Assembly (NCBI RefSeq): GCF_004010195.1
Contig: NC_057754.1
Location: 584,169-648,168, forward strand
Source: Chiloscyllium plagiosum
Lineage: Eukaryota
Reading direction: 5' to 3'
DNA length: 64,000 nucleotides
The translations under genes and the position numbers were made by a program. Positions 1 through 64,000 of the stretch are shown here, in pieces (positions within the stretch are counted from its first letter, which is position 1; each line of letters starts with the position of its first letter). The notes beneath the pieces were generated by a model. That model searched no databases, was not told where the DNA came from, and worked only from the letters and a program-made list of their open reading frames with translations.

Positions 1-3000
1 TTGGAGGGATATGGGCTGGGTGTTGGCAGGTGGGACTAGATTGGGTTGGGATATCTGTTCAGAATGGACAGGCTGGACCAAAGGGTCTGTTTCCATGCTG
101 TACATCTCTATGATATGTACAAGAAGGACGGATTGCACCTGAATTGGAAGGGAACTAATATATTGGCAGGGAGATTTGGTAGAGTTGCTCGGGAGAATTT
201 AAATTAGTAAGATGGGGGAGGGTGGGACCCAGGGAGATAGTGAGGCAAAAGATCAATCTGAGACTGGTATAGTTGAGAAAAGAAACGAGTCAAACAGTCA
301 GGGCAGGCAGGGACAAAGCAGAGAACAATGTAGGACTGATAAAGTTAAAGTGCATTTATTTCAACGCAAGAGGCCCAGCAGAGAAGGCAGATGAACTCAG
401 GACATTGTTTGGAACATGGGACTGGGATATCATAGCAATTACAGAAAATGGCTCAGGGATGGACAGGACTGGCAGCTTAATGTTCCAGGATACAAATGCT
501 ACAGGAAGGACAGAAAGGTAGGCAAGAGAGAAGGGGGAGTGGAGTTGTTGATAAGGGATAGCATTACAGCTATACTGAGGGAGGACATTTTGGGAAATAC
601 ATCCAGGGAAGTTATTTAGGTGGAACTGAGAAATAAGAAAGGGATGATCACCTATTGGGTTTGTATTGTAGACCCCCCTAATAGTCAGCGGGAAATTGAG
701 AAACAAATTTATAAGGAGATGTCAGTTATCTGTAAGAATTATAGGGTGGTTATGGTAAGGGATTTTATCTTTCCAAACATAGACTGGGACTGCCATAGTG
801 TTAAGGGTTTAAATGGAAAGAAATTTGTTAAGCGTGTACACGAAAACTTTCTGATTCAGTATGTGGATGTACCTACTAGAGAAGGTGCAAAACTTGACCT
901 ACTCTTGGGAAACAAGGCAGGGCAGGTGACTGAGGTGTCAGTGGGGGAACACTTTGGGGCCAGCGACCATAATTCTATTGGTTTTAAAATAGTGATGGAA
1001 AATGATAGACCAGATCTATCATTTTCAAAAGCTGATTGAGGGCAGATGTTCGCAGGTAAAAGGATGGCCGGAAAATGGGAAGCCTTCAGAAATGAGATAA
1101 CGAGAGCCGAGAAACAGTATATTCCTGTCAGGGTGAAAGGAAAGGCTGGTAGGTATAGGGAATGCTGGATGACTAAAGAAATTGAAGGTTTGGTTAAGAA
1201 AAAGAAGAAAGCATATGTCATATATAGACAGGATAGATCGAGTGAATCCTTAGAAGAGTATAAAGGCAGTAAGAGTATACTTAAGAGGGAAATCAGGAGG
1301 GCAGAAAGGGGACATGAGATAGCTTTGGCAAATAGAATTAAGGAAAATCCGAAGGGTTTTACAAGTATATTGAGGACAAAAGGGAACTAGGAGAGCAAGG
1401 CGGCCTTTGTATGGTGCCGCAGGAGATGGGGGAGATACTGAACGAGTATTTTGCATCAGTGTTTATTGTGGAGAAGGACATGGAAGATATAGAATGTAGG
1501 GAAATAGATTGTGATATCTTGAAAATTGTCCATATTACAAAGGAGGAAGTGCTGGATGTCTTGAAACGCATAAAAGTCGATACATCCCCAGGGCCTGATC
1601 AGGTGTACCCTAGAATTCTGTGGGAAGCTAGGGAAGTGATTGCTGGGCCTTTTGCTGAGATATTTCTATAATTGATAGTCACAGGTGAGGTGCTGGAAGA
1701 CTGGAGGTTGGCTAACGTGATGCCACTATTTAAGAAAGGTGGTAAGAACAAGCCAGGGAATTATAGACCGGTGAGCCTGACGTCGGTGGTGGGCAGGTTG
1801 TTGGAGGGAGTCCTGAGGGACAGGATGTACATGTATTTGGAAGGGCAAGGACTGATTAGGGATAGTCAACATGCCTTTGTGCATGAGAAACCATGTCTCA
1901 CAAATTTAATTGAGTTTTTTGAGGAAGTAACAAAGAGGATTGATGAGGGTAGACGGTAGACGTGACCTACATGGACATCAGTAAGGCGTTTGGCAAGGTT
2001 CCCCATGGGCGACTGGTTAGCAAGGCTGGAACTAGCCATTTGGATACAGAACTGGGTCAAAGGTAGAAGCTAGAGGGTGGTGGTGGAGGGTTGTTTTCTT
2101 CCAATGGAATGCCACAAGGATCGGTGCTGGGTCCACTACTTTTCGTCATTGAAATAAATGATTTGGATGTGAGCATAAGAGGTATAGTTAGTTAGTTTGC
2201 AGATGACACCAAAATTGGAGGTGTAGTGGACAGCAAAGAAGGATACCTCAGATTATAACGGGATCTTGACCAGATGGGCCAATGTGCTGAGGAGTGGCAG
2301 ATGGAGTTTAATTCAGATAAATGTGAGGTGCTGCATTTAGGGAAAGCAAATGACTTATACACTTAATGGTAAGATCCTGGGGCGTGTTGCTGAACAAAGA
2401 CACTTTGGAGTGCAGGTTCATAGCTCCTTGAAAGAAAGTTTATGGGCGGCACGGTAGCACAGTGGTTAGCACTGCTGCTTCACAGCGCCAGAGACCCGGG
2501 TTCAATTCCCGCCTCAGGCGACTCTCTGTGTGGAGTTTGCACATTCTCCCCGTGTCTGCATGGGTTTCCTCCGGGTGCTCCGGTTTCCTCCCACAATCCA
2601 AAAATGTGCAGGGGTTAGGTGAATTGGCCATGCTAAATTGCCCGTAGTGTTAGGTGAAGGGGTAAATGTAGGAGAATGGGTCTGGGTGGGTTACGCTTCG
2701 GCGGGTCGGTGTGGACTTGTTGGGCCGAAGGGCCTGTTTCCACACTGTAAGTAATCTAATCTATAGTCACAGGTAGATACGATAGTGAAGAAGGTGTTTG
2801 GTTTGCTTTTCTTTATTGGTCAGAGTATTGAGTACAGGAGTTGGGATGTCTTGTTGCTGCTGTACAGGACATTGATTCGGCCACTGTTGGAAGATTGCAT
2901 GCAATTCTGGTCTCCTTCCTATTGGAAGGATGTTGTAAAACTTGGAAGGGTTCAGAAAAGATTTACAAGGATGTTGCCAGGTTTGGAAGATTTGAGCTAC

Positions 3001-3418
3001 AGGGAGAGGTTGAATAGGCTGGGGCTGTTTTCCCTGGAGTGTCGGAGGCTGAAGGGTAACCTTATAGAGGTTTATAAAATCATGAGGGGAATGGATAGGG
3101 TAAATAGACCTATTTCCCTGGGGTGGGAGAGACCAGATCTGGAGGGCTTGGCTTAGGGTGAGAGTGGGAAAGGTATAAAAGAGACCTAAGGGGCAACTTT
3201 TCAAGCAGAGGGTGGTGCATATGTGGAACGGTCTGCCAGAGGAAGTGGTGGAGGCTAGTACAGTTGCAGCATTTAAAAGGCACCTGGACAGGTATATGAA
3301 TTGGAAGAGTTTGGAGGGAGATGGGTAGGATATTGGCAGGTGGGACTAGATTGGGTTGGGATATCTGGTTGGCATAGACGAGTTGGACTAAAGGGTCTGT
3401 ACATCTCTATGACTCTAT
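1..3418 (+). mobile_element. CR1-clade LINE remnants: 3' tail of one copy (1-~115), then a decayed copy with the end of ORF1 and ORF2 (APE endonuclease + reverse transcriptase), interrupted by a SINE
   Basis: Frameshifted ORF fragments with CR1 ORF2 motifs (LKCIYFNAR, DFIFPNIDW, SDHNSI, SPGPDQVYPR, NYRPVSLTSVVG, FADDTK, RRLKGNLIEVYK); short-repeat 3' end near 3410. Confidence 0.9.
2444..2763 (+). mobile_element. tRNA-derived V-SINE (HE1-like) inserted in CR1 ORF2
   Basis: tRNA-like head with A/B boxes (GGTAGCACAGTGG...GGTTCAATTCC), V-domain tgtgtggagtttgcacattctccc, (taatc)n tail. Confidence 0.9.
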
Positions 3419-3737
3419 AAATCAAATCCCAGGGTGAAAGCTAACCTTAGTAGACTAATTTTGTTTTTGCAAAGTTAAAAATCACACACCAGGTTATAGT
3501 CCAACAGGTTTAATTGGAAGCACTAGCTTTTGGAGCGCTGCTCCTTCATCAGGTGGTTATTTTTGCAATTTGCCTTCTTTGGTGGTCAGTCACTGAACAT
3601 AATCACAATGCAGACAATGTACTTTGAACTGAGGAAGTTAAACATGAACATTGGAATATGAAACCGCCTATGAAGCTCTTAACAAAATTATTCTCTTAGA
3701 GAAATTTAAAAACTCACTACCTTCTGTAATAAGAAAG

Positions 3738-4082
3738 ACAGCACTGTGGCTCAGTGGTTAGCACTGCTACCTCAAAACAGCAGGGAACCCGGTTTGATTC
3801 CAGCCTTGGACAACTGTCTGTGTGGAGTTTGCACATTTTCCCCATGTCTGCATGGGTTTCCTTTGGGTGCTCCTGTTTCCTCCCACAGTGCAAAGATTTT
3901 GCAGGTTAGGTGGATTGGCCATGCTAAATTGCCCCTAGAGTCCAGTGATGTGCAGGCTAGGTGGGTTAGACATGGGAAATACAGGGTTACAGTGTTGGGA
4001 TGAGTCTGGGTGGGATACTGTTCCGAGCGGTGATGTGGAATTGATGGGCTGAATGGCCTTCTTTCATACTGTAGGGATTCTG
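3738..4082 (+). mobile_element. HE1-like V-SINE, diverged copy
   Basis: Same head and V-domain as 2444-2763. Confidence 0.85.
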
Positions 4083-4089
4083 TAAAGAA

Positions 4090-6285
4090 CTCATGTTGAA
4101 GACTGAAGAGTTGCAACTGCTAGATAGGCAGCCATAATGGCTGAGGATTATGAGTTAATCCATAAAACCAAACCTTTCTTCCATTACCCTCATAAATTGA
4201 AAATGGATAGAAAATGGGAAAGGAAAGGAAGTAACCAAAGTTAGGAATAGAGAGCTGGGAATGCTGCAGTGCCTCTTCCTCAGATCAGAAGGGAAAGTCC
4301 TGAGGGTGAAAATCAAAAGCTGAGGTGATTCCATTATAAGAAGGTGGGACATGTTCATTCAGAATGCTGGCAGTTAATTGGGAAACCCACAGAAATTATT
4401 GGAGTTTGTAGGATTCAGTCCAAATACGGAATTCAAATGAAAAATGTCACAGATCAGATTGTAGCCGTAACTACAATTAAAAGAGTAGAGGTAAACACGG
4501 CTGTGAATGCAGAAGAAGTTCATACTTAGCATAAATGAAAGATATAAAGGGTTTTTATCTGAAAGGACAATAACACGGTGGCACAGTGGTTAGCACTGCT
4601 GCCTCACAGCGCCAGAGACCCGGGTTCAATTCCCGCCTCAGGCAACTGACTGTGTGGAGTTTACACATTCTCCCGTGTCTGCGTGGGTTTCCTCCGGGTG
4701 CTCCGGTTTCCTCCCACAGTCACAAAGATGTGCGGGTCAGGTGAATTGGCCATGCTAAATTGCCCGTAGTGTTAGGTAAGGGGTAAATGTAGGGGTATGG
4801 GTGGGTTGCGCTTCGGCGGGGCGGTGTGGACTTGTTGGGCCGAAGTGCCTGTTTCCACACTGTAAGTAATCTAATCTAATCTAAAAAAAAAACATTTTTT
4901 TCCACAAACAAGCCCATAACAATGCTCTGAGATAAATGGGATACTCAAACTCTCTTGCTGGGCATAGATGAGAACTCAGTGCAAGCCAAAGTATTAGTAA
5001 ATGGAATAGGTGGAGATTATCTCCCTGAATCCTTGTTCAAAATTCACCTGGAATGTGACTTGTTAACAGGTCTGATGGTGGTTGGGGGAGTTAGGAAATT
5101 ACCTATGAATAGAGTTGATATAACTCTGAGAAATGATACAGCAGGAGTGAAAGTTATAGGGCCTATTTAATCACAGAAAGTCCAGTTGAGGTTACGGAGG
5201 TGGAACAGTTGTAAGAACAAGTTCCACGTGTGCTTCCATTGTGTGTGGGGGCCAGAGCAATTGCAAAACAAGGTCTGCCAATAGAGCTCACATGATATCC
5301 CAAGCAGATGTTAGGGGAGCGAAAACTCTATTTATAAACAATGGTGAAAATTCAAGGGAAGTGTTTAGCATGTCTTCATGAATTGACGCTCAGGGAGCAG
5401 ATCCAGAGTTAAGTCAGTTAGCACAAACAATGCACATTGAAGCTGAGAGTGAAGGATTTCCCAACTTGTTACAGTAGAAATGTAAGAACTGTAGACTTCC
5501 TCAGACACCTGTGGATAAAGAACAGACAATTGTTTATCAAGTAGTGGTACCATCCAGAATTTCAGGAGTAGCACATGAAATTCCAAAAGCAGGAGATAGA
5601 AGAATATGGGAAATGCTGGCATTAATAACCAGGTATTTTACATGTTCAGGACTTCATAAAGATTTGGTCCCTTCTGTAAACCCTGTGGTAGGGAATCATT
5701 CAGTATGTAATTAAACCAGGTCCTTTGAAAGCCAAACCAGTTTTGAGGAAGCATTCAGTCAGCTGTGAGTAGTTTGTGTAGGACCATTATCGAAAACAAA
5801 AGCAGGTCATTAGTATATCCTCACAGTTATAGACATGAGAACCTGATTTCCAGAAACTCTTCTTTTAAGGACAACTAGAGCTTGAGTAATAGTGAAAAGT
5901 TTAAATGTGTTTTTTACTTGTTGTGGACTACGAACTGAGGAAAAAATCTGATCAGGGTTTGAACTTTATGTTGAAAGTTTTCCTGGACATCATCAGCAGT
6001 TTGGGTAGAAAACAGCCGAAGCTGACTGTGTATCATCCATAAACACAGGGAACTTTAGAGAGATAGCAACAGATTCTCGAAAACAGGAGTAAATCATATT
6101 GTAAACAAGTACCCCCAGGATTGGGACAAAGGGTGAAACTTATTATCTCCAACAAGAGATTCACCAACTGAATCCTCTGGGATTCAGACCATTTGAATTC
6201 ATTTATGGCCATGATATTAAAAATCCAGTAAACCTGTAATATTGGATCACATGGTCACGTTTTTGGAAAGAGTCACAGGACCAAG
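4090..6285 (+). mobile_element. Heavily decayed Gypsy (Gmr1-like) gag/protease/integrase remnant, with a SINE inserted
   Basis: Broken frames resembling zinc knuckle (GHVHSECW), protease-region and integrase segments (HEIPKAG, SDQGLNF, TQGTLER), similar in order to the minus-strand element at 9375-19480. Confidence 0.65.
4574..4890 (+). mobile_element. HE1-like V-SINE, well-preserved copy
   Basis: Near-identical to 2444-2763; (aatct)n plus poly-A tail. Confidence 0.9.
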
Positions 6286-6287
6286 TT

Positions 6288-6810
6288 GGGCAGCACTGTT
6301 GGAGGATCAGTGCCGAGGGAGTGCAGCACTGTTGGAGGATCTGTGCCGAGGGAGAGCAGCACTGTTGGAGGATCAGTGCCGAGACAGCACAGCACTGTTG
6401 GAGGATCAGTGCCGAGGGAGAGCAGCACTGTTGGAGGATCTGTGCTGAGGGAGGGCAGCACTGTTGGAGGATCAGTGCCGAGGGAGAGCAGCACTGTTGG
6501 AGGATCTGTGCTGAGGGAGAGCAGCACTGTTGGAGGATCAGTGCCGAGACAGCAGCACTGTTGGAGGATCAGTGCCGAGGGAGGGCAGCACTGTTGGCGG
6601 ATCAGTGCCGAGACAGCAGCACTGTTGGCGGATCAGTGCCGAGACAGCAGCACTGTTGGCGGATCAGTGCCGAGGGAGCGCAGCACTGTTGGAGGGTTGA
6701 CGCTGAGGAGGCGCCGCACTGTCGGAGGGTCAAACCTGAGGGGAATCTCAGAATCAGGACTGTCAGAAGTGCCAACTTTTGAGATGTGACTTTAAACCAA
6801 GATCCCGCCA
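6288..6810 (+). repeat. ~30-33 bp minisatellite (gcagcactgttggaggatcagtgccgagggaga) running into DeuSINE-like sequence
   Basis: Roughly 14 tandem units; repetitive ORFs in several frames. Confidence 0.9.
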
Positions 6811-7109
6811 GATCTCTCAGAGAATATTGTGAATAAATTCCCACCGCCCCAATTAGTAAATGCGCGGGGATTGGGGTGGGCTGTCCCTCTGGACCCAGCA
6901 TCTAATGTTTCTATTTCTCAGAAACTTTCAAAGCTGTACAGCGTTTGGAATGAAAGGGCGGTGTTTGGCTGTAACTCAAATCTAGGAGCAGGGAGAATAC
7001 ATACCCTCTGCTAGCTCTTATTCAGCCCGTCCCGATGAATAGGTTTGTGACTGACGCCTGAACAGGAAGAGGAGAAACAGTGTAGGAGCATCTCTGTGTC
7101 CCAATCACC

Positions 7110-7161
7110 ATGAAGCTGTACAGACTGACACTCCTCCTGACACTCGTGCGGGCTGATATAG
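7110..7161 (+). CDS. Kazal-type protein A (SPINK-like), exon 1: signal peptide MKLYRLTLLLTLVRADI
   Basis: Kozak-like caccATG, hydrophobic leader, phase-1 donor G|GTTTGC (weak); resembles exon 1 of gene B (MKMNRL...). Confidence 0.7.
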
Positions 7162-8204
7162 GTTTGCTTTCTCTTCTCAGTGATATTGTTTTTCCTGCAT
7201 TCGCAAACTCAGTCTTCTTCAGTGGCTCCTCTATGAGTTGGTGCAAGGCGCTCTCCAAACGCAGGTTTATCCTTTGGTTGTTATTAGAAATTGCTGGAAA
7301 ATTTATTGGAAGCTGCTGGCTTTTCAGGACACAGGAAATGCAACGGGTCTGTGGAGGCAAGGTCAGGGTTATAATGCTTTCCCTCCTGGTTTTAATTTCA
7401 TAATTCCAGCCACATTTTATTTTTTGCTTTCTCTCTGTTAGTGTTTTAACTGTTCGGTCCAGTCTCACTGTCTGCTTCGAAGGCTTGGTGTGAGAACGTT
7501 CCTGTGGAGTGCTGTGGGCGCTATATCAGTGAAAGTTGTTCTTGTAATGTGGTTGCATCTGGGAGGGAGGGGCATTAGTTGGGGTAGCTGACGTCTGGAG
7601 AAAGAGTCAATCCTGCCCAGTTTTGCATTGATTTTACGAGCCATTTGCAATTCCCCCGTCACTGTGTTGAGTGATGTTCCTGACTGAGGTTTCTCTTCAT
7701 TCCTGCTGCAAGCAGAGATGCGAATCCCACTCCAATCGCTCTGCATCGTTATTACATTTAAAATTACCAGCTAAACACAATGTTCTTTACATCCTTATGC
7801 CCAATCCTAATGTATTAAACATGGTTCATCACACACTTCCATCAAGCTTCTTTGAAACCAAAACTAATAGCGAGAGTGAGAGAGAAAGAGAGAACCAGAC
7901 AGCGATAACAAGACAGTGAGAGAGAGACATTTAGAATTAAAGGTGAGACACAGGGAGAGAGAAAGAGACAGATGGACCGCAAAACAGTAAAATATCAGTA
8001 ATACTTGGAAATAAATGAATGAACTGGAGGCCTGTTCTGAAGTTTACCGGAGGAGCCAGACTAATAATATTATACTGTGTTTAAAACAGAGAAAGCCAGT
8101 AGAGAGAGACATGAAGAGGGAAAAAGAAAACGTGAGATAAAGAAGCAAAGTGTGAGAAAGAAAAAACAGAGAGAAACAGTCAGAGAGAGACCAAAAGAAC
8201 TATG

Positions 8205-8580
8205 AATCAGAAACAAAAACCGAAGTTGCTTAAAACAAAAGTTGCTAGAAAAGCTCAGCTGGTCTGGCAGCATCTGTGAAGACAAATCAGAGTTATATGT
8301 TCTGTGAAGTGTCTACCAGACCTGCAACGTTAATTTTGATTTCTCTCCACAGATGTCAGACCTGCTGAGCTTTTCCAAAACTGGGTGTAGGTTTGCTCGC
8401 TGAGCTGGAAGGTTCATTTTCAGAAGTTTCGTCACCATACTAGGTAACATCTTCAGTCGTATGGTGATGAAATGTCTGAAAATGAACCTTCCAGCTCAGC
8501 GAGCAAACTTACATCCAAAACGTCAACCTGAGCTACAAATCTTCTCAAATGATTTCCAACACTTTCAGTTTTTGTTTCTA
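8205..8580. mobile_element. Cluster of short Penelope-type inverted repeats
   Basis: ctggaaaagctcagc.../...gctgagcttttcca arms; hammerhead-like core on the minus strand at 8425-8456. Confidence 0.6.
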
Positions 8581-8649
8581 AAGAGAGAGGTGCATAAACA
8601 GATTGAGAGAGGCACTGAGAGTGAGACAGAAATCAACAGTGAGAGAAAG

Positions 8650-9000
8650 TAAACACTCCCTCAGTGCTGACACACCGACAGTGCAGCACTGCCTCAGCAC
8701 TGATCCTGCGACAGTGCCTGCTCCCTCAGCACTGACCCTCTGATAGTGCAGCACTGCTTCAGCACTGACCATCCAACAGTGCGGTGCTCCCTCACAGCAA
8801 CCCTCCCACAGTGTGGACCTCCCTCAGCATTGTCCTGTGACAGTGCAGCGCTCCCTCTTTACTGACCCTATGACAGTGCAGCACTTCCTCAGTACTAACC
8901 CGCTGACAGTGCAGTGCTCTCTCAATACTGGCCGTCTGACAGTGCAGCATCCGCTCAAAAGCACTCACCCTTGGATAGTGGGCACTCCCTCAATCGGGCA
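8650..9000 (-). repeat. 33-bp DeuSINE-derived minisatellite, reverse orientation
   Basis: Reverse complement of the unit at 6288 and 32665. Confidence 0.85.
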
Positions 9001-9291
9001 GCTGTTCTTCAATTACCGAGCTCTTATCATTCAGTTGAGGATTAAGAGATGAGGGAGATTGCTCCACTTTTGTCCTGCCACATACATAACTTTCAAATTG
9101 AATGGCTGTAACAACAAACCCCATCTAAACAGTCTGGAATATTTGTCCTTAAATTTCTCCGCAAATGTCAATGGGTTATGATCAGTGTATATGATTGTCT
9201 CAGGCCATTCATGCTGAATATGCAGATTGTCCTGGGGTGATTTTCCTGTAAATGTATAATTGCTGACATTGTGTGTGTTTCTGTATTTCAG

Positions 9292-9317
9292 ATGTACCAG
9301 TGCCTGCTTCATATATT
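9292..9317 (+). CDS. Kazal-type protein A, exon 2 (26 nt: D-VPVPASYI)
   Basis: Acceptor ctgtatttcag and donor GTGAGT; phase 1 to phase 0, as in SPINK exon 2. Confidence 0.75.
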
Positions 9318-12300
9318 GTGAGTTTCAAGATTTAGCTTTCTTTATTGGTGATGCAAATTTGTTTGTTTTGACTGTATTATGGACTAGGCTACAACCATTC
9401 AAAACATTTCAAGAAAGTAGCCCAGACTCTAGCTTTGCTAGTTGTTTTAAGCAGGTGTAATGCAGATTTTTCAGGGTATGCAGTTGGTCAACCCACATAG
9501 TTTTAAACAAAACAATATCCAAAGACGGCTTAATTTTAAAACCCTTTAGTCCTAAACTGTTAATACTCTGTAACACACACATGCATGCATTACATTGACA
9601 ATAAACATGCAAACACACACAACTGCATTCTGTTTTAGTCTGTTTTACTCCTGCCACTGAACGCCTCCCTTTCTCATTCAAGTTTCGACAATGCATCGTT
9701 AATCACATTTTCTCATCCTGCCACATGCAGAATTTTCAAATTGAATGGCTGTAACAACAAACCCCATCTAAACAGTCGGGAATATCTGTCCTTAAATTTC
9801 TCCGCAAATGTCAATGGGTTATGATCAGCGTATATGATTTTCTCAGATACATTATTGGTAACATAAACATTGAAATGTTATAATGCCAACACTAAGCTCA
9901 AAGTCTCTTTCTCAACCTTTGAATATTTCTGCTGATGAATGTTCAGTTTCCTGGAGAAATACCCAATAGGTCTTTCTATCTTCTTGTCGTCTTCCTGCAA
10001 CAGCACAGCACCGATACCTGTATCACTTGCATGAGATAGCCACCTTGAGTGGCTTTGCGTAATTAGATATGGCTAATACTGGGACAATGGTTAACACAGC
10101 TTTCAAATGCCTTTCGACAGTCCGCTGAAATTTGGCTGAAATTTCTTGCCTTTCATTAACAATTCTGTGAGTGGAGCAGCCACACTGCTAAAATTTGGTA
10201 CGAATTTTTGATAAAATCCACTCAATCCCAGGAATTGTAGTACTGCTGTTTTTGTCAGTGGTCTGGGAAACTCCCCAAATATCTTTGTTTTTGCATCCTG
10301 GGTGGCCATTTGTCCATGTCCAATAATATGTTCCAGGAAGGTGACTTGGGCTTTGGCAAGTTCACTTTTAGCAAGGTTTATCATCAAGCCTGCCTTCTGA
10401 AATCATTCAAGTAAGTCTGATAAATGTTGCAAATGTTCCTTCCATGTGTGACTAAAAATCACCAGGTCATCTATATATATATATATATATACAACAGAAT
10501 TGGGTAATCCGGCAATGACCTTATTGATTAGTCTCTGACATGTGGCCGGCACATTTTTCATACCAAATGGCATGACTTTAAACTGATGCAGTCCATTCGG
10601 TGTTACAAAACCCAAAATTGTCTTCAAGCTTTCTGACAAATGTACCTGTGAGTATCCTCTGAGAAAGTCCAACTTAGAAATATAAGTAGATTGTCCAACC
10701 TTTTCAACACAGTCTTCCAAACATGGAATCGGATATGTATCAGTCTTTGCAACTGCTTTGACTTTACGATAGTCCACACATACCATCTGGTTTGGCACCA
10801 TTACTATGGGTGAGCTCTAGTCACTGTAACTCACTTTGATTGTATCGTCTTGGAGCATGCGTTCAATCTCCTTTTGATCCTGTGCCAACTTTGGAGGGTT
10901 TTATCTAAAAGACTATTGCTTTATTGGAACAGCATCTCCTATATCTACATCATGCATAATTAGGTTAGTACTTCCAAGCTTATTTCCACATAACTCTTTC
11001 AGGTCATTTCAATTTTCCTCTGGAAGGTAACTCAATAATTTATCCCAATTTTTGACAAATTCCTCATTGTCCAATTTAATTTGAAGATTGTCCAATTCAG
11101 AATCCTCTGAACTTGGTTCTTCCCACTGTGCTGTAACCAATGACACACTCTCCTCCTGCTTTCCTTCTCTGCCAAAATATCTTTCAAGCATATTCGCATG
11201 ACACAGTCTGTGATATTTCTTTCTGTCTGGAGTCCTTATCAAATAGTTCACCTCACCTAATTTCCTATCGACTTAATAAGGTCCACTAAACCTTGCTTTT
11301 AAAGGTTCACCTATCATTGGAAATAACACTAACACCTAATCTCAGATCGCAAAGTTGCGAGTCTTTGATTTCTCAACTGCTTCCTGTTTCATTGTAAGCT
11401 GTGATATTTTTAAATGCTGTCTAGCCAACTCCCCTGCTCTATTTAATTGTTCCTGAAAATTTGACACGTAGTTCAAATATGCGATCTCTGAATTCTGACT
11501 TACAAATTTCTCCTTAGTCAATTTTAACGGTCCTCTCACTTCATGCCCAAAAACTAATTCAAATGGACTGAATTTGTTTGATTCATTTGGTGCATCTCTG
11601 ATCACAAGAAGCACAGATGAAATTCCCTTATCCCAGTCAGCTAGATAGTCTTGATTATAAGCCCTCATCGTGGTCTTTAATGTCTTTAATGGTCTTTAAC
11701 GTCCAATGCCACCTTTCTAGCACTCCCTGTGATCCTGGATGGTTCACAATAGATTTGAATTATTTTATTCCTAAATTGTCCGTAACTTCCTTGAATACTT
11801 TTGATGTAAAGTTTGACTTTTGATCTGATTGTATCTCTGTGTGTAGTCCATATATAGTGAAATATTTGGGTAATTCCTCTACGATCCTTTTAGCTGTGAT
11901 ATTGCGTTATGGAACAGCCTCTGGAAATCTAGTGCACACATCCATTATTAATTACAAATACTGATTCCCACTTGTTTTAGGTAGTGGTCTGATGCAATCA
12001 ATTAAGACTCTTGTAAAAGGTTCCTCAAATGCAGGAATAGGTATTAAAGGTGCGGCTTTTATTACTGCCTGCGGTATTCCAATTACCTGACATGTATGAT
12101 ATGTCTGGCAAAATTCAGCTACAGCTGAAAATGTGTTGCTGGAAAAGCGCAGCAGGTCAGGCAGCATCCAAGGAGCAGGAGAATCAATGTTTCGGGCATG
12201 AGCCCTTCTTCAGGAATATCAGGAACATCAGGAAAATTCAGCTACATCCTTGTGCAGTTCAGGCCAGTAAAAATGTTTTTGAATTTTAGCTTGAGTTTTT

Positions 12301-12922
12301 CACACTCCTAAATGACCTCCTAGCAGTAGCTCACATGCCACACACATCTCCTTTCTATAACCCACTGGCAATGCAACTTGATGAAATTCTGCCCATTTGT
12401 CATCTGCCTGAATATGTGATGGTCTCCATTTCCTCATTAAAACATCATTTTGAAGATAATAACTTTCAGGGATACATTTGGATTCTTTTTCTGTGTACGC
12501 TGTTTGACACAGTTGCTTTAAATTTTAATCTTTCTGTTGTAGCTGTAATTTATCTGAGCTAAAGATGTCTGCTGTGTCAGCTATCTATTCCTGCTTTGTC
12601 TCCACCATTCGATCAAACAGGGTCTCTGGTAATTCCACTTCAATTTTCTTATCTGTACTCTTTGATCTCTTCTGTTTCAACTGGCGACTTTGTGACCTCG
12701 TTACCACACAGTCAGGAAAAATCCCAGGATGTGTGTCCTGCAATAGTTCAGTTGCCTGAGTTTCCGCTAGCGTTTCGAACGCAGTAGGCAGCACTCCTAC
12801 CTGTGAACCAACTATATCATTAGTAAGGACAAATTGTATTTTTGGAGCTGAGAGTTTGTCTAGTATTCCTCTGAAAAATTCTCCACTCTTCACTGGAAAC
12901 TTTAACCTCACTTTACATAATT

Positions 12923-15900
12923 TACCAGAGCGGCGAGGAGAGAAGGAGAGGTGAAGCGAGGGCTGCCGGGAAGGGTGAGTTTTCCCGCATTAAAAGGAAC
13001 TTACCTCGGGAGTCAGGCTTTCATTTGCTGAGAGGTGCAAGGGAGGAGCGAAGGACTTCTGGGAAGTCATATATTTGTGTGGTTGTGTTGTCCAAAACAC
13101 TACTCGGGTAGTGTCTCCCACCCATCCTCCTCCTCGAACCAAAAAAAAAGGTTCTGTGCGCCAGTTTGGTAACGAGTTTATTTTTTATTCCTTATTTTTT
13201 CAACAGTCTCTTTGGGAATTTAGAATAGCGGGAATGGAGGTTAGGGCAGTTGAATGTTCCTCCTGCAGAATGTGGGAGGTAAGGGTCACCACTAGTGACC
13301 CTGCTGACTACATCTGCAGGAAGTGCACCCAACTCCAGCTCCTCGAAAACCACATTAGGGAACTGGAGCCGGAGCTGGATGAACTTCGGATCATTCGGGA
13401 GGTAGAGGGAGTTATTGAGAGGAGTTACAGGGAGGTAGGCACTCCTCAGGTACAAGAAAAAGGCAGATGGGTTACAGTCAGGAGATGGAAAGGGAACCGG
13501 CAGGCAGTGCAGGGGTCCCCTGTGGCCATTCCCCTCAACAATAAGTATACCGTTTTGGATACTGTTGGGGGGAACGACGTACCGGGGAAAGCAGTGGGGC
13601 ACAGGACTCTGGTACAGAGTCTGTCCCTGCTGCTCAGAAGGGAAAGGGGAAGAGGACCACAGCAGCTGTCATTGGGGACTCCATAGTTAGGGGTACAGAT
13701 AGGAGATTCTGTGGGGACGAGACAGACTCACAGTTGGTATGTTGCCTCCCAGGTGCCAGGGTTCGTGATGTCTCTGATCGTGTTTTTGGGATCCTTAAGG
13801 GGGAGAGGAAGCAGCCCCAAGTCGTGGTCCACATAGGCACCAACAACATAGGTAGGAAGAGAGATGGGGATTTAAGGCAGCAATTCAGGGAGCTAGGATG
13901 AAATCTTAGAGCTAGGACGAACAGAGTTGTTGTCTCTGGTTTGTTGCCCGTGCCATGTGCTAGTGAGGTAAGGAACAGGGAGAGAGAGGAGTTGAACATG
14001 TGGCTACAGGGATGGTGCAGGAGGGTGGGTTTTGGATTCTTCGATAATTGGGGCTTTTTCGATAATTGGGTAGGTGGGACTGCTACAAGCAGGATTGTCT
14101 TCATCTGAACCAGAGGAGTACCAAAATCATTGGGGGGGGACATTCGCTAAGGCTATTGGGGTGGGTTTAAACTAATCCAGCAGGGGGATGGGAACCAAAA
14201 TTGTAGTTCAAGTATAGAAAAGGTTGAGAGTAGGGAGGTCCAAAATCAAGTTTCAGGGACGCAAGATGGCACCAGCAAGCAAGAAGTTGCTTTGAAGTGT
14301 GTCTACTTCAACGCCAGGAGCATCCAGAATAAGGTGGGTGAACTTGCAGTGTGGGTTGGTACCTGGGACTTCGATGTTGTGACCATTTCTGAGACATGGA
14401 TAGAGCAGGGACAGGAATGGTGTTGCAGGTTCCAGGATTTAGATGTTTCAGGAAGAACAGAGAAGATGGTAAAATTGGGGGAGGTGTGGCATTGTTGGTC
14501 AAGGACAGTATTACAGTTGCAGAAAGGATGTTTAGGGTCTCGTCAATTGAGGTAGTATGGGCTGAGGTTAGAAACAGGAAAGGAGAGGTCACCCTGTTGG
14601 GAGTTTTCTATAGGCCTCCGAATAGTTCCAGAGATGTGGAGGAAAGGATCGCAAAGGTGATTCTCGATAGGAGTGAGAGAGACGGGGTAGTTGTCATGGG
14701 GGACTTCAACTTTCCAAATATTGACTGGGAACACTACAGTACAAGTACTATAGATGGGTCAGTTTTTGTCCAGTGTGTGCAGGAGAGCTGCCTGCCCCTT
14801 GTTGGCCAGTATGTAGACTGGCCAACAAGGGGCGAAGCCACATTAGATTTGGTACTGGGTAAAGAGCCCAGCCAGGTGTTAGACTTGGAAGTAGGTGAGC
14901 ACTTTGGTGATAGCGATCACAATTCTGTTATGTTTACTTTAGTGATAGAAAGGGATAGGTGTATACCACTGGGCAAGAGTTCCAGCTGGGGGAAAGGCAA
15001 TTATCATGCAATTAGGCAAGATTTAGGAAACATAGGATGGGGAAGGAAACTGCAGGGGTTGGGCACATTAGAAATGTGGAGCTTATTCAAGGAAAAGCTC
15101 CTGTGTGTCCTAGATAAGTATGTACCTGTCAGGCAGGGAGGAAGCTGTAGAGTGCGGGAGCCGTGGTTTATGAAGGAAGTAGAATTTTTGGTCAAGAGGA
15201 AGAAGAAGGCTTATGTTATGATGAGATGTGAAGGCTCAGTTAGGGCGCTTGAGGGTTACAAGGTAGCCAGGAAAGACCTAAAGAGAGAGCTCAGAAGAGC
15301 CAGGAGGAGACATGAGAAGTTGTTGGTGGATAGGATAAGGGTAAACCCTAAGGCTTTCTAAAGGTGTTTAAGGAATAAAAGAATGATGAGAGTAAGATTA
15401 GGGCCAATCAAGGATAGTAGTGGGAAGTTGTGTGTGGAGTCAGAGGAGATAGGGGAAGCACTAAATGAATATTTTTCGACAGTATTCACTCTAGAAAACG
15501 ACAATGTTGTCAAGGAGATTACTGAGATACAGGCTACTAGACTGGGGGTGGGATTGAGATTCACAAGGAAGAGGTATTAGAAATCCTGCAGAGTGTAAAA
15601 ATAGATAAGTCCCTTGGGTCGGATGGAATTTATCCTAGGATCCTCTGGAAAGCCAGGGAGGAGATTGCCGAGCCTTTGGCATTGATCTTTAAATCGTCAT
15701 TGTCTACAGGAATAGTGCCAGAAGACTGGAGGATAGCAAATGTGGTTCCCCTGTTCAAGGAGAGGAGTAGAGACAACCCAGGTAATTATAGACCAGTGAG
15801 TCTTACTTCAGTTGTTGGCAAAGTGTTGGAAAAGGTTATAAGAGATAGGATTTATGATCATCTAGAAAAGAATAATTTGATTACGGATAGTCAGTATGGT

Positions 15901-17152
15901 TTTTGAAGGGTAGGTCGTGCCTCACAAACCTTATTGAGTTATTTGAGAAGGTGACCAAAGAGGTAGATGAGAGTAAACCAGTTGATGTGGTGTATACGGA
16001 TTTCAGCAAGGCGTTCGATAAGGTTCCCCACAGTAGGCTATTGTACAAAATGCGGAAGAATGGGATTGTGGGAGATATAGCAGTTTGGATCAGTAATTGG
16101 CTTGCTGAAAGAAGACAGAGGGTGGTGGTTGATAGGAAATGTTCATCCTGAAGTCCAGTTACTAGTGGTGTACCACAAGGGTTGGTGTTGGGTCCACTGC
16201 TGTTCATCATTTTTATAAATGACCTGGATGAGGGCGTAGAAGGATGGGTTAGTAAATTTGCAGATGACACTAAGGTTGGTGGAGTTGTGGATAGTGATGA
16301 AGGATGTTGTAGGTTACAGAGAGACATAGATAAGCTGTAAAGCTGGGCTGAGAGGTGGCAAATGGAGTTTAATGCAGACAAGTGTGAGGTGATTCACTTC
16401 GGTTGGAGTAACTGGAATGCAAAGTACTGGGCCAATGGTAAGATTCTTGGTAGTGTAGATGAGCAGAGAGATCTCGGTGTCCATGTACACAGATCCTTGA
16501 AAGTTGCCACCCAGGTTGACAGGGTTGTTAAGAAGGCATACAGTGTTTTAGCTTTTATTATTAGAGGGATTGAGTTCTGGAACCATGAGGTTATGCTGCA
16601 GCTGTACAAAACTCTGGTGCGGCCGCACTTGGAGTATTGTGTAGAGTTCTGGTCACCGCATTATAAGAAGGATGTGGAAACTTTGGAAAGGGTGCAGAGG
16701 AGATTTACTAGGATGTTGCCTGGTATGGAGGGAAGGTCTTATGAGGAAAGGCTGAGGGACTTGAGGCTGTTTTCGTTAGAGAGAAGAAGGTTGAGAGGTG
16801 ACTTAATAGAGACATGTAAGATAATCAGAGGGTTAGATAGTGTGGACAGGGAGAGCCTTTTTCCAAGTGTGGTGACGGTGAGCACAAAGGGGCATAGCTT
16901 TAAATTGAGGGGTGATAGATATAGGACAGATGTCAGAGGTAGTCTCTTTACTCAGAGAGTAGTAAGGATATGGAATGCTTTGCCTGCAACGGTAGTAGAT
17001 TCGCCAACTTTAAGTACATTTAAGTCGTCATTGGACAAGCATATGGACGTACATGGAATAGTGTAGGTTAGATGGGCTGCAGATTGGTATGACAGGTCGG
17101 CGCAACATTGAGGGCCAAAGGGCCTGTACTGTGCTGTAATGTTCTATGTTCT
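12923..17152 (+). mobile_element. Near-full-length CR1 LINE (ORF1 zinc finger/coiled coil + SGNH esterase; ORF2 APE + RT) nested in the Gypsy protease region
   Basis: CSSC...CRKC motif; GDS esterase motif (VIGDSIVRG); ORF2 motifs GDFNFPNIDW, SDHN, FADD; (gttctat)n tail; ATAATT target duplication at 12917-12922 and 17153-17158; several stops and frameshifts. Confidence 0.92.
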
Positions 17153-18837
17153 ATAATTGAGCGCTTCTTGTCTCACCATGAATTCCCGTTACTCATACAT
17201 TTTCTGGCAATAGTCCTTCAGAGATATATATCTCCTCATATTTCAACATCAGAGATTGAGAGTATCCTGTATCTCTTAATATTGTAACCTCTTTACCTGC
17301 TGCTCCTGGCTTATGCGAGTAAACTTTACCTTTGCATGTGTATGGTTTAAGAAGATCTGGCACTTCTTCCTTAACCAACCTCTGACCAGCTTGTACATTC
17401 TGGTGCAGATTTCTAGCCTCCACTGTGCTTTCTGTTACCATTGTAACAAAACTCACTGACTATTTCCTGTCTTCCTACATCTGGCTTCTTCTAACTCACC
17501 AACACTGTGATTTCATGTGGTCCACTTTATTGCAGTGAAAACACCAGAGCTTTTTAACTTCTCTTTCCCCTTTAAGAGTTATCCTTATGATCTTCACCAA
17601 GATCTACCTCTCCCTTTCCATGTGAGGATTCCTCTTTTCCCCAGATTCTATCCCTCACGGATTGAAACTGATTTTGGAAGCCAAACTTTGATTTATGGAC
17701 CAACTCATAATCTTCAGCCATTTCAGCTGCTAATCTTGCCATTTTAACTCTCTGTTCTTCAACATGACTTCTCACTAGTTCAGGCAGTGAATTTTTGAAC
17801 TCCTCCAAAATAAAAGGCTCTCTAAGAGTATCACAAGTTTGCTGTATTTTTAATGCCCTTACCCATCTATCAAAAGTACTTTGTTTGATTATTTCAAACT
17901 TAATGTAAGTTTGACCAGGGTTCCTCCTTAGATTCCTGAAATATTGTCTGTAGGTTCCTGACACAAGCTCATATGCACTTACGATGGCTTTCTTCACCTT
18001 CTCATATGCCCCGGGTACCTCCTCTGATAGTGATCCAAATACCTCACTAGCTCTACCTACATGTTTTGTTTGGTTCAGCAAAATCCACATGGTCACTGGC
18101 CACTGCCTTTGTTTAGCCACCCTTACAAATGAGATGAAAAAGGCTTCCACATCCTTCTCATCAAATTTAGACAAAGCTTGAACATATTTAAACTTTCTCA
18201 CCAGGCTTTTGGCTACCGTGAGTTTGTTCATCCTCACTCTCTTCCTCACTGAACTTACCTTCAGCCTTCATCTCCATCCTTTTAAGCTGACTTTCCTGTC
18301 TAAGTGCCAATTTCTGAAGTTCAAACTCCCTCTATTTCTTCCTTTACTCACTCTCCTTTTCTCTCTCTTCTCTCTTTCTCCCTCTCCCTCTCTTTCTTTT
18401 TCTTTTTGTTCTGCTAAAGTGATTCATTCTTTTTCTCTTTCCTCTGCTTTTAATCACAATTCCTTGGGGTTTTTTTTTTGCCTCTAACTCAATCTGCTTT
18501 TTTTCAATTGCATTTTAGCCATCTCTAAAGATTCTGATGGTATTTCCAGCAAATTCTCCTTTCCTTATGGAAGGAGGCAGCTCCAGCTCCAGATTGTCTG
18601 CTAATTCCAGCAGTTTGCACCTTAATCACCATTTGTAAAACCCGTAAAGTCACTTCTTCCACCCCCTGAAAACTCTTGGTGACTGAAGGAGCCATTGCTA
18701 TCCCAAGCAATGGTTAAACCAACCGATTTCAACACCAGAACAAAAGACACTAACACCTACCACTCACTGCCTTCGAGTCCAACAACCTGAATCCCAAATC
18801 GGAACCGTAGAGCAAATCCCACAAAGATCCCCCAGTC

Positions 18838-19480
18838 TGTTATGGACCAGGCCAGATCCCCTCAAAACATTTCAAGACAGTAGCCCACACCCTAAATTTG
18901 CTAGTTGTTTTAAGCAAGTGTAACACGGATATTCCGGGAGAGATGTCACTGGTCAATCCACTTAGTTTTAAACAAAACAGAATTTATTTCCAAGATTACC
19001 AAGTGAAACACAAACAGAAAAGAACATAATACTGAATAACTTAACCGATCCAAAAACCCAACAGATCATCCCAACTTAATGATGCTGTTCAAAATACTTG
19101 GAACAATCCCCATAAACACCCCTTGGGACAAAAGGTAACATCAAACACAGGGTGTTACAAGAGAGATGTCACAGAGAGAGGAGGATCAGCGTGGGCCTGC
19201 TTCTTTGGATCCAGCAGCTTTACAACTGCTTGACTGCTTTCAGTGACTAGCTAGACCAAATCAAACAGAGAAAAGGGAGAACTGGCCACTCTCCTTTCAT
19301 TGTACAAATGTTTTTATACATTTGAAACCCCTTTTTCCTGAGGCAGTATCTGTCAGCTATAATCAAATTAATCCTAAAACCCATCCAAGCCCAGACTTTT
19401 CGGAGTCTGTATCTTTTACAATCTCTCTGAAAAATAAACCAAGGACACCATAACCTTGTTAAAGAAACAGCATCATCACA
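18838..19480 (-). repeat. 5' LTR of the Gmr1-like element
   Basis: tgttatgg...catcaca termini; first ~140 bp repeated at 9375-9515. Confidence 0.8.
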
Positions 19481-19516
19481 ACTGTTAATAAAATGTATAC
19501 ATTCAATCTCTTATAG

Positions 19517-19629
19517 CTGAAGTGTTCCCAGTTCCCAACACACGAACATTGCAATGAGGATTCTGAATTTATTTGTGGCACAGATGGACAGGATTATGGA
19601 AATGCTTGCATCCTTTGTGAATATAACAG
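19517..19629 (+). CDS. Kazal-type protein A, exon 3 (LKCSQFPTHEHCNEDSEFICGTDGQDYGNACILCEYN)
   Basis: 113-nt exon, acceptor ctcttatag, donor GTAATG; Kazal spacing C-x8-C-x7-C-x10-C-x2-C with CGTDG..Y.N.C. Confidence 0.92.
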
Positions 19630-20349
19630 GTAATGAATGTAAAGAAAAGACCAGATGTGATTCCTTTTGTTGTAAAATTTAAGAACTAATTGTTAAACTT
19701 GGAATGAACCACAGTTTGACTACACATGGAGTTACTATAAACAGTTCTGGATTTTGAGAATTGTTACAGTGTGACGAGAGGAAAGTGCTGGTAATCAAAC
19801 TGCACAATTCACCAGTCAGAACATTCATGTAAATGTATTGATTCAATCACCGACTTAGCTAATTGCTCCCCATTGCTACAGGTATTCCTGAATAATGGTG
19901 ACTTTCATCAGATTTACTTAGTGAACTCGAAATAATCCATTGATTATGAAACAAAACCTATTTTTAAAAACAAGTGTTTAAACTGGTTAGCACTAAGCTA
20001 TAGTCCAGAATTAGAATGATATCATTGTTTAATTCCAAACTAAGCATACTCACACAATACAAAAGACAACGCAAATCTACAGAGATGATGGTTAAAAAGG
20101 TCCGGGAAAGAAAATGCCCTTTTTTGCCTATGGTCTGAAAATAAAAGATAGAATTGGATAAATTCTCACAGCCCAGTGTGTTTCTTGTTGATGGAGTCGA
20201 ATTGGTAACAGTCTGATGGAAGACGTCCCAAATAAGCTTTGGCTTATTCATTATCTTGACTAGTTTGTACAGCTTCTCAGGCTGTACAAACTAGTCAAGA
20301 TAATGAGAAATAGAAATTTTATTGAGTTCCCAAAAGCTTCAACCAGTAA

Positions 20350-20790
20350 GACGATGAGACCAGAAGACCATAAGACACCAGAACAGAAATTAGGCCATTC
20401 AGCCCCTCAAGTCTGCTCCGGCATTCAATCATGGCTGATACGTTTCTCAATCCCATTCGCCCACTTTCTCCCCTTAACCTTTGATCCCCATGACAATCGA
20501 GAACTTATCTATCTCTGACTTAAATATAGCTGAAAATGTGTCGTTTCTCCTCTTAAATATACTTAAATATACTCAATGACCTGGCCTCCACAGCCTTCTA
20601 TGGCAATGAATTCCATAGATTCATAATGCTCTGGCTGAAGAAATTTCTCCCCATCTCTGTTCTAAAGGGTCTACCCTTTACTTTAAAGCTGTACCCTTGG
20701 GTAAGAGTCTTTGCTGCAAATGAAAACACCTTCCCAATGTCCACTCTGTCCAGGTCATTCAGTATTCTGTAAGTTTCAATTAGACCCCCC
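20350..20790 (-). mobile_element. CR1/L2-type LINE 3' fragment
   Basis: Minus-strand LIETYRILNDLDRV...FFSQSIMNLWNSLP, typical ORF2 C-terminus. Confidence 0.75.
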
Positions 20791-20809
20791 CCAACCCCAC
20801 CCCCAGGAC

Positions 20810-21650
20810 AACTAGCCATTTGGATACAGAACTAGCTTGAAGGTAGAAGACGAGGGTGGTGGTGGAGGGTTGTTTTTCAGACTGGAGGCCTGTGACCAGT
20901 GGAGTGCCTCAAGGATCGGGGCGAGGTCCACTACTTTTTGTCATTTATATAAATGAATTGGATGTGAATATAGGAGGTATAGTTGGTAAGTTTGCAGATG
21001 ACACCAAAGTTGGAGGTGTAGTGGACAGCGAGAAAGGTTACCTCAGAGTACAATGGGATTTTGATCAGATGGGCAAATGGGCTGAGGAGTGGCAAATGGA
21101 ATTTGATTTAGAAAAATGCGAGGTGCTGCAGTTTGGAAAAGGAAATCAGAGCAGGGCTTATACAGTTAATGATGAAGTCCTGGGGAGTGTTGCTGAACAA
21201 AGAGATGTCGGAGTGCAGGTTCATTGTTCCTTGAAAGTAGAGATGCAAGTAGATAGGATAGTGAAGAAAGCATTCGGTATGCTTTCCTTTATTGGTCAGA
21301 GCAGTGAGTATAGGAGTTGGGAGGTCATGTTGTGGACATACAGGACATTGGTTAGGCCACTTTTGGAGCAGTGCATGCAGTTCTGGTCTCCTTCCTATCG
21401 GAAAGAAGTTGTGAAACGTGAAAGGGTTCAGAAAAGATTTACAAGGATGTTGCCAGGGTTGGAAGATTTGAGCTATAGGGAGAGGCTGAATAGGCTGGGA
21501 CTGTTTACTCTGGAATGTCGGAGGCTGAGGGGTGACCTTATAGAGGTTTACAAAATTATGAGGGGCATGGAGAGTATAAATAGGCAAGGTCTTTTCCCTG
21601 GGGTCGGGGAGTCCAGAACTAGAGGGCATAGATTTAGGGTGAGAGGTGAG
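20810..21650 (+). mobile_element. CR1 RT fragment in intron 3 of Kazal gene A
   Basis: 278-aa ORF with SGVPQGS, FADDTK, RRLRGDLIEVYK. Confidence 0.9.
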
Positions 21651-22289
21651 ACCACAAGCATGGGCCCATCAGTATCAAACCATTCTGAATAAATCCAATG
21701 GGAAAATTCAGAAGAAGCATCCTCCCTGCCCAGAGATTCTGTTGGGGGTGGGAGTGGGGGGGGAGGGGCAGTGCGCGAAATTTGGGACTCGCTCCCACAG
21801 GAAGAGGTCAAGGTGCGTCATGTTGACATGTGTAAGGGATAAACACCTGAGGGAGAAAGCTACAGATGGACAGGGTGAGATGGAGATGAAAGTTTGGGTG
21901 CAGAGGTGCAAGAAGTTAAAATTCTGAGTTGAAATTTGCGGTAAATATTCAAAAAGTGTAAGAGTGTTTGTGGGCAGCTGGTGGTAGTGACTGATTCCAA
22001 CCTGAAGCCTTTGCCTGTCGATAAGGCTATGGTGTTCATCCTGTTGCCACTGTGCCAGTCCTGATACAGAATTAAAGACAGTGGGACTGCAGTCCCAGTG
22101 GAATCTGAAACAACACTTAGCTGGTTCCGTCAATACCAACTTGTGCCTTGGCATCAGATCACAAGCCCGGCTCTGATGTTTCCTGCTGACGGGCCCAAGG
22201 TGTGACTCTGACATTGGAAAATTCCTAGATATCTTCATATGGATGGGAGATGTTCGATGGCTTGATGGTTGTCTTTGTTTCCCCTTCAG

Positions 22290-22371
22290 GCTGCACAAGA
22301 AAGATGTTCGCGTCCAGCACCTCGGATTCTGCACATGTGCTCAAAAGGCAAGGAGGCAACCTGTTAATTAA
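22290..22371 (+). CDS. Kazal-type protein A, exon 4 (R-LHKKDVRVQHLGFCTCAQKARRQPVN-stop)
   Basis: Acceptor tttccccttcag; completes the phase-2 codon; C5-x17-C6 spacing is exact; TAA at 22369-22371. Confidence 0.9.
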
Positions 22372-22418
22372 ACCAAGCTTTCACAAAGAGAAATCTCTCT
22401 CAGAATGGTTTCTCCTTG

Positions 22419-22424
22419 AATAAA
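22419..22424 (+). terminator. Polyadenylation signal of Kazal gene A
   Basis: AATAAA 47 nt after the stop codon, GT-rich sequence downstream. Confidence 0.65.
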
Positions 22425-22544
22425 GAAAGTGGACCATGAACTGTTTGTGGCATTTCCTTTGTCTGATAGGAATGTAACAGCAGGGGTAAGGTATTCGGTC
22501 CTTTGAACCCATTTCACGATTCAGTGAGATCATAGAAACAGAGA

Positions 22545-25205
22545 GACCTAGGGAACTGCAGGTACTTGGTTCCTTGAAAGTGACATCGCAGGTAGTCAGG
22601 CTGGTGAAGAAGGCATTTGGCATGTTTGCTTTTGTCAGTCAGAACACTAAGTACAGGAGTTGGGATGTCAAGTTCCACCTGTGCAGGACATTAGTGAGGC
22701 CACTTTTAGAGCACGACATACAATTCTGGTCACCCCGCTATAGGAAGGATGTTGTTAAACTTGAGAGGGTGCAAAACAGATATACAAGGATGTTACTAGG
22801 AGGGTTTAGATTATATGGAGAGACTGGATAGACTAGGACGGTTTTCACTGGAGTACAGGAGATTGAAGGGTGACCTTATAGAGGTTTATAAAGTCATGAG
22901 GGGTATAGATAAGGTTAATAGTAAATGTCTTTTGTCCAGGGTAGGAGTGTCCAAAACTAGAGGGCATGGGTTTAAGGGGAGAGGGGAAATATTTAAAAGG
23001 GACCTAAGGGGCAAACTTTTCACACAGAGGGTGGTGCATGTATGGAACAAGCTGTCAGAGGAAGTTGTCGAAGCTGGTACTATTACAGCATTTAAAAGGC
23101 GTCTGGAAGGGTATATGAATAGGAAGGGTTTAGAAGAATATGGGCAAAATGCTGGCAAATGGGACTAGATTAATTTAGGATATCTGGTCAGTGTGGACGA
23201 TTTAGACCGAAGGGTCTGTTTATATGCTGTATGACTCTATGGCTGATCAGGCCACGCTCTGTGCTCTACTTTCCTACAGTCCAGTTGCTCCATTCCAATC
23301 TCAGACTGTGTTGGACAGATTGTGTTAGCAGCAGTTTCCAGGTACATTCCCAATGGAGCAACAATCACCAACCTGCCATCACATCCAATACGTCCCTCAA
23401 TCAAACCTTCTTCCACCAGCAGGAGCCAATAGGGCTCCCCCTGTAACTGGAGCCCTGGTAGGGCTAACCCTCCACCTCACACTTGTCCACAGTGAAATTC
23501 ATCTGCCACTTCTCTGCCCAGTCCACCAACTTGTTTTTGCCCTTGCAAATTTCTACAACCACCTCACGGGTTACAACTCTCCCAGATTTTATACAAACTT
23601 TGACATTGTCTCCTGCACATCGACATCGAGATCATTGACGTATTTCAGGAAAAGCAAGGGCTGTAAAACTATTCCTTTGGGAACTCCACTACAAACCTTC
23701 CCCTGGCCCGAAAAATATCCACTGACCATTACTCTCTCTGTTTTTGTATCCTTCGGATAACTTTGAAGGTATGTTGTTTCTGTCCCCACTTTTTCATACT
23801 TTCTTACTGTATTAACCACCTGAAAATCAGCGCATATCAGATCAACAGCATTACTCTCATCAACCCTCTGTGTTACCTCAACAAAAATCCCCAACTAATT
23901 AGTTAAACGCATTTTTCCCATAGAAAATCTGTGCTGGTTCTCCTTGATGTTCATTTGTCCATGTGACTATTCTTGCATTCAGAATTATTGGTTTGAAAAT
24001 GAAATCTGCCTTCACGACCACATTTCCCTTTCTCCCTGTGTGGTTGGTACTCCCTACAAAGATGTCCTTCAGCAACTCCATCACATCTTTGACCCTTGGC
24101 ACCAGGGAGGCTACACACCATCCTGGTGTCATGTTTACTACCACAGAAACCCCTGTCTATGGAATTCCCAGTCCATGGAATCCACTGTCTATGGAATCCC
24201 TGGTCACTTTTGCCCTTCTGTTCCTTTATCTCTCCCCAGCTCCTGCACAGTGGAGACAATCTTGATGCCATGAGCTTGTTTCTATAGAATCCATAGAATG
24301 TCCCAATTCATTTGGCCCCGCAGCTCCACATCAACCCATTGGACAATATCCCACCCAGACCCATCCCCCTACCCTTTCCCTGTACCTCTACATTTTCCAT
24401 GGCTAATGCACCTAACCTACACATCCCTGGACACAGGCTATTAGATTAGATGGGATTGAGGTTCATAAGGAGGAGGTGTTAGCAATTTTGGAAAGTGTGA
24501 AAATAAATACATTCCCTGGGCCGGATGGAATTTACCCTAGGATTCTCTGGGAAGCCAGAGAGGAGATTGCCAAGCTTTTGGCTTTGATCTTTATGTTGTC
24601 ACTGTCTACAGGAATAGTGCCAGAAGACTGAAAGATAGCAAATGTTGTTCCCTTGTTCAAGAAGGGAGTAGAGACAACCCTGGTAATTATAGACTTGTGA
24701 GCCTAATATGGTTATGGGTAAAGTGTTGGAAAGCATTATAAGAGACAGGATTTATAAGCATCTAGAAAGGAAAAATTTGATTAGGGATACTCAACACAGT
24801 TTTGTGAAGGGTAGGTCATGTCTCACAAACCTTATTGAGTTCTTTGAGAAGGTGACCAAACAGGTGGATGAGGATGTGGTGTATATGGATTTCAGTAAGG
24901 TGTTTGATAAGGTTCCCCACGGTAAGCTATTGCAGAAAATACGGAGGCATGGGATTGAGGGTGATTCAGCAGTTTGGTCAGAAATTGGCTTGCTGAAAGA
25001 AGACAGAGGGTGGTGGCTGATGGGAAATGTTCATCCTGGAGTCTAGTTACTAGTGGTGTACTACAAGGATCTGTTTTGGGGCCACTGCTGTTTGTCATTT
25101 TTATAAGTGACCTGGATGTGGGCGTAGGAGGATGGGTTAATAAATTTGCGGATGACACTAAGGTCAGTGGAGTTGTGGATAGTGCTGAAAGATGTTGCAG
25201 GTTAC
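22545..25205. mobile_element. Stack of CR1 fragments (+ 22545-23240; - ~23300-24270; + 24435-25205) with a SINE tail fragment
   Basis: RT-domain ORF fragments on both strands. Confidence 0.85.
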
Positions 25206-27395
25206 ACTCACTGTTCCACTCACTCACTGACACACTCACACACTCTCTTACTCACTCCTTACACACACATTCACTCACTCTCACTCACTAACACTGACTC
25301 ACTCACTGATCTACACACTCACTGATCCACTCACTCAATCAAATTCACACTCACTCACTGACTCACTCACTCACTCACTCTAATTCGCATTCACTCACTC
25401 ACACACTCAAGCACATGCTCGCTCACTATAATTCACACCCACTCACTCATCCACTCACTAAGTCATACACTTCTTCACTTGCTGATTCATTTACTCACTG
25501 ACTCACTCATACACTCACTCACTCACTCACCCTAATTTGCACTCATTCACACACTCGCTTACTCAGACTCAGTCACTCTAATTTGCACTCAGTCATCCAC
25601 TTTCACACTCACTAAGTCACACTCACTCACTCACTGATCTACTCACACTCACTCACTCATCCACTCCCACACTCACTCACACTCACACTCACTCATTCAA
25701 TCTAATTTGCACACACTCACACTGACTGACTCACTCTAATTCTCATCCAGTCACTCATTCACTCATCCACCCACTGACTCACTCACACACACACTCACTG
25801 ATCCTCTCACTCACTGACTCACTCGCACAATCACTCATTCACATACTCAATCACTTATCCACTCACTCACTCTATTTCGCACTCACTCAGTCACACACTC
25901 TGTCACTCATTCACTCACTCATCCACTCTCACATTCATTCTAGTTCACACTCACACACACTCATTCACTTACTGATCCACTATCACACTCACTCACTCTA
26001 ATTCGCACGTACTCACTCAAACTCACACACACACTCACTCACTCTCTTACTCAATCGCTCACTCACACATTCACTGACACACTGATCTACTCACCCACTC
26101 ACTGAGTGATCCACTTACTCACTCCCTCACTCACTCACACTCACTCACTGAATCCAATTTGCACTCACTCACACTGACTGACTCATACACTCATTCTAAT
26201 TCTCACCCAGTCACTCATTCACTCACTCACTCATCCAACCACTGACTCACTCACACACACACTCACTGATCCACTCACTCACTGACTCACTCGCACAATC
26301 ACTCATTCACATACTCAATCACTTATCCACTCACTCACTCTATTTCGCACTCACTCAGTCACACACTCTGTCACTCATTCACTCACTCATCCACTCTCAC
26401 ATTCATTCTAGTTCACACTCACACACACTCATTCACTTACTGATCCACTATCACACTCACTCACTCTAATTCGCACGTACTCACTCAAACTCACACACAC
26501 ACTCACTCACTCTCTTACTCAATCGCTCACTCACACATTCACTGACACACTGATCTACTCACCCACTCACTGAGTGATCCACTTACTCACTCCCTCACTC
26601 ACTCACACTCACTCACTGAATCCAATTTGCACTCACTCACACTGACTGACTCATACACTCATTCTAATTCTCACCCAGTCACTCATTCACTCACTCACTC
26701 ATCCAACCACTGACTCACTCACACACACACTCACTGATCCACTCACTCACTGACTCACTCGCACAATCACTCATTCACATACTCAATCACTTATCCACAC
26801 ACTCACTCACTATTTCGCACTCACTCACTCAGTCACACACTTACTCTGTCACTCATTCACTCACTGATCTATCCTCACATTCACTCTAATTCACACTCAC
26901 ACTCACTCACTGATCCACTCTCACACTCACTCACTCTAATTCACACTCACTCAAACTCACACACACTCACTCTCACTCAATCACTCACTCACTCACACAT
27001 TCACTGACTCACTGATCCACTCACTCATTCACTCACACTCTCATTCAATCTAATTCGCACTCACTCACTGACCCATTCACACATTCATGCACTCAGTCAC
27101 ACATTCACTCACTCACTCTAATTCGCACTTACTGATCTACTCACTCACTTTCTCACACTCACTCACTCACTCATCTACTCTTACACTCACTCACCTTCTC
27201 ACTCACTCACACTCATTCACCAATTTGCTCTCACTCACTCAGTCACTCAGGCACACACTCATTCACTGATCCACTCACACACACTCACTCACTCCCTCAC
27301 TCTCTCATCACTCACTCACACTCACTCACACACTCACTTACACACATGCTTACTCATTCACATACTCATACACTCACACTCACTCACTCTCTCAA
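25203..27395. repeat. Degenerate (ACTC)n microsatellite with a ~468-bp higher-order period
   Basis: 2.2 kb of actc/acac variants; marker cgcacgtactc at 26004 and 26472. Confidence 0.95.
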
Positions 27396-28119
27396 TTTGT
27401 CTCATTCTATCTCCACCTTGGCCCAGCTGTTTATCCATCTCTCCATCCATCGCATTTCACAATAATGCCACATCCCCGAGGGACCCAGTGTGTGGGCAAT
27501 CATGGGGCAGCTTCGAACCACTTTCAGTGTTAATGGGAGAGGAGTAGGGCAACTCTCTCTGACCCGGAAAGAAAGTGGCCATAGTAACGAGAGAATTTCC
27601 TTGCTCTCTCTCATTAATTGGAACACTGCCTGGTTTCTCTGAAGGATATAAAATTAATTACTTGCAGCGTGGAGGACAGGACATGGCTGCAGGAATGTCA
27701 TCAGTTGTAAAGTCAAGCTGCTAGACAGCATCTGGAATGCATGAGGATACTAAGGAGCTAAGTCTCTCTCAGTTAGAGAGTAGTTCTTTACCAAGTCATT
27801 ATTTTACCCTGTGAGATTCCTCGCCCTCACAATCCACTTCGTCAATCGTTTAGACGTGACAGGACTCGTGTAGACTGTATTCTCTGAGGAGACAGCAGGT
27901 CACAGTTCAAATGTCTCTTCAGCTCAGCAGCTTCATTCCTGAGATATTCTCCAGCTGTGTGAGTAATCTGTCGCTAGGCATCAAACGTCCAGAATCTGTC
28001 CTTATGGTAACTTTATACAAAGTCAATTATTGCTCTTTGTCAAATTGCTTACATAATGAATATTTACAATATCATGAATGAATGGCCTGCTTTGCTATGA
28101 AAATGATCCTACATTTTCA

Positions 28120-28580
28120 TAGAATCTCTACAGTGTGGAAACAGGCCAGCCAGCCCAGTGGGTCCATGCCAACCCTCTAAAGGGCATCCTACCCAAACCC
28201 ATCCCACAATGCATTTTCTGTGGCCAATCCACCCTAGCCTGCAATCCCTGGACACTATGGGACAATTCCCATGGCCAATCCGCCCTAACCAACATATCCC
28301 TGGACACTATGGGACAATTTCCCATGGCCAATCCACCCTAACCTGCACTTCCCTGGACACTATAGGACAATTTCCAATGGGCAATCCACCCTAACCTGCA
28401 CATCCCCGGACACTATGGGACAGTTCCCATGGCCAATCCATCTTAACCTGCACACCTTTGGACTGTGGGAGGAAACCCACACAGACAGGGGAAAATGTGC
28501 AAACTCCACACAGACAGTTGCCCAAGGCTGGAATCGAACCCGGGTCCATAGCGCTGTGAGGCAACAGTGCTAACCAGTGA
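28120..28580 (-). mobile_element. HE1-like V-SINE with an internal ~52-bp tandem amplification
   Basis: Reverse SINE head at ~28500-28580; unit ggccaatccaccctaacctgcacatccctggacactatgggacaattcccat repeated 4-5 times. Confidence 0.85.
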
Positions 28581-29407
28581 TTACCTTGTTGTTGACCTGT
28601 TGTCTGCTAAAGTTACATTCTTTATAATAAATTGTGAATTTTTGTTTAAGTTATAAACTTGATGTCAAGATCTGTTATTTGTAAATTCTGGTTAAGAACA
28701 ATTGAGCAATTTTGAGGGTCATGGAATGGTTTTATTTCATAGTGCTGTGAATCTAGAGATAGTCAGGCTGATTTGGTTTAGCTTGCTGTCTAACACTATT
28801 GAGAACTTATTCCTCCAAATCAACAGCCCCTGGGGCCTCTGCTGGGGACCCTTTCATCTCCTGACAGTCTCAGGTTCCCCCAGGAAATGCTGGGAAGCAA
28901 AAAGGTCGAAGACTGATGAGTAAAGAAGGCTCTGCTCTGAGTCAGAGAGGTGCAGACTAAAACAAGATCCTGCTAGGTTCAGCTGTCTGATATACTACAA
29001 GTGTGGCATCTCTCTGATTGACTGACACAATCTCTCATCATCTACAGACTCAGGACAAATCTCTACAACTGCTCACATCCTGACAACTGCCTCACCTCCC
29101 TGATCTTGGACTCACTGGCGATTGATTCTGAATTGTGGAAGGCCTTTGATTTTTATGTGTTTAGGCAGCACATATCTCATTTCAGCTCAGACTGGGGTTG
29201 TTTAGTGAAAGCTAGCCATCTGGAAGTGGGGAATATAAGAACTGTATTGTGAAAAGCCTAGCTTTTACCTGCCACTTGCTGTTAAGGTTCAGCAAGCCAC
29301 ACTTTTAAAAAGCTTTGAAGCAACACTTCAGTCACTCGTTCATTGCAATCCAGGCAATTTCCAAGCAAATAGCTGTTGACAATCACACAGGAACAGGATG
29401 TCTCGTG

Positions 29408-29416
29408 ATATAAATA
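29408..29416 (+). promoter_or_regulatory. TATA box of Kazal gene B
   Basis: ATATAAATA about 50 nt upstream of the ATG. Confidence 0.7.
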
Positions 29417-29459
29417 CTTGCAGTGTCAAACCAGTGAACTCACTTCCAGCAATCTCACA

Positions 29460-29514
29460 ATGAAGATGAATCGATTGTTTCTCATCACTACCTCACTGCT
29501 TTTTATAGCGGCTG
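29460..29514 (+). CDS. Kazal-type protein B (SPINK-like), exon 1: signal peptide MKMNRLFLITTSLLFIAA
   Basis: 55 coding nt, phase-1 donor GTGGGT, hydrophobic leader, TATA box upstream. Confidence 0.85.
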
Positions 29515-29965
29515 GTGGGTAAGGTTCATCTCTCTGATGGTCTGATACTTGCAACTGAATGGGAGAGAGTGCTTCCTGATTACTGAAGTGGTCTTTGCAA
29601 CTGGAAACATGCCAAAGTGACAAACATCTGAGCATTTACCGTGATGCTGTGTAAGAGATGGTGACTGCAGCTATCACTATGAACAAGAAACTCTGCTTTA
29701 TCCTGGGACCACTAAACAAACCAATTCCCATTGTGAACGTGAGCTATGAGAATTGGGGCATTTTTAAGGGGTGATTCTGTCTTAGTTGTTAATTGAGACA
29801 TTATCAGTCCCTGTATTGCAGATTATTTACCTGTGCTTGTGTTAATCTTTGGTGAGAATCCTCACTCCACTTCCAAACGTCTTCCTGCTTGTTAAGCAAA
29901 TGTTTCAAGTGAACTTTGAGAAACTGTGCCCTATGTTACTAACTTTTTCCAATTTTTTGTTTCAG

Positions 29966-29988
29966 ACCAGCCAGGAGCAGGTATTGAG
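29966..29988 (+). CDS. Kazal-type protein B, exon 2 (23 nt: D-QPGAGIE)
   Basis: Strong acceptor ttttttgtttcag, donor GTAAGA; phase 1 to phase 0. Confidence 0.85.
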
Positions 29989-30093
29989 GTAAGATCTTCA
30001 GAAAGGCAGTTTCTGCATGTTGGGGAATGTATGTTTTGTTTTAAATGTTGTTACTAGTTGCTATCGTGTTAATTCTGGAATAATTTCTTGCAG

Positions 30094-30206
30094 TTAAAAT
30101 GTGATGATTATCCGAAAATCCCAGACTGTCCATCACGCTACATTCCCCTCTGTGGAACAAATGGCAAGGATTATCTAAACCCCTGCTATTTGTGTCGCCA
30201 CAACAA
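30094..30206 (+). CDS. Kazal-type protein B, exon 3 (LKCDDYPKIPDCPSRYIPLCGTNGKDYLNPCYLCRHN)
   Basis: 113 nt, same length and phase as gene A exon 3; canonical Kazal cysteine spacing. Confidence 0.93.
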
Positions 30207-30742
30207 GTGGGTAATCTTTATAAAGTTTCTTGTTCAGTAATTCAACACCTCTGCAAAATCTCACATTGCAAATGAGGATGGAAATAAATTGGAATTTATA
30301 GATTCTCTGAGTGATCTGTGCGTTTCAAGAACAGTGTCTTAGTGCCAGTCCTTTGTATGATTTTCTGAATGTCTGCAGAAAGTGCTGGAGAAACTCAGCA
30401 GGACTGGCTGCATCTGTGGAGAGAGAAACAGGGTTAATGTATTGAGTCAATATGACACTTCTCTGTAAAATCAAAAGTCCTATTGAAGTTGAATCATTAA
30501 CTCTGCTTCTGTCCCTACAGAGGCTGCCTTACCTGTGGTGCATCTCTAATACTTTCTGTTTACATTTCAGATTTTAAATGCTGAATATCTTGTAGCTCAA
30601 TAGAGTTGGGGAGGAGGAGGCACGAGGGGTTAATTGTGTTTAAAAAGTGGACATGAGGGCCAGGTATTAGTTATAGCAAAGTGGTTGTGGGTGAATGGCC
30701 TTCCTATTACATTTTCATTGTCACTGTTCATTCCGCTTCCAG

Positions 30743-30812
30743 GAGAACCGGAGAGAATGTTGCAATCTTACATGAAGGATTCTGTACCTGTCACGACATG
30801 AAACTCAGTTAA
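30743..30812 (+). CDS. Kazal-type protein B, exon 4 (K-RTGENVAILHEGFCTCHDMKLS-stop)
   Basis: Acceptor ttccgcttccag; V.I.H.G.C Kazal terminus; TAA at 30810-30812. Confidence 0.92.
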
Positions 30813-31509
30813 ACTTGAGTTCCAGCTCAAATGGAAAGACAATATTACTGAATCTGTGTGTGCGTTGGATTACAGTGCCAGTAAAAAGACCAACCCAATG
30901 TATGCCTTGGTGTTTTCCTTGTGAACTCATTCTTGAGACAGTGGAAAGGGAGGATGAGAGGTTCACAGATAGTTCTGCATTTACAGTCACCTGCCACATC
31001 CATCATCAGCAGATGATTTGATCAGAGTCAGGTAACCACTGCTACATGGTCTATTACACGGTCTGAGTGTGTTGGTGACACCCCAGTGGGTAGCACTTCC
31101 CACAATACACGAATGTCACTGGGTTAGTATTACACCCAGACCATTACTCCAGGGACAAATGGTTCAAATCCCGCAACAGCACATGTTGGAATCAAAATTC
31201 TATTACAAACCCAGGATTTGGAAATGACGGTCAGTGATGGTGACCATGACAACCATCACTGATTACTGTCAAACCCATCTAGGTCACAAATGTCCATCAG
31301 GGATAGAAACCGCCACCCTCACCCATTCTGGCGTACATGTGACTGCAGACCCACAGTTTTGTGGTTGACTCTTATTTACCCTGAATTGGGGTAATTAGGG
31401 CTGGGGAATAAATGCTAACATTGCTAGTGACACCCACATGCTGTAAGACAATGAAGAAAGAAAAACATCCAAGTCCTAAACTTGGCCTGAATTTAATATT
31501 AAACAGACA

Positions 31510-33620
31510 CGTCAGTGCAAAGGGAGCAGCACGTTATTGGAGGATCAACGCTAAAGGAATGCCAGACAGTCAGAGGGTCAGTGCTGAGGAAATAGGCACT
31601 GTCGGTCAGTGCTTAGGAAACACCGCACTGTCGCAAGGTCAGTGCTGAGGGAGCACCGGACTGTCAGAGAGACAGTGCTGAGGGAACGGACACTGTCGGA
31701 GGGTCAGTGCTGAGGGAGTGGGCACTGTTGGAGGGACAGTGCTGAGAGAGTGCCACACTGTCAAGGGGTCAGCGCTGAGGTAGCGCCACACTGTCAGAGG
31801 GTCAGCTTTGTGAGAGTGCCACACTGTTGGAGGGACAGTGCTGAGGGACCGGGCACTGTTGGAGGGACAGTGCTGAGAGAGTGCCACACTGTCAAGGGGT
31901 CAGCGCTGAGGTAGCGCCACACTGTCGGAGGGTCAACTTTGTGGGAGTGCCACACTGTCGGAGGGCCAGTGCTGAGGGACCGGGCACTGTCAGAGGGTCA
32001 GCACTGAGGGAGGGCTTTCAGTCAGGCATTTGATAAGGTTCCCCACGGTAGGCTATTGCACAAAATACAGAGGCATGGGATTGAGGGTGATTTAGTTGTT
32101 TGGATCAAACATTGGCCAACTGAAAGAAGACAGAGGGTGGTGGTTGATGGGAAATGTTCATCCTAGAGTTCAACTACTAGTGGTATACCACAAGGATCTG
32201 TTTTGGGGCCACTGCCGTTTGTCATTTTTATAAATGACCTGGATGAGGGCAAAGAAGGATGGGTTAGTAAATTTGCAGATGACACTAAGGTCGGTAGATT
32301 TGTGTATACTGACAAAGTATGTTGTAGGTTACAGGGGGACATAGAAAAGCTGCAGACCTGGCCTGAGAGGTGGCAAATGGAATTAAACGTGGGAAAATGA
32401 GAGGAGATTCACTCTGGAAGGAATAACAGGAATGCAGAGTACTGAGCTAATGGTAAGATTCTTGGTAGTGTAGATAAGCAGAGAGATCTCAGTGTCCAGG
32501 TCCATCAAACCAATTTTAAGGGCATTTAAATGGTCAATGGATAAGCATATGGACGAAAATGGAATAGTGTAGGTTCGATGGGCTTCAGATTGGTTTCACA
32601 GGTTGGCGCAACGCCGAGGTCCGTAGGGCCTGTACTGTGCTACAATGTTCTATGTTCTGTGTTCACTATCAGAGAGTCAGTGTTGAGGGAGTGAGCACTG
32701 TCAGAGAGTCAGTGTTGAGGGAGTGAGCACTGTCAGAGGGTCAGTGCTGTGGGGGTGGGCACTGTCAAGAGGGTCAGTGCTGTGGGGGTGGGCACTGTCG
32801 GAGGGTCAGCACTGAGGGAGTGCCGCACTGTCACAGGGTCAGTGTTGAATGGGTGAGCACTGTTGGGGGGTCAGTGCTAAGGGAGTGGGCACTGTCAGAT
32901 GGTTGGTGCTGGGGGAGCAGACACTGTCAGAGGATCAGTGTTGAGGGAGTGAGCATTGTTAGAGGGTCAGTGCTGAGGGAGTGCCACACTGTCGGAGGGT
33001 CAGTGCTGTGGGAGTGCTGCATTGTCGGAAGATCAGCGCTGAGGAAACGCTGCACTGTTGGAGGGTCAGCGCTGAGGAAGTGCTGCACTGTCGGAGGATC
33101 AGTGCTGAGGGAGTGTCACACTGTTGGAGGGTCAGTGCTAATGGAGGGCTGCACTGTTGGAGGGTCAGTGCTGATGGAGGGCTGCACTGTCGGAGGGTCA
33201 GTGCTGAGGGAGTGCCGCACTGTCGGAGGGTCAGTGCTAATGGAGGGCTGCACTGTTGGAGGGTCAGCGCTGAGGGAGGGCTGCACTGTTAGAGGGTCAG
33301 TGCTGAGGGATCGCTGCACTGTGGGAGGGTCAGCGATGAGGGAGGGCTGCACTGTCAGAGGGTCAGAGCTGAGGGAGGGCTGCACTGTCAGAGGTGCTGC
33401 CTTTCTTTTGAGACATTAAACTGAGACCCCACCTAACCTCTCGGGGCAGGTGGAGGAGAGGGTGTGGTGGGGATGTGGGAGGCGGTGTGTATAAAAGATC
33501 CAATGGTCACTAATGCTCTCTGGGGTCCTGAGGCCAATATTTATCCCTCAAGTAACATCACTGTAAACAGATGATCTGGATCATTCTCAGATTACTGTGT
33601 GTGGGAGCTTGCTGTAAGTT
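31510..33620 (+). repeat. 33-bp minisatellite arrays (31510-32015, 32665-33390) split by a CR1 fragment (32020-32663) and ending in a DeuSINE-like body
   Basis: Unit gcactgtcggagggtcagtgctgagggagtg; continues into gaggtgctgcctttc...aaaagatcc...gccaatatttatccctcaa. Confidence 0.88.
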
Positions 33621-36600
33621 TAGCTGCGCCATATGCTCTATTACCATAAACCATAAGAAATAAGAACAGGAGTAGTCTATTCATCCCTTCAAATTGTATC
33701 TCTTCCCTGATTACCCTTACTTGAGTGACCACATTTGAAGAATTTTTAATTGGTTGTAAAGCACTTTAAGACGTACATGGGCCATGAAAGGTGTTACCCA
33801 AATGCAGGCTTTCCTCCTACCTCCAAATAAGGGTCACAGCAGACATGATGCATTAACTATGCTTTCTCTCCTCAGGGTCTCCCTGGACCTGCTGAGTTTC
33901 TCCAGCATTCTGTGTATTAATTCTTGGAGGTTTGGTTTTGCTGTGTTTGCCAATGATACAAAATGTGGCTGCAATGGCAGAGGGAGGTTTTTTGATCGAC
34001 TGCATCCTTCTCCTCTGCAAGGGTTAGAGATACTTGACAGACGACACTAACACGTCAACTGTTCACTGACATTTTAGACCGTTCAGTATCATACACTTCT
34101 TGTTCCATTTTGTACTGTGCAGCAGGAAGGTTCCAGTGACAGGGAGAAAGCTGGGGAATGTTCGAGGGTCAGGAGTAAAGTCTGGAACAGTGTAACGATC
34201 TGAGGTGGATCATCAGCTCTTGGCCTGGCCACCTCAACAGCTTCAGCCTTTTTGGAAGGGGATAATGGCTTAAAGGAGGATCCAGCCTTCCAGGGAATCT
34301 AGCCCAGAGCACAGTCAAAGTTGGGAGGTGTGTCTGGGAACTGGGAAACTGTGTGATTAAATAGAATGGACAGCTTTCGGAATTTGCAGGATTTGGGTGG
34401 AAAGCTCAAAGAACAGGGACAAGAGGAGTATTGCAGTCGAGACTGAGGGGGATAGGTTGAAATTCTGAGACTGATAAAATCATCTTCTGCTGTTTTTAAA
34501 TCTTCCTGCTTGTAGCTGAGGACAGAATGAGTAAACCTGATGGTAATATACACCGTGAGGAACACAAACAACAACCTGTGACTGGCGACTACTCACTGGG
34601 GCTTTGGGAAATTCTGCATGGCCTGGTTTTAGAGGAATGGGTGTCACTGTCAGGAAGAGATCTTATCCCACTCTCAGACGCTCACTGGATAAAGAGCACT
34701 GTGCCAGGGAACAGCAGCTCACAAAACAATTCCTGCTGCTGAAGAGTCAGTTTGTCAGTGAGGAACACAGCAAGTGATCTTTAGCTGGTACTGGCCTTGG
34801 CTTATGCACACACTAACTCACTATCAGCTTCAGTCACCAACAGGGACACAAACAAAGCCATTGATTAACAACCAAAGTAGAATTGAGTGTGTGTGAGTGC
34901 ATCTCCTGTGGTAGGACAAACTGTCGCTGGTATCGAGAAACAGCAGCACATTCCAATCGATAACAATCTGATGACAACGGCTGATTATATAGTGAAAGTA
35001 CAAGTGTACTGGAACTATGGAGCTGCAGAGCACTGTCCCTCGCCACTTTCCCTCTCCCTTATCTTCTGTTCCCTCTGGCAGGTAACTCTTTAACACAATC
35101 GGAGCACCGTCTCCTCTCGGTCCAGGGGAACTCAGTCGATCAAAGACATGCCCACCCCTAGCTGCTATCAGTTCTGATGAAGAGTCACCAGACTCGAAAT
35201 GTTAACTCTGCTTTCTCCTCACAGATGAGGCTTGAGCTGCTGAGTTTCTTCACAATTTCTGTTTTTGCTTCAGATTTCCAGGGTCTGCAGTTCTTTATTT
35301 GATTTCAGTCAATCTGACTGATCTGTATGTTTCCTGGTCATGGTCATTTACAGAATTGACAGTCCACAAAGAGGCCATTCAGCCCTCCTGCTGACATTGC
35401 TGTAGACCAGGAGCCTCCATTGATTACCCCATCCCCTTCCTCATTGTGTGCTTCCCCCTTGGTAACACATGGATATGATTCATTTGACATTTCCCCAAAG
35501 GAGCTTTCAATTCCAGATTTTTCTCTTTTTTAAACCGGACTGGTAGGACTTCAAATCATACCTTCCACCTCAAATTAGGACACGACCACAGCATCACAAG
35601 ATCATCTTTGATTCCAGGTTTGATTCATTGAGTTTCAATTCCACTAGCCGCTGGTGTAGGATTTGAAACTGTGTCCCCAGAGCTCCTCAGTTATTCTGAA
35701 CTGTTTGCTCAGGTACATGTGTCCTTGCTAGGAAGGCACCCCAATGGATACAATGCAATGCCTTTCACAACCCAATGATATCGTAAAGCTCCTTACAGCA
35801 AAGAACATTTTTTCAAAATGAGTTACATAATCATTATATTTTGATAAAGAAGGGAATTCCGCCCACGCTGGAGAATTACAGAAAGATAGGTAGTCACTAT
35901 CCACAAAACCATCTTTTCCCAATGAATGTGCCTCTGACCTCCCACCCTCCTTCGGGAGGGTTAGGCCATGTTTATTGACAGGTGCATTCCCGTGGGTGAA
36001 ATGCAGCGACGATCAGAATGGTTTCCCGCAGACCCTCCCATTCTTGTCACCTGCTAGAGGCATATTGGATGGATTTACAGGCTGACAATCAACCAGTTTG
36101 GCTATGTCATGGGCACAGCTCCCAGGGACAGGGACAGAAGTCATGGCTTTCTGTGCTGCTGCCTTGGGCCCCCTGATGTGCCACCCTATCCTAGGCACTG
36201 CCCATGGCCAACAAGTCCCGGTGTGGCCCTCAAACCCCAAAGCAAGAACATTATCCACTGCATCACACAACCTGGTTCCACAAGTAATGGGGCAATAATT
36301 TGTTTTAATGTTGTTGGTTAAGAGATAAACCAGGTTTAGGGAATGAATATTACCTCACATTCAAGTCTACTGTACTTTTTCAGGGAGGATTGATTAGATT
36401 AGATTCCCTACAGTGTGAAAACAGGCTCTTTGGCCCCACCAGTCCACACCGACCCTCCGAAGAGTAACCCACACAGACCCATTTCCCTCTGACTAATGCA
36501 CCTAACACTATGATGTCTAAGAGTAATTTGAACATAAGATTGAGAATTTTAAACTTGAGGAATTGATAGACTGGGGGATAGTGAAGGTGCTAGGTATAGA

Positions 36601-37409
36601 GATGGATGGGTGAACAGGACTCAGTGCTGTCAGGATATAATCAGTAAACTGAGTTGAGTGAACTTAAGTTTAGTGAGCTGTAATGTGTGAGGTCAGAGAG
36701 GAATGTGTTGGAATAATTGTTAGTGCAGGTCACCATGAGCGTGAAATAAGACCAAAGTCTGATTTACTCAGGATCTGATCTAAAGCTTTCTCAGGCTCCT
36801 GCTCATCCTTTGAAGCTTTGCTCCTTGGTCCTGATGTAGATGTTGAGAGCGTAAGGAACCAGGGACATCCTGACTTTACTCTTTACACAGAGCTCCCCTC
36901 ATTCAACAAAATTAGTTCATAGCTGTTTGTAATAGAAACAGTGTGTTGTCATTAATAAAGACCAGACTGTGCACGTAGGGGTCAGAAGGCTTGTGCTCAG
37001 CCTTTCACTTTAACAAAGACCTGTGTCTTGTGCCTTGGAGAGTTAGCAACCATTCTGTTTGGGATTAAGTAAAAAAGCAAATACTGCATCTGACACAATT
37101 CCAATGAGATCATGGCTGATCCGGATCTTAACTTCACCAATTTGCCTTGATTCCGTAACCCCTAATCCCACTACTAACAAAATAAAAATCCACCAATCTC
37201 AGTTTTGAACTTGTCACTTCATTTTTTATTTCAGATTCCCAACATCATTCCTGAACACCCTGGCTCAAAGCTGAAGCTATTGCTCCCTAATTCTGCCCCT
37301 CCACTTCACCAATCACACAACCTCCCACCTTCTAGTCCCAATTGCGAATGGCCAGGAAAGGGACACATTAAAGCCAATTAAACTTAAAAAATCCAACTGG
37401 CACCTCATG

Positions 37410-37650
37410 ATTAGATTACTTACAGTGTGGAAACAGGCCCTTCAGCCCAACAGGTCCACACCAACTCCCCTACCCCTAACACTACAGGCAATTTAGCATG
37501 GCCAATTCACCTACGACTGTGGGAGGAAACCAAAGCACCCAGAAGAAACCCACGCAGAGAATGTACAAACTCCCCACAGTCAGTCACCTGAGATGCGAAT
37601 TGAACCCAGGTCTCTGGCACTGTTAGGTAGTACTAACCACTGTGCCACCC
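37410..37650 (-). mobile_element. HE1-like V-SINE, internally deleted
   Basis: Reverse complement of head and tail of 4574-4890. Confidence 0.85.
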
Positions 37651-38414
37651 ACCATTTAGAAACTCCAGAATAATTTGACAAAGTAGCAGGTGTCAACTTA
37701 ATAAGACACCGAAAAAAGGTTTATTTATTATGGACATTAAAATCTCTCAACAATAAAAAGATAGGCAAATCACAGTCTTAATTGAATATGCTTGACTCCT
37801 CCTTTTCAAGACAAATTGTAAGTTACAATAAATCCAACTCCAGACTGATCAAACCTCTGGCTCTCGATAAAGCCTTTGGAACAATTAAGGTCGCTAATGT
37901 AATGAACCACTGAGCGTGAACTTATCGTCATTGTAGACAACTGCATATGGGAAAAAATAAGCAAGTCCAGTGATACAAACCAGCTAAATAAAATAAGCTC
38001 ACAAATAAATGCAGAGTACTGCAGATGATAGAGATCTATAATAAAAATGCTGGAGAAATTCAGCAGCTCTGGGCAGCGTTTGTGGAGAAAGAACAAAATT
38101 AACGATTCGAGTTTGTTCTGCCTGTTCTTAACCACCAAAGCAGAGTTATCCCAGATCCTAAACATTGTTTCTCTCGAAAGGGGATGCCAGGACCTGCTGA
38201 ACTTCTTCAGCACTTTGTTTTATATTGTAAATAAAATAAGCTTCAAGTTGCTTGAAAGAATGTTGTCGTTCATAAACACTTTGTATTGTCAAAGCGAATT
38301 ATTGTCGGCATTTTATAGAGTTGTGCCCATTGATTCCTGTGTGAGGTGGCCACAGTCACAAACACTACACAGAACATTTCAAAGGACCTGGGCTGTGGAG
38401 CCAAGGTGGCCAGA

Positions 38415-38775
38415 TAACCGGAAGTGACGCAATGTGAATACGGTCTATCGCGGTGGCAGCCTCAGAGAGTGAACGTGAGAGGCTGGAACGGGGCGGACGT
38501 GACACTAAACAAGGGCGAAGTGGGCAGCAGGAGCAGGGCGGAAGTTTGCGACCGGTGCGCGGCGGACGTGACACACATCGAGGGGAAGTGGGTGACTAGA
38601 ACGGGGCGGAAGTTGGCTGAAATAGGGCGAGGGAGCAGGGCGGAAGTTGGCGGGGGAGCGGGGCGGATGTGATACACATCGAGGTGAAGTGTGCACTGGA
38701 GTGGGGCGGAAGTGATGTGCGGAGGGCGGTAGATGTCCAGCGGAAGTGAGGCTCGGCTGTCCGCTTGCCGGCGCC
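38415..38775 (+). promoter_or_regulatory. CpG-rich TATA-less promoter and 5'UTR of B3GAT3
   Basis: Six CGGAAGT ETS-type cores, four fused to GGGCGG GC boxes; TGACG half-CRE at ~38425; high CpG density. Confidence 0.8.
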
Positions 38776-38866
38776 ATGAGGCTGTCGCGGCTGAAGCTCC
38801 GCTCGGTTTTTGTCGTCTATTTCTTGGTGTCGGTTTTGGGCCTAATGTACGCGCTGCTGCAGCTTG
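38776..38866 (+). CDS. B3GAT3: Glucuronosyltransferase I, exon 1 (cytoplasmic tail + transmembrane helix)
   Basis: gccATG MRLSRLKLRSVFVVYFLVSVLGLMYALLQL-G, matching the B3GAT3 N-terminus; donor GTCAGT, phase 1. Confidence 0.93.
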
Positions 38867-38956
38867 GTCAGTGCGCCAGGCGGAGGCGACCGAGCTCCGG
38901 GGTCGGCGGGGAGGTGGGGGATCCCTGAGGAAAACTCGAGAAGGGAACGAAAGGCC

Positions 38957-39456
38957 NNNNNNNNNNNNNNNNNNNNNNNNNNNNNNNNNNNNNNNNNNNN
39001 NNNNNNNNNNNNNNNNNNNNNNNNNNNNNNNNNNNNNNNNNNNNNNNNNNNNNNNNNNNNNNNNNNNNNNNNNNNNNNNNNNNNNNNNNNNNNNNNNNNN
39101 NNNNNNNNNNNNNNNNNNNNNNNNNNNNNNNNNNNNNNNNNNNNNNNNNNNNNNNNNNNNNNNNNNNNNNNNNNNNNNNNNNNNNNNNNNNNNNNNNNNN
39201 NNNNNNNNNNNNNNNNNNNNNNNNNNNNNNNNNNNNNNNNNNNNNNNNNNNNNNNNNNNNNNNNNNNNNNNNNNNNNNNNNNNNNNNNNNNNNNNNNNNN
39301 NNNNNNNNNNNNNNNNNNNNNNNNNNNNNNNNNNNNNNNNNNNNNNNNNNNNNNNNNNNNNNNNNNNNNNNNNNNNNNNNNNNNNNNNNNNNNNNNNNNN
39401 NNNNNNNNNNNNNNNNNNNNNNNNNNNNNNNNNNNNNNNNNNNNNNNNNNNNNNNN
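38957..39456. other. Assembly gap (500 N) in B3GAT3 intron 1
   Basis: Run of n. Confidence 1.
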
Positions 39457-40599
39457 GGAGGGTTCTAGAGGATGGATCATTTATTTTGTTTAAAGTTGAG
39501 ATACACATTATTTTTCTTCAAAAACTGAAATTGCTGGTGAAACTCAGCATCTGAAGAGCGAGAGAGTCAGCTAACATTTTGAACCCTGTGACCCTCCAGA
39601 ATTGTTATGAATTTCAGTTTTTGTTTCAGATCTTCAATCTATTTTGTTGTGGAGTGATTTTTAATTAGTAAGTGAATCAGAGGTTATGGGGTAAGTAGAG
39701 AAGTGGAGTTGAAGATTGTTAGATCAGACATCATCTGGGGTTTCCTATTCTGAACTTTTTATTTCTATATTCTAATTTATTACTATAACTTTGTAGTTTT
39801 GAAAGTGTGTAATGCTGGTCTTATTTCTTTATTTTTCTTCCTAAGCGTTAGTACTCATGAATCTGTAACCTAAGGTGGTGCAGTAAGTGACAACTTGTAA
39901 ACTTTTCTCTGTACTCATTTGAGTACATGTGACAAGCTAATTCAAATTTAATGGAGGAACAAGCCCGATTGGCCAAATAGCCTGCTTTTAACTCCTACAT
40001 GATCTTATGATCATAATTTTTCTCTATTATTATTTTTCTTATAATTGCTCCCTCAATCATATTCCTCAGTCTAATATCCCTCCTCATGACGTTTCCCCAC
40101 CGTGACCCCTAACCACCTCCCCCATCATTTTCCTTAGCCCCTCAACCTCCTTAACTATTCTGTGTTGTACCAATTCTGCATCCCCCCGCACTCGTTACAA
40201 TCAGTCCTCGTGTTCCAAGCCCTTTACTCATATTGTACATTTTAATACATCTTTTGAAATATTTGTGGTTGCCAAAACTTGAGTGTTGCTGGGTCAGTCT
40301 TGTGCATTTCCGTCAGGCCAGTCTGTTCAGTCTGTTTCAGTAGATCGTCATCAGGCCAGGCAGTATCTATTAAGATAAAAACCGAAGAGTTACTGTTTCT
40401 AGTCTGTGACCGTTTGTCACTGCTGCAGTGCTGCTGACTGCAGTGAGTAGAATTGTCATTGCCCCAGCCTCATTATTTTTCTTAATCATTTAACTTTGGC
40501 TTTGAAGGTTACTCCTGATCTGCCCTGGTAAAACACAGGGAGGTACTTTTGTTTACAAGGAGAGCGAGAGATAGAGCAAATATTTACATGCCAGTCAGT

Positions 40600-41340
40600 T
40601 TAACTTCTGAGCTAGTTAGGTGGCAGAAAGAATTCAAACCAGAGAAGTGTAAAGTCATGCATTTAGGGAGTTGAGGCAAGGCTAACCAACCTCCAGTTAG
40701 TGGGAGGATATTGAGATGTGGAGGAAATGAGAGATCTTGCAGAGAATGTGCAGATTCCCAAAGGTAGCGGGGCAGCTTGTTACAGTGCTGAAGAAAGCAG
40801 ACAGAATCCTTTATTAGCTGGTCATTTGAAAATCAAAACAAGGAGGTTATGCTGGACCTTTAGAAATCATTAGTTGCTCCATCACTTAAACGTTGTGTCG
40901 CCATGTCGCAGACTGGATGGAATCCTGCTGAAGAGGGGAGGGTAGTGGGGGTTTATAACGGATGTTGCAAGGACTTGAAAAATGCATATGTAAGAATGAC
41001 TGACTGTTTTCCTTGGAGCATTGAGGGGATATTCAGTGGAGATGTGCAAAATTGAGAGGGATCTGGATAAAGTGGATGGGAAGGATCTGTTTCCCTTAAC
41101 AGAGAGGTTACTGACCAGATGACACAGATTTTGTGATTGGTAGAAGTTTTAGAAGGGTGGTAAGGATGTTAGGAGGCTGGAACTTGTGTGAAATCGGAGT
41201 ACAGTTTGAAAGGTGGCTATATATGGGCCTAGAGTGTCATTATCTGCAGGGCCATGTGTTGCAAAGTGGTATTAGTCTGGGTGCCTTGTGTTTTGGGCTG
41301 GCACAGACTCTATGGGTCGGGAGGCCTCTTTCTGTGTGGC
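40600..41340 (+). mobile_element. Old, decayed CR1/L2 3' fragment
   Basis: Residual similarity to the 3' parts of other CR1 copies. Confidence 0.6.
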
Positions 41341-42220
41341 AAACTTTCTTTAAAGTCTGTGGCACCAGGCAGCATTGCTCCTTCTGCTCAGTTCCAGTGA
41401 TTCTTGCTGGGCAGGGTGTGTTTGATGGGTGTGGATTGAGGACAGAGTGCAGGCAACTCTAGTTTCTTGGGTGAAACATGGTTGTGGAACTGAATCCCAG
41501 CAACCATCTCTCCCTTTGCAGAAGGAGAGTAAACGTTAAGGTCACGGAGGCACAAGGCATTTATGCTGGAAGCAGGTATGGTCAAACCACAGGCATTCCA
41601 GGTGCAGGAAAAAGCTATACGGCCCTTTGAACTGCTCAGTAAAATCTTGGAAATCAGAGGGAAAATCCGTTTAATTGTACATGATTAAAAACAAAATCCC
41701 GCAGGTGCTGGAGAAACTCAGCATGTCTGGCAGTATCTGTGGAGAGAGAAACCGTTAACAATTCCAGTCCAGGATCTTCTTGGAACTCTGTAGTTAATTT
41801 GAATTTACAATTCTGAAGATGAGTTGCATTGGACCTGAACATATCTCTCTCTGGTGATATGGGTAAATGTGAAAGTGTGACAGCTACACAGGCAAAACAC
41901 AGACTTGAAACTTAGAAACTATTTGCAAAGACTGGGGCTGCCACTGCAGTTTTCAGGATTTAGAATTTCTATGGACAGCTGTTATGCGTAGAACATACAA
42001 GCTGGGGAGGTATTGGAGCTTGGAGGTACAAATTAGTGGTTAGGAACAAGAAGTGAGTTAAGTTGGAGTTTCTGTTTGTTCTGGCAATCAGGTGATTGTT
42101 AATGTTAACCTTGAGGAGTAAATGCTTGGAGAAAGAGGGTAAGTCAAGACTAAGGCCTAATAGTCGTTCTTCAGTTTGAAGTCTCCTTGTTCCTTTACCG
42201 CTTTTCCTGTTCCTCTGAAG

Positions 42221-42404
42221 GTCAGCCATGTGACTGCACGCCACAAATGAAGTCTGCAAACGATCTGGTTAGGCAGAAGGATCAGAAACTGCTGCATCTC
42301 CAGGCCGAGGTGAAGAAATTGCAGAGGCAGCTGAAAGCAGAGGAGATGGCAGCAGACGGACAGCCTCTGCCAACCATTTATGCCATCACTCCAACATACA
42401 CCAG
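42221..42404 (+). CDS. B3GAT3: B3GAT3 exon 2 (QPCDC...PTIYAITPTYTR)
   Basis: Acceptor tcctctgaag, donor GTATGG, 184 nt; GT43 TPTY motif. Confidence 0.96.
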
Positions 42405-44939
42405 GTATGGTTCAGTCCTGAGCTGTGATAGTAGTGCAGGTCAGGGGCTCAGTTATGAAGCAGACCCTTATAAATGGTGACAGTTTTTCTGGCCCTTCCT
42501 GAAGAAGGGCCTGTGCCCGAAACGTCGAATCTCCTGTTCCCTGGATGCTGCCTGACCTGCTGTGCTGTTCCAGCAATAAAGTTTCAACAGTTTTTCTGGG
42601 TCATGAATCATAGTACAGCAAACTTTGTTTTAACCAGCACCTAATGAACTAGCACTCTCGGTAAACAGGCAAAAATTATGTACAGCAATATACTGTATTA
42701 TCCTGTCCAATTCTCATAGTTTTTAATTGGTTATTTACCTTTTAATGTAAACAGACTTGTCATTCATTCAAATGGCCACATGAAATATCAACACTTGATT
42801 CAATTTTGAGTCAATTTCTCCACAAGTACCATGATGTCTGAGTAGTCAGTTGAGGGTGTATGAGAAGGCTTTCTGGTAAGTTTTATTTAAGGCAAAGTTG
42901 CATTATTATATCAGTGATTTATGCTGTAAATAAAGTATAACAGTGATGTGTTATACCCTCTGCATTATGTCTCCATTAGTTATGTGTGTTTTTACATTAG
43001 TTATGTATTGATTATCTGGAATATTTGATCAGCTGGGAAATACCTGTCCCATGGGTTTGGTTTAATTAAACTTTTGCTAAACCAACAGCACAGACAGACT
43101 CCTTGCTGAAACTGGTCACTGATCCATCTTCTCTTTTCCCATACACTCATTAATTTTTTCCCTTCCAGCTTTTATCAAATACCTCGTGTTTTCAGTTATC
43201 ATTTTGAATATAGTCAGTATTGTTCTAAACTATTAATGATTAAATATCCAACTTCTCTCTTTCTCCCAATTTCTGCTGATTTTCTTTCTCTCCATTCTAC
43301 TGACTTTTCACTGTAGTATCACCCTCTCAATCATGTTTGATTTTGAATGTTACTGTTAATGTCTCTTCCTCAACCTTCGCAGTTCACAAGCTCTCCCTTT
43401 CATGTGTTCCTAAAATCCACTGAAGATTTGAGTTCCACGTCTTCCTTTTTATCCAAATTAATGTCTTTTAATATTAAGACCACTGAACCATGCATTTTAT
43501 TAAGTAGCTCCTTGATCCCTTACACTTTCCCTCACCAGGACTCAGCATAAGAAATAAAAAACAGGAGCAGGATTAGACCAGCTGGCCCATCGAGCCTGCG
43601 CCACCATTCAATAAGATCATGGCTGATCTTCCATGGACTCAGCTCCGCTTGAGGCAGCAAGGAAGAGGAGCTCCCTTTTCTCTTTGCACTTTTCATCACT
43701 TTAGGACCTCTCAGCTAATGAAGTGCTTCATGAAGTCTAGTCCCCAATGAATATAGCGCCCAATTTGTGCATAGCAAGCTCCAATAATCAGTTATGTGAT
43801 AATGACCAATCATCTGTTTTTGTGATGGCAGTAGAGGGATAGATATTGGCCAGGACCCTGGGAGGATCTCCACTCTGTTGCTTTCAAAATAGTGTTGTGG
43901 GATCGTCAAAGTGTTGCTGAGATGGCAGATGGAGCTTCCAAACGCCTGCATCTCTAACAATCTGTCTTGGGATATTGCTTGACCTGTTGTGCTTTTCCGG
44001 CACCACACTTTTCAACTCTGACTCTCCAGCATCTGCAGTCCTCATTTCTACAATCTTGCATTCCCTCAGAAATGCACTGGGGAAATAGCCTTGACTTTGC
44101 CTGAAGTCCTGAAATGGAACCTGAACCCAGAATCTTGTATCTCAGGTATTCATACTGACACAAAAGAATGAGACCTTTTATGCCCATCATGCCTGTACTG
44201 GCCCTTTGAAAGATCTCTCCAATTAGTCTCCAGTGCTCCAGCCCCACTTTCCCCACACAATCTTGCAAATGCTTTCTTTTCAACTATTTATAAGACAATG
44301 AGTCATAGGAGCAACAGTAAGCCATTCAGCCTATAAAGTCTGCTCAAGCATTCAATGGGATATCGATCTCATGGATTTGTAGCTACTCCCCACCCATTCC
44401 TCTCAAGCTGCTAACTGTTCAGGACACATTGGTCTACCCCATTGTGCTGAGCTCTCTGTCAAGTGGCTGTAGGCAAAGAGTTCTGCTCCCCCTCATTCAG
44501 ATGTATATGTATCAGCTCTCTAAACGTTTAGCCATTATGCTTGGCCAAATGTAGATGAACTTGTTGCTATAATGCAATAACTCTTCTGAACATTTAAAGT
44601 AGTGCTTCTCCAGTATCTACTCAACAGTGGTGTATTCTCTAATCACCAGATGGGCCCAAGCATAAGCAAAGACTGAAGAGCTTTGTGGGAGCGGGCCTTC
44701 ACCTGGTACCACTTGCTGTAGAGATACTGTTTAACAAAAGGTGCCAGTAGTGGCCATCTGGGAAAATGGCATTCTAACCGTTATTTACTGAGCACTCTGA
44801 ATGCAGAAGGGGAAGAAACAGACCTCAGTGCAGCATGTGTTTTGCTTCCCCCATTGCATCATTGCCGGCACTCCTCATGACGTGGGAGTACTTGGTTTCT
44901 GCTGTATGTAACCTTCCTGTGGTTCCTTACTCCCGGCAG

Positions 44940-45270
44940 ATTGGTGCAGAAAGCTGAGCTGGTCCGTCTCGCCCAGACCTTCCTTCATGTGAAGAAGTTC
45001 CACTGGATTGTCGTGGAAGATGCTGCCAATCGTTCCAAACTGGTGGCTGACCTCCTGGCACAGAGTGGCTTGTCCTACACCCACCTCAGCCTGCCAACAC
45101 CCACCATCTACAAGCTGAAGGAGAGTGATCCCAACTGGTTGAAGCCCCGCGGTGTGGAACAAAGGAATTTGGGCATCCAGTGGCTGCGGGAAAACAGGGA
45201 GCTCAGCGAGGAGGCTGTCGTCTACTTTGCAGATGATGACAACACCTACAGTTTGAAGTTGTTTGATGAG
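44940..45270 (+). CDS. B3GAT3: B3GAT3 exon 3 (LVQKAELVRL...RGVEQRN...YFADDDNTYSLKLFDE)
   Basis: 331 nt, AG/GT bounded; DDD metal-binding motif. Confidence 0.97.
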
Positions 45271-46779
45271 GTAGGTCAGCTTTCATTCTGAACACAAGCT
45301 CACCTTTATACTTGTACTGTAAGAATGCTGTGTCCAAAGGTGGTTTGCAAGAACTCTCAGATACTCTATGATGGAGTGATTAAAATAGAGAATGAGTGAA
45401 GGCTAAAATAGAGTACAGAGATCAGTGAACACGCTGATGCTGGGTTAATAGCATTTGGTGCAAGTTAGGGAACTGAGGGAGCATTATCAAGGAGTTAAAA
45501 ACAAAACTGAAAGAAATGTGGATACTGGAAATTAGAAACAAAAATAGAAATTGCTGGAAAAGCTCAGCAGGTCTGGCAGCTGTGGAGAGGATTGAGAGTT
45601 AACGTTTCGGATGCAGTGACCCTTCATCAGAATGCCAGAACAGCCGAAACGTTAACTCTCAATCCTCTCCACAGATACTATCAGACCAAATGAGTTGTTT
45701 TCTTGCAATTTCTGTTTTTATTTATGCAAGTTAAAGGGTGTGTCTGTCCAGGAGAGCATTGGAATAGTTAAGTATAAAAGTATCGAAAGTTGTCACAAAC
45801 CAGACACTTCTCTGAGTACCCCCAAAGAGATGCTTAACACTTAATGCCTCTGTAGCAGGTGCCACAATGCAAGCATTCACTCCCGCCACCAGCTGACTGT
45901 CGTAGCACTGTACCATCTAAGAAACACTGCAGCTGCTTAAGCAGCACCTTTGAAACTAGTGACCTGTACCTACCATTTTAGAACAATGTGAAGGGGAGCA
46001 ATGTAACCTGTAAATTCCCCTTCAAGTCACATGCCATCCTGACTTGTAATTATATTGCCAATCCATCATAGTCATAGGGTCCTTCTGAACAGCACAGTGG
46101 GTGTAAACCATATGGACTGCAGCTGTTTAAGAAAGCAGTTCACCACCACCTTTTCCGGACCAATTAGAGACAGCCCAGTCAGTGATGCCATGCCCTGTGT
46201 TTAATGCATCTCGGTCGATACCATAATAATCCTGGAACGTTGTGATATCGCTCGGTTACCATTGATCTGATGAATAAATGGAGCTACGTTTGTATAAGTA
46301 GTCCTTGCTGCTATGGGAAGGCACTACTCTACTGCATATGATTTCTAAATTAGTAATGGCGGTAATGTTACCACAGCACTTACTAAAAAGAAAGTTCCTC
46401 TGATTGTCCCTCAGTTGTTTCCAAGCTCACTCTGACCAGTAGCTTTACTTAAAGGGGTTTAAAAGAGCTTCGTACAAGGAGCATTGTATCATCTAATCTG
46501 TAAAAACAAAAAAACAACAGAGGTAATGAAGCATTTCTTTTGTCTGAAGTTTCATTCAGTATCCTACCAGAATGAGATGTAAGCTGATGAAATAGCACAG
46601 CCAAACATTCAAGAGTACTTCAAATGTAATGGCTAGCAACGTTGAAACCGGCATTTGATGACACTCCGATGATAGTTGTCACTTTCTGATTGCTATAAGG
46701 GACTGATCTAACTCTGGATGGGTTAAGTGGTGAAGTCATGACATAAACCACTCTTCCTGTTACCTCACTCTTCCCGCAG

Positions 46780-47070
46780 ATGCGCTGGACAAAACATGTT
46801 TCTGTTTGGCCAGTGGGTCTCGTTGGGGGCTTACGTTTCGAGAGTCCGCTGGTGGAGAATGGGAAGGTGGTTGGATTTTACACGGCCTGGAAACCGAACC
46901 GTCCTTTCCCCATGGACATGGCAGGGTTTGCTGTGGCCTTACAGCTGCTTCTGGCTAACCGTGAGGCCAGGTTCGACATCAATGCAGAGCGTGGTTACCT
47001 TGAAAGCAGTCTGCTGCAATCGCTGGTCTCCATTGAGGAGCTTGAACCCAAGGCAGATAACTGTAACACG
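46780..47070 (+). CDS. B3GAT3: B3GAT3 exon 4 ([17 protein letters not shown]...[12 protein letters not shown]...[10 protein letters not shown])
   Basis: 291 nt, phase 0 to 0; GT43 catalytic motifs. Confidence 0.97.
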
Positions 47071-48173
47071 GTAGGTAGCAGGATAATCACTTGGTCACAG
47101 GGGGTCTTAGTAAAGTTAAATGGGTCTATGTAAAATCAAATGTCCATTTATATGGATCTTGCTGTATTCCTAATTCTTCAGATTAAATTAATTTGTTGGG
47201 TGCTTTGGCACAGAAAAAGCCTCCCGGCTATTGACCCTGTACTGGCTCTTTGATAGAGTTCACTCACATGCTCCCTACTCATACTTATTTTCCCTTTGGT
47301 ACTTGTCGCTGGAAACAGTTTCTCCTTATTTACTGTATCCAAACTCTTCATGAGTTTGAGCACCTGTATTAAACTTCCCTTAACCACCTTATGAAGGCTC
47401 TCCAGTCTCTGCATATCACCACAGTCCCTGTCCCTGCTACCATCCCAGTTTCTATTCGTTACTTGCAGTTTAAAGTATACATAATAGCTCTTTGTTCAAA
47501 GACAAATTCCTAAAATTATCGTAACTCTTGGTGGTTGAGCCGCGAACTCTTGCTCCTCATTAGTCACTGAACTTAGCACGACATTTCTGCTGCATATTTC
47601 TTCGCATCCTGTCTGAACAAACATTGGTCCAGAAAGTTGTAATGCTTCCCCCACCCCCCATCTCCAAAAAGACACTTGCATTGCCACAATAGGCACAGCT
47701 TTTACTGAAGTAATTGTCTGTAAGGGCTGAATCTACATTGTGACAATACCTTCTGAGGGCAGCGTGGAGAAAATAGGATAATTCTTCTGTCAGTTGTGAG
47801 ACTGTCCTGTTGAGAGTGACTGGGATTGGTTTAATGCATGTAATTTGTAACATGTAACTGCCACACTGTATAGTTTTGCCAGTGAAATAATCCTAGTTTT
47901 ATTGGAGATCTCTGTAGTTTTGGTTTACTGCGGTACTTCAAGACTGTTCAAATGGCCTGTTTCCACACTGTAGAGAATCTAATCTAATCTTAAAAAAAAG
48001 ACTGTGACCAGTTGAATGAGTCGACTCTGCTGTAAAATTCGCCGCTTGCCCTGGCCAGGCTCCAGTGCATTGCCTGCCAGAGTAATGCTGATGCATGCCT
48101 TGTTTGTAAAACAGTGGGTGAATGCTAATGGCTATTACATTCTTTCCCACCCCCACCACCTTTGCACCCCTAG

Positions 48174-48272
48174 GTCCTGGTCTGGCACACACGCACTGAG
48201 AAGCCAAAGATGAAGCAGGAGGACGTGCTTCAGAAAGAGGGGAAAGGATCAGATGCCCGCATCGAGGTCTGA
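48174..48272 (+). CDS. B3GAT3: B3GAT3 exon 5 ([16 protein letters not shown]...IEV-stop)
   Basis: Acceptor cacccctag; TGA at 48270-48272; total CDS 996 nt = 331 aa. Confidence 0.96.
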
Positions 48273-50966
48273 GCTGGACAGACAAGAGCTGGACAGATAG
48301 GAAGGAGAGCCTTACTTTATTGACCACCCAAGTGCTGGGTGGGGGGGATGGCGTGATGGCCTGCATGATATGTACAGGGAGCTACACTGCATCCTGTTTT
48401 AAACAGTGTAACAGGAGAAAGCATGGGGTTTAGAAGGAGCAGAGATTCCAGCAATTGACACCAGGTATAACACCAAACACAAAAGATTTTCAGCACAAAC
48501 CCATCTTCATCATTTATCTTTCAATGTTCTTTGAAAAATACTCTCTGTCTTAAACTCTGTGTTTAAACAGAGCCTCACTGTAATGACTGGGTGATTTTGC
48601 CATACCATCTTGCTGTGTTTCCTCTGTGAACTGAGTTTGGAGTGTGTTCATTGCACAAATCTGCTCGGTAGCTCTGCTTGGAGCTGTCACTTGGAGTTCA
48701 GGATGACCAGCTTGTGATAGTAGGAGGTTGGGGTCAATAACTGCGCCATCAACAGCAAGTCAGAGGGAACTTTATTCTGCGTCTAATCCGGACTGGCTTA
48801 GTGATGACACAAAAGTGTCTCCCTTTCCTCAGTGCTGAGCTGTTTTGTGTTCAAAAACATCTTTTTAATGATTTCTTCTTTGCCCCAGTTGCAGGGGGAG
48901 TAGTCTCTTGTTCATGGACGAGAAAGCTAGTGGTTTCCAATGGAGTGTTAGGAGCAAGACTCACCTCAGCAAATGGTACGGCTAATTAAGAATCCAAAAT
49001 ATAAAGGGTAGAAATTGCTTAGTTGAAATTTAATGGTTAGCAAAATATTTTGAAAAGTATGTCCTGCCTTTAAATGCTGCTGCTTGGGAATATGTCTGTA
49101 TTTATTGATTTGTGATCTGGTCATTTTTTTGTTTTCCCTTTTCTCCTCCTCATCCTTACCTCTCAACACCCCACCCTATCCTGGGATGTTGGGAATTAAT
49201 TGAAACTTCGCAGACCTAAGATCAGTAGGTTTTACAGAAGCCCTGTTCAGGGATATGGATTTGACCTGATTGAATGGTGGAGGAAGCTTAAGGGACTGAA
49301 TGGCCTCATACTGTCCCTGTTTCTCCAACCTTCAAGACTTTCTCGCTGACCAGGATAAGCTGAGTTGAACACTGCTGTGCCTTCTGGCTCAGCATCCAGC
49401 TGCTGCTGATCATATGATCCATGGTTGTCCTGCAATCACTGTGCCTAGTGCCAAATGAAGCCCAAGTCCCCACTACTAAATAGATGCCCTCCCAACGATA
49501 TGTTTCTGCTCAGTTGAGCAGCTTGCCCTCTGACCTGGATGTCAGGTCAAACATGAAGTTCTGTTAAAGTCACCCTTGTTTTATTCCTCCTTGGAATGGG
49601 GTGTCATTAGCTAGTCCAGTGCTTGTTACCCATTTATAATTGTCCAAAAGACAATTGAGTGTCAACCACATTGCTGTCTCTCTAGAGTAGGCCAGACCAG
49701 GTAAGGACAGGAGTGACCCAGATGGACAATTGACAGAAGTTACGCAATCGCTATTAGCATAGCTTTTCACCCTACATTTTTATTGAACTCAAATTTCACC
49801 ATCTACCAAAGTGGTATTCAAATCTGTGTCCCAAGAATGTTAACACTGCTGCCTCCTATTAACTCTATTGCTCGATCATCCCCAGATGACAGATGGGAGG
49901 CTGAATCTATATTTTCCTGTACACTGTGCCAATTTGTATTGTCAGCTTGTTCCATCTGATCCCCACACTCTTGCTGTCACATAGTGTCAGAGAGTTTGGC
50001 CTGTAGCTCAGTGGAACCATTCCTTTGGCTGCGTGTCTCTCTCTGACCATCCACTTTCTTAGCTATAATGTCGAAGCTCGAAACAATTCCCAGTCTCAGT
50101 CGTGAAGTGCTATATCAAGTGGACCCTTCCTGTTCCCAGTTCCACCAACCTCACTATTTGTTCTGATTGAATGTTCATGCTCCTATTTCCCATTCAGATT
50201 CATTCAGACAGCTCCAATTCTACTGTGAGCTGCTTTCTCTGTTACAAGGGACATTCCAAGTCCCCAGATCAAGAGGTTGATGGTTCCACATGGCTGCTGC
50301 CATCAGTGTGGTGGTGGTGACGTCGTAACACTTTGTTGCTTTAAGTTTTTCAGACTCTGGGTGATTATTGAGAGACCATTGCAATGAAAGGAAGCTGCTA
50401 AATATATTTAACACTAATCAGTTTACTAAGGTGGCTTGTAAACAGACTCCTGGATTGTCACTTCCTGAAATGGGATGTGCGGTGAAAGCACTGTGAATTA
50501 TGAGCCACCCCCTCAGCTGTTTCTGTTGTTTGCCTCTTGAACATTTTGTATTTGGCTGCATTTAGTGTTGCACTGCCAAAGGCTTCCTATAGGAATGAGC
50601 TACTTGAGTAGTTTCAGATCCATGAGACCTTTAACCCCTTGGGCCACACCCTCTATTGTTTATTGTTTCGGTAATTAATGTCAGATAATATATTCAATGT
50701 ATGTATAAGGGCTGAGGGTGTGGTGGAGGCATAAGACTAATTGGGTAGTTCTTTCAAAGAGCTGGTGCGAGTGCTATAGGCTGATTAACCTCGCCCCTTC
50801 TCTCCTCTCCCCTCCCCATGTTGTAATATTCTGTGATTTTATGTGTGTGTGTTGTATTGGGTTATGAGGTTTTCTGGGCTTTTCATCGCATCATCTGTGA
50901 CTGTCCTTTTTTCACATCACCGGAAAGGAAGTGTGGGTTTGCAGCAACTGGAGTGCATTCTGTAAA

Positions 50967-51114
50967 GGTAAAAACAAGGACTGCAGATGCTGGAAACCAG
51001 ATTCTAGATTAGAGTGGTCCTGATGAAGGGCTTTTGCCCGAAACGTCAATTTTACTGCTCCTCGGATGTTGCCTGAACTGCTGTGCTTTTCCAGCACCAC
51101 TCTAATCTAGAATA
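50967..51114. mobile_element. 148-bp Penelope-type mini-insertion with internal inverted repeat and hammerhead-like core
   Basis: 13-bp target duplication TGCATTCTGTAAA at 50954-50966 and 51115-51127. Confidence 0.75.
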
Positions 51115-54100
51115 TGCATTCTGTAAATGTGCAGTATTCTTTGTGGAAGGGATGATAAGTGCATGCATGTAAATTTGTACAGCAGCTTTCAACACGTCCT
51201 CAAGTGCTTCACAGCTAATGTCGTAGTTTTGAAGTCTGGTCACTGATGGAGGAAATATGGCAGCCAGTTTGATCGCAGCAAGCTCCTGCAAATATGATGT
51301 TGGCAAGATTATATTTATGACATTGGTTGAGGCCCATCTCATCTGAAAGGCTGCAGGACCCTCACCAACAGTGCAGCATTTACTCAGTCCTGGAACTGGG
51401 GAGTGTGGGTCTGAAATATGTGATCAGGTCTCTGCAGTGGGACAGGAACCCACATCTTCCAGAGGCTGAGATATTCTCAGAGCCATATCTCCTTCCGCAT
51501 CCAAAATGTCCTAATTACCATGCACATTGTACACTAGGTGCAGTTTCTCAGGCATGACATGTAATGGTACGATTCTCTTGCCATTTGCACAACATGGAAG
51601 TTTCATAGAGGTTTCATTTTTAAGGATTTCCTCAGTTTCAATCTTATCCCTATTGAGAACTGGTGAAAAAATGATCATCTGACCCTCTGTATTCTCCTCT
51701 TACCACAGAGAGGTTCAGCAAAACTACCCCGTCTGCTCTGGGTAAGTTCCTATTGTCTGTTAAATCTCTTCTCGGTCATTGTAATCTGGAATTCACCACA
51801 CTGCCTGGTGGGGAACTGGAAGCAGATTCAGTAGGAACTTTCAGAAGCTGATAAATACTTAAAAGGGAATAACATTGTAGGGGGCTATGGGAAAAGGGCC
51901 CCCTTCCATATTGTGCAATTCTGTTTCTGAATGTGGATGTTAGAGTCCCTGTGCAATATGTGCTAAGTATGCATTAATGTGTTGCATCCTGATCCCAGTG
52001 TGTGATTAGTGGCGTTACTACATTCCTCCTGCTTTCACATAAGCAACCTGAAGGGCAGCTGTTTATCTTCCCCAGTGCTGCTGCTTCCTCCAGCCATTGA
52101 GAGCAACTTGACTTGCAGTCTTTTTGGGGGAATATTCACTCAATCAGTAGACAGTGTTGAGCTCTTTGTCAGTTGTGCTGTTGTCTTATAGGAGTGATGC
52201 GTGAAGCCCCGCGATCCATTATAGAAACATGCTAGTATCTGAACTGAGAAAGAGTCAGTCAGGTTTGTGTTTGATGAAACAGTTCTGTTGAACAGAATGT
52301 GTTAACCAAATCACCAGCCAGTAGGTGTCACTAAGTAGGTTAGTAAATGTTCTAAATGCTGCTGACTTTTAATGAGGAGAAAGGACTTCCATTTATATAG
52401 CACCTTGCTTGTTCTAAAAACTTCACAAAGCTGCTTGCCCCCAGTCAATGACTTCTGAAGGGTGGAGGTTCCTGTTCTGTCAGGAACCCCACAAGCAGAA
52501 TTGAGATGGCTATACAAGTTATTTTTGGTGCTGTTTGATAAATGGAGGCCAGGATACTAGAGAGAACATCTTTACTCTTTCTTCCCAAATTAGTGCCATA
52601 GGATCTTTTACATCCATCCACGTGGGCAGCTGGGGTCTGGTTTACATGCTGAAGCCTCTGGAGTGGAACCTGAATCTACAGCCTGACTGGTGCACAGCAA
52701 AATGTCCAGAGATGTAGTTGAATGGTGGTAATGTCTTCTAGTTGCAGTGTGTAGAATCATTGGATCTTTTTGAGTTGTTAGTAAAGGGTTCATACTTTTC
52801 TGCCCTCTTTGCCCCAACACTGGCTGCTGCAGACTAGGTCATGTGACTTGCTTCTCACACTCCCTAATGATACAGTTCTGTCACATGCTCCAAAGAATGT
52901 CTTCGGGAGTTTTGCTGCATCACTTCTGACACCTGTATCCACTCACCCACAATCCTTTGTACTGGTGCTGACATATAAACATGTTACAGACTGGATTCAC
53001 AGGCATGAGAATTACAATACAGTGGTTTTGTTGCTGAGTTGTCATTTCAAGAGAAAGCACAGTTATCTTGTCACCTGTGCATGTGTTTTCATGACGGCAT
53101 GTGTGAAAATAAACTTTGAAAATTGAAATGCAAAGCATGATGTGTGTGGGACTGTACGTTATCTCTAAATGTATTCAGGAGTTTTTTTTGTTGGATCACC
53201 TAATGAGGAACACTCGAGCAGCAGTTCACACTGCTGGGTACGTATACTGTTTCTGTTGCCCCTTGTTTCAGTACTTGGGAAGGATTTTCCCCCCCCCTCC
53301 CCCGAGAGATGGTGCTACCTTGGGAAGAAGAAATGGTCTAAACATGAATCCACTATCTGAAAGAGCGTGCAATATTATGACTTTACCTTCTAGGAGTACT
53401 TCATCATGGAGTCTGGTGAAGGTCAGTGGATCTTTACAACAAGAAGCGTTTTACAAGCGCAGGATATGCAGCTGCCGTCACCTATACGGACTTTGGGAAG
53501 TAATTGATTCGTAACATCTGTGTCCAGCTTCATGAAAAGAAAGAAATGCGTTGAGGTTTACAGAGAACAGTATCACCTGCATAGAATTTACAGCATGAAT
53601 GCTGTGTTGAGTAGTAGCACAATGCTGCCAATTATATGTTTCACACCAGTCTCCTCTCACTCATCTTCAGCTCTTCCTATTTCCATTTGCTTCTATTCCT
53701 CTGTTCCACTGTTTTAGCTGGCCTTCCTTTAAATGCTTTTATTCGTCTCAATTCCCTAATCAGGTGAGATATATATATTGTGTGGTGTATGCTTTTCTGC
53801 CTTTGAGCATGCCTTACTGTTCCCATTCTAGCTCCTTTCCACCAGGGCGTCCTCTCTGCAACAACGTGAACCTAATTCACAGCTTTCCTCTCCAATTTTA
53901 GTTGACCTCAGGGTATCAGGCCCTTTCTGAAGCCAGGCTGTGTCAGTTGAGGTTGTGGGTATGCATGAGTTGTAAACATTCAACTCTTAGTAATTTGGTA
54001 TAGGTCATCCAGCTATAACACATCTCTTGTGAACACAAATTCGCTGTAACACGGTTGATATTTTGGGGACGCTGTTTCTGAAGCACAAATTTTTAAAACT

Positions 54101-54738
54101 TGCCTTGGATGTAATGTGATTACATTGACAACACTAAGTGCAATCATTGTGTTATAAAAGAACTGACTTTACTTACACAAGACACATGCAATAGTGTTAA
54201 GCCTGGGCTCTGCAGGAAGACATTTACGCATCTCTCAAAGAATGGATTTCAGATGAATGTTCTCCTCGTGGGTTTTTGACAGGTGGAAAATTCTCAATGC
54301 CTTGAGTCAACTTCCTGAGCCAAGAGGGTCCACAATTTGATATAAGCTTTATGATGCTGTAGTTGGAAGGCATGGAACATTTCACAGCTCTCATATTAAT
54401 GGGTTTCCTGATTTTTCACTTCAGTTTCTCACACCTATTATGGAGCAAGTATTTTGGTGCCACAGTGTCACCATCTAAGGTAGACTCTTGAGACTAAGGA
54501 TTACTTTAATAACGTCACGTTATGTGATGATCCCCTTCACATAAAATGTTAATTGCTACATCTACATGGCATTGGGTCTAACTGTTTTCTCCCTCTTCCA
54601 GACTAACCTCAGGACTTCCCCACCCATTGTGATATTGGAGGTTTGTGTCCATGTTAGGTAGATCCTGCATGTCTTGTCCCGTATATTGAAAGCTGACTGT
54701 TTGACCCACACTTTCTTGATGTTATTTAATCATTGTCA

Positions 54739-54960
54739 AAAGTTTGGTGCTGGAAAAGCACAGCAGGTCAGGCATCATCTGAGGAGTAGGAGAATCGACG
54801 TTTTGGGCATTAGCCCTTCATCAGCAATTCCTGATGAAAGGCTTATGCCTGAAATATCGATTCTCCTGCTCCTCCAGATGCTGCTTGACCTGCTGTGCTT
54901 TTCCAGCACCACATTCTTGACGCTGATCTCCAGTATCTGCAGTCCTAACTTTTTCTCCTA
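54739..54960. mobile_element. Palindromic Penelope-type mini-element with two opposed hammerhead-like cores
   Basis: Inverted arms around ~54827; degenerate ~18-bp flanking direct repeat. Confidence 0.7.
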
Positions 54961-55209
54961 GTCATTTAATCGTTGACATCTTAGGTCAGTCTCGAAAGCT
55001 ATTAATGTGACATTAGTTGGAGCTGGTCTAGGAGCATGTACTCTGAGTAAATGTGAATTTGCCCATTTTAACAGGAAGGAAAGAAAAGCAGTACACCTTT
55101 AATGGAGGGAGATTGCACAACTCCACAAAACAGAAAGATCTGGACGTCCTGATAAGAGAATCTCAAAGTATTAGTATGCAGGTACATCAAATGATTAGAA
55201 AGACAAATT

Positions 55210-56860
55210 GAACATAGAACATTACAGTGCAGTACAGGTCCTTCGGCCCTCGATGTTGCGCTGACCTGTGAAACCATTCTGAAGCCCATCTAACCTACAC
55301 TATTCCATCCGTCCATATGTCTATTCAGTGACCATTTAAATGCCCTTAAGATTGGCAAGTCCACTACTGTTGCAGGCAATTCGTTCCACACCCCTACTAT
55401 TCTGAGTAAAGAAACTACCTCTGACATCTGTCCTCTATCGCCCCTCAGTTTAAAGCTATGCCCTTTTGTGCTAGCCATCACCATCTGAAGAACAAAAGCT
55501 CTCACCGTCCATCCTATCTAACCCTCTGATTATCTTAATGTCTCAATTAAGTCACCTGTTCACCTTCTCTCTAACAAAAACAATCTTAAGTCCCTCAGCC
55601 TTTCCTAATAAGACCTTCCCTCCATACCAGGCAACATCCCAGTAAATCTCCTCTGAATCCTTTCCAAAGTTTCCATATCCTTCCTATAATGCAGTGACCA
55701 GAACTATATGCAATAGTCCAAATGCGGCCGCACCAGAGTTTTGTACAGCTGCAGCAAGACCTCATGGTTCTGAAACTCAATCCCTCTACCAATAAAAGCC
55801 AACATACCATATGCCTTCTTAACAACCCTATCAACCTGGATGGCAACTTTCAGGGATTTATGTACGTAGACATCTCTACGTACACGAGATCTCTCTGCTC
55901 ATCTGCACTACCATTAGCCCAGTCCTCTTTATTCATGTTACTTCTTCCAAAGTGAATCGCCTCACACTTTTCTGCATTAAACTCCATTTGCCATTTCTCA
56001 GCCCCGCTCTGCAGCTTATCTGTGTCCCTCTATAACCTATAATATCCTTCTGCACTATCCACAACTCTACTGATCTTCGTGTCATCTGCAAATTTACTAA
56101 CCCATCCTTCTATGCCCTCATCTAGGTCATTTATAAAAATGACAAACAGCAGTGGTTCCAAAACAGATCCTTGTGAACTCCAGGATGAACGTTTCCCATC
56201 AACCACCACCCTCTGTCTTCTTTCAGCTAGCCAATTTCTGATTCAAACCACTAAACCACCCTCAATCCCATGCTTCTGTATTTTGTGCAATAGCCTACTG
56301 TGGGGAACCTTATCAAATGCCTGACTGAAATCCATATGCACATCAACCGCTTTACCCTGATGCACATGTTTGATGACCTTATCAAAGAGTTCAATATGGT
56401 TTGTGAGGCATGACCTACCCTTTACACAACCATGTTGACTCCTTAATCAGCTTATTCCTTTCTAGATGATTATAAATCCTGTCTCTTCTAACCTTTTCCA
56501 ACAATTAACCCACAACTGAAGTAAGGCTCACTGGTCTATAATTACCAGGGTTGTCTCTACCCCCCTTCTTAAACAAGGGAACAACATTTGCTATCTTCCA
56601 GTCTTCTGACACTATTCATGTAGACAATGATGACATAAAGATCAAAGCCAAAGCTTTGGTAATCTCTTCCCTGGCTTCCCAGAGATTCCTAGGATAAATC
56701 CCATCCGGCCCAGGGGACTTATCTATTTTCAGACTTGCCAGAGTTGCTAACACCACCTCCTTGTGAACCTCAATCCCATCTAGTCTAGTAGTCTGTGTCT
56801 CAGTAATCTCCTCGACAACATTGTCTTTTCCTAGTGTGAATACTGATGAAAATTATTCAT
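55210..56860 (-). mobile_element. CR1 LINE 3' half
   Basis: Reverse complement of the CR1 at 15470-17152, including the (gttctat) tail. Confidence 0.9.
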
Positions 56861-57620
56861 GGAATGTTGTCATTTATTGCAAAAGGAATAGAATATAAAA
56901 GTTGAGAAATGTTGGTATAGTTTTATAGACCATTGTTGAGATCACATCTGGAACGCGGTGTACAGAAAATAAAAATAAAACTTGCTTCAGAAGCAATTGA
57001 GCGAATTAATTTAAAAATAAATGACTGTATATGCTGGAAAACTGAAATAAAAACAGAAATTGATGAAGAAGCTCAGCAGATCTGACAGTATCTGTGGAGA
57101 GAGTTAAGTTCCAAGTCCAATATAATTGTTCCCAATGTTCGGGAAAAAAAGCTAGATTGGTCTCGAAACATTAACCGTCTCTTCACAGATGCTCCAAGAC
57201 TTGCTGAGTTGATCCAGCACTTTGCTTTTATTTCACTTTAATAATTGATGAAGGTGTTATCTTATGAGGAACAGGTTGAACAGGCTAGCTTTGTAACCAC
57301 TGGGAATTAGAAGAATGAGAGGTGATTTCATTAAAACAGAAGATCTTTAGGGGATTGAAGTCCAGAAGGCGTTTGCCTGGGGGAGGGAATAAAATCAGGG
57401 AACACCGTTTAATAATATAAGGTTTCCCCTATAAGGCAGAATGTCATTTGCCGAGGGTCTTTTGAGTGTGGAATTTTCTTCCCCAGAAGATAGTAGAGAC
57501 TGAGTCTTTAACTTTATTCAAGACAGCATTAGATAACATAACAGATCAGCTGTGATCTTATTGAATGGTAGGCACAATAGCCAAGTGAGCCACTGCTCAA
57601 GCCCTATGTTCCTGTGGATT
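56860..57620 (+). mobile_element. Decayed CR1/L2 3' fragment with Penelope-type insert
   Basis: Residual ORF2 C-terminal similarity. Confidence 0.55.
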
Positions 57621-58699
57621 GCAGCCATGTGCAGCTTTTCTTTGAGGGTGGAGAGAACCCAGTTTTGGGGGGAATCTATGAGGAGTGAATTAATGTGGAC
57701 AGTGGAGAAAGCCATTTATTGGATGTCTCTCAAAGTTTTGACATGTACACAATTGAAGAAATTACCACCAGCAAGCTGGCCTTCTTTAACCTAAAGTTTC
57801 AATGGTATAAACTCTCCAAGCTATTTACACCCTGTTAACTCATGGCTGCTTTGTACCTCTACTTCATTTACCTGTCTATCTCCATGTGCCTTTCCCTAAT
57901 GAAAACCCATCAAGATGGCCTTAATGATTCCAGTGGTCTCCCCGGCCTAGTTAATTACCTTAACATTGAGACTTGTCCATACAGTGTTCTGTGATTCCAG
58001 ACTGGTGGAAGGCAACCTCATCCACATTCATTAAATAACATAGGAGAGCTCTTTGAACCCATTTGAGGCCGCCCCACCTCTTTTCAAGAACAATCAGTTA
58101 GACTCACTTCCCACCTCTTTCTCCTTAATATTTTTTGCCATAAAGTGCTTCCACATTTCCCTTTTGAAACCTGTTATTGAATTAGGCAGTGCACTCCATA
58201 TCCTATCAGTTCATTTAATTAAAATTATTTTTTCACTGGGTGCCACTGGCTGGGGCAGCATATGTTGCCCATCCCCACTGGCTTTGAGAAGGTGGTGGTG
58301 AGCTGCATTCATAAACAGTTGTTAAGAAGAAGAGCCCAGGCTGTTAACCCAACAATACTGATGGAACCGTGATATACTTCCAAGTCCATTGATGTGTGGC
58401 TTGAAGAGGAACTTGTAGGTGGTGATGCTCCCATAAGTCTGCTGTCCTTGTCCTCCTAGGTGGTAGTGTTTCTGGGTTTGGAATGTGCTACTGGAGAAAT
58501 CTTGGTGAATTGCAGCAGTGTGTCTTGTAGGTGGGACAATGATGCCACTAGGTGCCAGTGGTGAAGGGAATGAATGCTGAAGTTGGTGGATGGGAAGTCA
58601 ACCAAGAGGGGCTGCTTTGTCCCTAAAAGCTTTGAGTATTGTTGGATCTGCACTCATCCAGGCCAAGTGGGGAGTATTCCATCACACTCCTTTGTTCTT

Positions 58700-59950
58700 T
58701 ATATAGCAGGTCAGGCAGCATCCAAGGAGCAGGAGAATCGACGTTTCAGGCATTAGCCTATCATCAGGAATTGATGCCCAAAACGTCGATTCTCCTGCTC
58801 CTCAGATGCTGCCTGACCTGCTGTGCTTCTCTAGCACCCCACTCTCAACTCTGATCTCCAGCATCTGCAGCCCTCACTTTGTCCACCATTCAGTTAGATT
58901 ACTGCTGACTGTCTCAATCGACTCTTATCTATGCCTCTCATTATCTTGTATACCTCAATTAGGTCCCCTCTCCTCCTCCTTTTCTCCAATGAAAAAAGTC
59001 CGAGCTCAGTCAACCTCTCTTAAGATAAGCCCTCCAGTCCAGGCAGCATCCTGGTAAACCTCCTCTGAACCCTCTCCAAAGCATCCACATCTTTTCTATA
59101 ATAGGGCGACCAGAACTGGACGCAGTATTCCAAGTAAACCTTTCCTATCCATGTACCTGTACAAATGTCTTTTAAATATTGTAATTGTACTTGCCTCTAC
59201 CACTTCTTTGGGCAGCTCATTCCATAGATGCACCACCCCCTTGTGCAGGTTAGGTGGATTGGCCATGCTTTTTGTCCCATAGTGCCCAGGGAATGTACAG
59301 GCTAGCTAGATTAGCCATAGTAGGTGTAGGGATAGGGTGGGTCTGGGTGGATTGCTCTTCAGAGTGTCAGTGTAAACTTGATGGGCCGAATGGCCTCTAT
59401 CTGTTCTATGATTCTGATACATAAAGTTCAATGCAGTTAGGAACACGACCTGATCTTTATAATAGAACATAGAACAATACAGTACAGAACAGGCCCTTCG
59501 GCCCACGATGTTGTGCCGAACATTTGTCCTAGCTTAAGCAGCTATCCATGTACCTATCCAATTGCCGCTTAAAGGTCGCCAATGATTCTGACTCTGCCAC
59601 TCCCACAGGCAGCGCATTCCATGCCCCCACCACTCTCTGGGTAAAGAACCTACCCCTGACATCCCCCCTATACCTTCCACCCTTCACCTTAAATTTATGT
59701 CCCCTTGTAACACTCTGTTGTGCCGGGGGGAAAAGTTTCTGATTGTCTACTCTATCTATTCCTCTGATCATCTTCTAAACCTCTATCAAGTCACCCCTCA
59801 TCCTTCGCCATTCCAATGAGAGAAGGCCTAGTACTCTCAACCTATCCTCGTACGACCTATTCTCCATTCCAGGCAACATCCTGGTAAATCTTCTCTGCAC
59901 CCTCTCCAAAGCTTCCACATCTTTCCTAAAGTGAGGTGACCAGAACTAAA
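58700..59950. mobile_element. Penelope-type palindrome (58705-58885), CR1 fragments (- 58890-59240, - 59462-59948) and SINE tail (+ 59243-59415)
   Basis: MIRGIDRVD...RFFTQRVVGAWNALP on the minus strand; SINE 3' similarity. Confidence 0.8.
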
Positions 59951-60414
59951 AATAACCTTGTTTAAAGTTTACGAGGGATTTGTTATATAATCCGTGGAGG
60001 AGTGAAATTTTCTAAGCCATCAGTTTGCCATCATTTCCAGCCTGAGAGTGTTGGATCATCAGATTCATCTTGACTGTACCATTGGACCCCAAAGCAGTGT
60101 GCAGGAGGAGGTCAGCTTGCTGTGTTCGCTCAATGCCCAACCCTCTGTTCTAATTGAGAGCTCATCTGGCAGAGCACCATCAGGAGGAAACTCCCTATCG
60201 TGGTGGTCAACAAAGAAACTGTGGTTAAGAGCTTTGGATTGCAGTTTGGGGCAGAGAGACTGCATGAGAGGGTCAGGGTAGATCAGAAAGAAGGCTGAAT
60301 TTGGAGAGACTGGGCTCTCCCCAGTCCTCTGGTAAAAGTCTCTTTTAGGACACCTCCCCCAAATCCAAATGGTGTGCATTAACATTGGTGCTGAGCAAGG
60401 CATTAGGATTCAAA

Positions 60415-60610
60415 ACTAATGCACCTAACCTACACATCCCTGAACACTATGGGTAATTTAGCATGGCCAATTCATCTAACCTGCACATCTACGGATTGTG
60501 GGAGGAAACCACACAGACACGGGGAGAATGTGCAAATTCCACACAGACAGTTGCCCAAGACTCGAATTGAATCCAAGTCCTGGTGCTGAGAGGCAGCAGT
60601 GCTAACCATT
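60415..60610 (-). mobile_element. HE1-like V-SINE
   Basis: Reverse head and V-domain. Confidence 0.85.
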
Positions 60611-60879
60611 GAGAAGAGGGGATGGCAAAATTAATTAAAATAGATATTTGTGTATGCTACATTATTAAAAAAATCTCAATGTCACGCATCAGTGAGAAAA
60701 TAATGAATAAAATCCTTCGCCCCAATTCTGTAAATGTTGATTTGCTGAAAGGGGCTCAGTTTCTGTTGATGCTAAACAAAAGTCTTGGTCTGAGTCTGTA
60801 CGCACAAGTGTTTAAGACCCAGATGGGTTGAAGTCTTCACAGTTAGTGCATTACAAAGAATTGCATTTCTTTGAGTTTG

Positions 60880-61171
60880 TTATATGAAAATATTTTGGCA
60901 CTTTTCTTTGGCGAGGTTCAGTTTCACATCCTGGTGAAACAGTGGGGGTTGACTCGTACAGGTCATAGCCTCCGACATGGCCTCCAGCTGCTCCTGGATC
61001 TCCCTATTGTCCCAGCTGGGGTAGGCAGGAGGAGTGGTAGTCAATTTGCCCAGCGTTGCCCCTGTGTACATGACTGGAGAATAAAGGGTATCTTGAGACC
61101 GGTGCTGCCAGTCATCCTGTTGCCTGTGGATCTTCATGTGAGCGTTTCGACTCTTGATTTTGTAAAACATC
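60880..61171 (-). CDS. Last coding exon of a TRERF1/ZNF541/MIDEAS-family C2H2 zinc-finger protein (MFYKIKSRNAHMKIHRQQDDW...CQNIFI-stop)
   Basis: KIKSRNAHMK.H is the C-terminal zinc-finger signature of this family; acceptor aatccag; frame fits the upstream phase-2 donor. Confidence 0.88.
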
Positions 61172-61837
61172 CTGGATTGTTTTATGTTTGAGGAGGACAG
61201 AAATATTTTAAAAAAACAATTAATAAGGAATCTTGTGTTGTATGGTACAGTAAAGATAAACATTCTATCTGTGATTGTGCACACTTATGTCTGTTCTAGT
61301 AGAACTGTCTTGATCTTTATGTAGCGAAAGTTTCTGTCCATCAATTGTGTCTATTTGTCCCATCCTGTTTGTGCCTGTCTTTCTGTCCCTGTCTGTGTGT
61401 CTCTGTCCTTGTCTGAATCTGATACCTGCTCCTGTCCATGCTCTTGCTTATGCCTCTGTTCCTTGTCGTGGTGGTCAACAAGGGAACTATGGTTGAAAGC
61501 CTTGGATTGAGTGTGGGCCAGCGAGACTGTGCATGAGAGGGTCAGGGTAGATCAGAAAGGAGGCTGAATTTGGAGAGAGAGCTCTCCTCAGTCCCCTGGT
61601 GAAAGTCTCTTTAAGACTCCCACCAGTCCCCAAGTGACTTGAGTTTATGTTGATGTTTGTCTCTGCCCATGTTGATGATTGGCCCACATCTCTGTTTCTG
61701 TCTGTGTCTGTCTGTTTATATCCTTGATCTTCCCATGTTTTTATTGCTGTGTGTCCATGTTTTTTTTTCTCTCTCTTCCCCTGTCTGTATCTCTATGTTT
61801 CCCTTTCTGTCGTATGGCTAATGACAGGTACACTTAC

Positions 61838-61941
61838 TTGCCACATTGTTTGCAGGGAAAGTTGCCGATGACTGTGGGGCAAGGAACCTCTCTCTCCACT
61901 CTGTGAGCATGCTGTATTGATTGAGAACTGGTAAATGGCTG
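61838..61941 (-). CDS. Penultimate exon of the same gene (QPFTSSQ...GNFPCKQCGK)
   Basis: FPCKQCG half-finger, perfect donor GTAAGT; acceptor aag/cag tandem at 61941 or 61938 (5' edge less certain); rest of the gene lies beyond the window. Confidence 0.85.
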
Positions 61942-63289
61942 CTTTGAATTCAAATGAAACAGCAAAAACTTAGAAACATATTCTGGGTCTAAAATATAAT
62001 GATACAAACTACAATTGCCCATGGATGTGCATCATGGATACATCCATTTCAACACTTGATGAAATTCCTTGCCCAATTCTAGAGTGTACTCTCAAAGACT
62101 ACATGAATAGGAACAGCAACACTCTTTGTTCAGACCTTTACGCAGTTCTTCGGGATGTGGGCATCCCATGCAGCGTCACTGTTTATTGCTTATCTCTAAT
62201 TGTGCTTCAGAAAGCAGTGTTGAGCTATCTTCTTGAACTGTGCAGTTTGTGTGGTGTAGGGACATCCACTGTGTTATTAGAGAGGGAGTTCCACAATTTT
62301 GACCCCTTGACACTGGAGGGACAGAGATATATTTCCATGCAAGGATGGTGTGTGGCTTTGAGGGAAACTTGCAGGTAATGGTGTTCTCGTGTATGTGCTG
62401 TCCTTCTCCTCCTGGATGATACTGGTTGTGGGTTTGGAAGCTGTTGTTAAAGGAGCATTGATGAATTTCTGTAGTGTATCTTGTAAATGGTACACACTGC
62501 TGCTGCTGACCATTAGTGGTGGAGTGTGTGTCAATCAGGCGGGCAGCTTTATCCTGTCAAATCTCTTGAGTTTTGCTGGAGTTGCACATATCCAAACAAG
62601 CGGGGAGTATTCCATCACACCTGCCTGGTGCCTTTAGAAGGTGAGCAGACTTTGGAGAGTTGAGAGCTGACACCCATTTTGAATAAAATTACAATTACCT
62701 TGTGCAATATGTGCTAACTCACCACAAGCCTATATAGGCCTTGGGACAGTTTGATTTGGATAGTTCTGATATAAACTGAGAGTGTTCCTAAGAAGTGGAT
62801 AATATTGTAAAATAATTTATCTCAGGGTTAGGAGTTAGTGATCATCCCAGAATGCAAGTGTTGAAATGAAGCCTTGAAGAGGGCTTGAAGTCTAGGAGTT
62901 AAAGATCACAATCAGTTTAAACCAATCAAGGTGTTGAAGAAAGGAACTCTGATGTGAATACTGTACAAGTTTTGCTGTATGGTACTGTATGAGAGATTTT
63001 GTTTTAAATTTGGAAAGGAGAGATTAGGGGTAAATAGCATTACAGTTGTACTTTGTATTTAAACTTTATGAATTTGTATAATAAGTAAAATGTGTTTATC
63101 CAGTTTTATCTTTTTTTTTGCTTAACAAACTTCTGTTTTATTGTTAAAACAAAGACAGTAACATTGAGTGCATTTGTCTCAGTAAGAGTCCAGTTCATTA
63201 AAACCAAATCAAATATGATCTCTCAAGCCAGATTTCAGTCTGAGATGGCAGGACAAACAGAGACTGGATCAGTTAAAGTTCACTGGAGT

Positions 63290-63660
63290 TTAGAGGATGA
63301 AGAATAGAAACTTATAAAATCCTAACAGGACTAGACAGGGAAAATACAGGAAGGATATTCCTGTTGACTGAACCAGGGGCCACAGTCTCAGGATACAGGC
63401 TAGGCCATTTAGGACTGAGATGAGGAGAAATGCCTTCACCAGAGAGTGGTGAGCCTTTGGAATTCTCTGCCACAGAAAGCGGTTCAGGTTAAAGATTTGA
63501 ATGTTTTCAAGAAGGAGTTAGGTATTAATCTTAGGGCTAACAGGAGCAATGGGTATGGGGAGAAAGCAAGAACAGGGTGCTGAGGAGGATAATGAGCCAT
63601 GATCATATTGAATTGTAGAGTAGGCTCAAAGGGCTGAATGGCCTACTGCTGCTCCTCTTC
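63290..63660 (+). mobile_element. CR1/L2 3' fragment
   Basis: gaaacttataaaatcct...gagtggtgagcctttggaattctctgcc, 3' UTR similarity. Confidence 0.7.
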
Positions 63661-63724
63661 GGTTTTTGAGGGATCTGACTTATCCAGTAATAACATCAGC
63701 TAGGATTATAACGCATGGCAAAGG

Positions 63725-64000
63725 GAGCGTTAGTCTGTATCTAACCCCGGACTGGCCTTGTTCTGGGAGTGTTTGTTGAGGACAGTGTAGAGGGAGCTTT
63801 ATTCTATGTCTAATTTCATGCTGTCCCTGTCCTGGGAGTGTAGGAAGCTTTAGCTTTATTCTGTATCTAACCCCCTGCTGCCCCTGTCCTGGAAGTATTT
63901 GATCTGGACAGTGTTGAGGTAGCTTTACTTTCAGTTAAAGGAGTAGAGAGAGTTTTACTGTCTATCTAGACCCATGCTGTATCTTCCTTGGGAGCATTTC
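63725..64000 (+). repeat. Degenerate ~65-bp tandem repeat (gagctttactctgtatctaacccc...cctgggagtgttt)
   Basis: About four units visible up to the window end. Confidence 0.75.

What the first reader, a model, noticed from the sequence alone, without database searches (positions are those of the whole stretch)
7110..30812. Hidden tandem pair of secreted Kazal genes sharing a seventh cysteine (GFCTC)
Seen: two four-exon genes with identical intron phases (1,0,2) and 113-nt third exons splice to open frames. A is MKLYRLTLLLTLVRADIDVPVPASYILKCSQFPTHEHCNEDSEFICGTDGQDYGNACILCEYNRLHKKDVRVQHLGFCTCAQKARRQPVN. B is MKMNRLFLITTSLLFIAADQPGAGIELKCDDYPKIPDCPSRYIPLCGTNGKDYLNPCYLCRHNKRTGENVAILHEGFCTCHDMKLS. 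They share only about 23 of 54 residues across the domain, yet both keep C6-T-C7 plus a short tail. Known: classical Kazal domains have six cysteines in three disulfides and single-domain SPINKs usually end at or just after C6. Inference: the conserved unpaired cysteine may link A/B heterodimers, homodimers or a carrier protein, defining a possibly uncharacterised elasmobranch subfamily, here located beside B3GAT3.
Basis: partly seen in the sequence, partly recalled or inferred. Interest (0 to 1): 0.82.

Follow-up and report, generated by a model that had tools for sequence, protein, structure and literature searches.

The report
Shark Kazal pair with spare cysteine
Two neighbouring, spliced and expressed shark genes encode small Kazal-family proteins, predicted to be secreted, that keep a seventh cysteine across three shark orders; that cysteine likely ties each chain to a second protein chain, which is untested.

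Summary
Both four-exon genes splice with GT-AG introns, phases 1,0,2, into open 90 and 86 aa frames. Both match Pfam Kazal_1 and A's model has the Kazal fold. B's three junctions and poly(A) site are in RNA reads; A's exon 3-4 junction is in an RNA contig. They are not hidden: RefSeq has orthologs in five other sharks as 'trypsin inhibitor ClTI-1-like', and a merged A+B model that this window reproduces exactly. The seventh cysteine is in 12 of 12 shark records, six species, three orders; the motif is G-[FY]-C-x-C, not fixed GFCTC. No ray or chimaera record was found. P1 is Glu/Asp in A and Ser/Thr in B, so the trypsin-inhibitor label is likely wrong. The exon pattern is ordinary SPINK architecture (recalled). 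Most likely the cysteine forms an interchain disulfide (about 0.55), as the seventh cysteine of trefoil factors can; an A-B heterodimer specifically is about 0.2. No paper on this subfamily turned up in eight searches. New variant of a known kind.

The parts
7110..7161 (+). Gene A exon 1 (coding): predicted signal peptide, phase-1 donor
   Evidence: matches the N-terminus of RefSeq P0010 letter for letter; not covered by an RNA lay
9292..9317 (+). Gene A exon 2 (26 nt), phase-0 donor
   Evidence: matches P0010 and P0009; not covered by an RNA lay
19517..19629 (+). Gene A exon 3 (113 nt): Kazal C1-C5, reactive loop with P1 Glu40
   Evidence: Pfam Kazal_1 E 3.1e-09; RNA depth and contig
22290..22371 (+). 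Gene A exon 4 (coding): C6-T-C7 (C7 codon 22336-22338), basic tail, stop; AATAAA at 22419
29408..29414 (+). TATA-like box upstream of gene B (function inferred)
29460..29514 (+). Gene B exon 1 (coding, 55 nt): predicted signal peptide, phase-1 donor
29966..29988 (+). Gene B exon 2 (23 nt), phase-0 donor; reads carry C at 29981
   Evidence: table 5c
30094..30206 (+). Gene B exon 3 (113 nt): Kazal C1-C5, reactive loop with P1 Ser40
   Evidence: Pfam Kazal_1 E 1.7e-09
30743..30900 (+). Gene B exon 4: C6-T-C7 (C7 codon 30789-30791), stop at 30812, AGTAAA at 30880, poly(A) added at 30898-30900
   Evidence: 36 and 9 reads with poly(A) loose ends
38776..48272 (+). Neighbour: B3GAT3-like GT43 gene, five coding exons (context only, not part of the finding)

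Best explanation
Two spliced, transcribed paralogous genes encode single-domain Kazal proteins, predicted to be secreted, whose conserved seventh cysteine likely forms a disulfide bond to a second protein chain. Step by step: (1) shown: the genes are spliced and transcribed from the + strand; (2) inferred: exon 1 is a signal peptide, giving mature chains of about 7-8.5 kDa; (3) predicted: six cysteines close the usual Kazal 1-5, 2-4, 3-6 bonds, leaving C7 in the short tail two residues after C6; (4) inferred: since free thiols tend to hold secretory proteins in the ER and C7 lacks the run of acidic neighbours that lets TFF1 leave as a monomer, C7 most likely pairs with another chain: A-A, B-B or A-B dimers where both are made, or a larger carrier such as a mucus protein; (5) inferred from P1: neither chain targets trypsin; A (P1 Glu/Asp) would fit subtilisin-like or acid-preferring proteases and B (P2 Pro, P1 Ser/Thr) small-pocket proteases, so a dimer would act as a two-headed inhibitor.
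For: Splicing: B e1-e2-e3 in 11 reads (10 starts) and e3-e4 in 39 reads (31 starts) in run X11 (about 2 in 100 of the run read); fully spliced contigs in X1 and X3; poly(A) at 30898-30900. A: a 229-nt X1 contig joins exon 3 to exon 4; X11 depth is 18 and 28 on the exon bins and 0 on six unique intron bins, 19721-20362. Both genes appear in the same two runs, X11 and X1. Conservation: C6-x-C7 in 12 of 12 shark records (P0001-P0010, P0015, P0016). Three of them (P0001-P0003) were found with a query that lacked C7. Across four divergent representatives 16 of 56 columns are invariant, C7 among them, the others being inside the Kazal domain or just before C1. A and B share 80 of 162 bases, and 11 of 23 identical residues use different codons, including C6 and the Thr, so the shared motif is old and not a recent conversion. 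Fold: model of the A ortholog, mean pLDDT 71, 81-89 over residues 41-80; best structural match turkey ovomucoid, Z 7.4, rmsd 1.9 A, 54 aligned. Precedent: TFF1/TFF3 seventh cysteine forms homodimers and heterodimers with GKN2 and FCGBP, and free thiols act as ER retention signals (PMC7177788, abstract and passages). P1 Glu Kazal domains inhibit subtilisin (PMC3082530, passages); trypsin-binding SPINK1 homologues all have Lys/Arg at P1 (PMC9850914, passages).
Against: No direct evidence of any disulfide, secretion or inhibitory activity. [quoted passage not shown] B has a conserved Asp two residues after C7 that might mask a thiol. Run X3 holds a spliced B contig and nothing on A's exon 3-4 bins, which would fit expression of B alone, though contigs do not show absence. 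Only one lineage was found in each of two species (catshark B, sevengill A), and no in-frame whale shark A. Nine of the 12 records came from queries containing C7 or are cluster mates, so the count is partly biased, and many are near copies. The tree separating A from B is weakly supported (75/47). A's loop (N-E-D-S-E-F) lacks the usual Pro before C3 and may not inhibit anything. No signal-peptide predictor was available; A's hydrophobic stretch is short in this species.
Confidence: 0.55

Rival explanations
1. C7 stays a free or small-thiol-capped cysteine on a monomer and serves as a redox buffer or reversible tether in a secretion, as proposed for TFF1.
For: TFF1 and Xenopus xP1 are mainly monomers with a free seventh thiol (PMC7177788). 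B keeps Asp at C7+2 in 4 of 4 species.
Against: No run of acidic residues around C7 as in TFF1; A's tail is neutral or basic, and the sevengill ortholog has Arg and Pro beside C7.
Confidence: 0.3
2. Subset of the best reading: A and B are an obligate disulfide-linked heterodimer, kept in tandem for that reason.
For: Tandem in this window; consecutive RefSeq accessions and equal contig lengths in H. ocellatum and C. punctatum; whale shark model X1 starts in A exon 3 and runs into B; both genes in X11 at depths of the same order, and both in X1.
Against: Tandem position is expected of any duplicate; X3 shows B without A; only one paralog was found in catshark and in sevengill; cell-level co-expression was not tested.
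Confidence: 0.2
3. C7 takes part in an intrachain bond (swapping with C6 or C1), leaving another cysteine free or giving a non-classical Kazal pairing.
For: Shifted disulfides are known in non-classical Kazal groups (PMC3082530); C7 is two residues from C6.
Against: C1-C6 spacing is classical and the model superposes on ovomucoid through C6; an odd number of cysteines still leaves one thiol over.
Confidence: 0.08
4. C7 is a neutral leftover with no function.
For: Few independent lineages sampled (six species).
Against: Kept in both paralogs while neighbouring residues and synonymous sites diverged; the sevengill A is only 28-29 of 52 identical to bamboo shark A yet keeps it.
Confidence: 0.05

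Closest known systems
Classical single-domain Kazal inhibitors (SPINK1/PSTI, SPINK2, SPINK4/PEC-60, SPINK6, SPINK7; ovomucoid third domains)
   Same: Pfam Kazal_1/Kazal_2, cysteine spacing C2-x7-C3-x10-C4-x2-C5-x17-C6, conserved Tyr and Asn, fold; four exons with phases 1,0,2 as in SPINK1 (recalled).
   Different: Those PDB chains end at C6 (e.g. 1ovo 56 of 56, 7qe9 61 of 61, 1pce 60 of 60, 2jxd 62 of 62, 2leo 66 of 66, 2n52 60 of 60). The shark proteins add x-C7 and a 6-10 residue tail, have eight residues between C1 and C2, and lack Lys/Arg at P1.
RefSeq 'trypsin inhibitor ClTI-1-like' models of sharks (XP_060711474/5, XP_072407298-300, XP_020372864, XP_072345386, XP_067831605/6) and XP_043538971 of Chiloscyllium plagiosum
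   Same: These are the orthologs; XP_043538971 is reproduced exactly from this window's exons.
   Different: Automatic names only. The name implies trypsin inhibition, which P1 does not support. XP_043538971 merges A with two exons of B, and no separate B protein of that species was among the 2 members of the B cluster.
Trefoil factors TFF1 and TFF3 (works-like analogy)
   Same: Small secreted three-disulfide domain plus a seventh C-terminal cysteine outside the domain (PMC7177788).
   Different: Unrelated fold; TFF1's cysteine sits in an acidic run; dimers and carrier adducts are shown for TFFs and only inferred here.
Multi-domain Kazal inhibitors (ovomucoid, CrSPI-1, rhodniin)
   Same: Two heads with different P1 residues in one molecule would be the outcome of an A-B dimer.
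   Different: There the heads are on one chain; here they would be joined by a disulfide between two gene products (untested).

Membership tests
Classical Kazal family (SPINK-type) | Six cysteines in Kazal spacing with G-x-[DN]-x-x-x-Y-x-N-x-C core | tested here: met
   (Kazal_1 37-38 bits, cut-off 21)
Classical Kazal family (SPINK-type) | Kazal fold: reactive loop, helix, small sheet | tested here: met
   Predicted model of the A ortholog P0009; Z 7.4, rmsd 1.9 A over 54 residues to 1z7k_B; Foldseek prob 1.00 to OMTKY3 but E only 4e-3. B's model failed (pLDDT 46).
Classical Kazal family (SPINK-type) | Disulfide pairing 1-5, 2-4, 3-6 | not testable with these tools
Classical Kazal family (SPINK-type) | Cleavable signal peptide | tested here: inconclusive
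   Basic N-region, hydrophobic core (mean hydropathy 2.7 and 2.2) and (-3,-1) sites after residue 15 (A) and 18 (B); no SignalP available
Classical Kazal family (SPINK-type) | Four-exon gene with intron phases 1,0,2 | tested here: met
   Phases; the SPINK1 pattern itself is recalled
Classical Kazal family (SPINK-type) | Standard-mechanism protease inhibition | not testable with these tools
   Needs enzyme assays
Trypsin-inhibiting Kazal proteins (SPINK1, ClTI-1 label) | Lys or Arg at P1 (second residue after C2) | tested here: not met
   P1 is Glu (A), Asp (sevengill A), Ser or Thr (B); register from alignment to ovomucoid third domains; rule from PMC9850914
Trefoil factor family | Trefoil domain | tested here: not met
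   Pfam gives Kazal only for the exon-3 peptides
Trefoil factor family | Seventh cysteine outside a three-disulfide domain | tested here: met
   Sequence; an analogy, not homology
Trefoil factor family | Seventh cysteine forms interchain disulfides | not testable with these tools
   Needs non-reducing gels or mass spectrometry

The most novel reading that the evidence does not exclude
Sharks build a two-headed protease inhibitor from two genes: A (acidic P1) and B (small P1) are co-secreted and locked by a C7-C7 disulfide into a covalent heterodimer, a shark-wide Kazal subfamily that reaches by interchain bonding what ovomucoid reaches by domain fusion.
Probability: 0.2. Interest if true: 0.65.

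Novelty: new variant of a known kind. Interest (0 to 1): 0.42.

Why it matters
If C7 is bonded between chains, this is a covalent-dimer or carrier-tethered form of a very well studied inhibitor scaffold, of which the searches here found no described example, and it gives a simple test (C80S, non-reducing gel). It also corrects annotation: the trypsin-inhibitor name is likely wrong, and the RefSeq model that matches this window fuses two genes. If C7 is merely capped, the finding is a modest shark-specific SPINK subfamily.

Tried and rejected
Complex prediction of the C. punctatum A and B mature chains gave no answer (score 0.03, mark 0.34); it is no evidence either way. AlphaFold2 on B with a 7-row alignment failed (pLDDT 46). 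No further Kazal exon in the window by tblastn or pattern scan. The stronger-looking donor at 29519 breaks B's frame and the listed joints use 29514. Recent gene conversion as the source of the shared motif: rejected. Profile search of the C-terminal 30 positions against 1.84 billion representatives gave 8 hits: 4 shark proteins and 4 repetitive non-Kazal sequences, which were dropped. Last word-index search gave 3 hits among 18 candidates; the one non-shark hit, a tailed-frog two-domain Kazal protein, has no C7 in either domain. ESM Atlas gave generic chordate Kazal clusters only. No listed holder was on record as RNA; the lays supplied the RNA evidence. Run X12 had 0 reads on A (no test); X2 had only an unspliced piece of B. 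In one search the displayed joint table was filled by LINE-derived joints, so no read count for A's junction was visible. Four look-ups of earlier findings returned nothing. Literature: searches listed all their hits, none on these genes by title or abstract start; two searches listed only 40 of 447 and 15 of 2,478 hits and were uninformative. PMC13101452's 'seventh cysteine' passage concerns an intron position in conkazals. PMC10230700 and PMC11979771 have no Kazal or SPINK mention in the main text; their supplements were not searched.

Full report
Observation. Gene A uses 7110-7161, 9292-9317, 19517-19629 and 22290-22371; gene B uses 29460-29514, 29966-29988, 30094-30206 and 30743-30812. All six introns are GT-AG, phases are 1,0,2, both third exons are 113 nt, and the frames give 90 and 86 residues with cysteines at 29, 38, 46, 57, 60, 78 and 80. 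Identity is 23 of 54 from LKC to C7. Neither the Kazal exon pattern nor H-x-G-[FY]-C-T-C occurred in 100 shuffles of the window. Both third exons pass Pfam Kazal_1. A five-exon GT43 gene, best matching B3GAT3 on summed scores, starts about 8 kb after B on the same strand.

Expression. For B, run X11 (raw poly(A) single-cell reads, about 2 in 100 read) has 11 reads joining exon 1 through exon 2 to exon 3, 39 reads joining exons 3 and 4, and poly(A) tails at 30898-30900; contigs in X1 and X3 hold all four exons; X2 holds only an unspliced piece. For A only exons 3-4 were laid: X11 depth is 18 and 28 on the exon bins and 0 on six unique intron bins, and one X1 contig joins the two exons; X3 and X12 show nothing on these exons. 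A's first two junctions rest on RefSeq models, not on reads seen here. The tissue is not known. Reads carry C at 29981 where the window has G, giving Ala as in three relatives; this is an allele, a species difference or an assembly error.

What is on record. B orthologs: whale shark, epaulette shark, Chiloscyllium punctatum and cloudy catshark. A orthologs: epaulette shark, C. punctatum and sharpnose sevengill. Most are automatically named 'trypsin inhibitor ClTI-1-like'. The C. plagiosum model XP_043538971 is rebuilt exactly from this window: A exons 1-3, A exon 4 cut at a GC donor after 22347, B exon 2 in another frame, and B exon 4. The window is therefore very likely from that species, and its public model merges the two genes. 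Two more models (whale shark X1, chiPu_0019210) start in A exon 3 in the wrong frame and run into B, which also places an A exon 3 upstream of B in whale shark.

The seventh cysteine. It is present in 12 of 12 shark records, from six species in Orectolobiformes, Carcharhiniformes and Hexanchiformes, on both sides of the Galeomorphii-Squalomorphii split. Three records were found with a query lacking C7; the rest were not, and many are near copies. The motif is G-[FY]-C-x-C: GYCTC in catshark, GFCRC in sevengill. Among four divergent representatives 16 of 56 columns are invariant and C7 is the only one after C6. A and B share 80 of 162 bases and differ at 11 of 23 codons for identical residues, so this is old constraint, not recent copying. 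Controls are thin: the one non-shark protein retrieved has no C7 in 2 of 2 domains, and the solved single-domain vertebrate chains named under Closest known systems end at C6. In agrin a cysteine can follow C6 by three positions as the next module begins (alignments), which is a different case. No ray, skate or chimaera ortholog was found, but the searches were of limited reach (8 hits), so absence is not shown.

Structure and specificity. The A ortholog's model is confident over the core and matches ovomucoid domains through C6 (Z 7.4, rmsd 1.9 A, 54 residues), with the tail predicted as a short, less certain helix. B did not fold confidently. By alignment to ovomucoid third domains, P1 is Glu40 in A (Asp in sevengill) and Ser40 in B (Ser or Thr in relatives, after P2 Pro). 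Trypsin-binding SPINK1 homologues all have Lys or Arg there (PMC9850914, passages), while P1 Glu domains inhibit subtilisin (PMC3082530, passages). Solved OMTKY3 variants with Glu, Asp, Ser and Thr at P1 are bound to SGPB (titles), so these residues are compatible with binding some proteases. The trypsin label is likely wrong; the true targets are unknown, and A's acidic loop may be inactive.

Mechanism. With six cysteines predicted in the classical bonds, one is left over in a chain predicted to pass through the ER. [quoted passage not shown] The shark C7 has no acidic run, so an interchain bond is the more likely outcome (0.55 in all, of which an obligate A-B pair about 0.2); a free or capped thiol is the main rival (0.3). 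Both genes appear together in two runs, and B alone in a third. None of this is a test of bonding.

Novelty. The genes are members of the classical Kazal family by spacing, profile, exon plan (SPINK1's plan is recalled) and predicted fold. They are on record only as automatic models. Eight literature searches (listings only) found no study of them or of a seven-cysteine SPINK subfamily; the library lacks most subscription and older biochemical papers, and no supplements were read, so a mention in expression tables could have been missed. Verdict: a real, shark-wide, apparently undescribed variant with one testable odd feature.

Noticed in passing
window 22290-22347 joined to 29966-29988 and 30743-30812: The RefSeq model XP_043538971 merges A with B through a GC donor and would carry two C-T-C tails (nine cysteines). 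Whale shark X1 and chiPu_0019210 also run from A into B. Read-through splicing or misprediction; not seen among the joints displayed.
   Followed up: partly
window 29981: Window G, RNA reads and contigs C (X11, X1, X3): Gly versus Ala at residue 24 of B.
   Followed up: partly
window 38776-48272: Five-exon B3GAT3-like gene on the + strand; a 500-N gap (38957-39456) lies in its first intron.
   Followed up: partly
window about 9000-18300 (A intron 2): Broken retroelement remnants: a LINE-like endonuclease/reverse transcriptase stretch on + (about 13000-17100) nested in a gypsy-like remnant on - (labels from recalled motifs translations). Further LINE fragments near 600-3350 and 20800-24300 are heavily covered by repeat-derived RNA.
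   Followed up: no
window 6290-6695, 8654-8992, 31574-32015, 32659-33394: Four arrays of a related 33-bp minisatellite flank the two genes.
   Followed up: no
window 25217-27394: CACT-rich low-complexity array with a 468-bp higher-order period between A and B.
   Followed up: no
window 7110-7161: A's signal region is one residue shorter than in C. punctatum and H. ocellatum and has an Arg near the predicted cleavage site.
   Followed up: no
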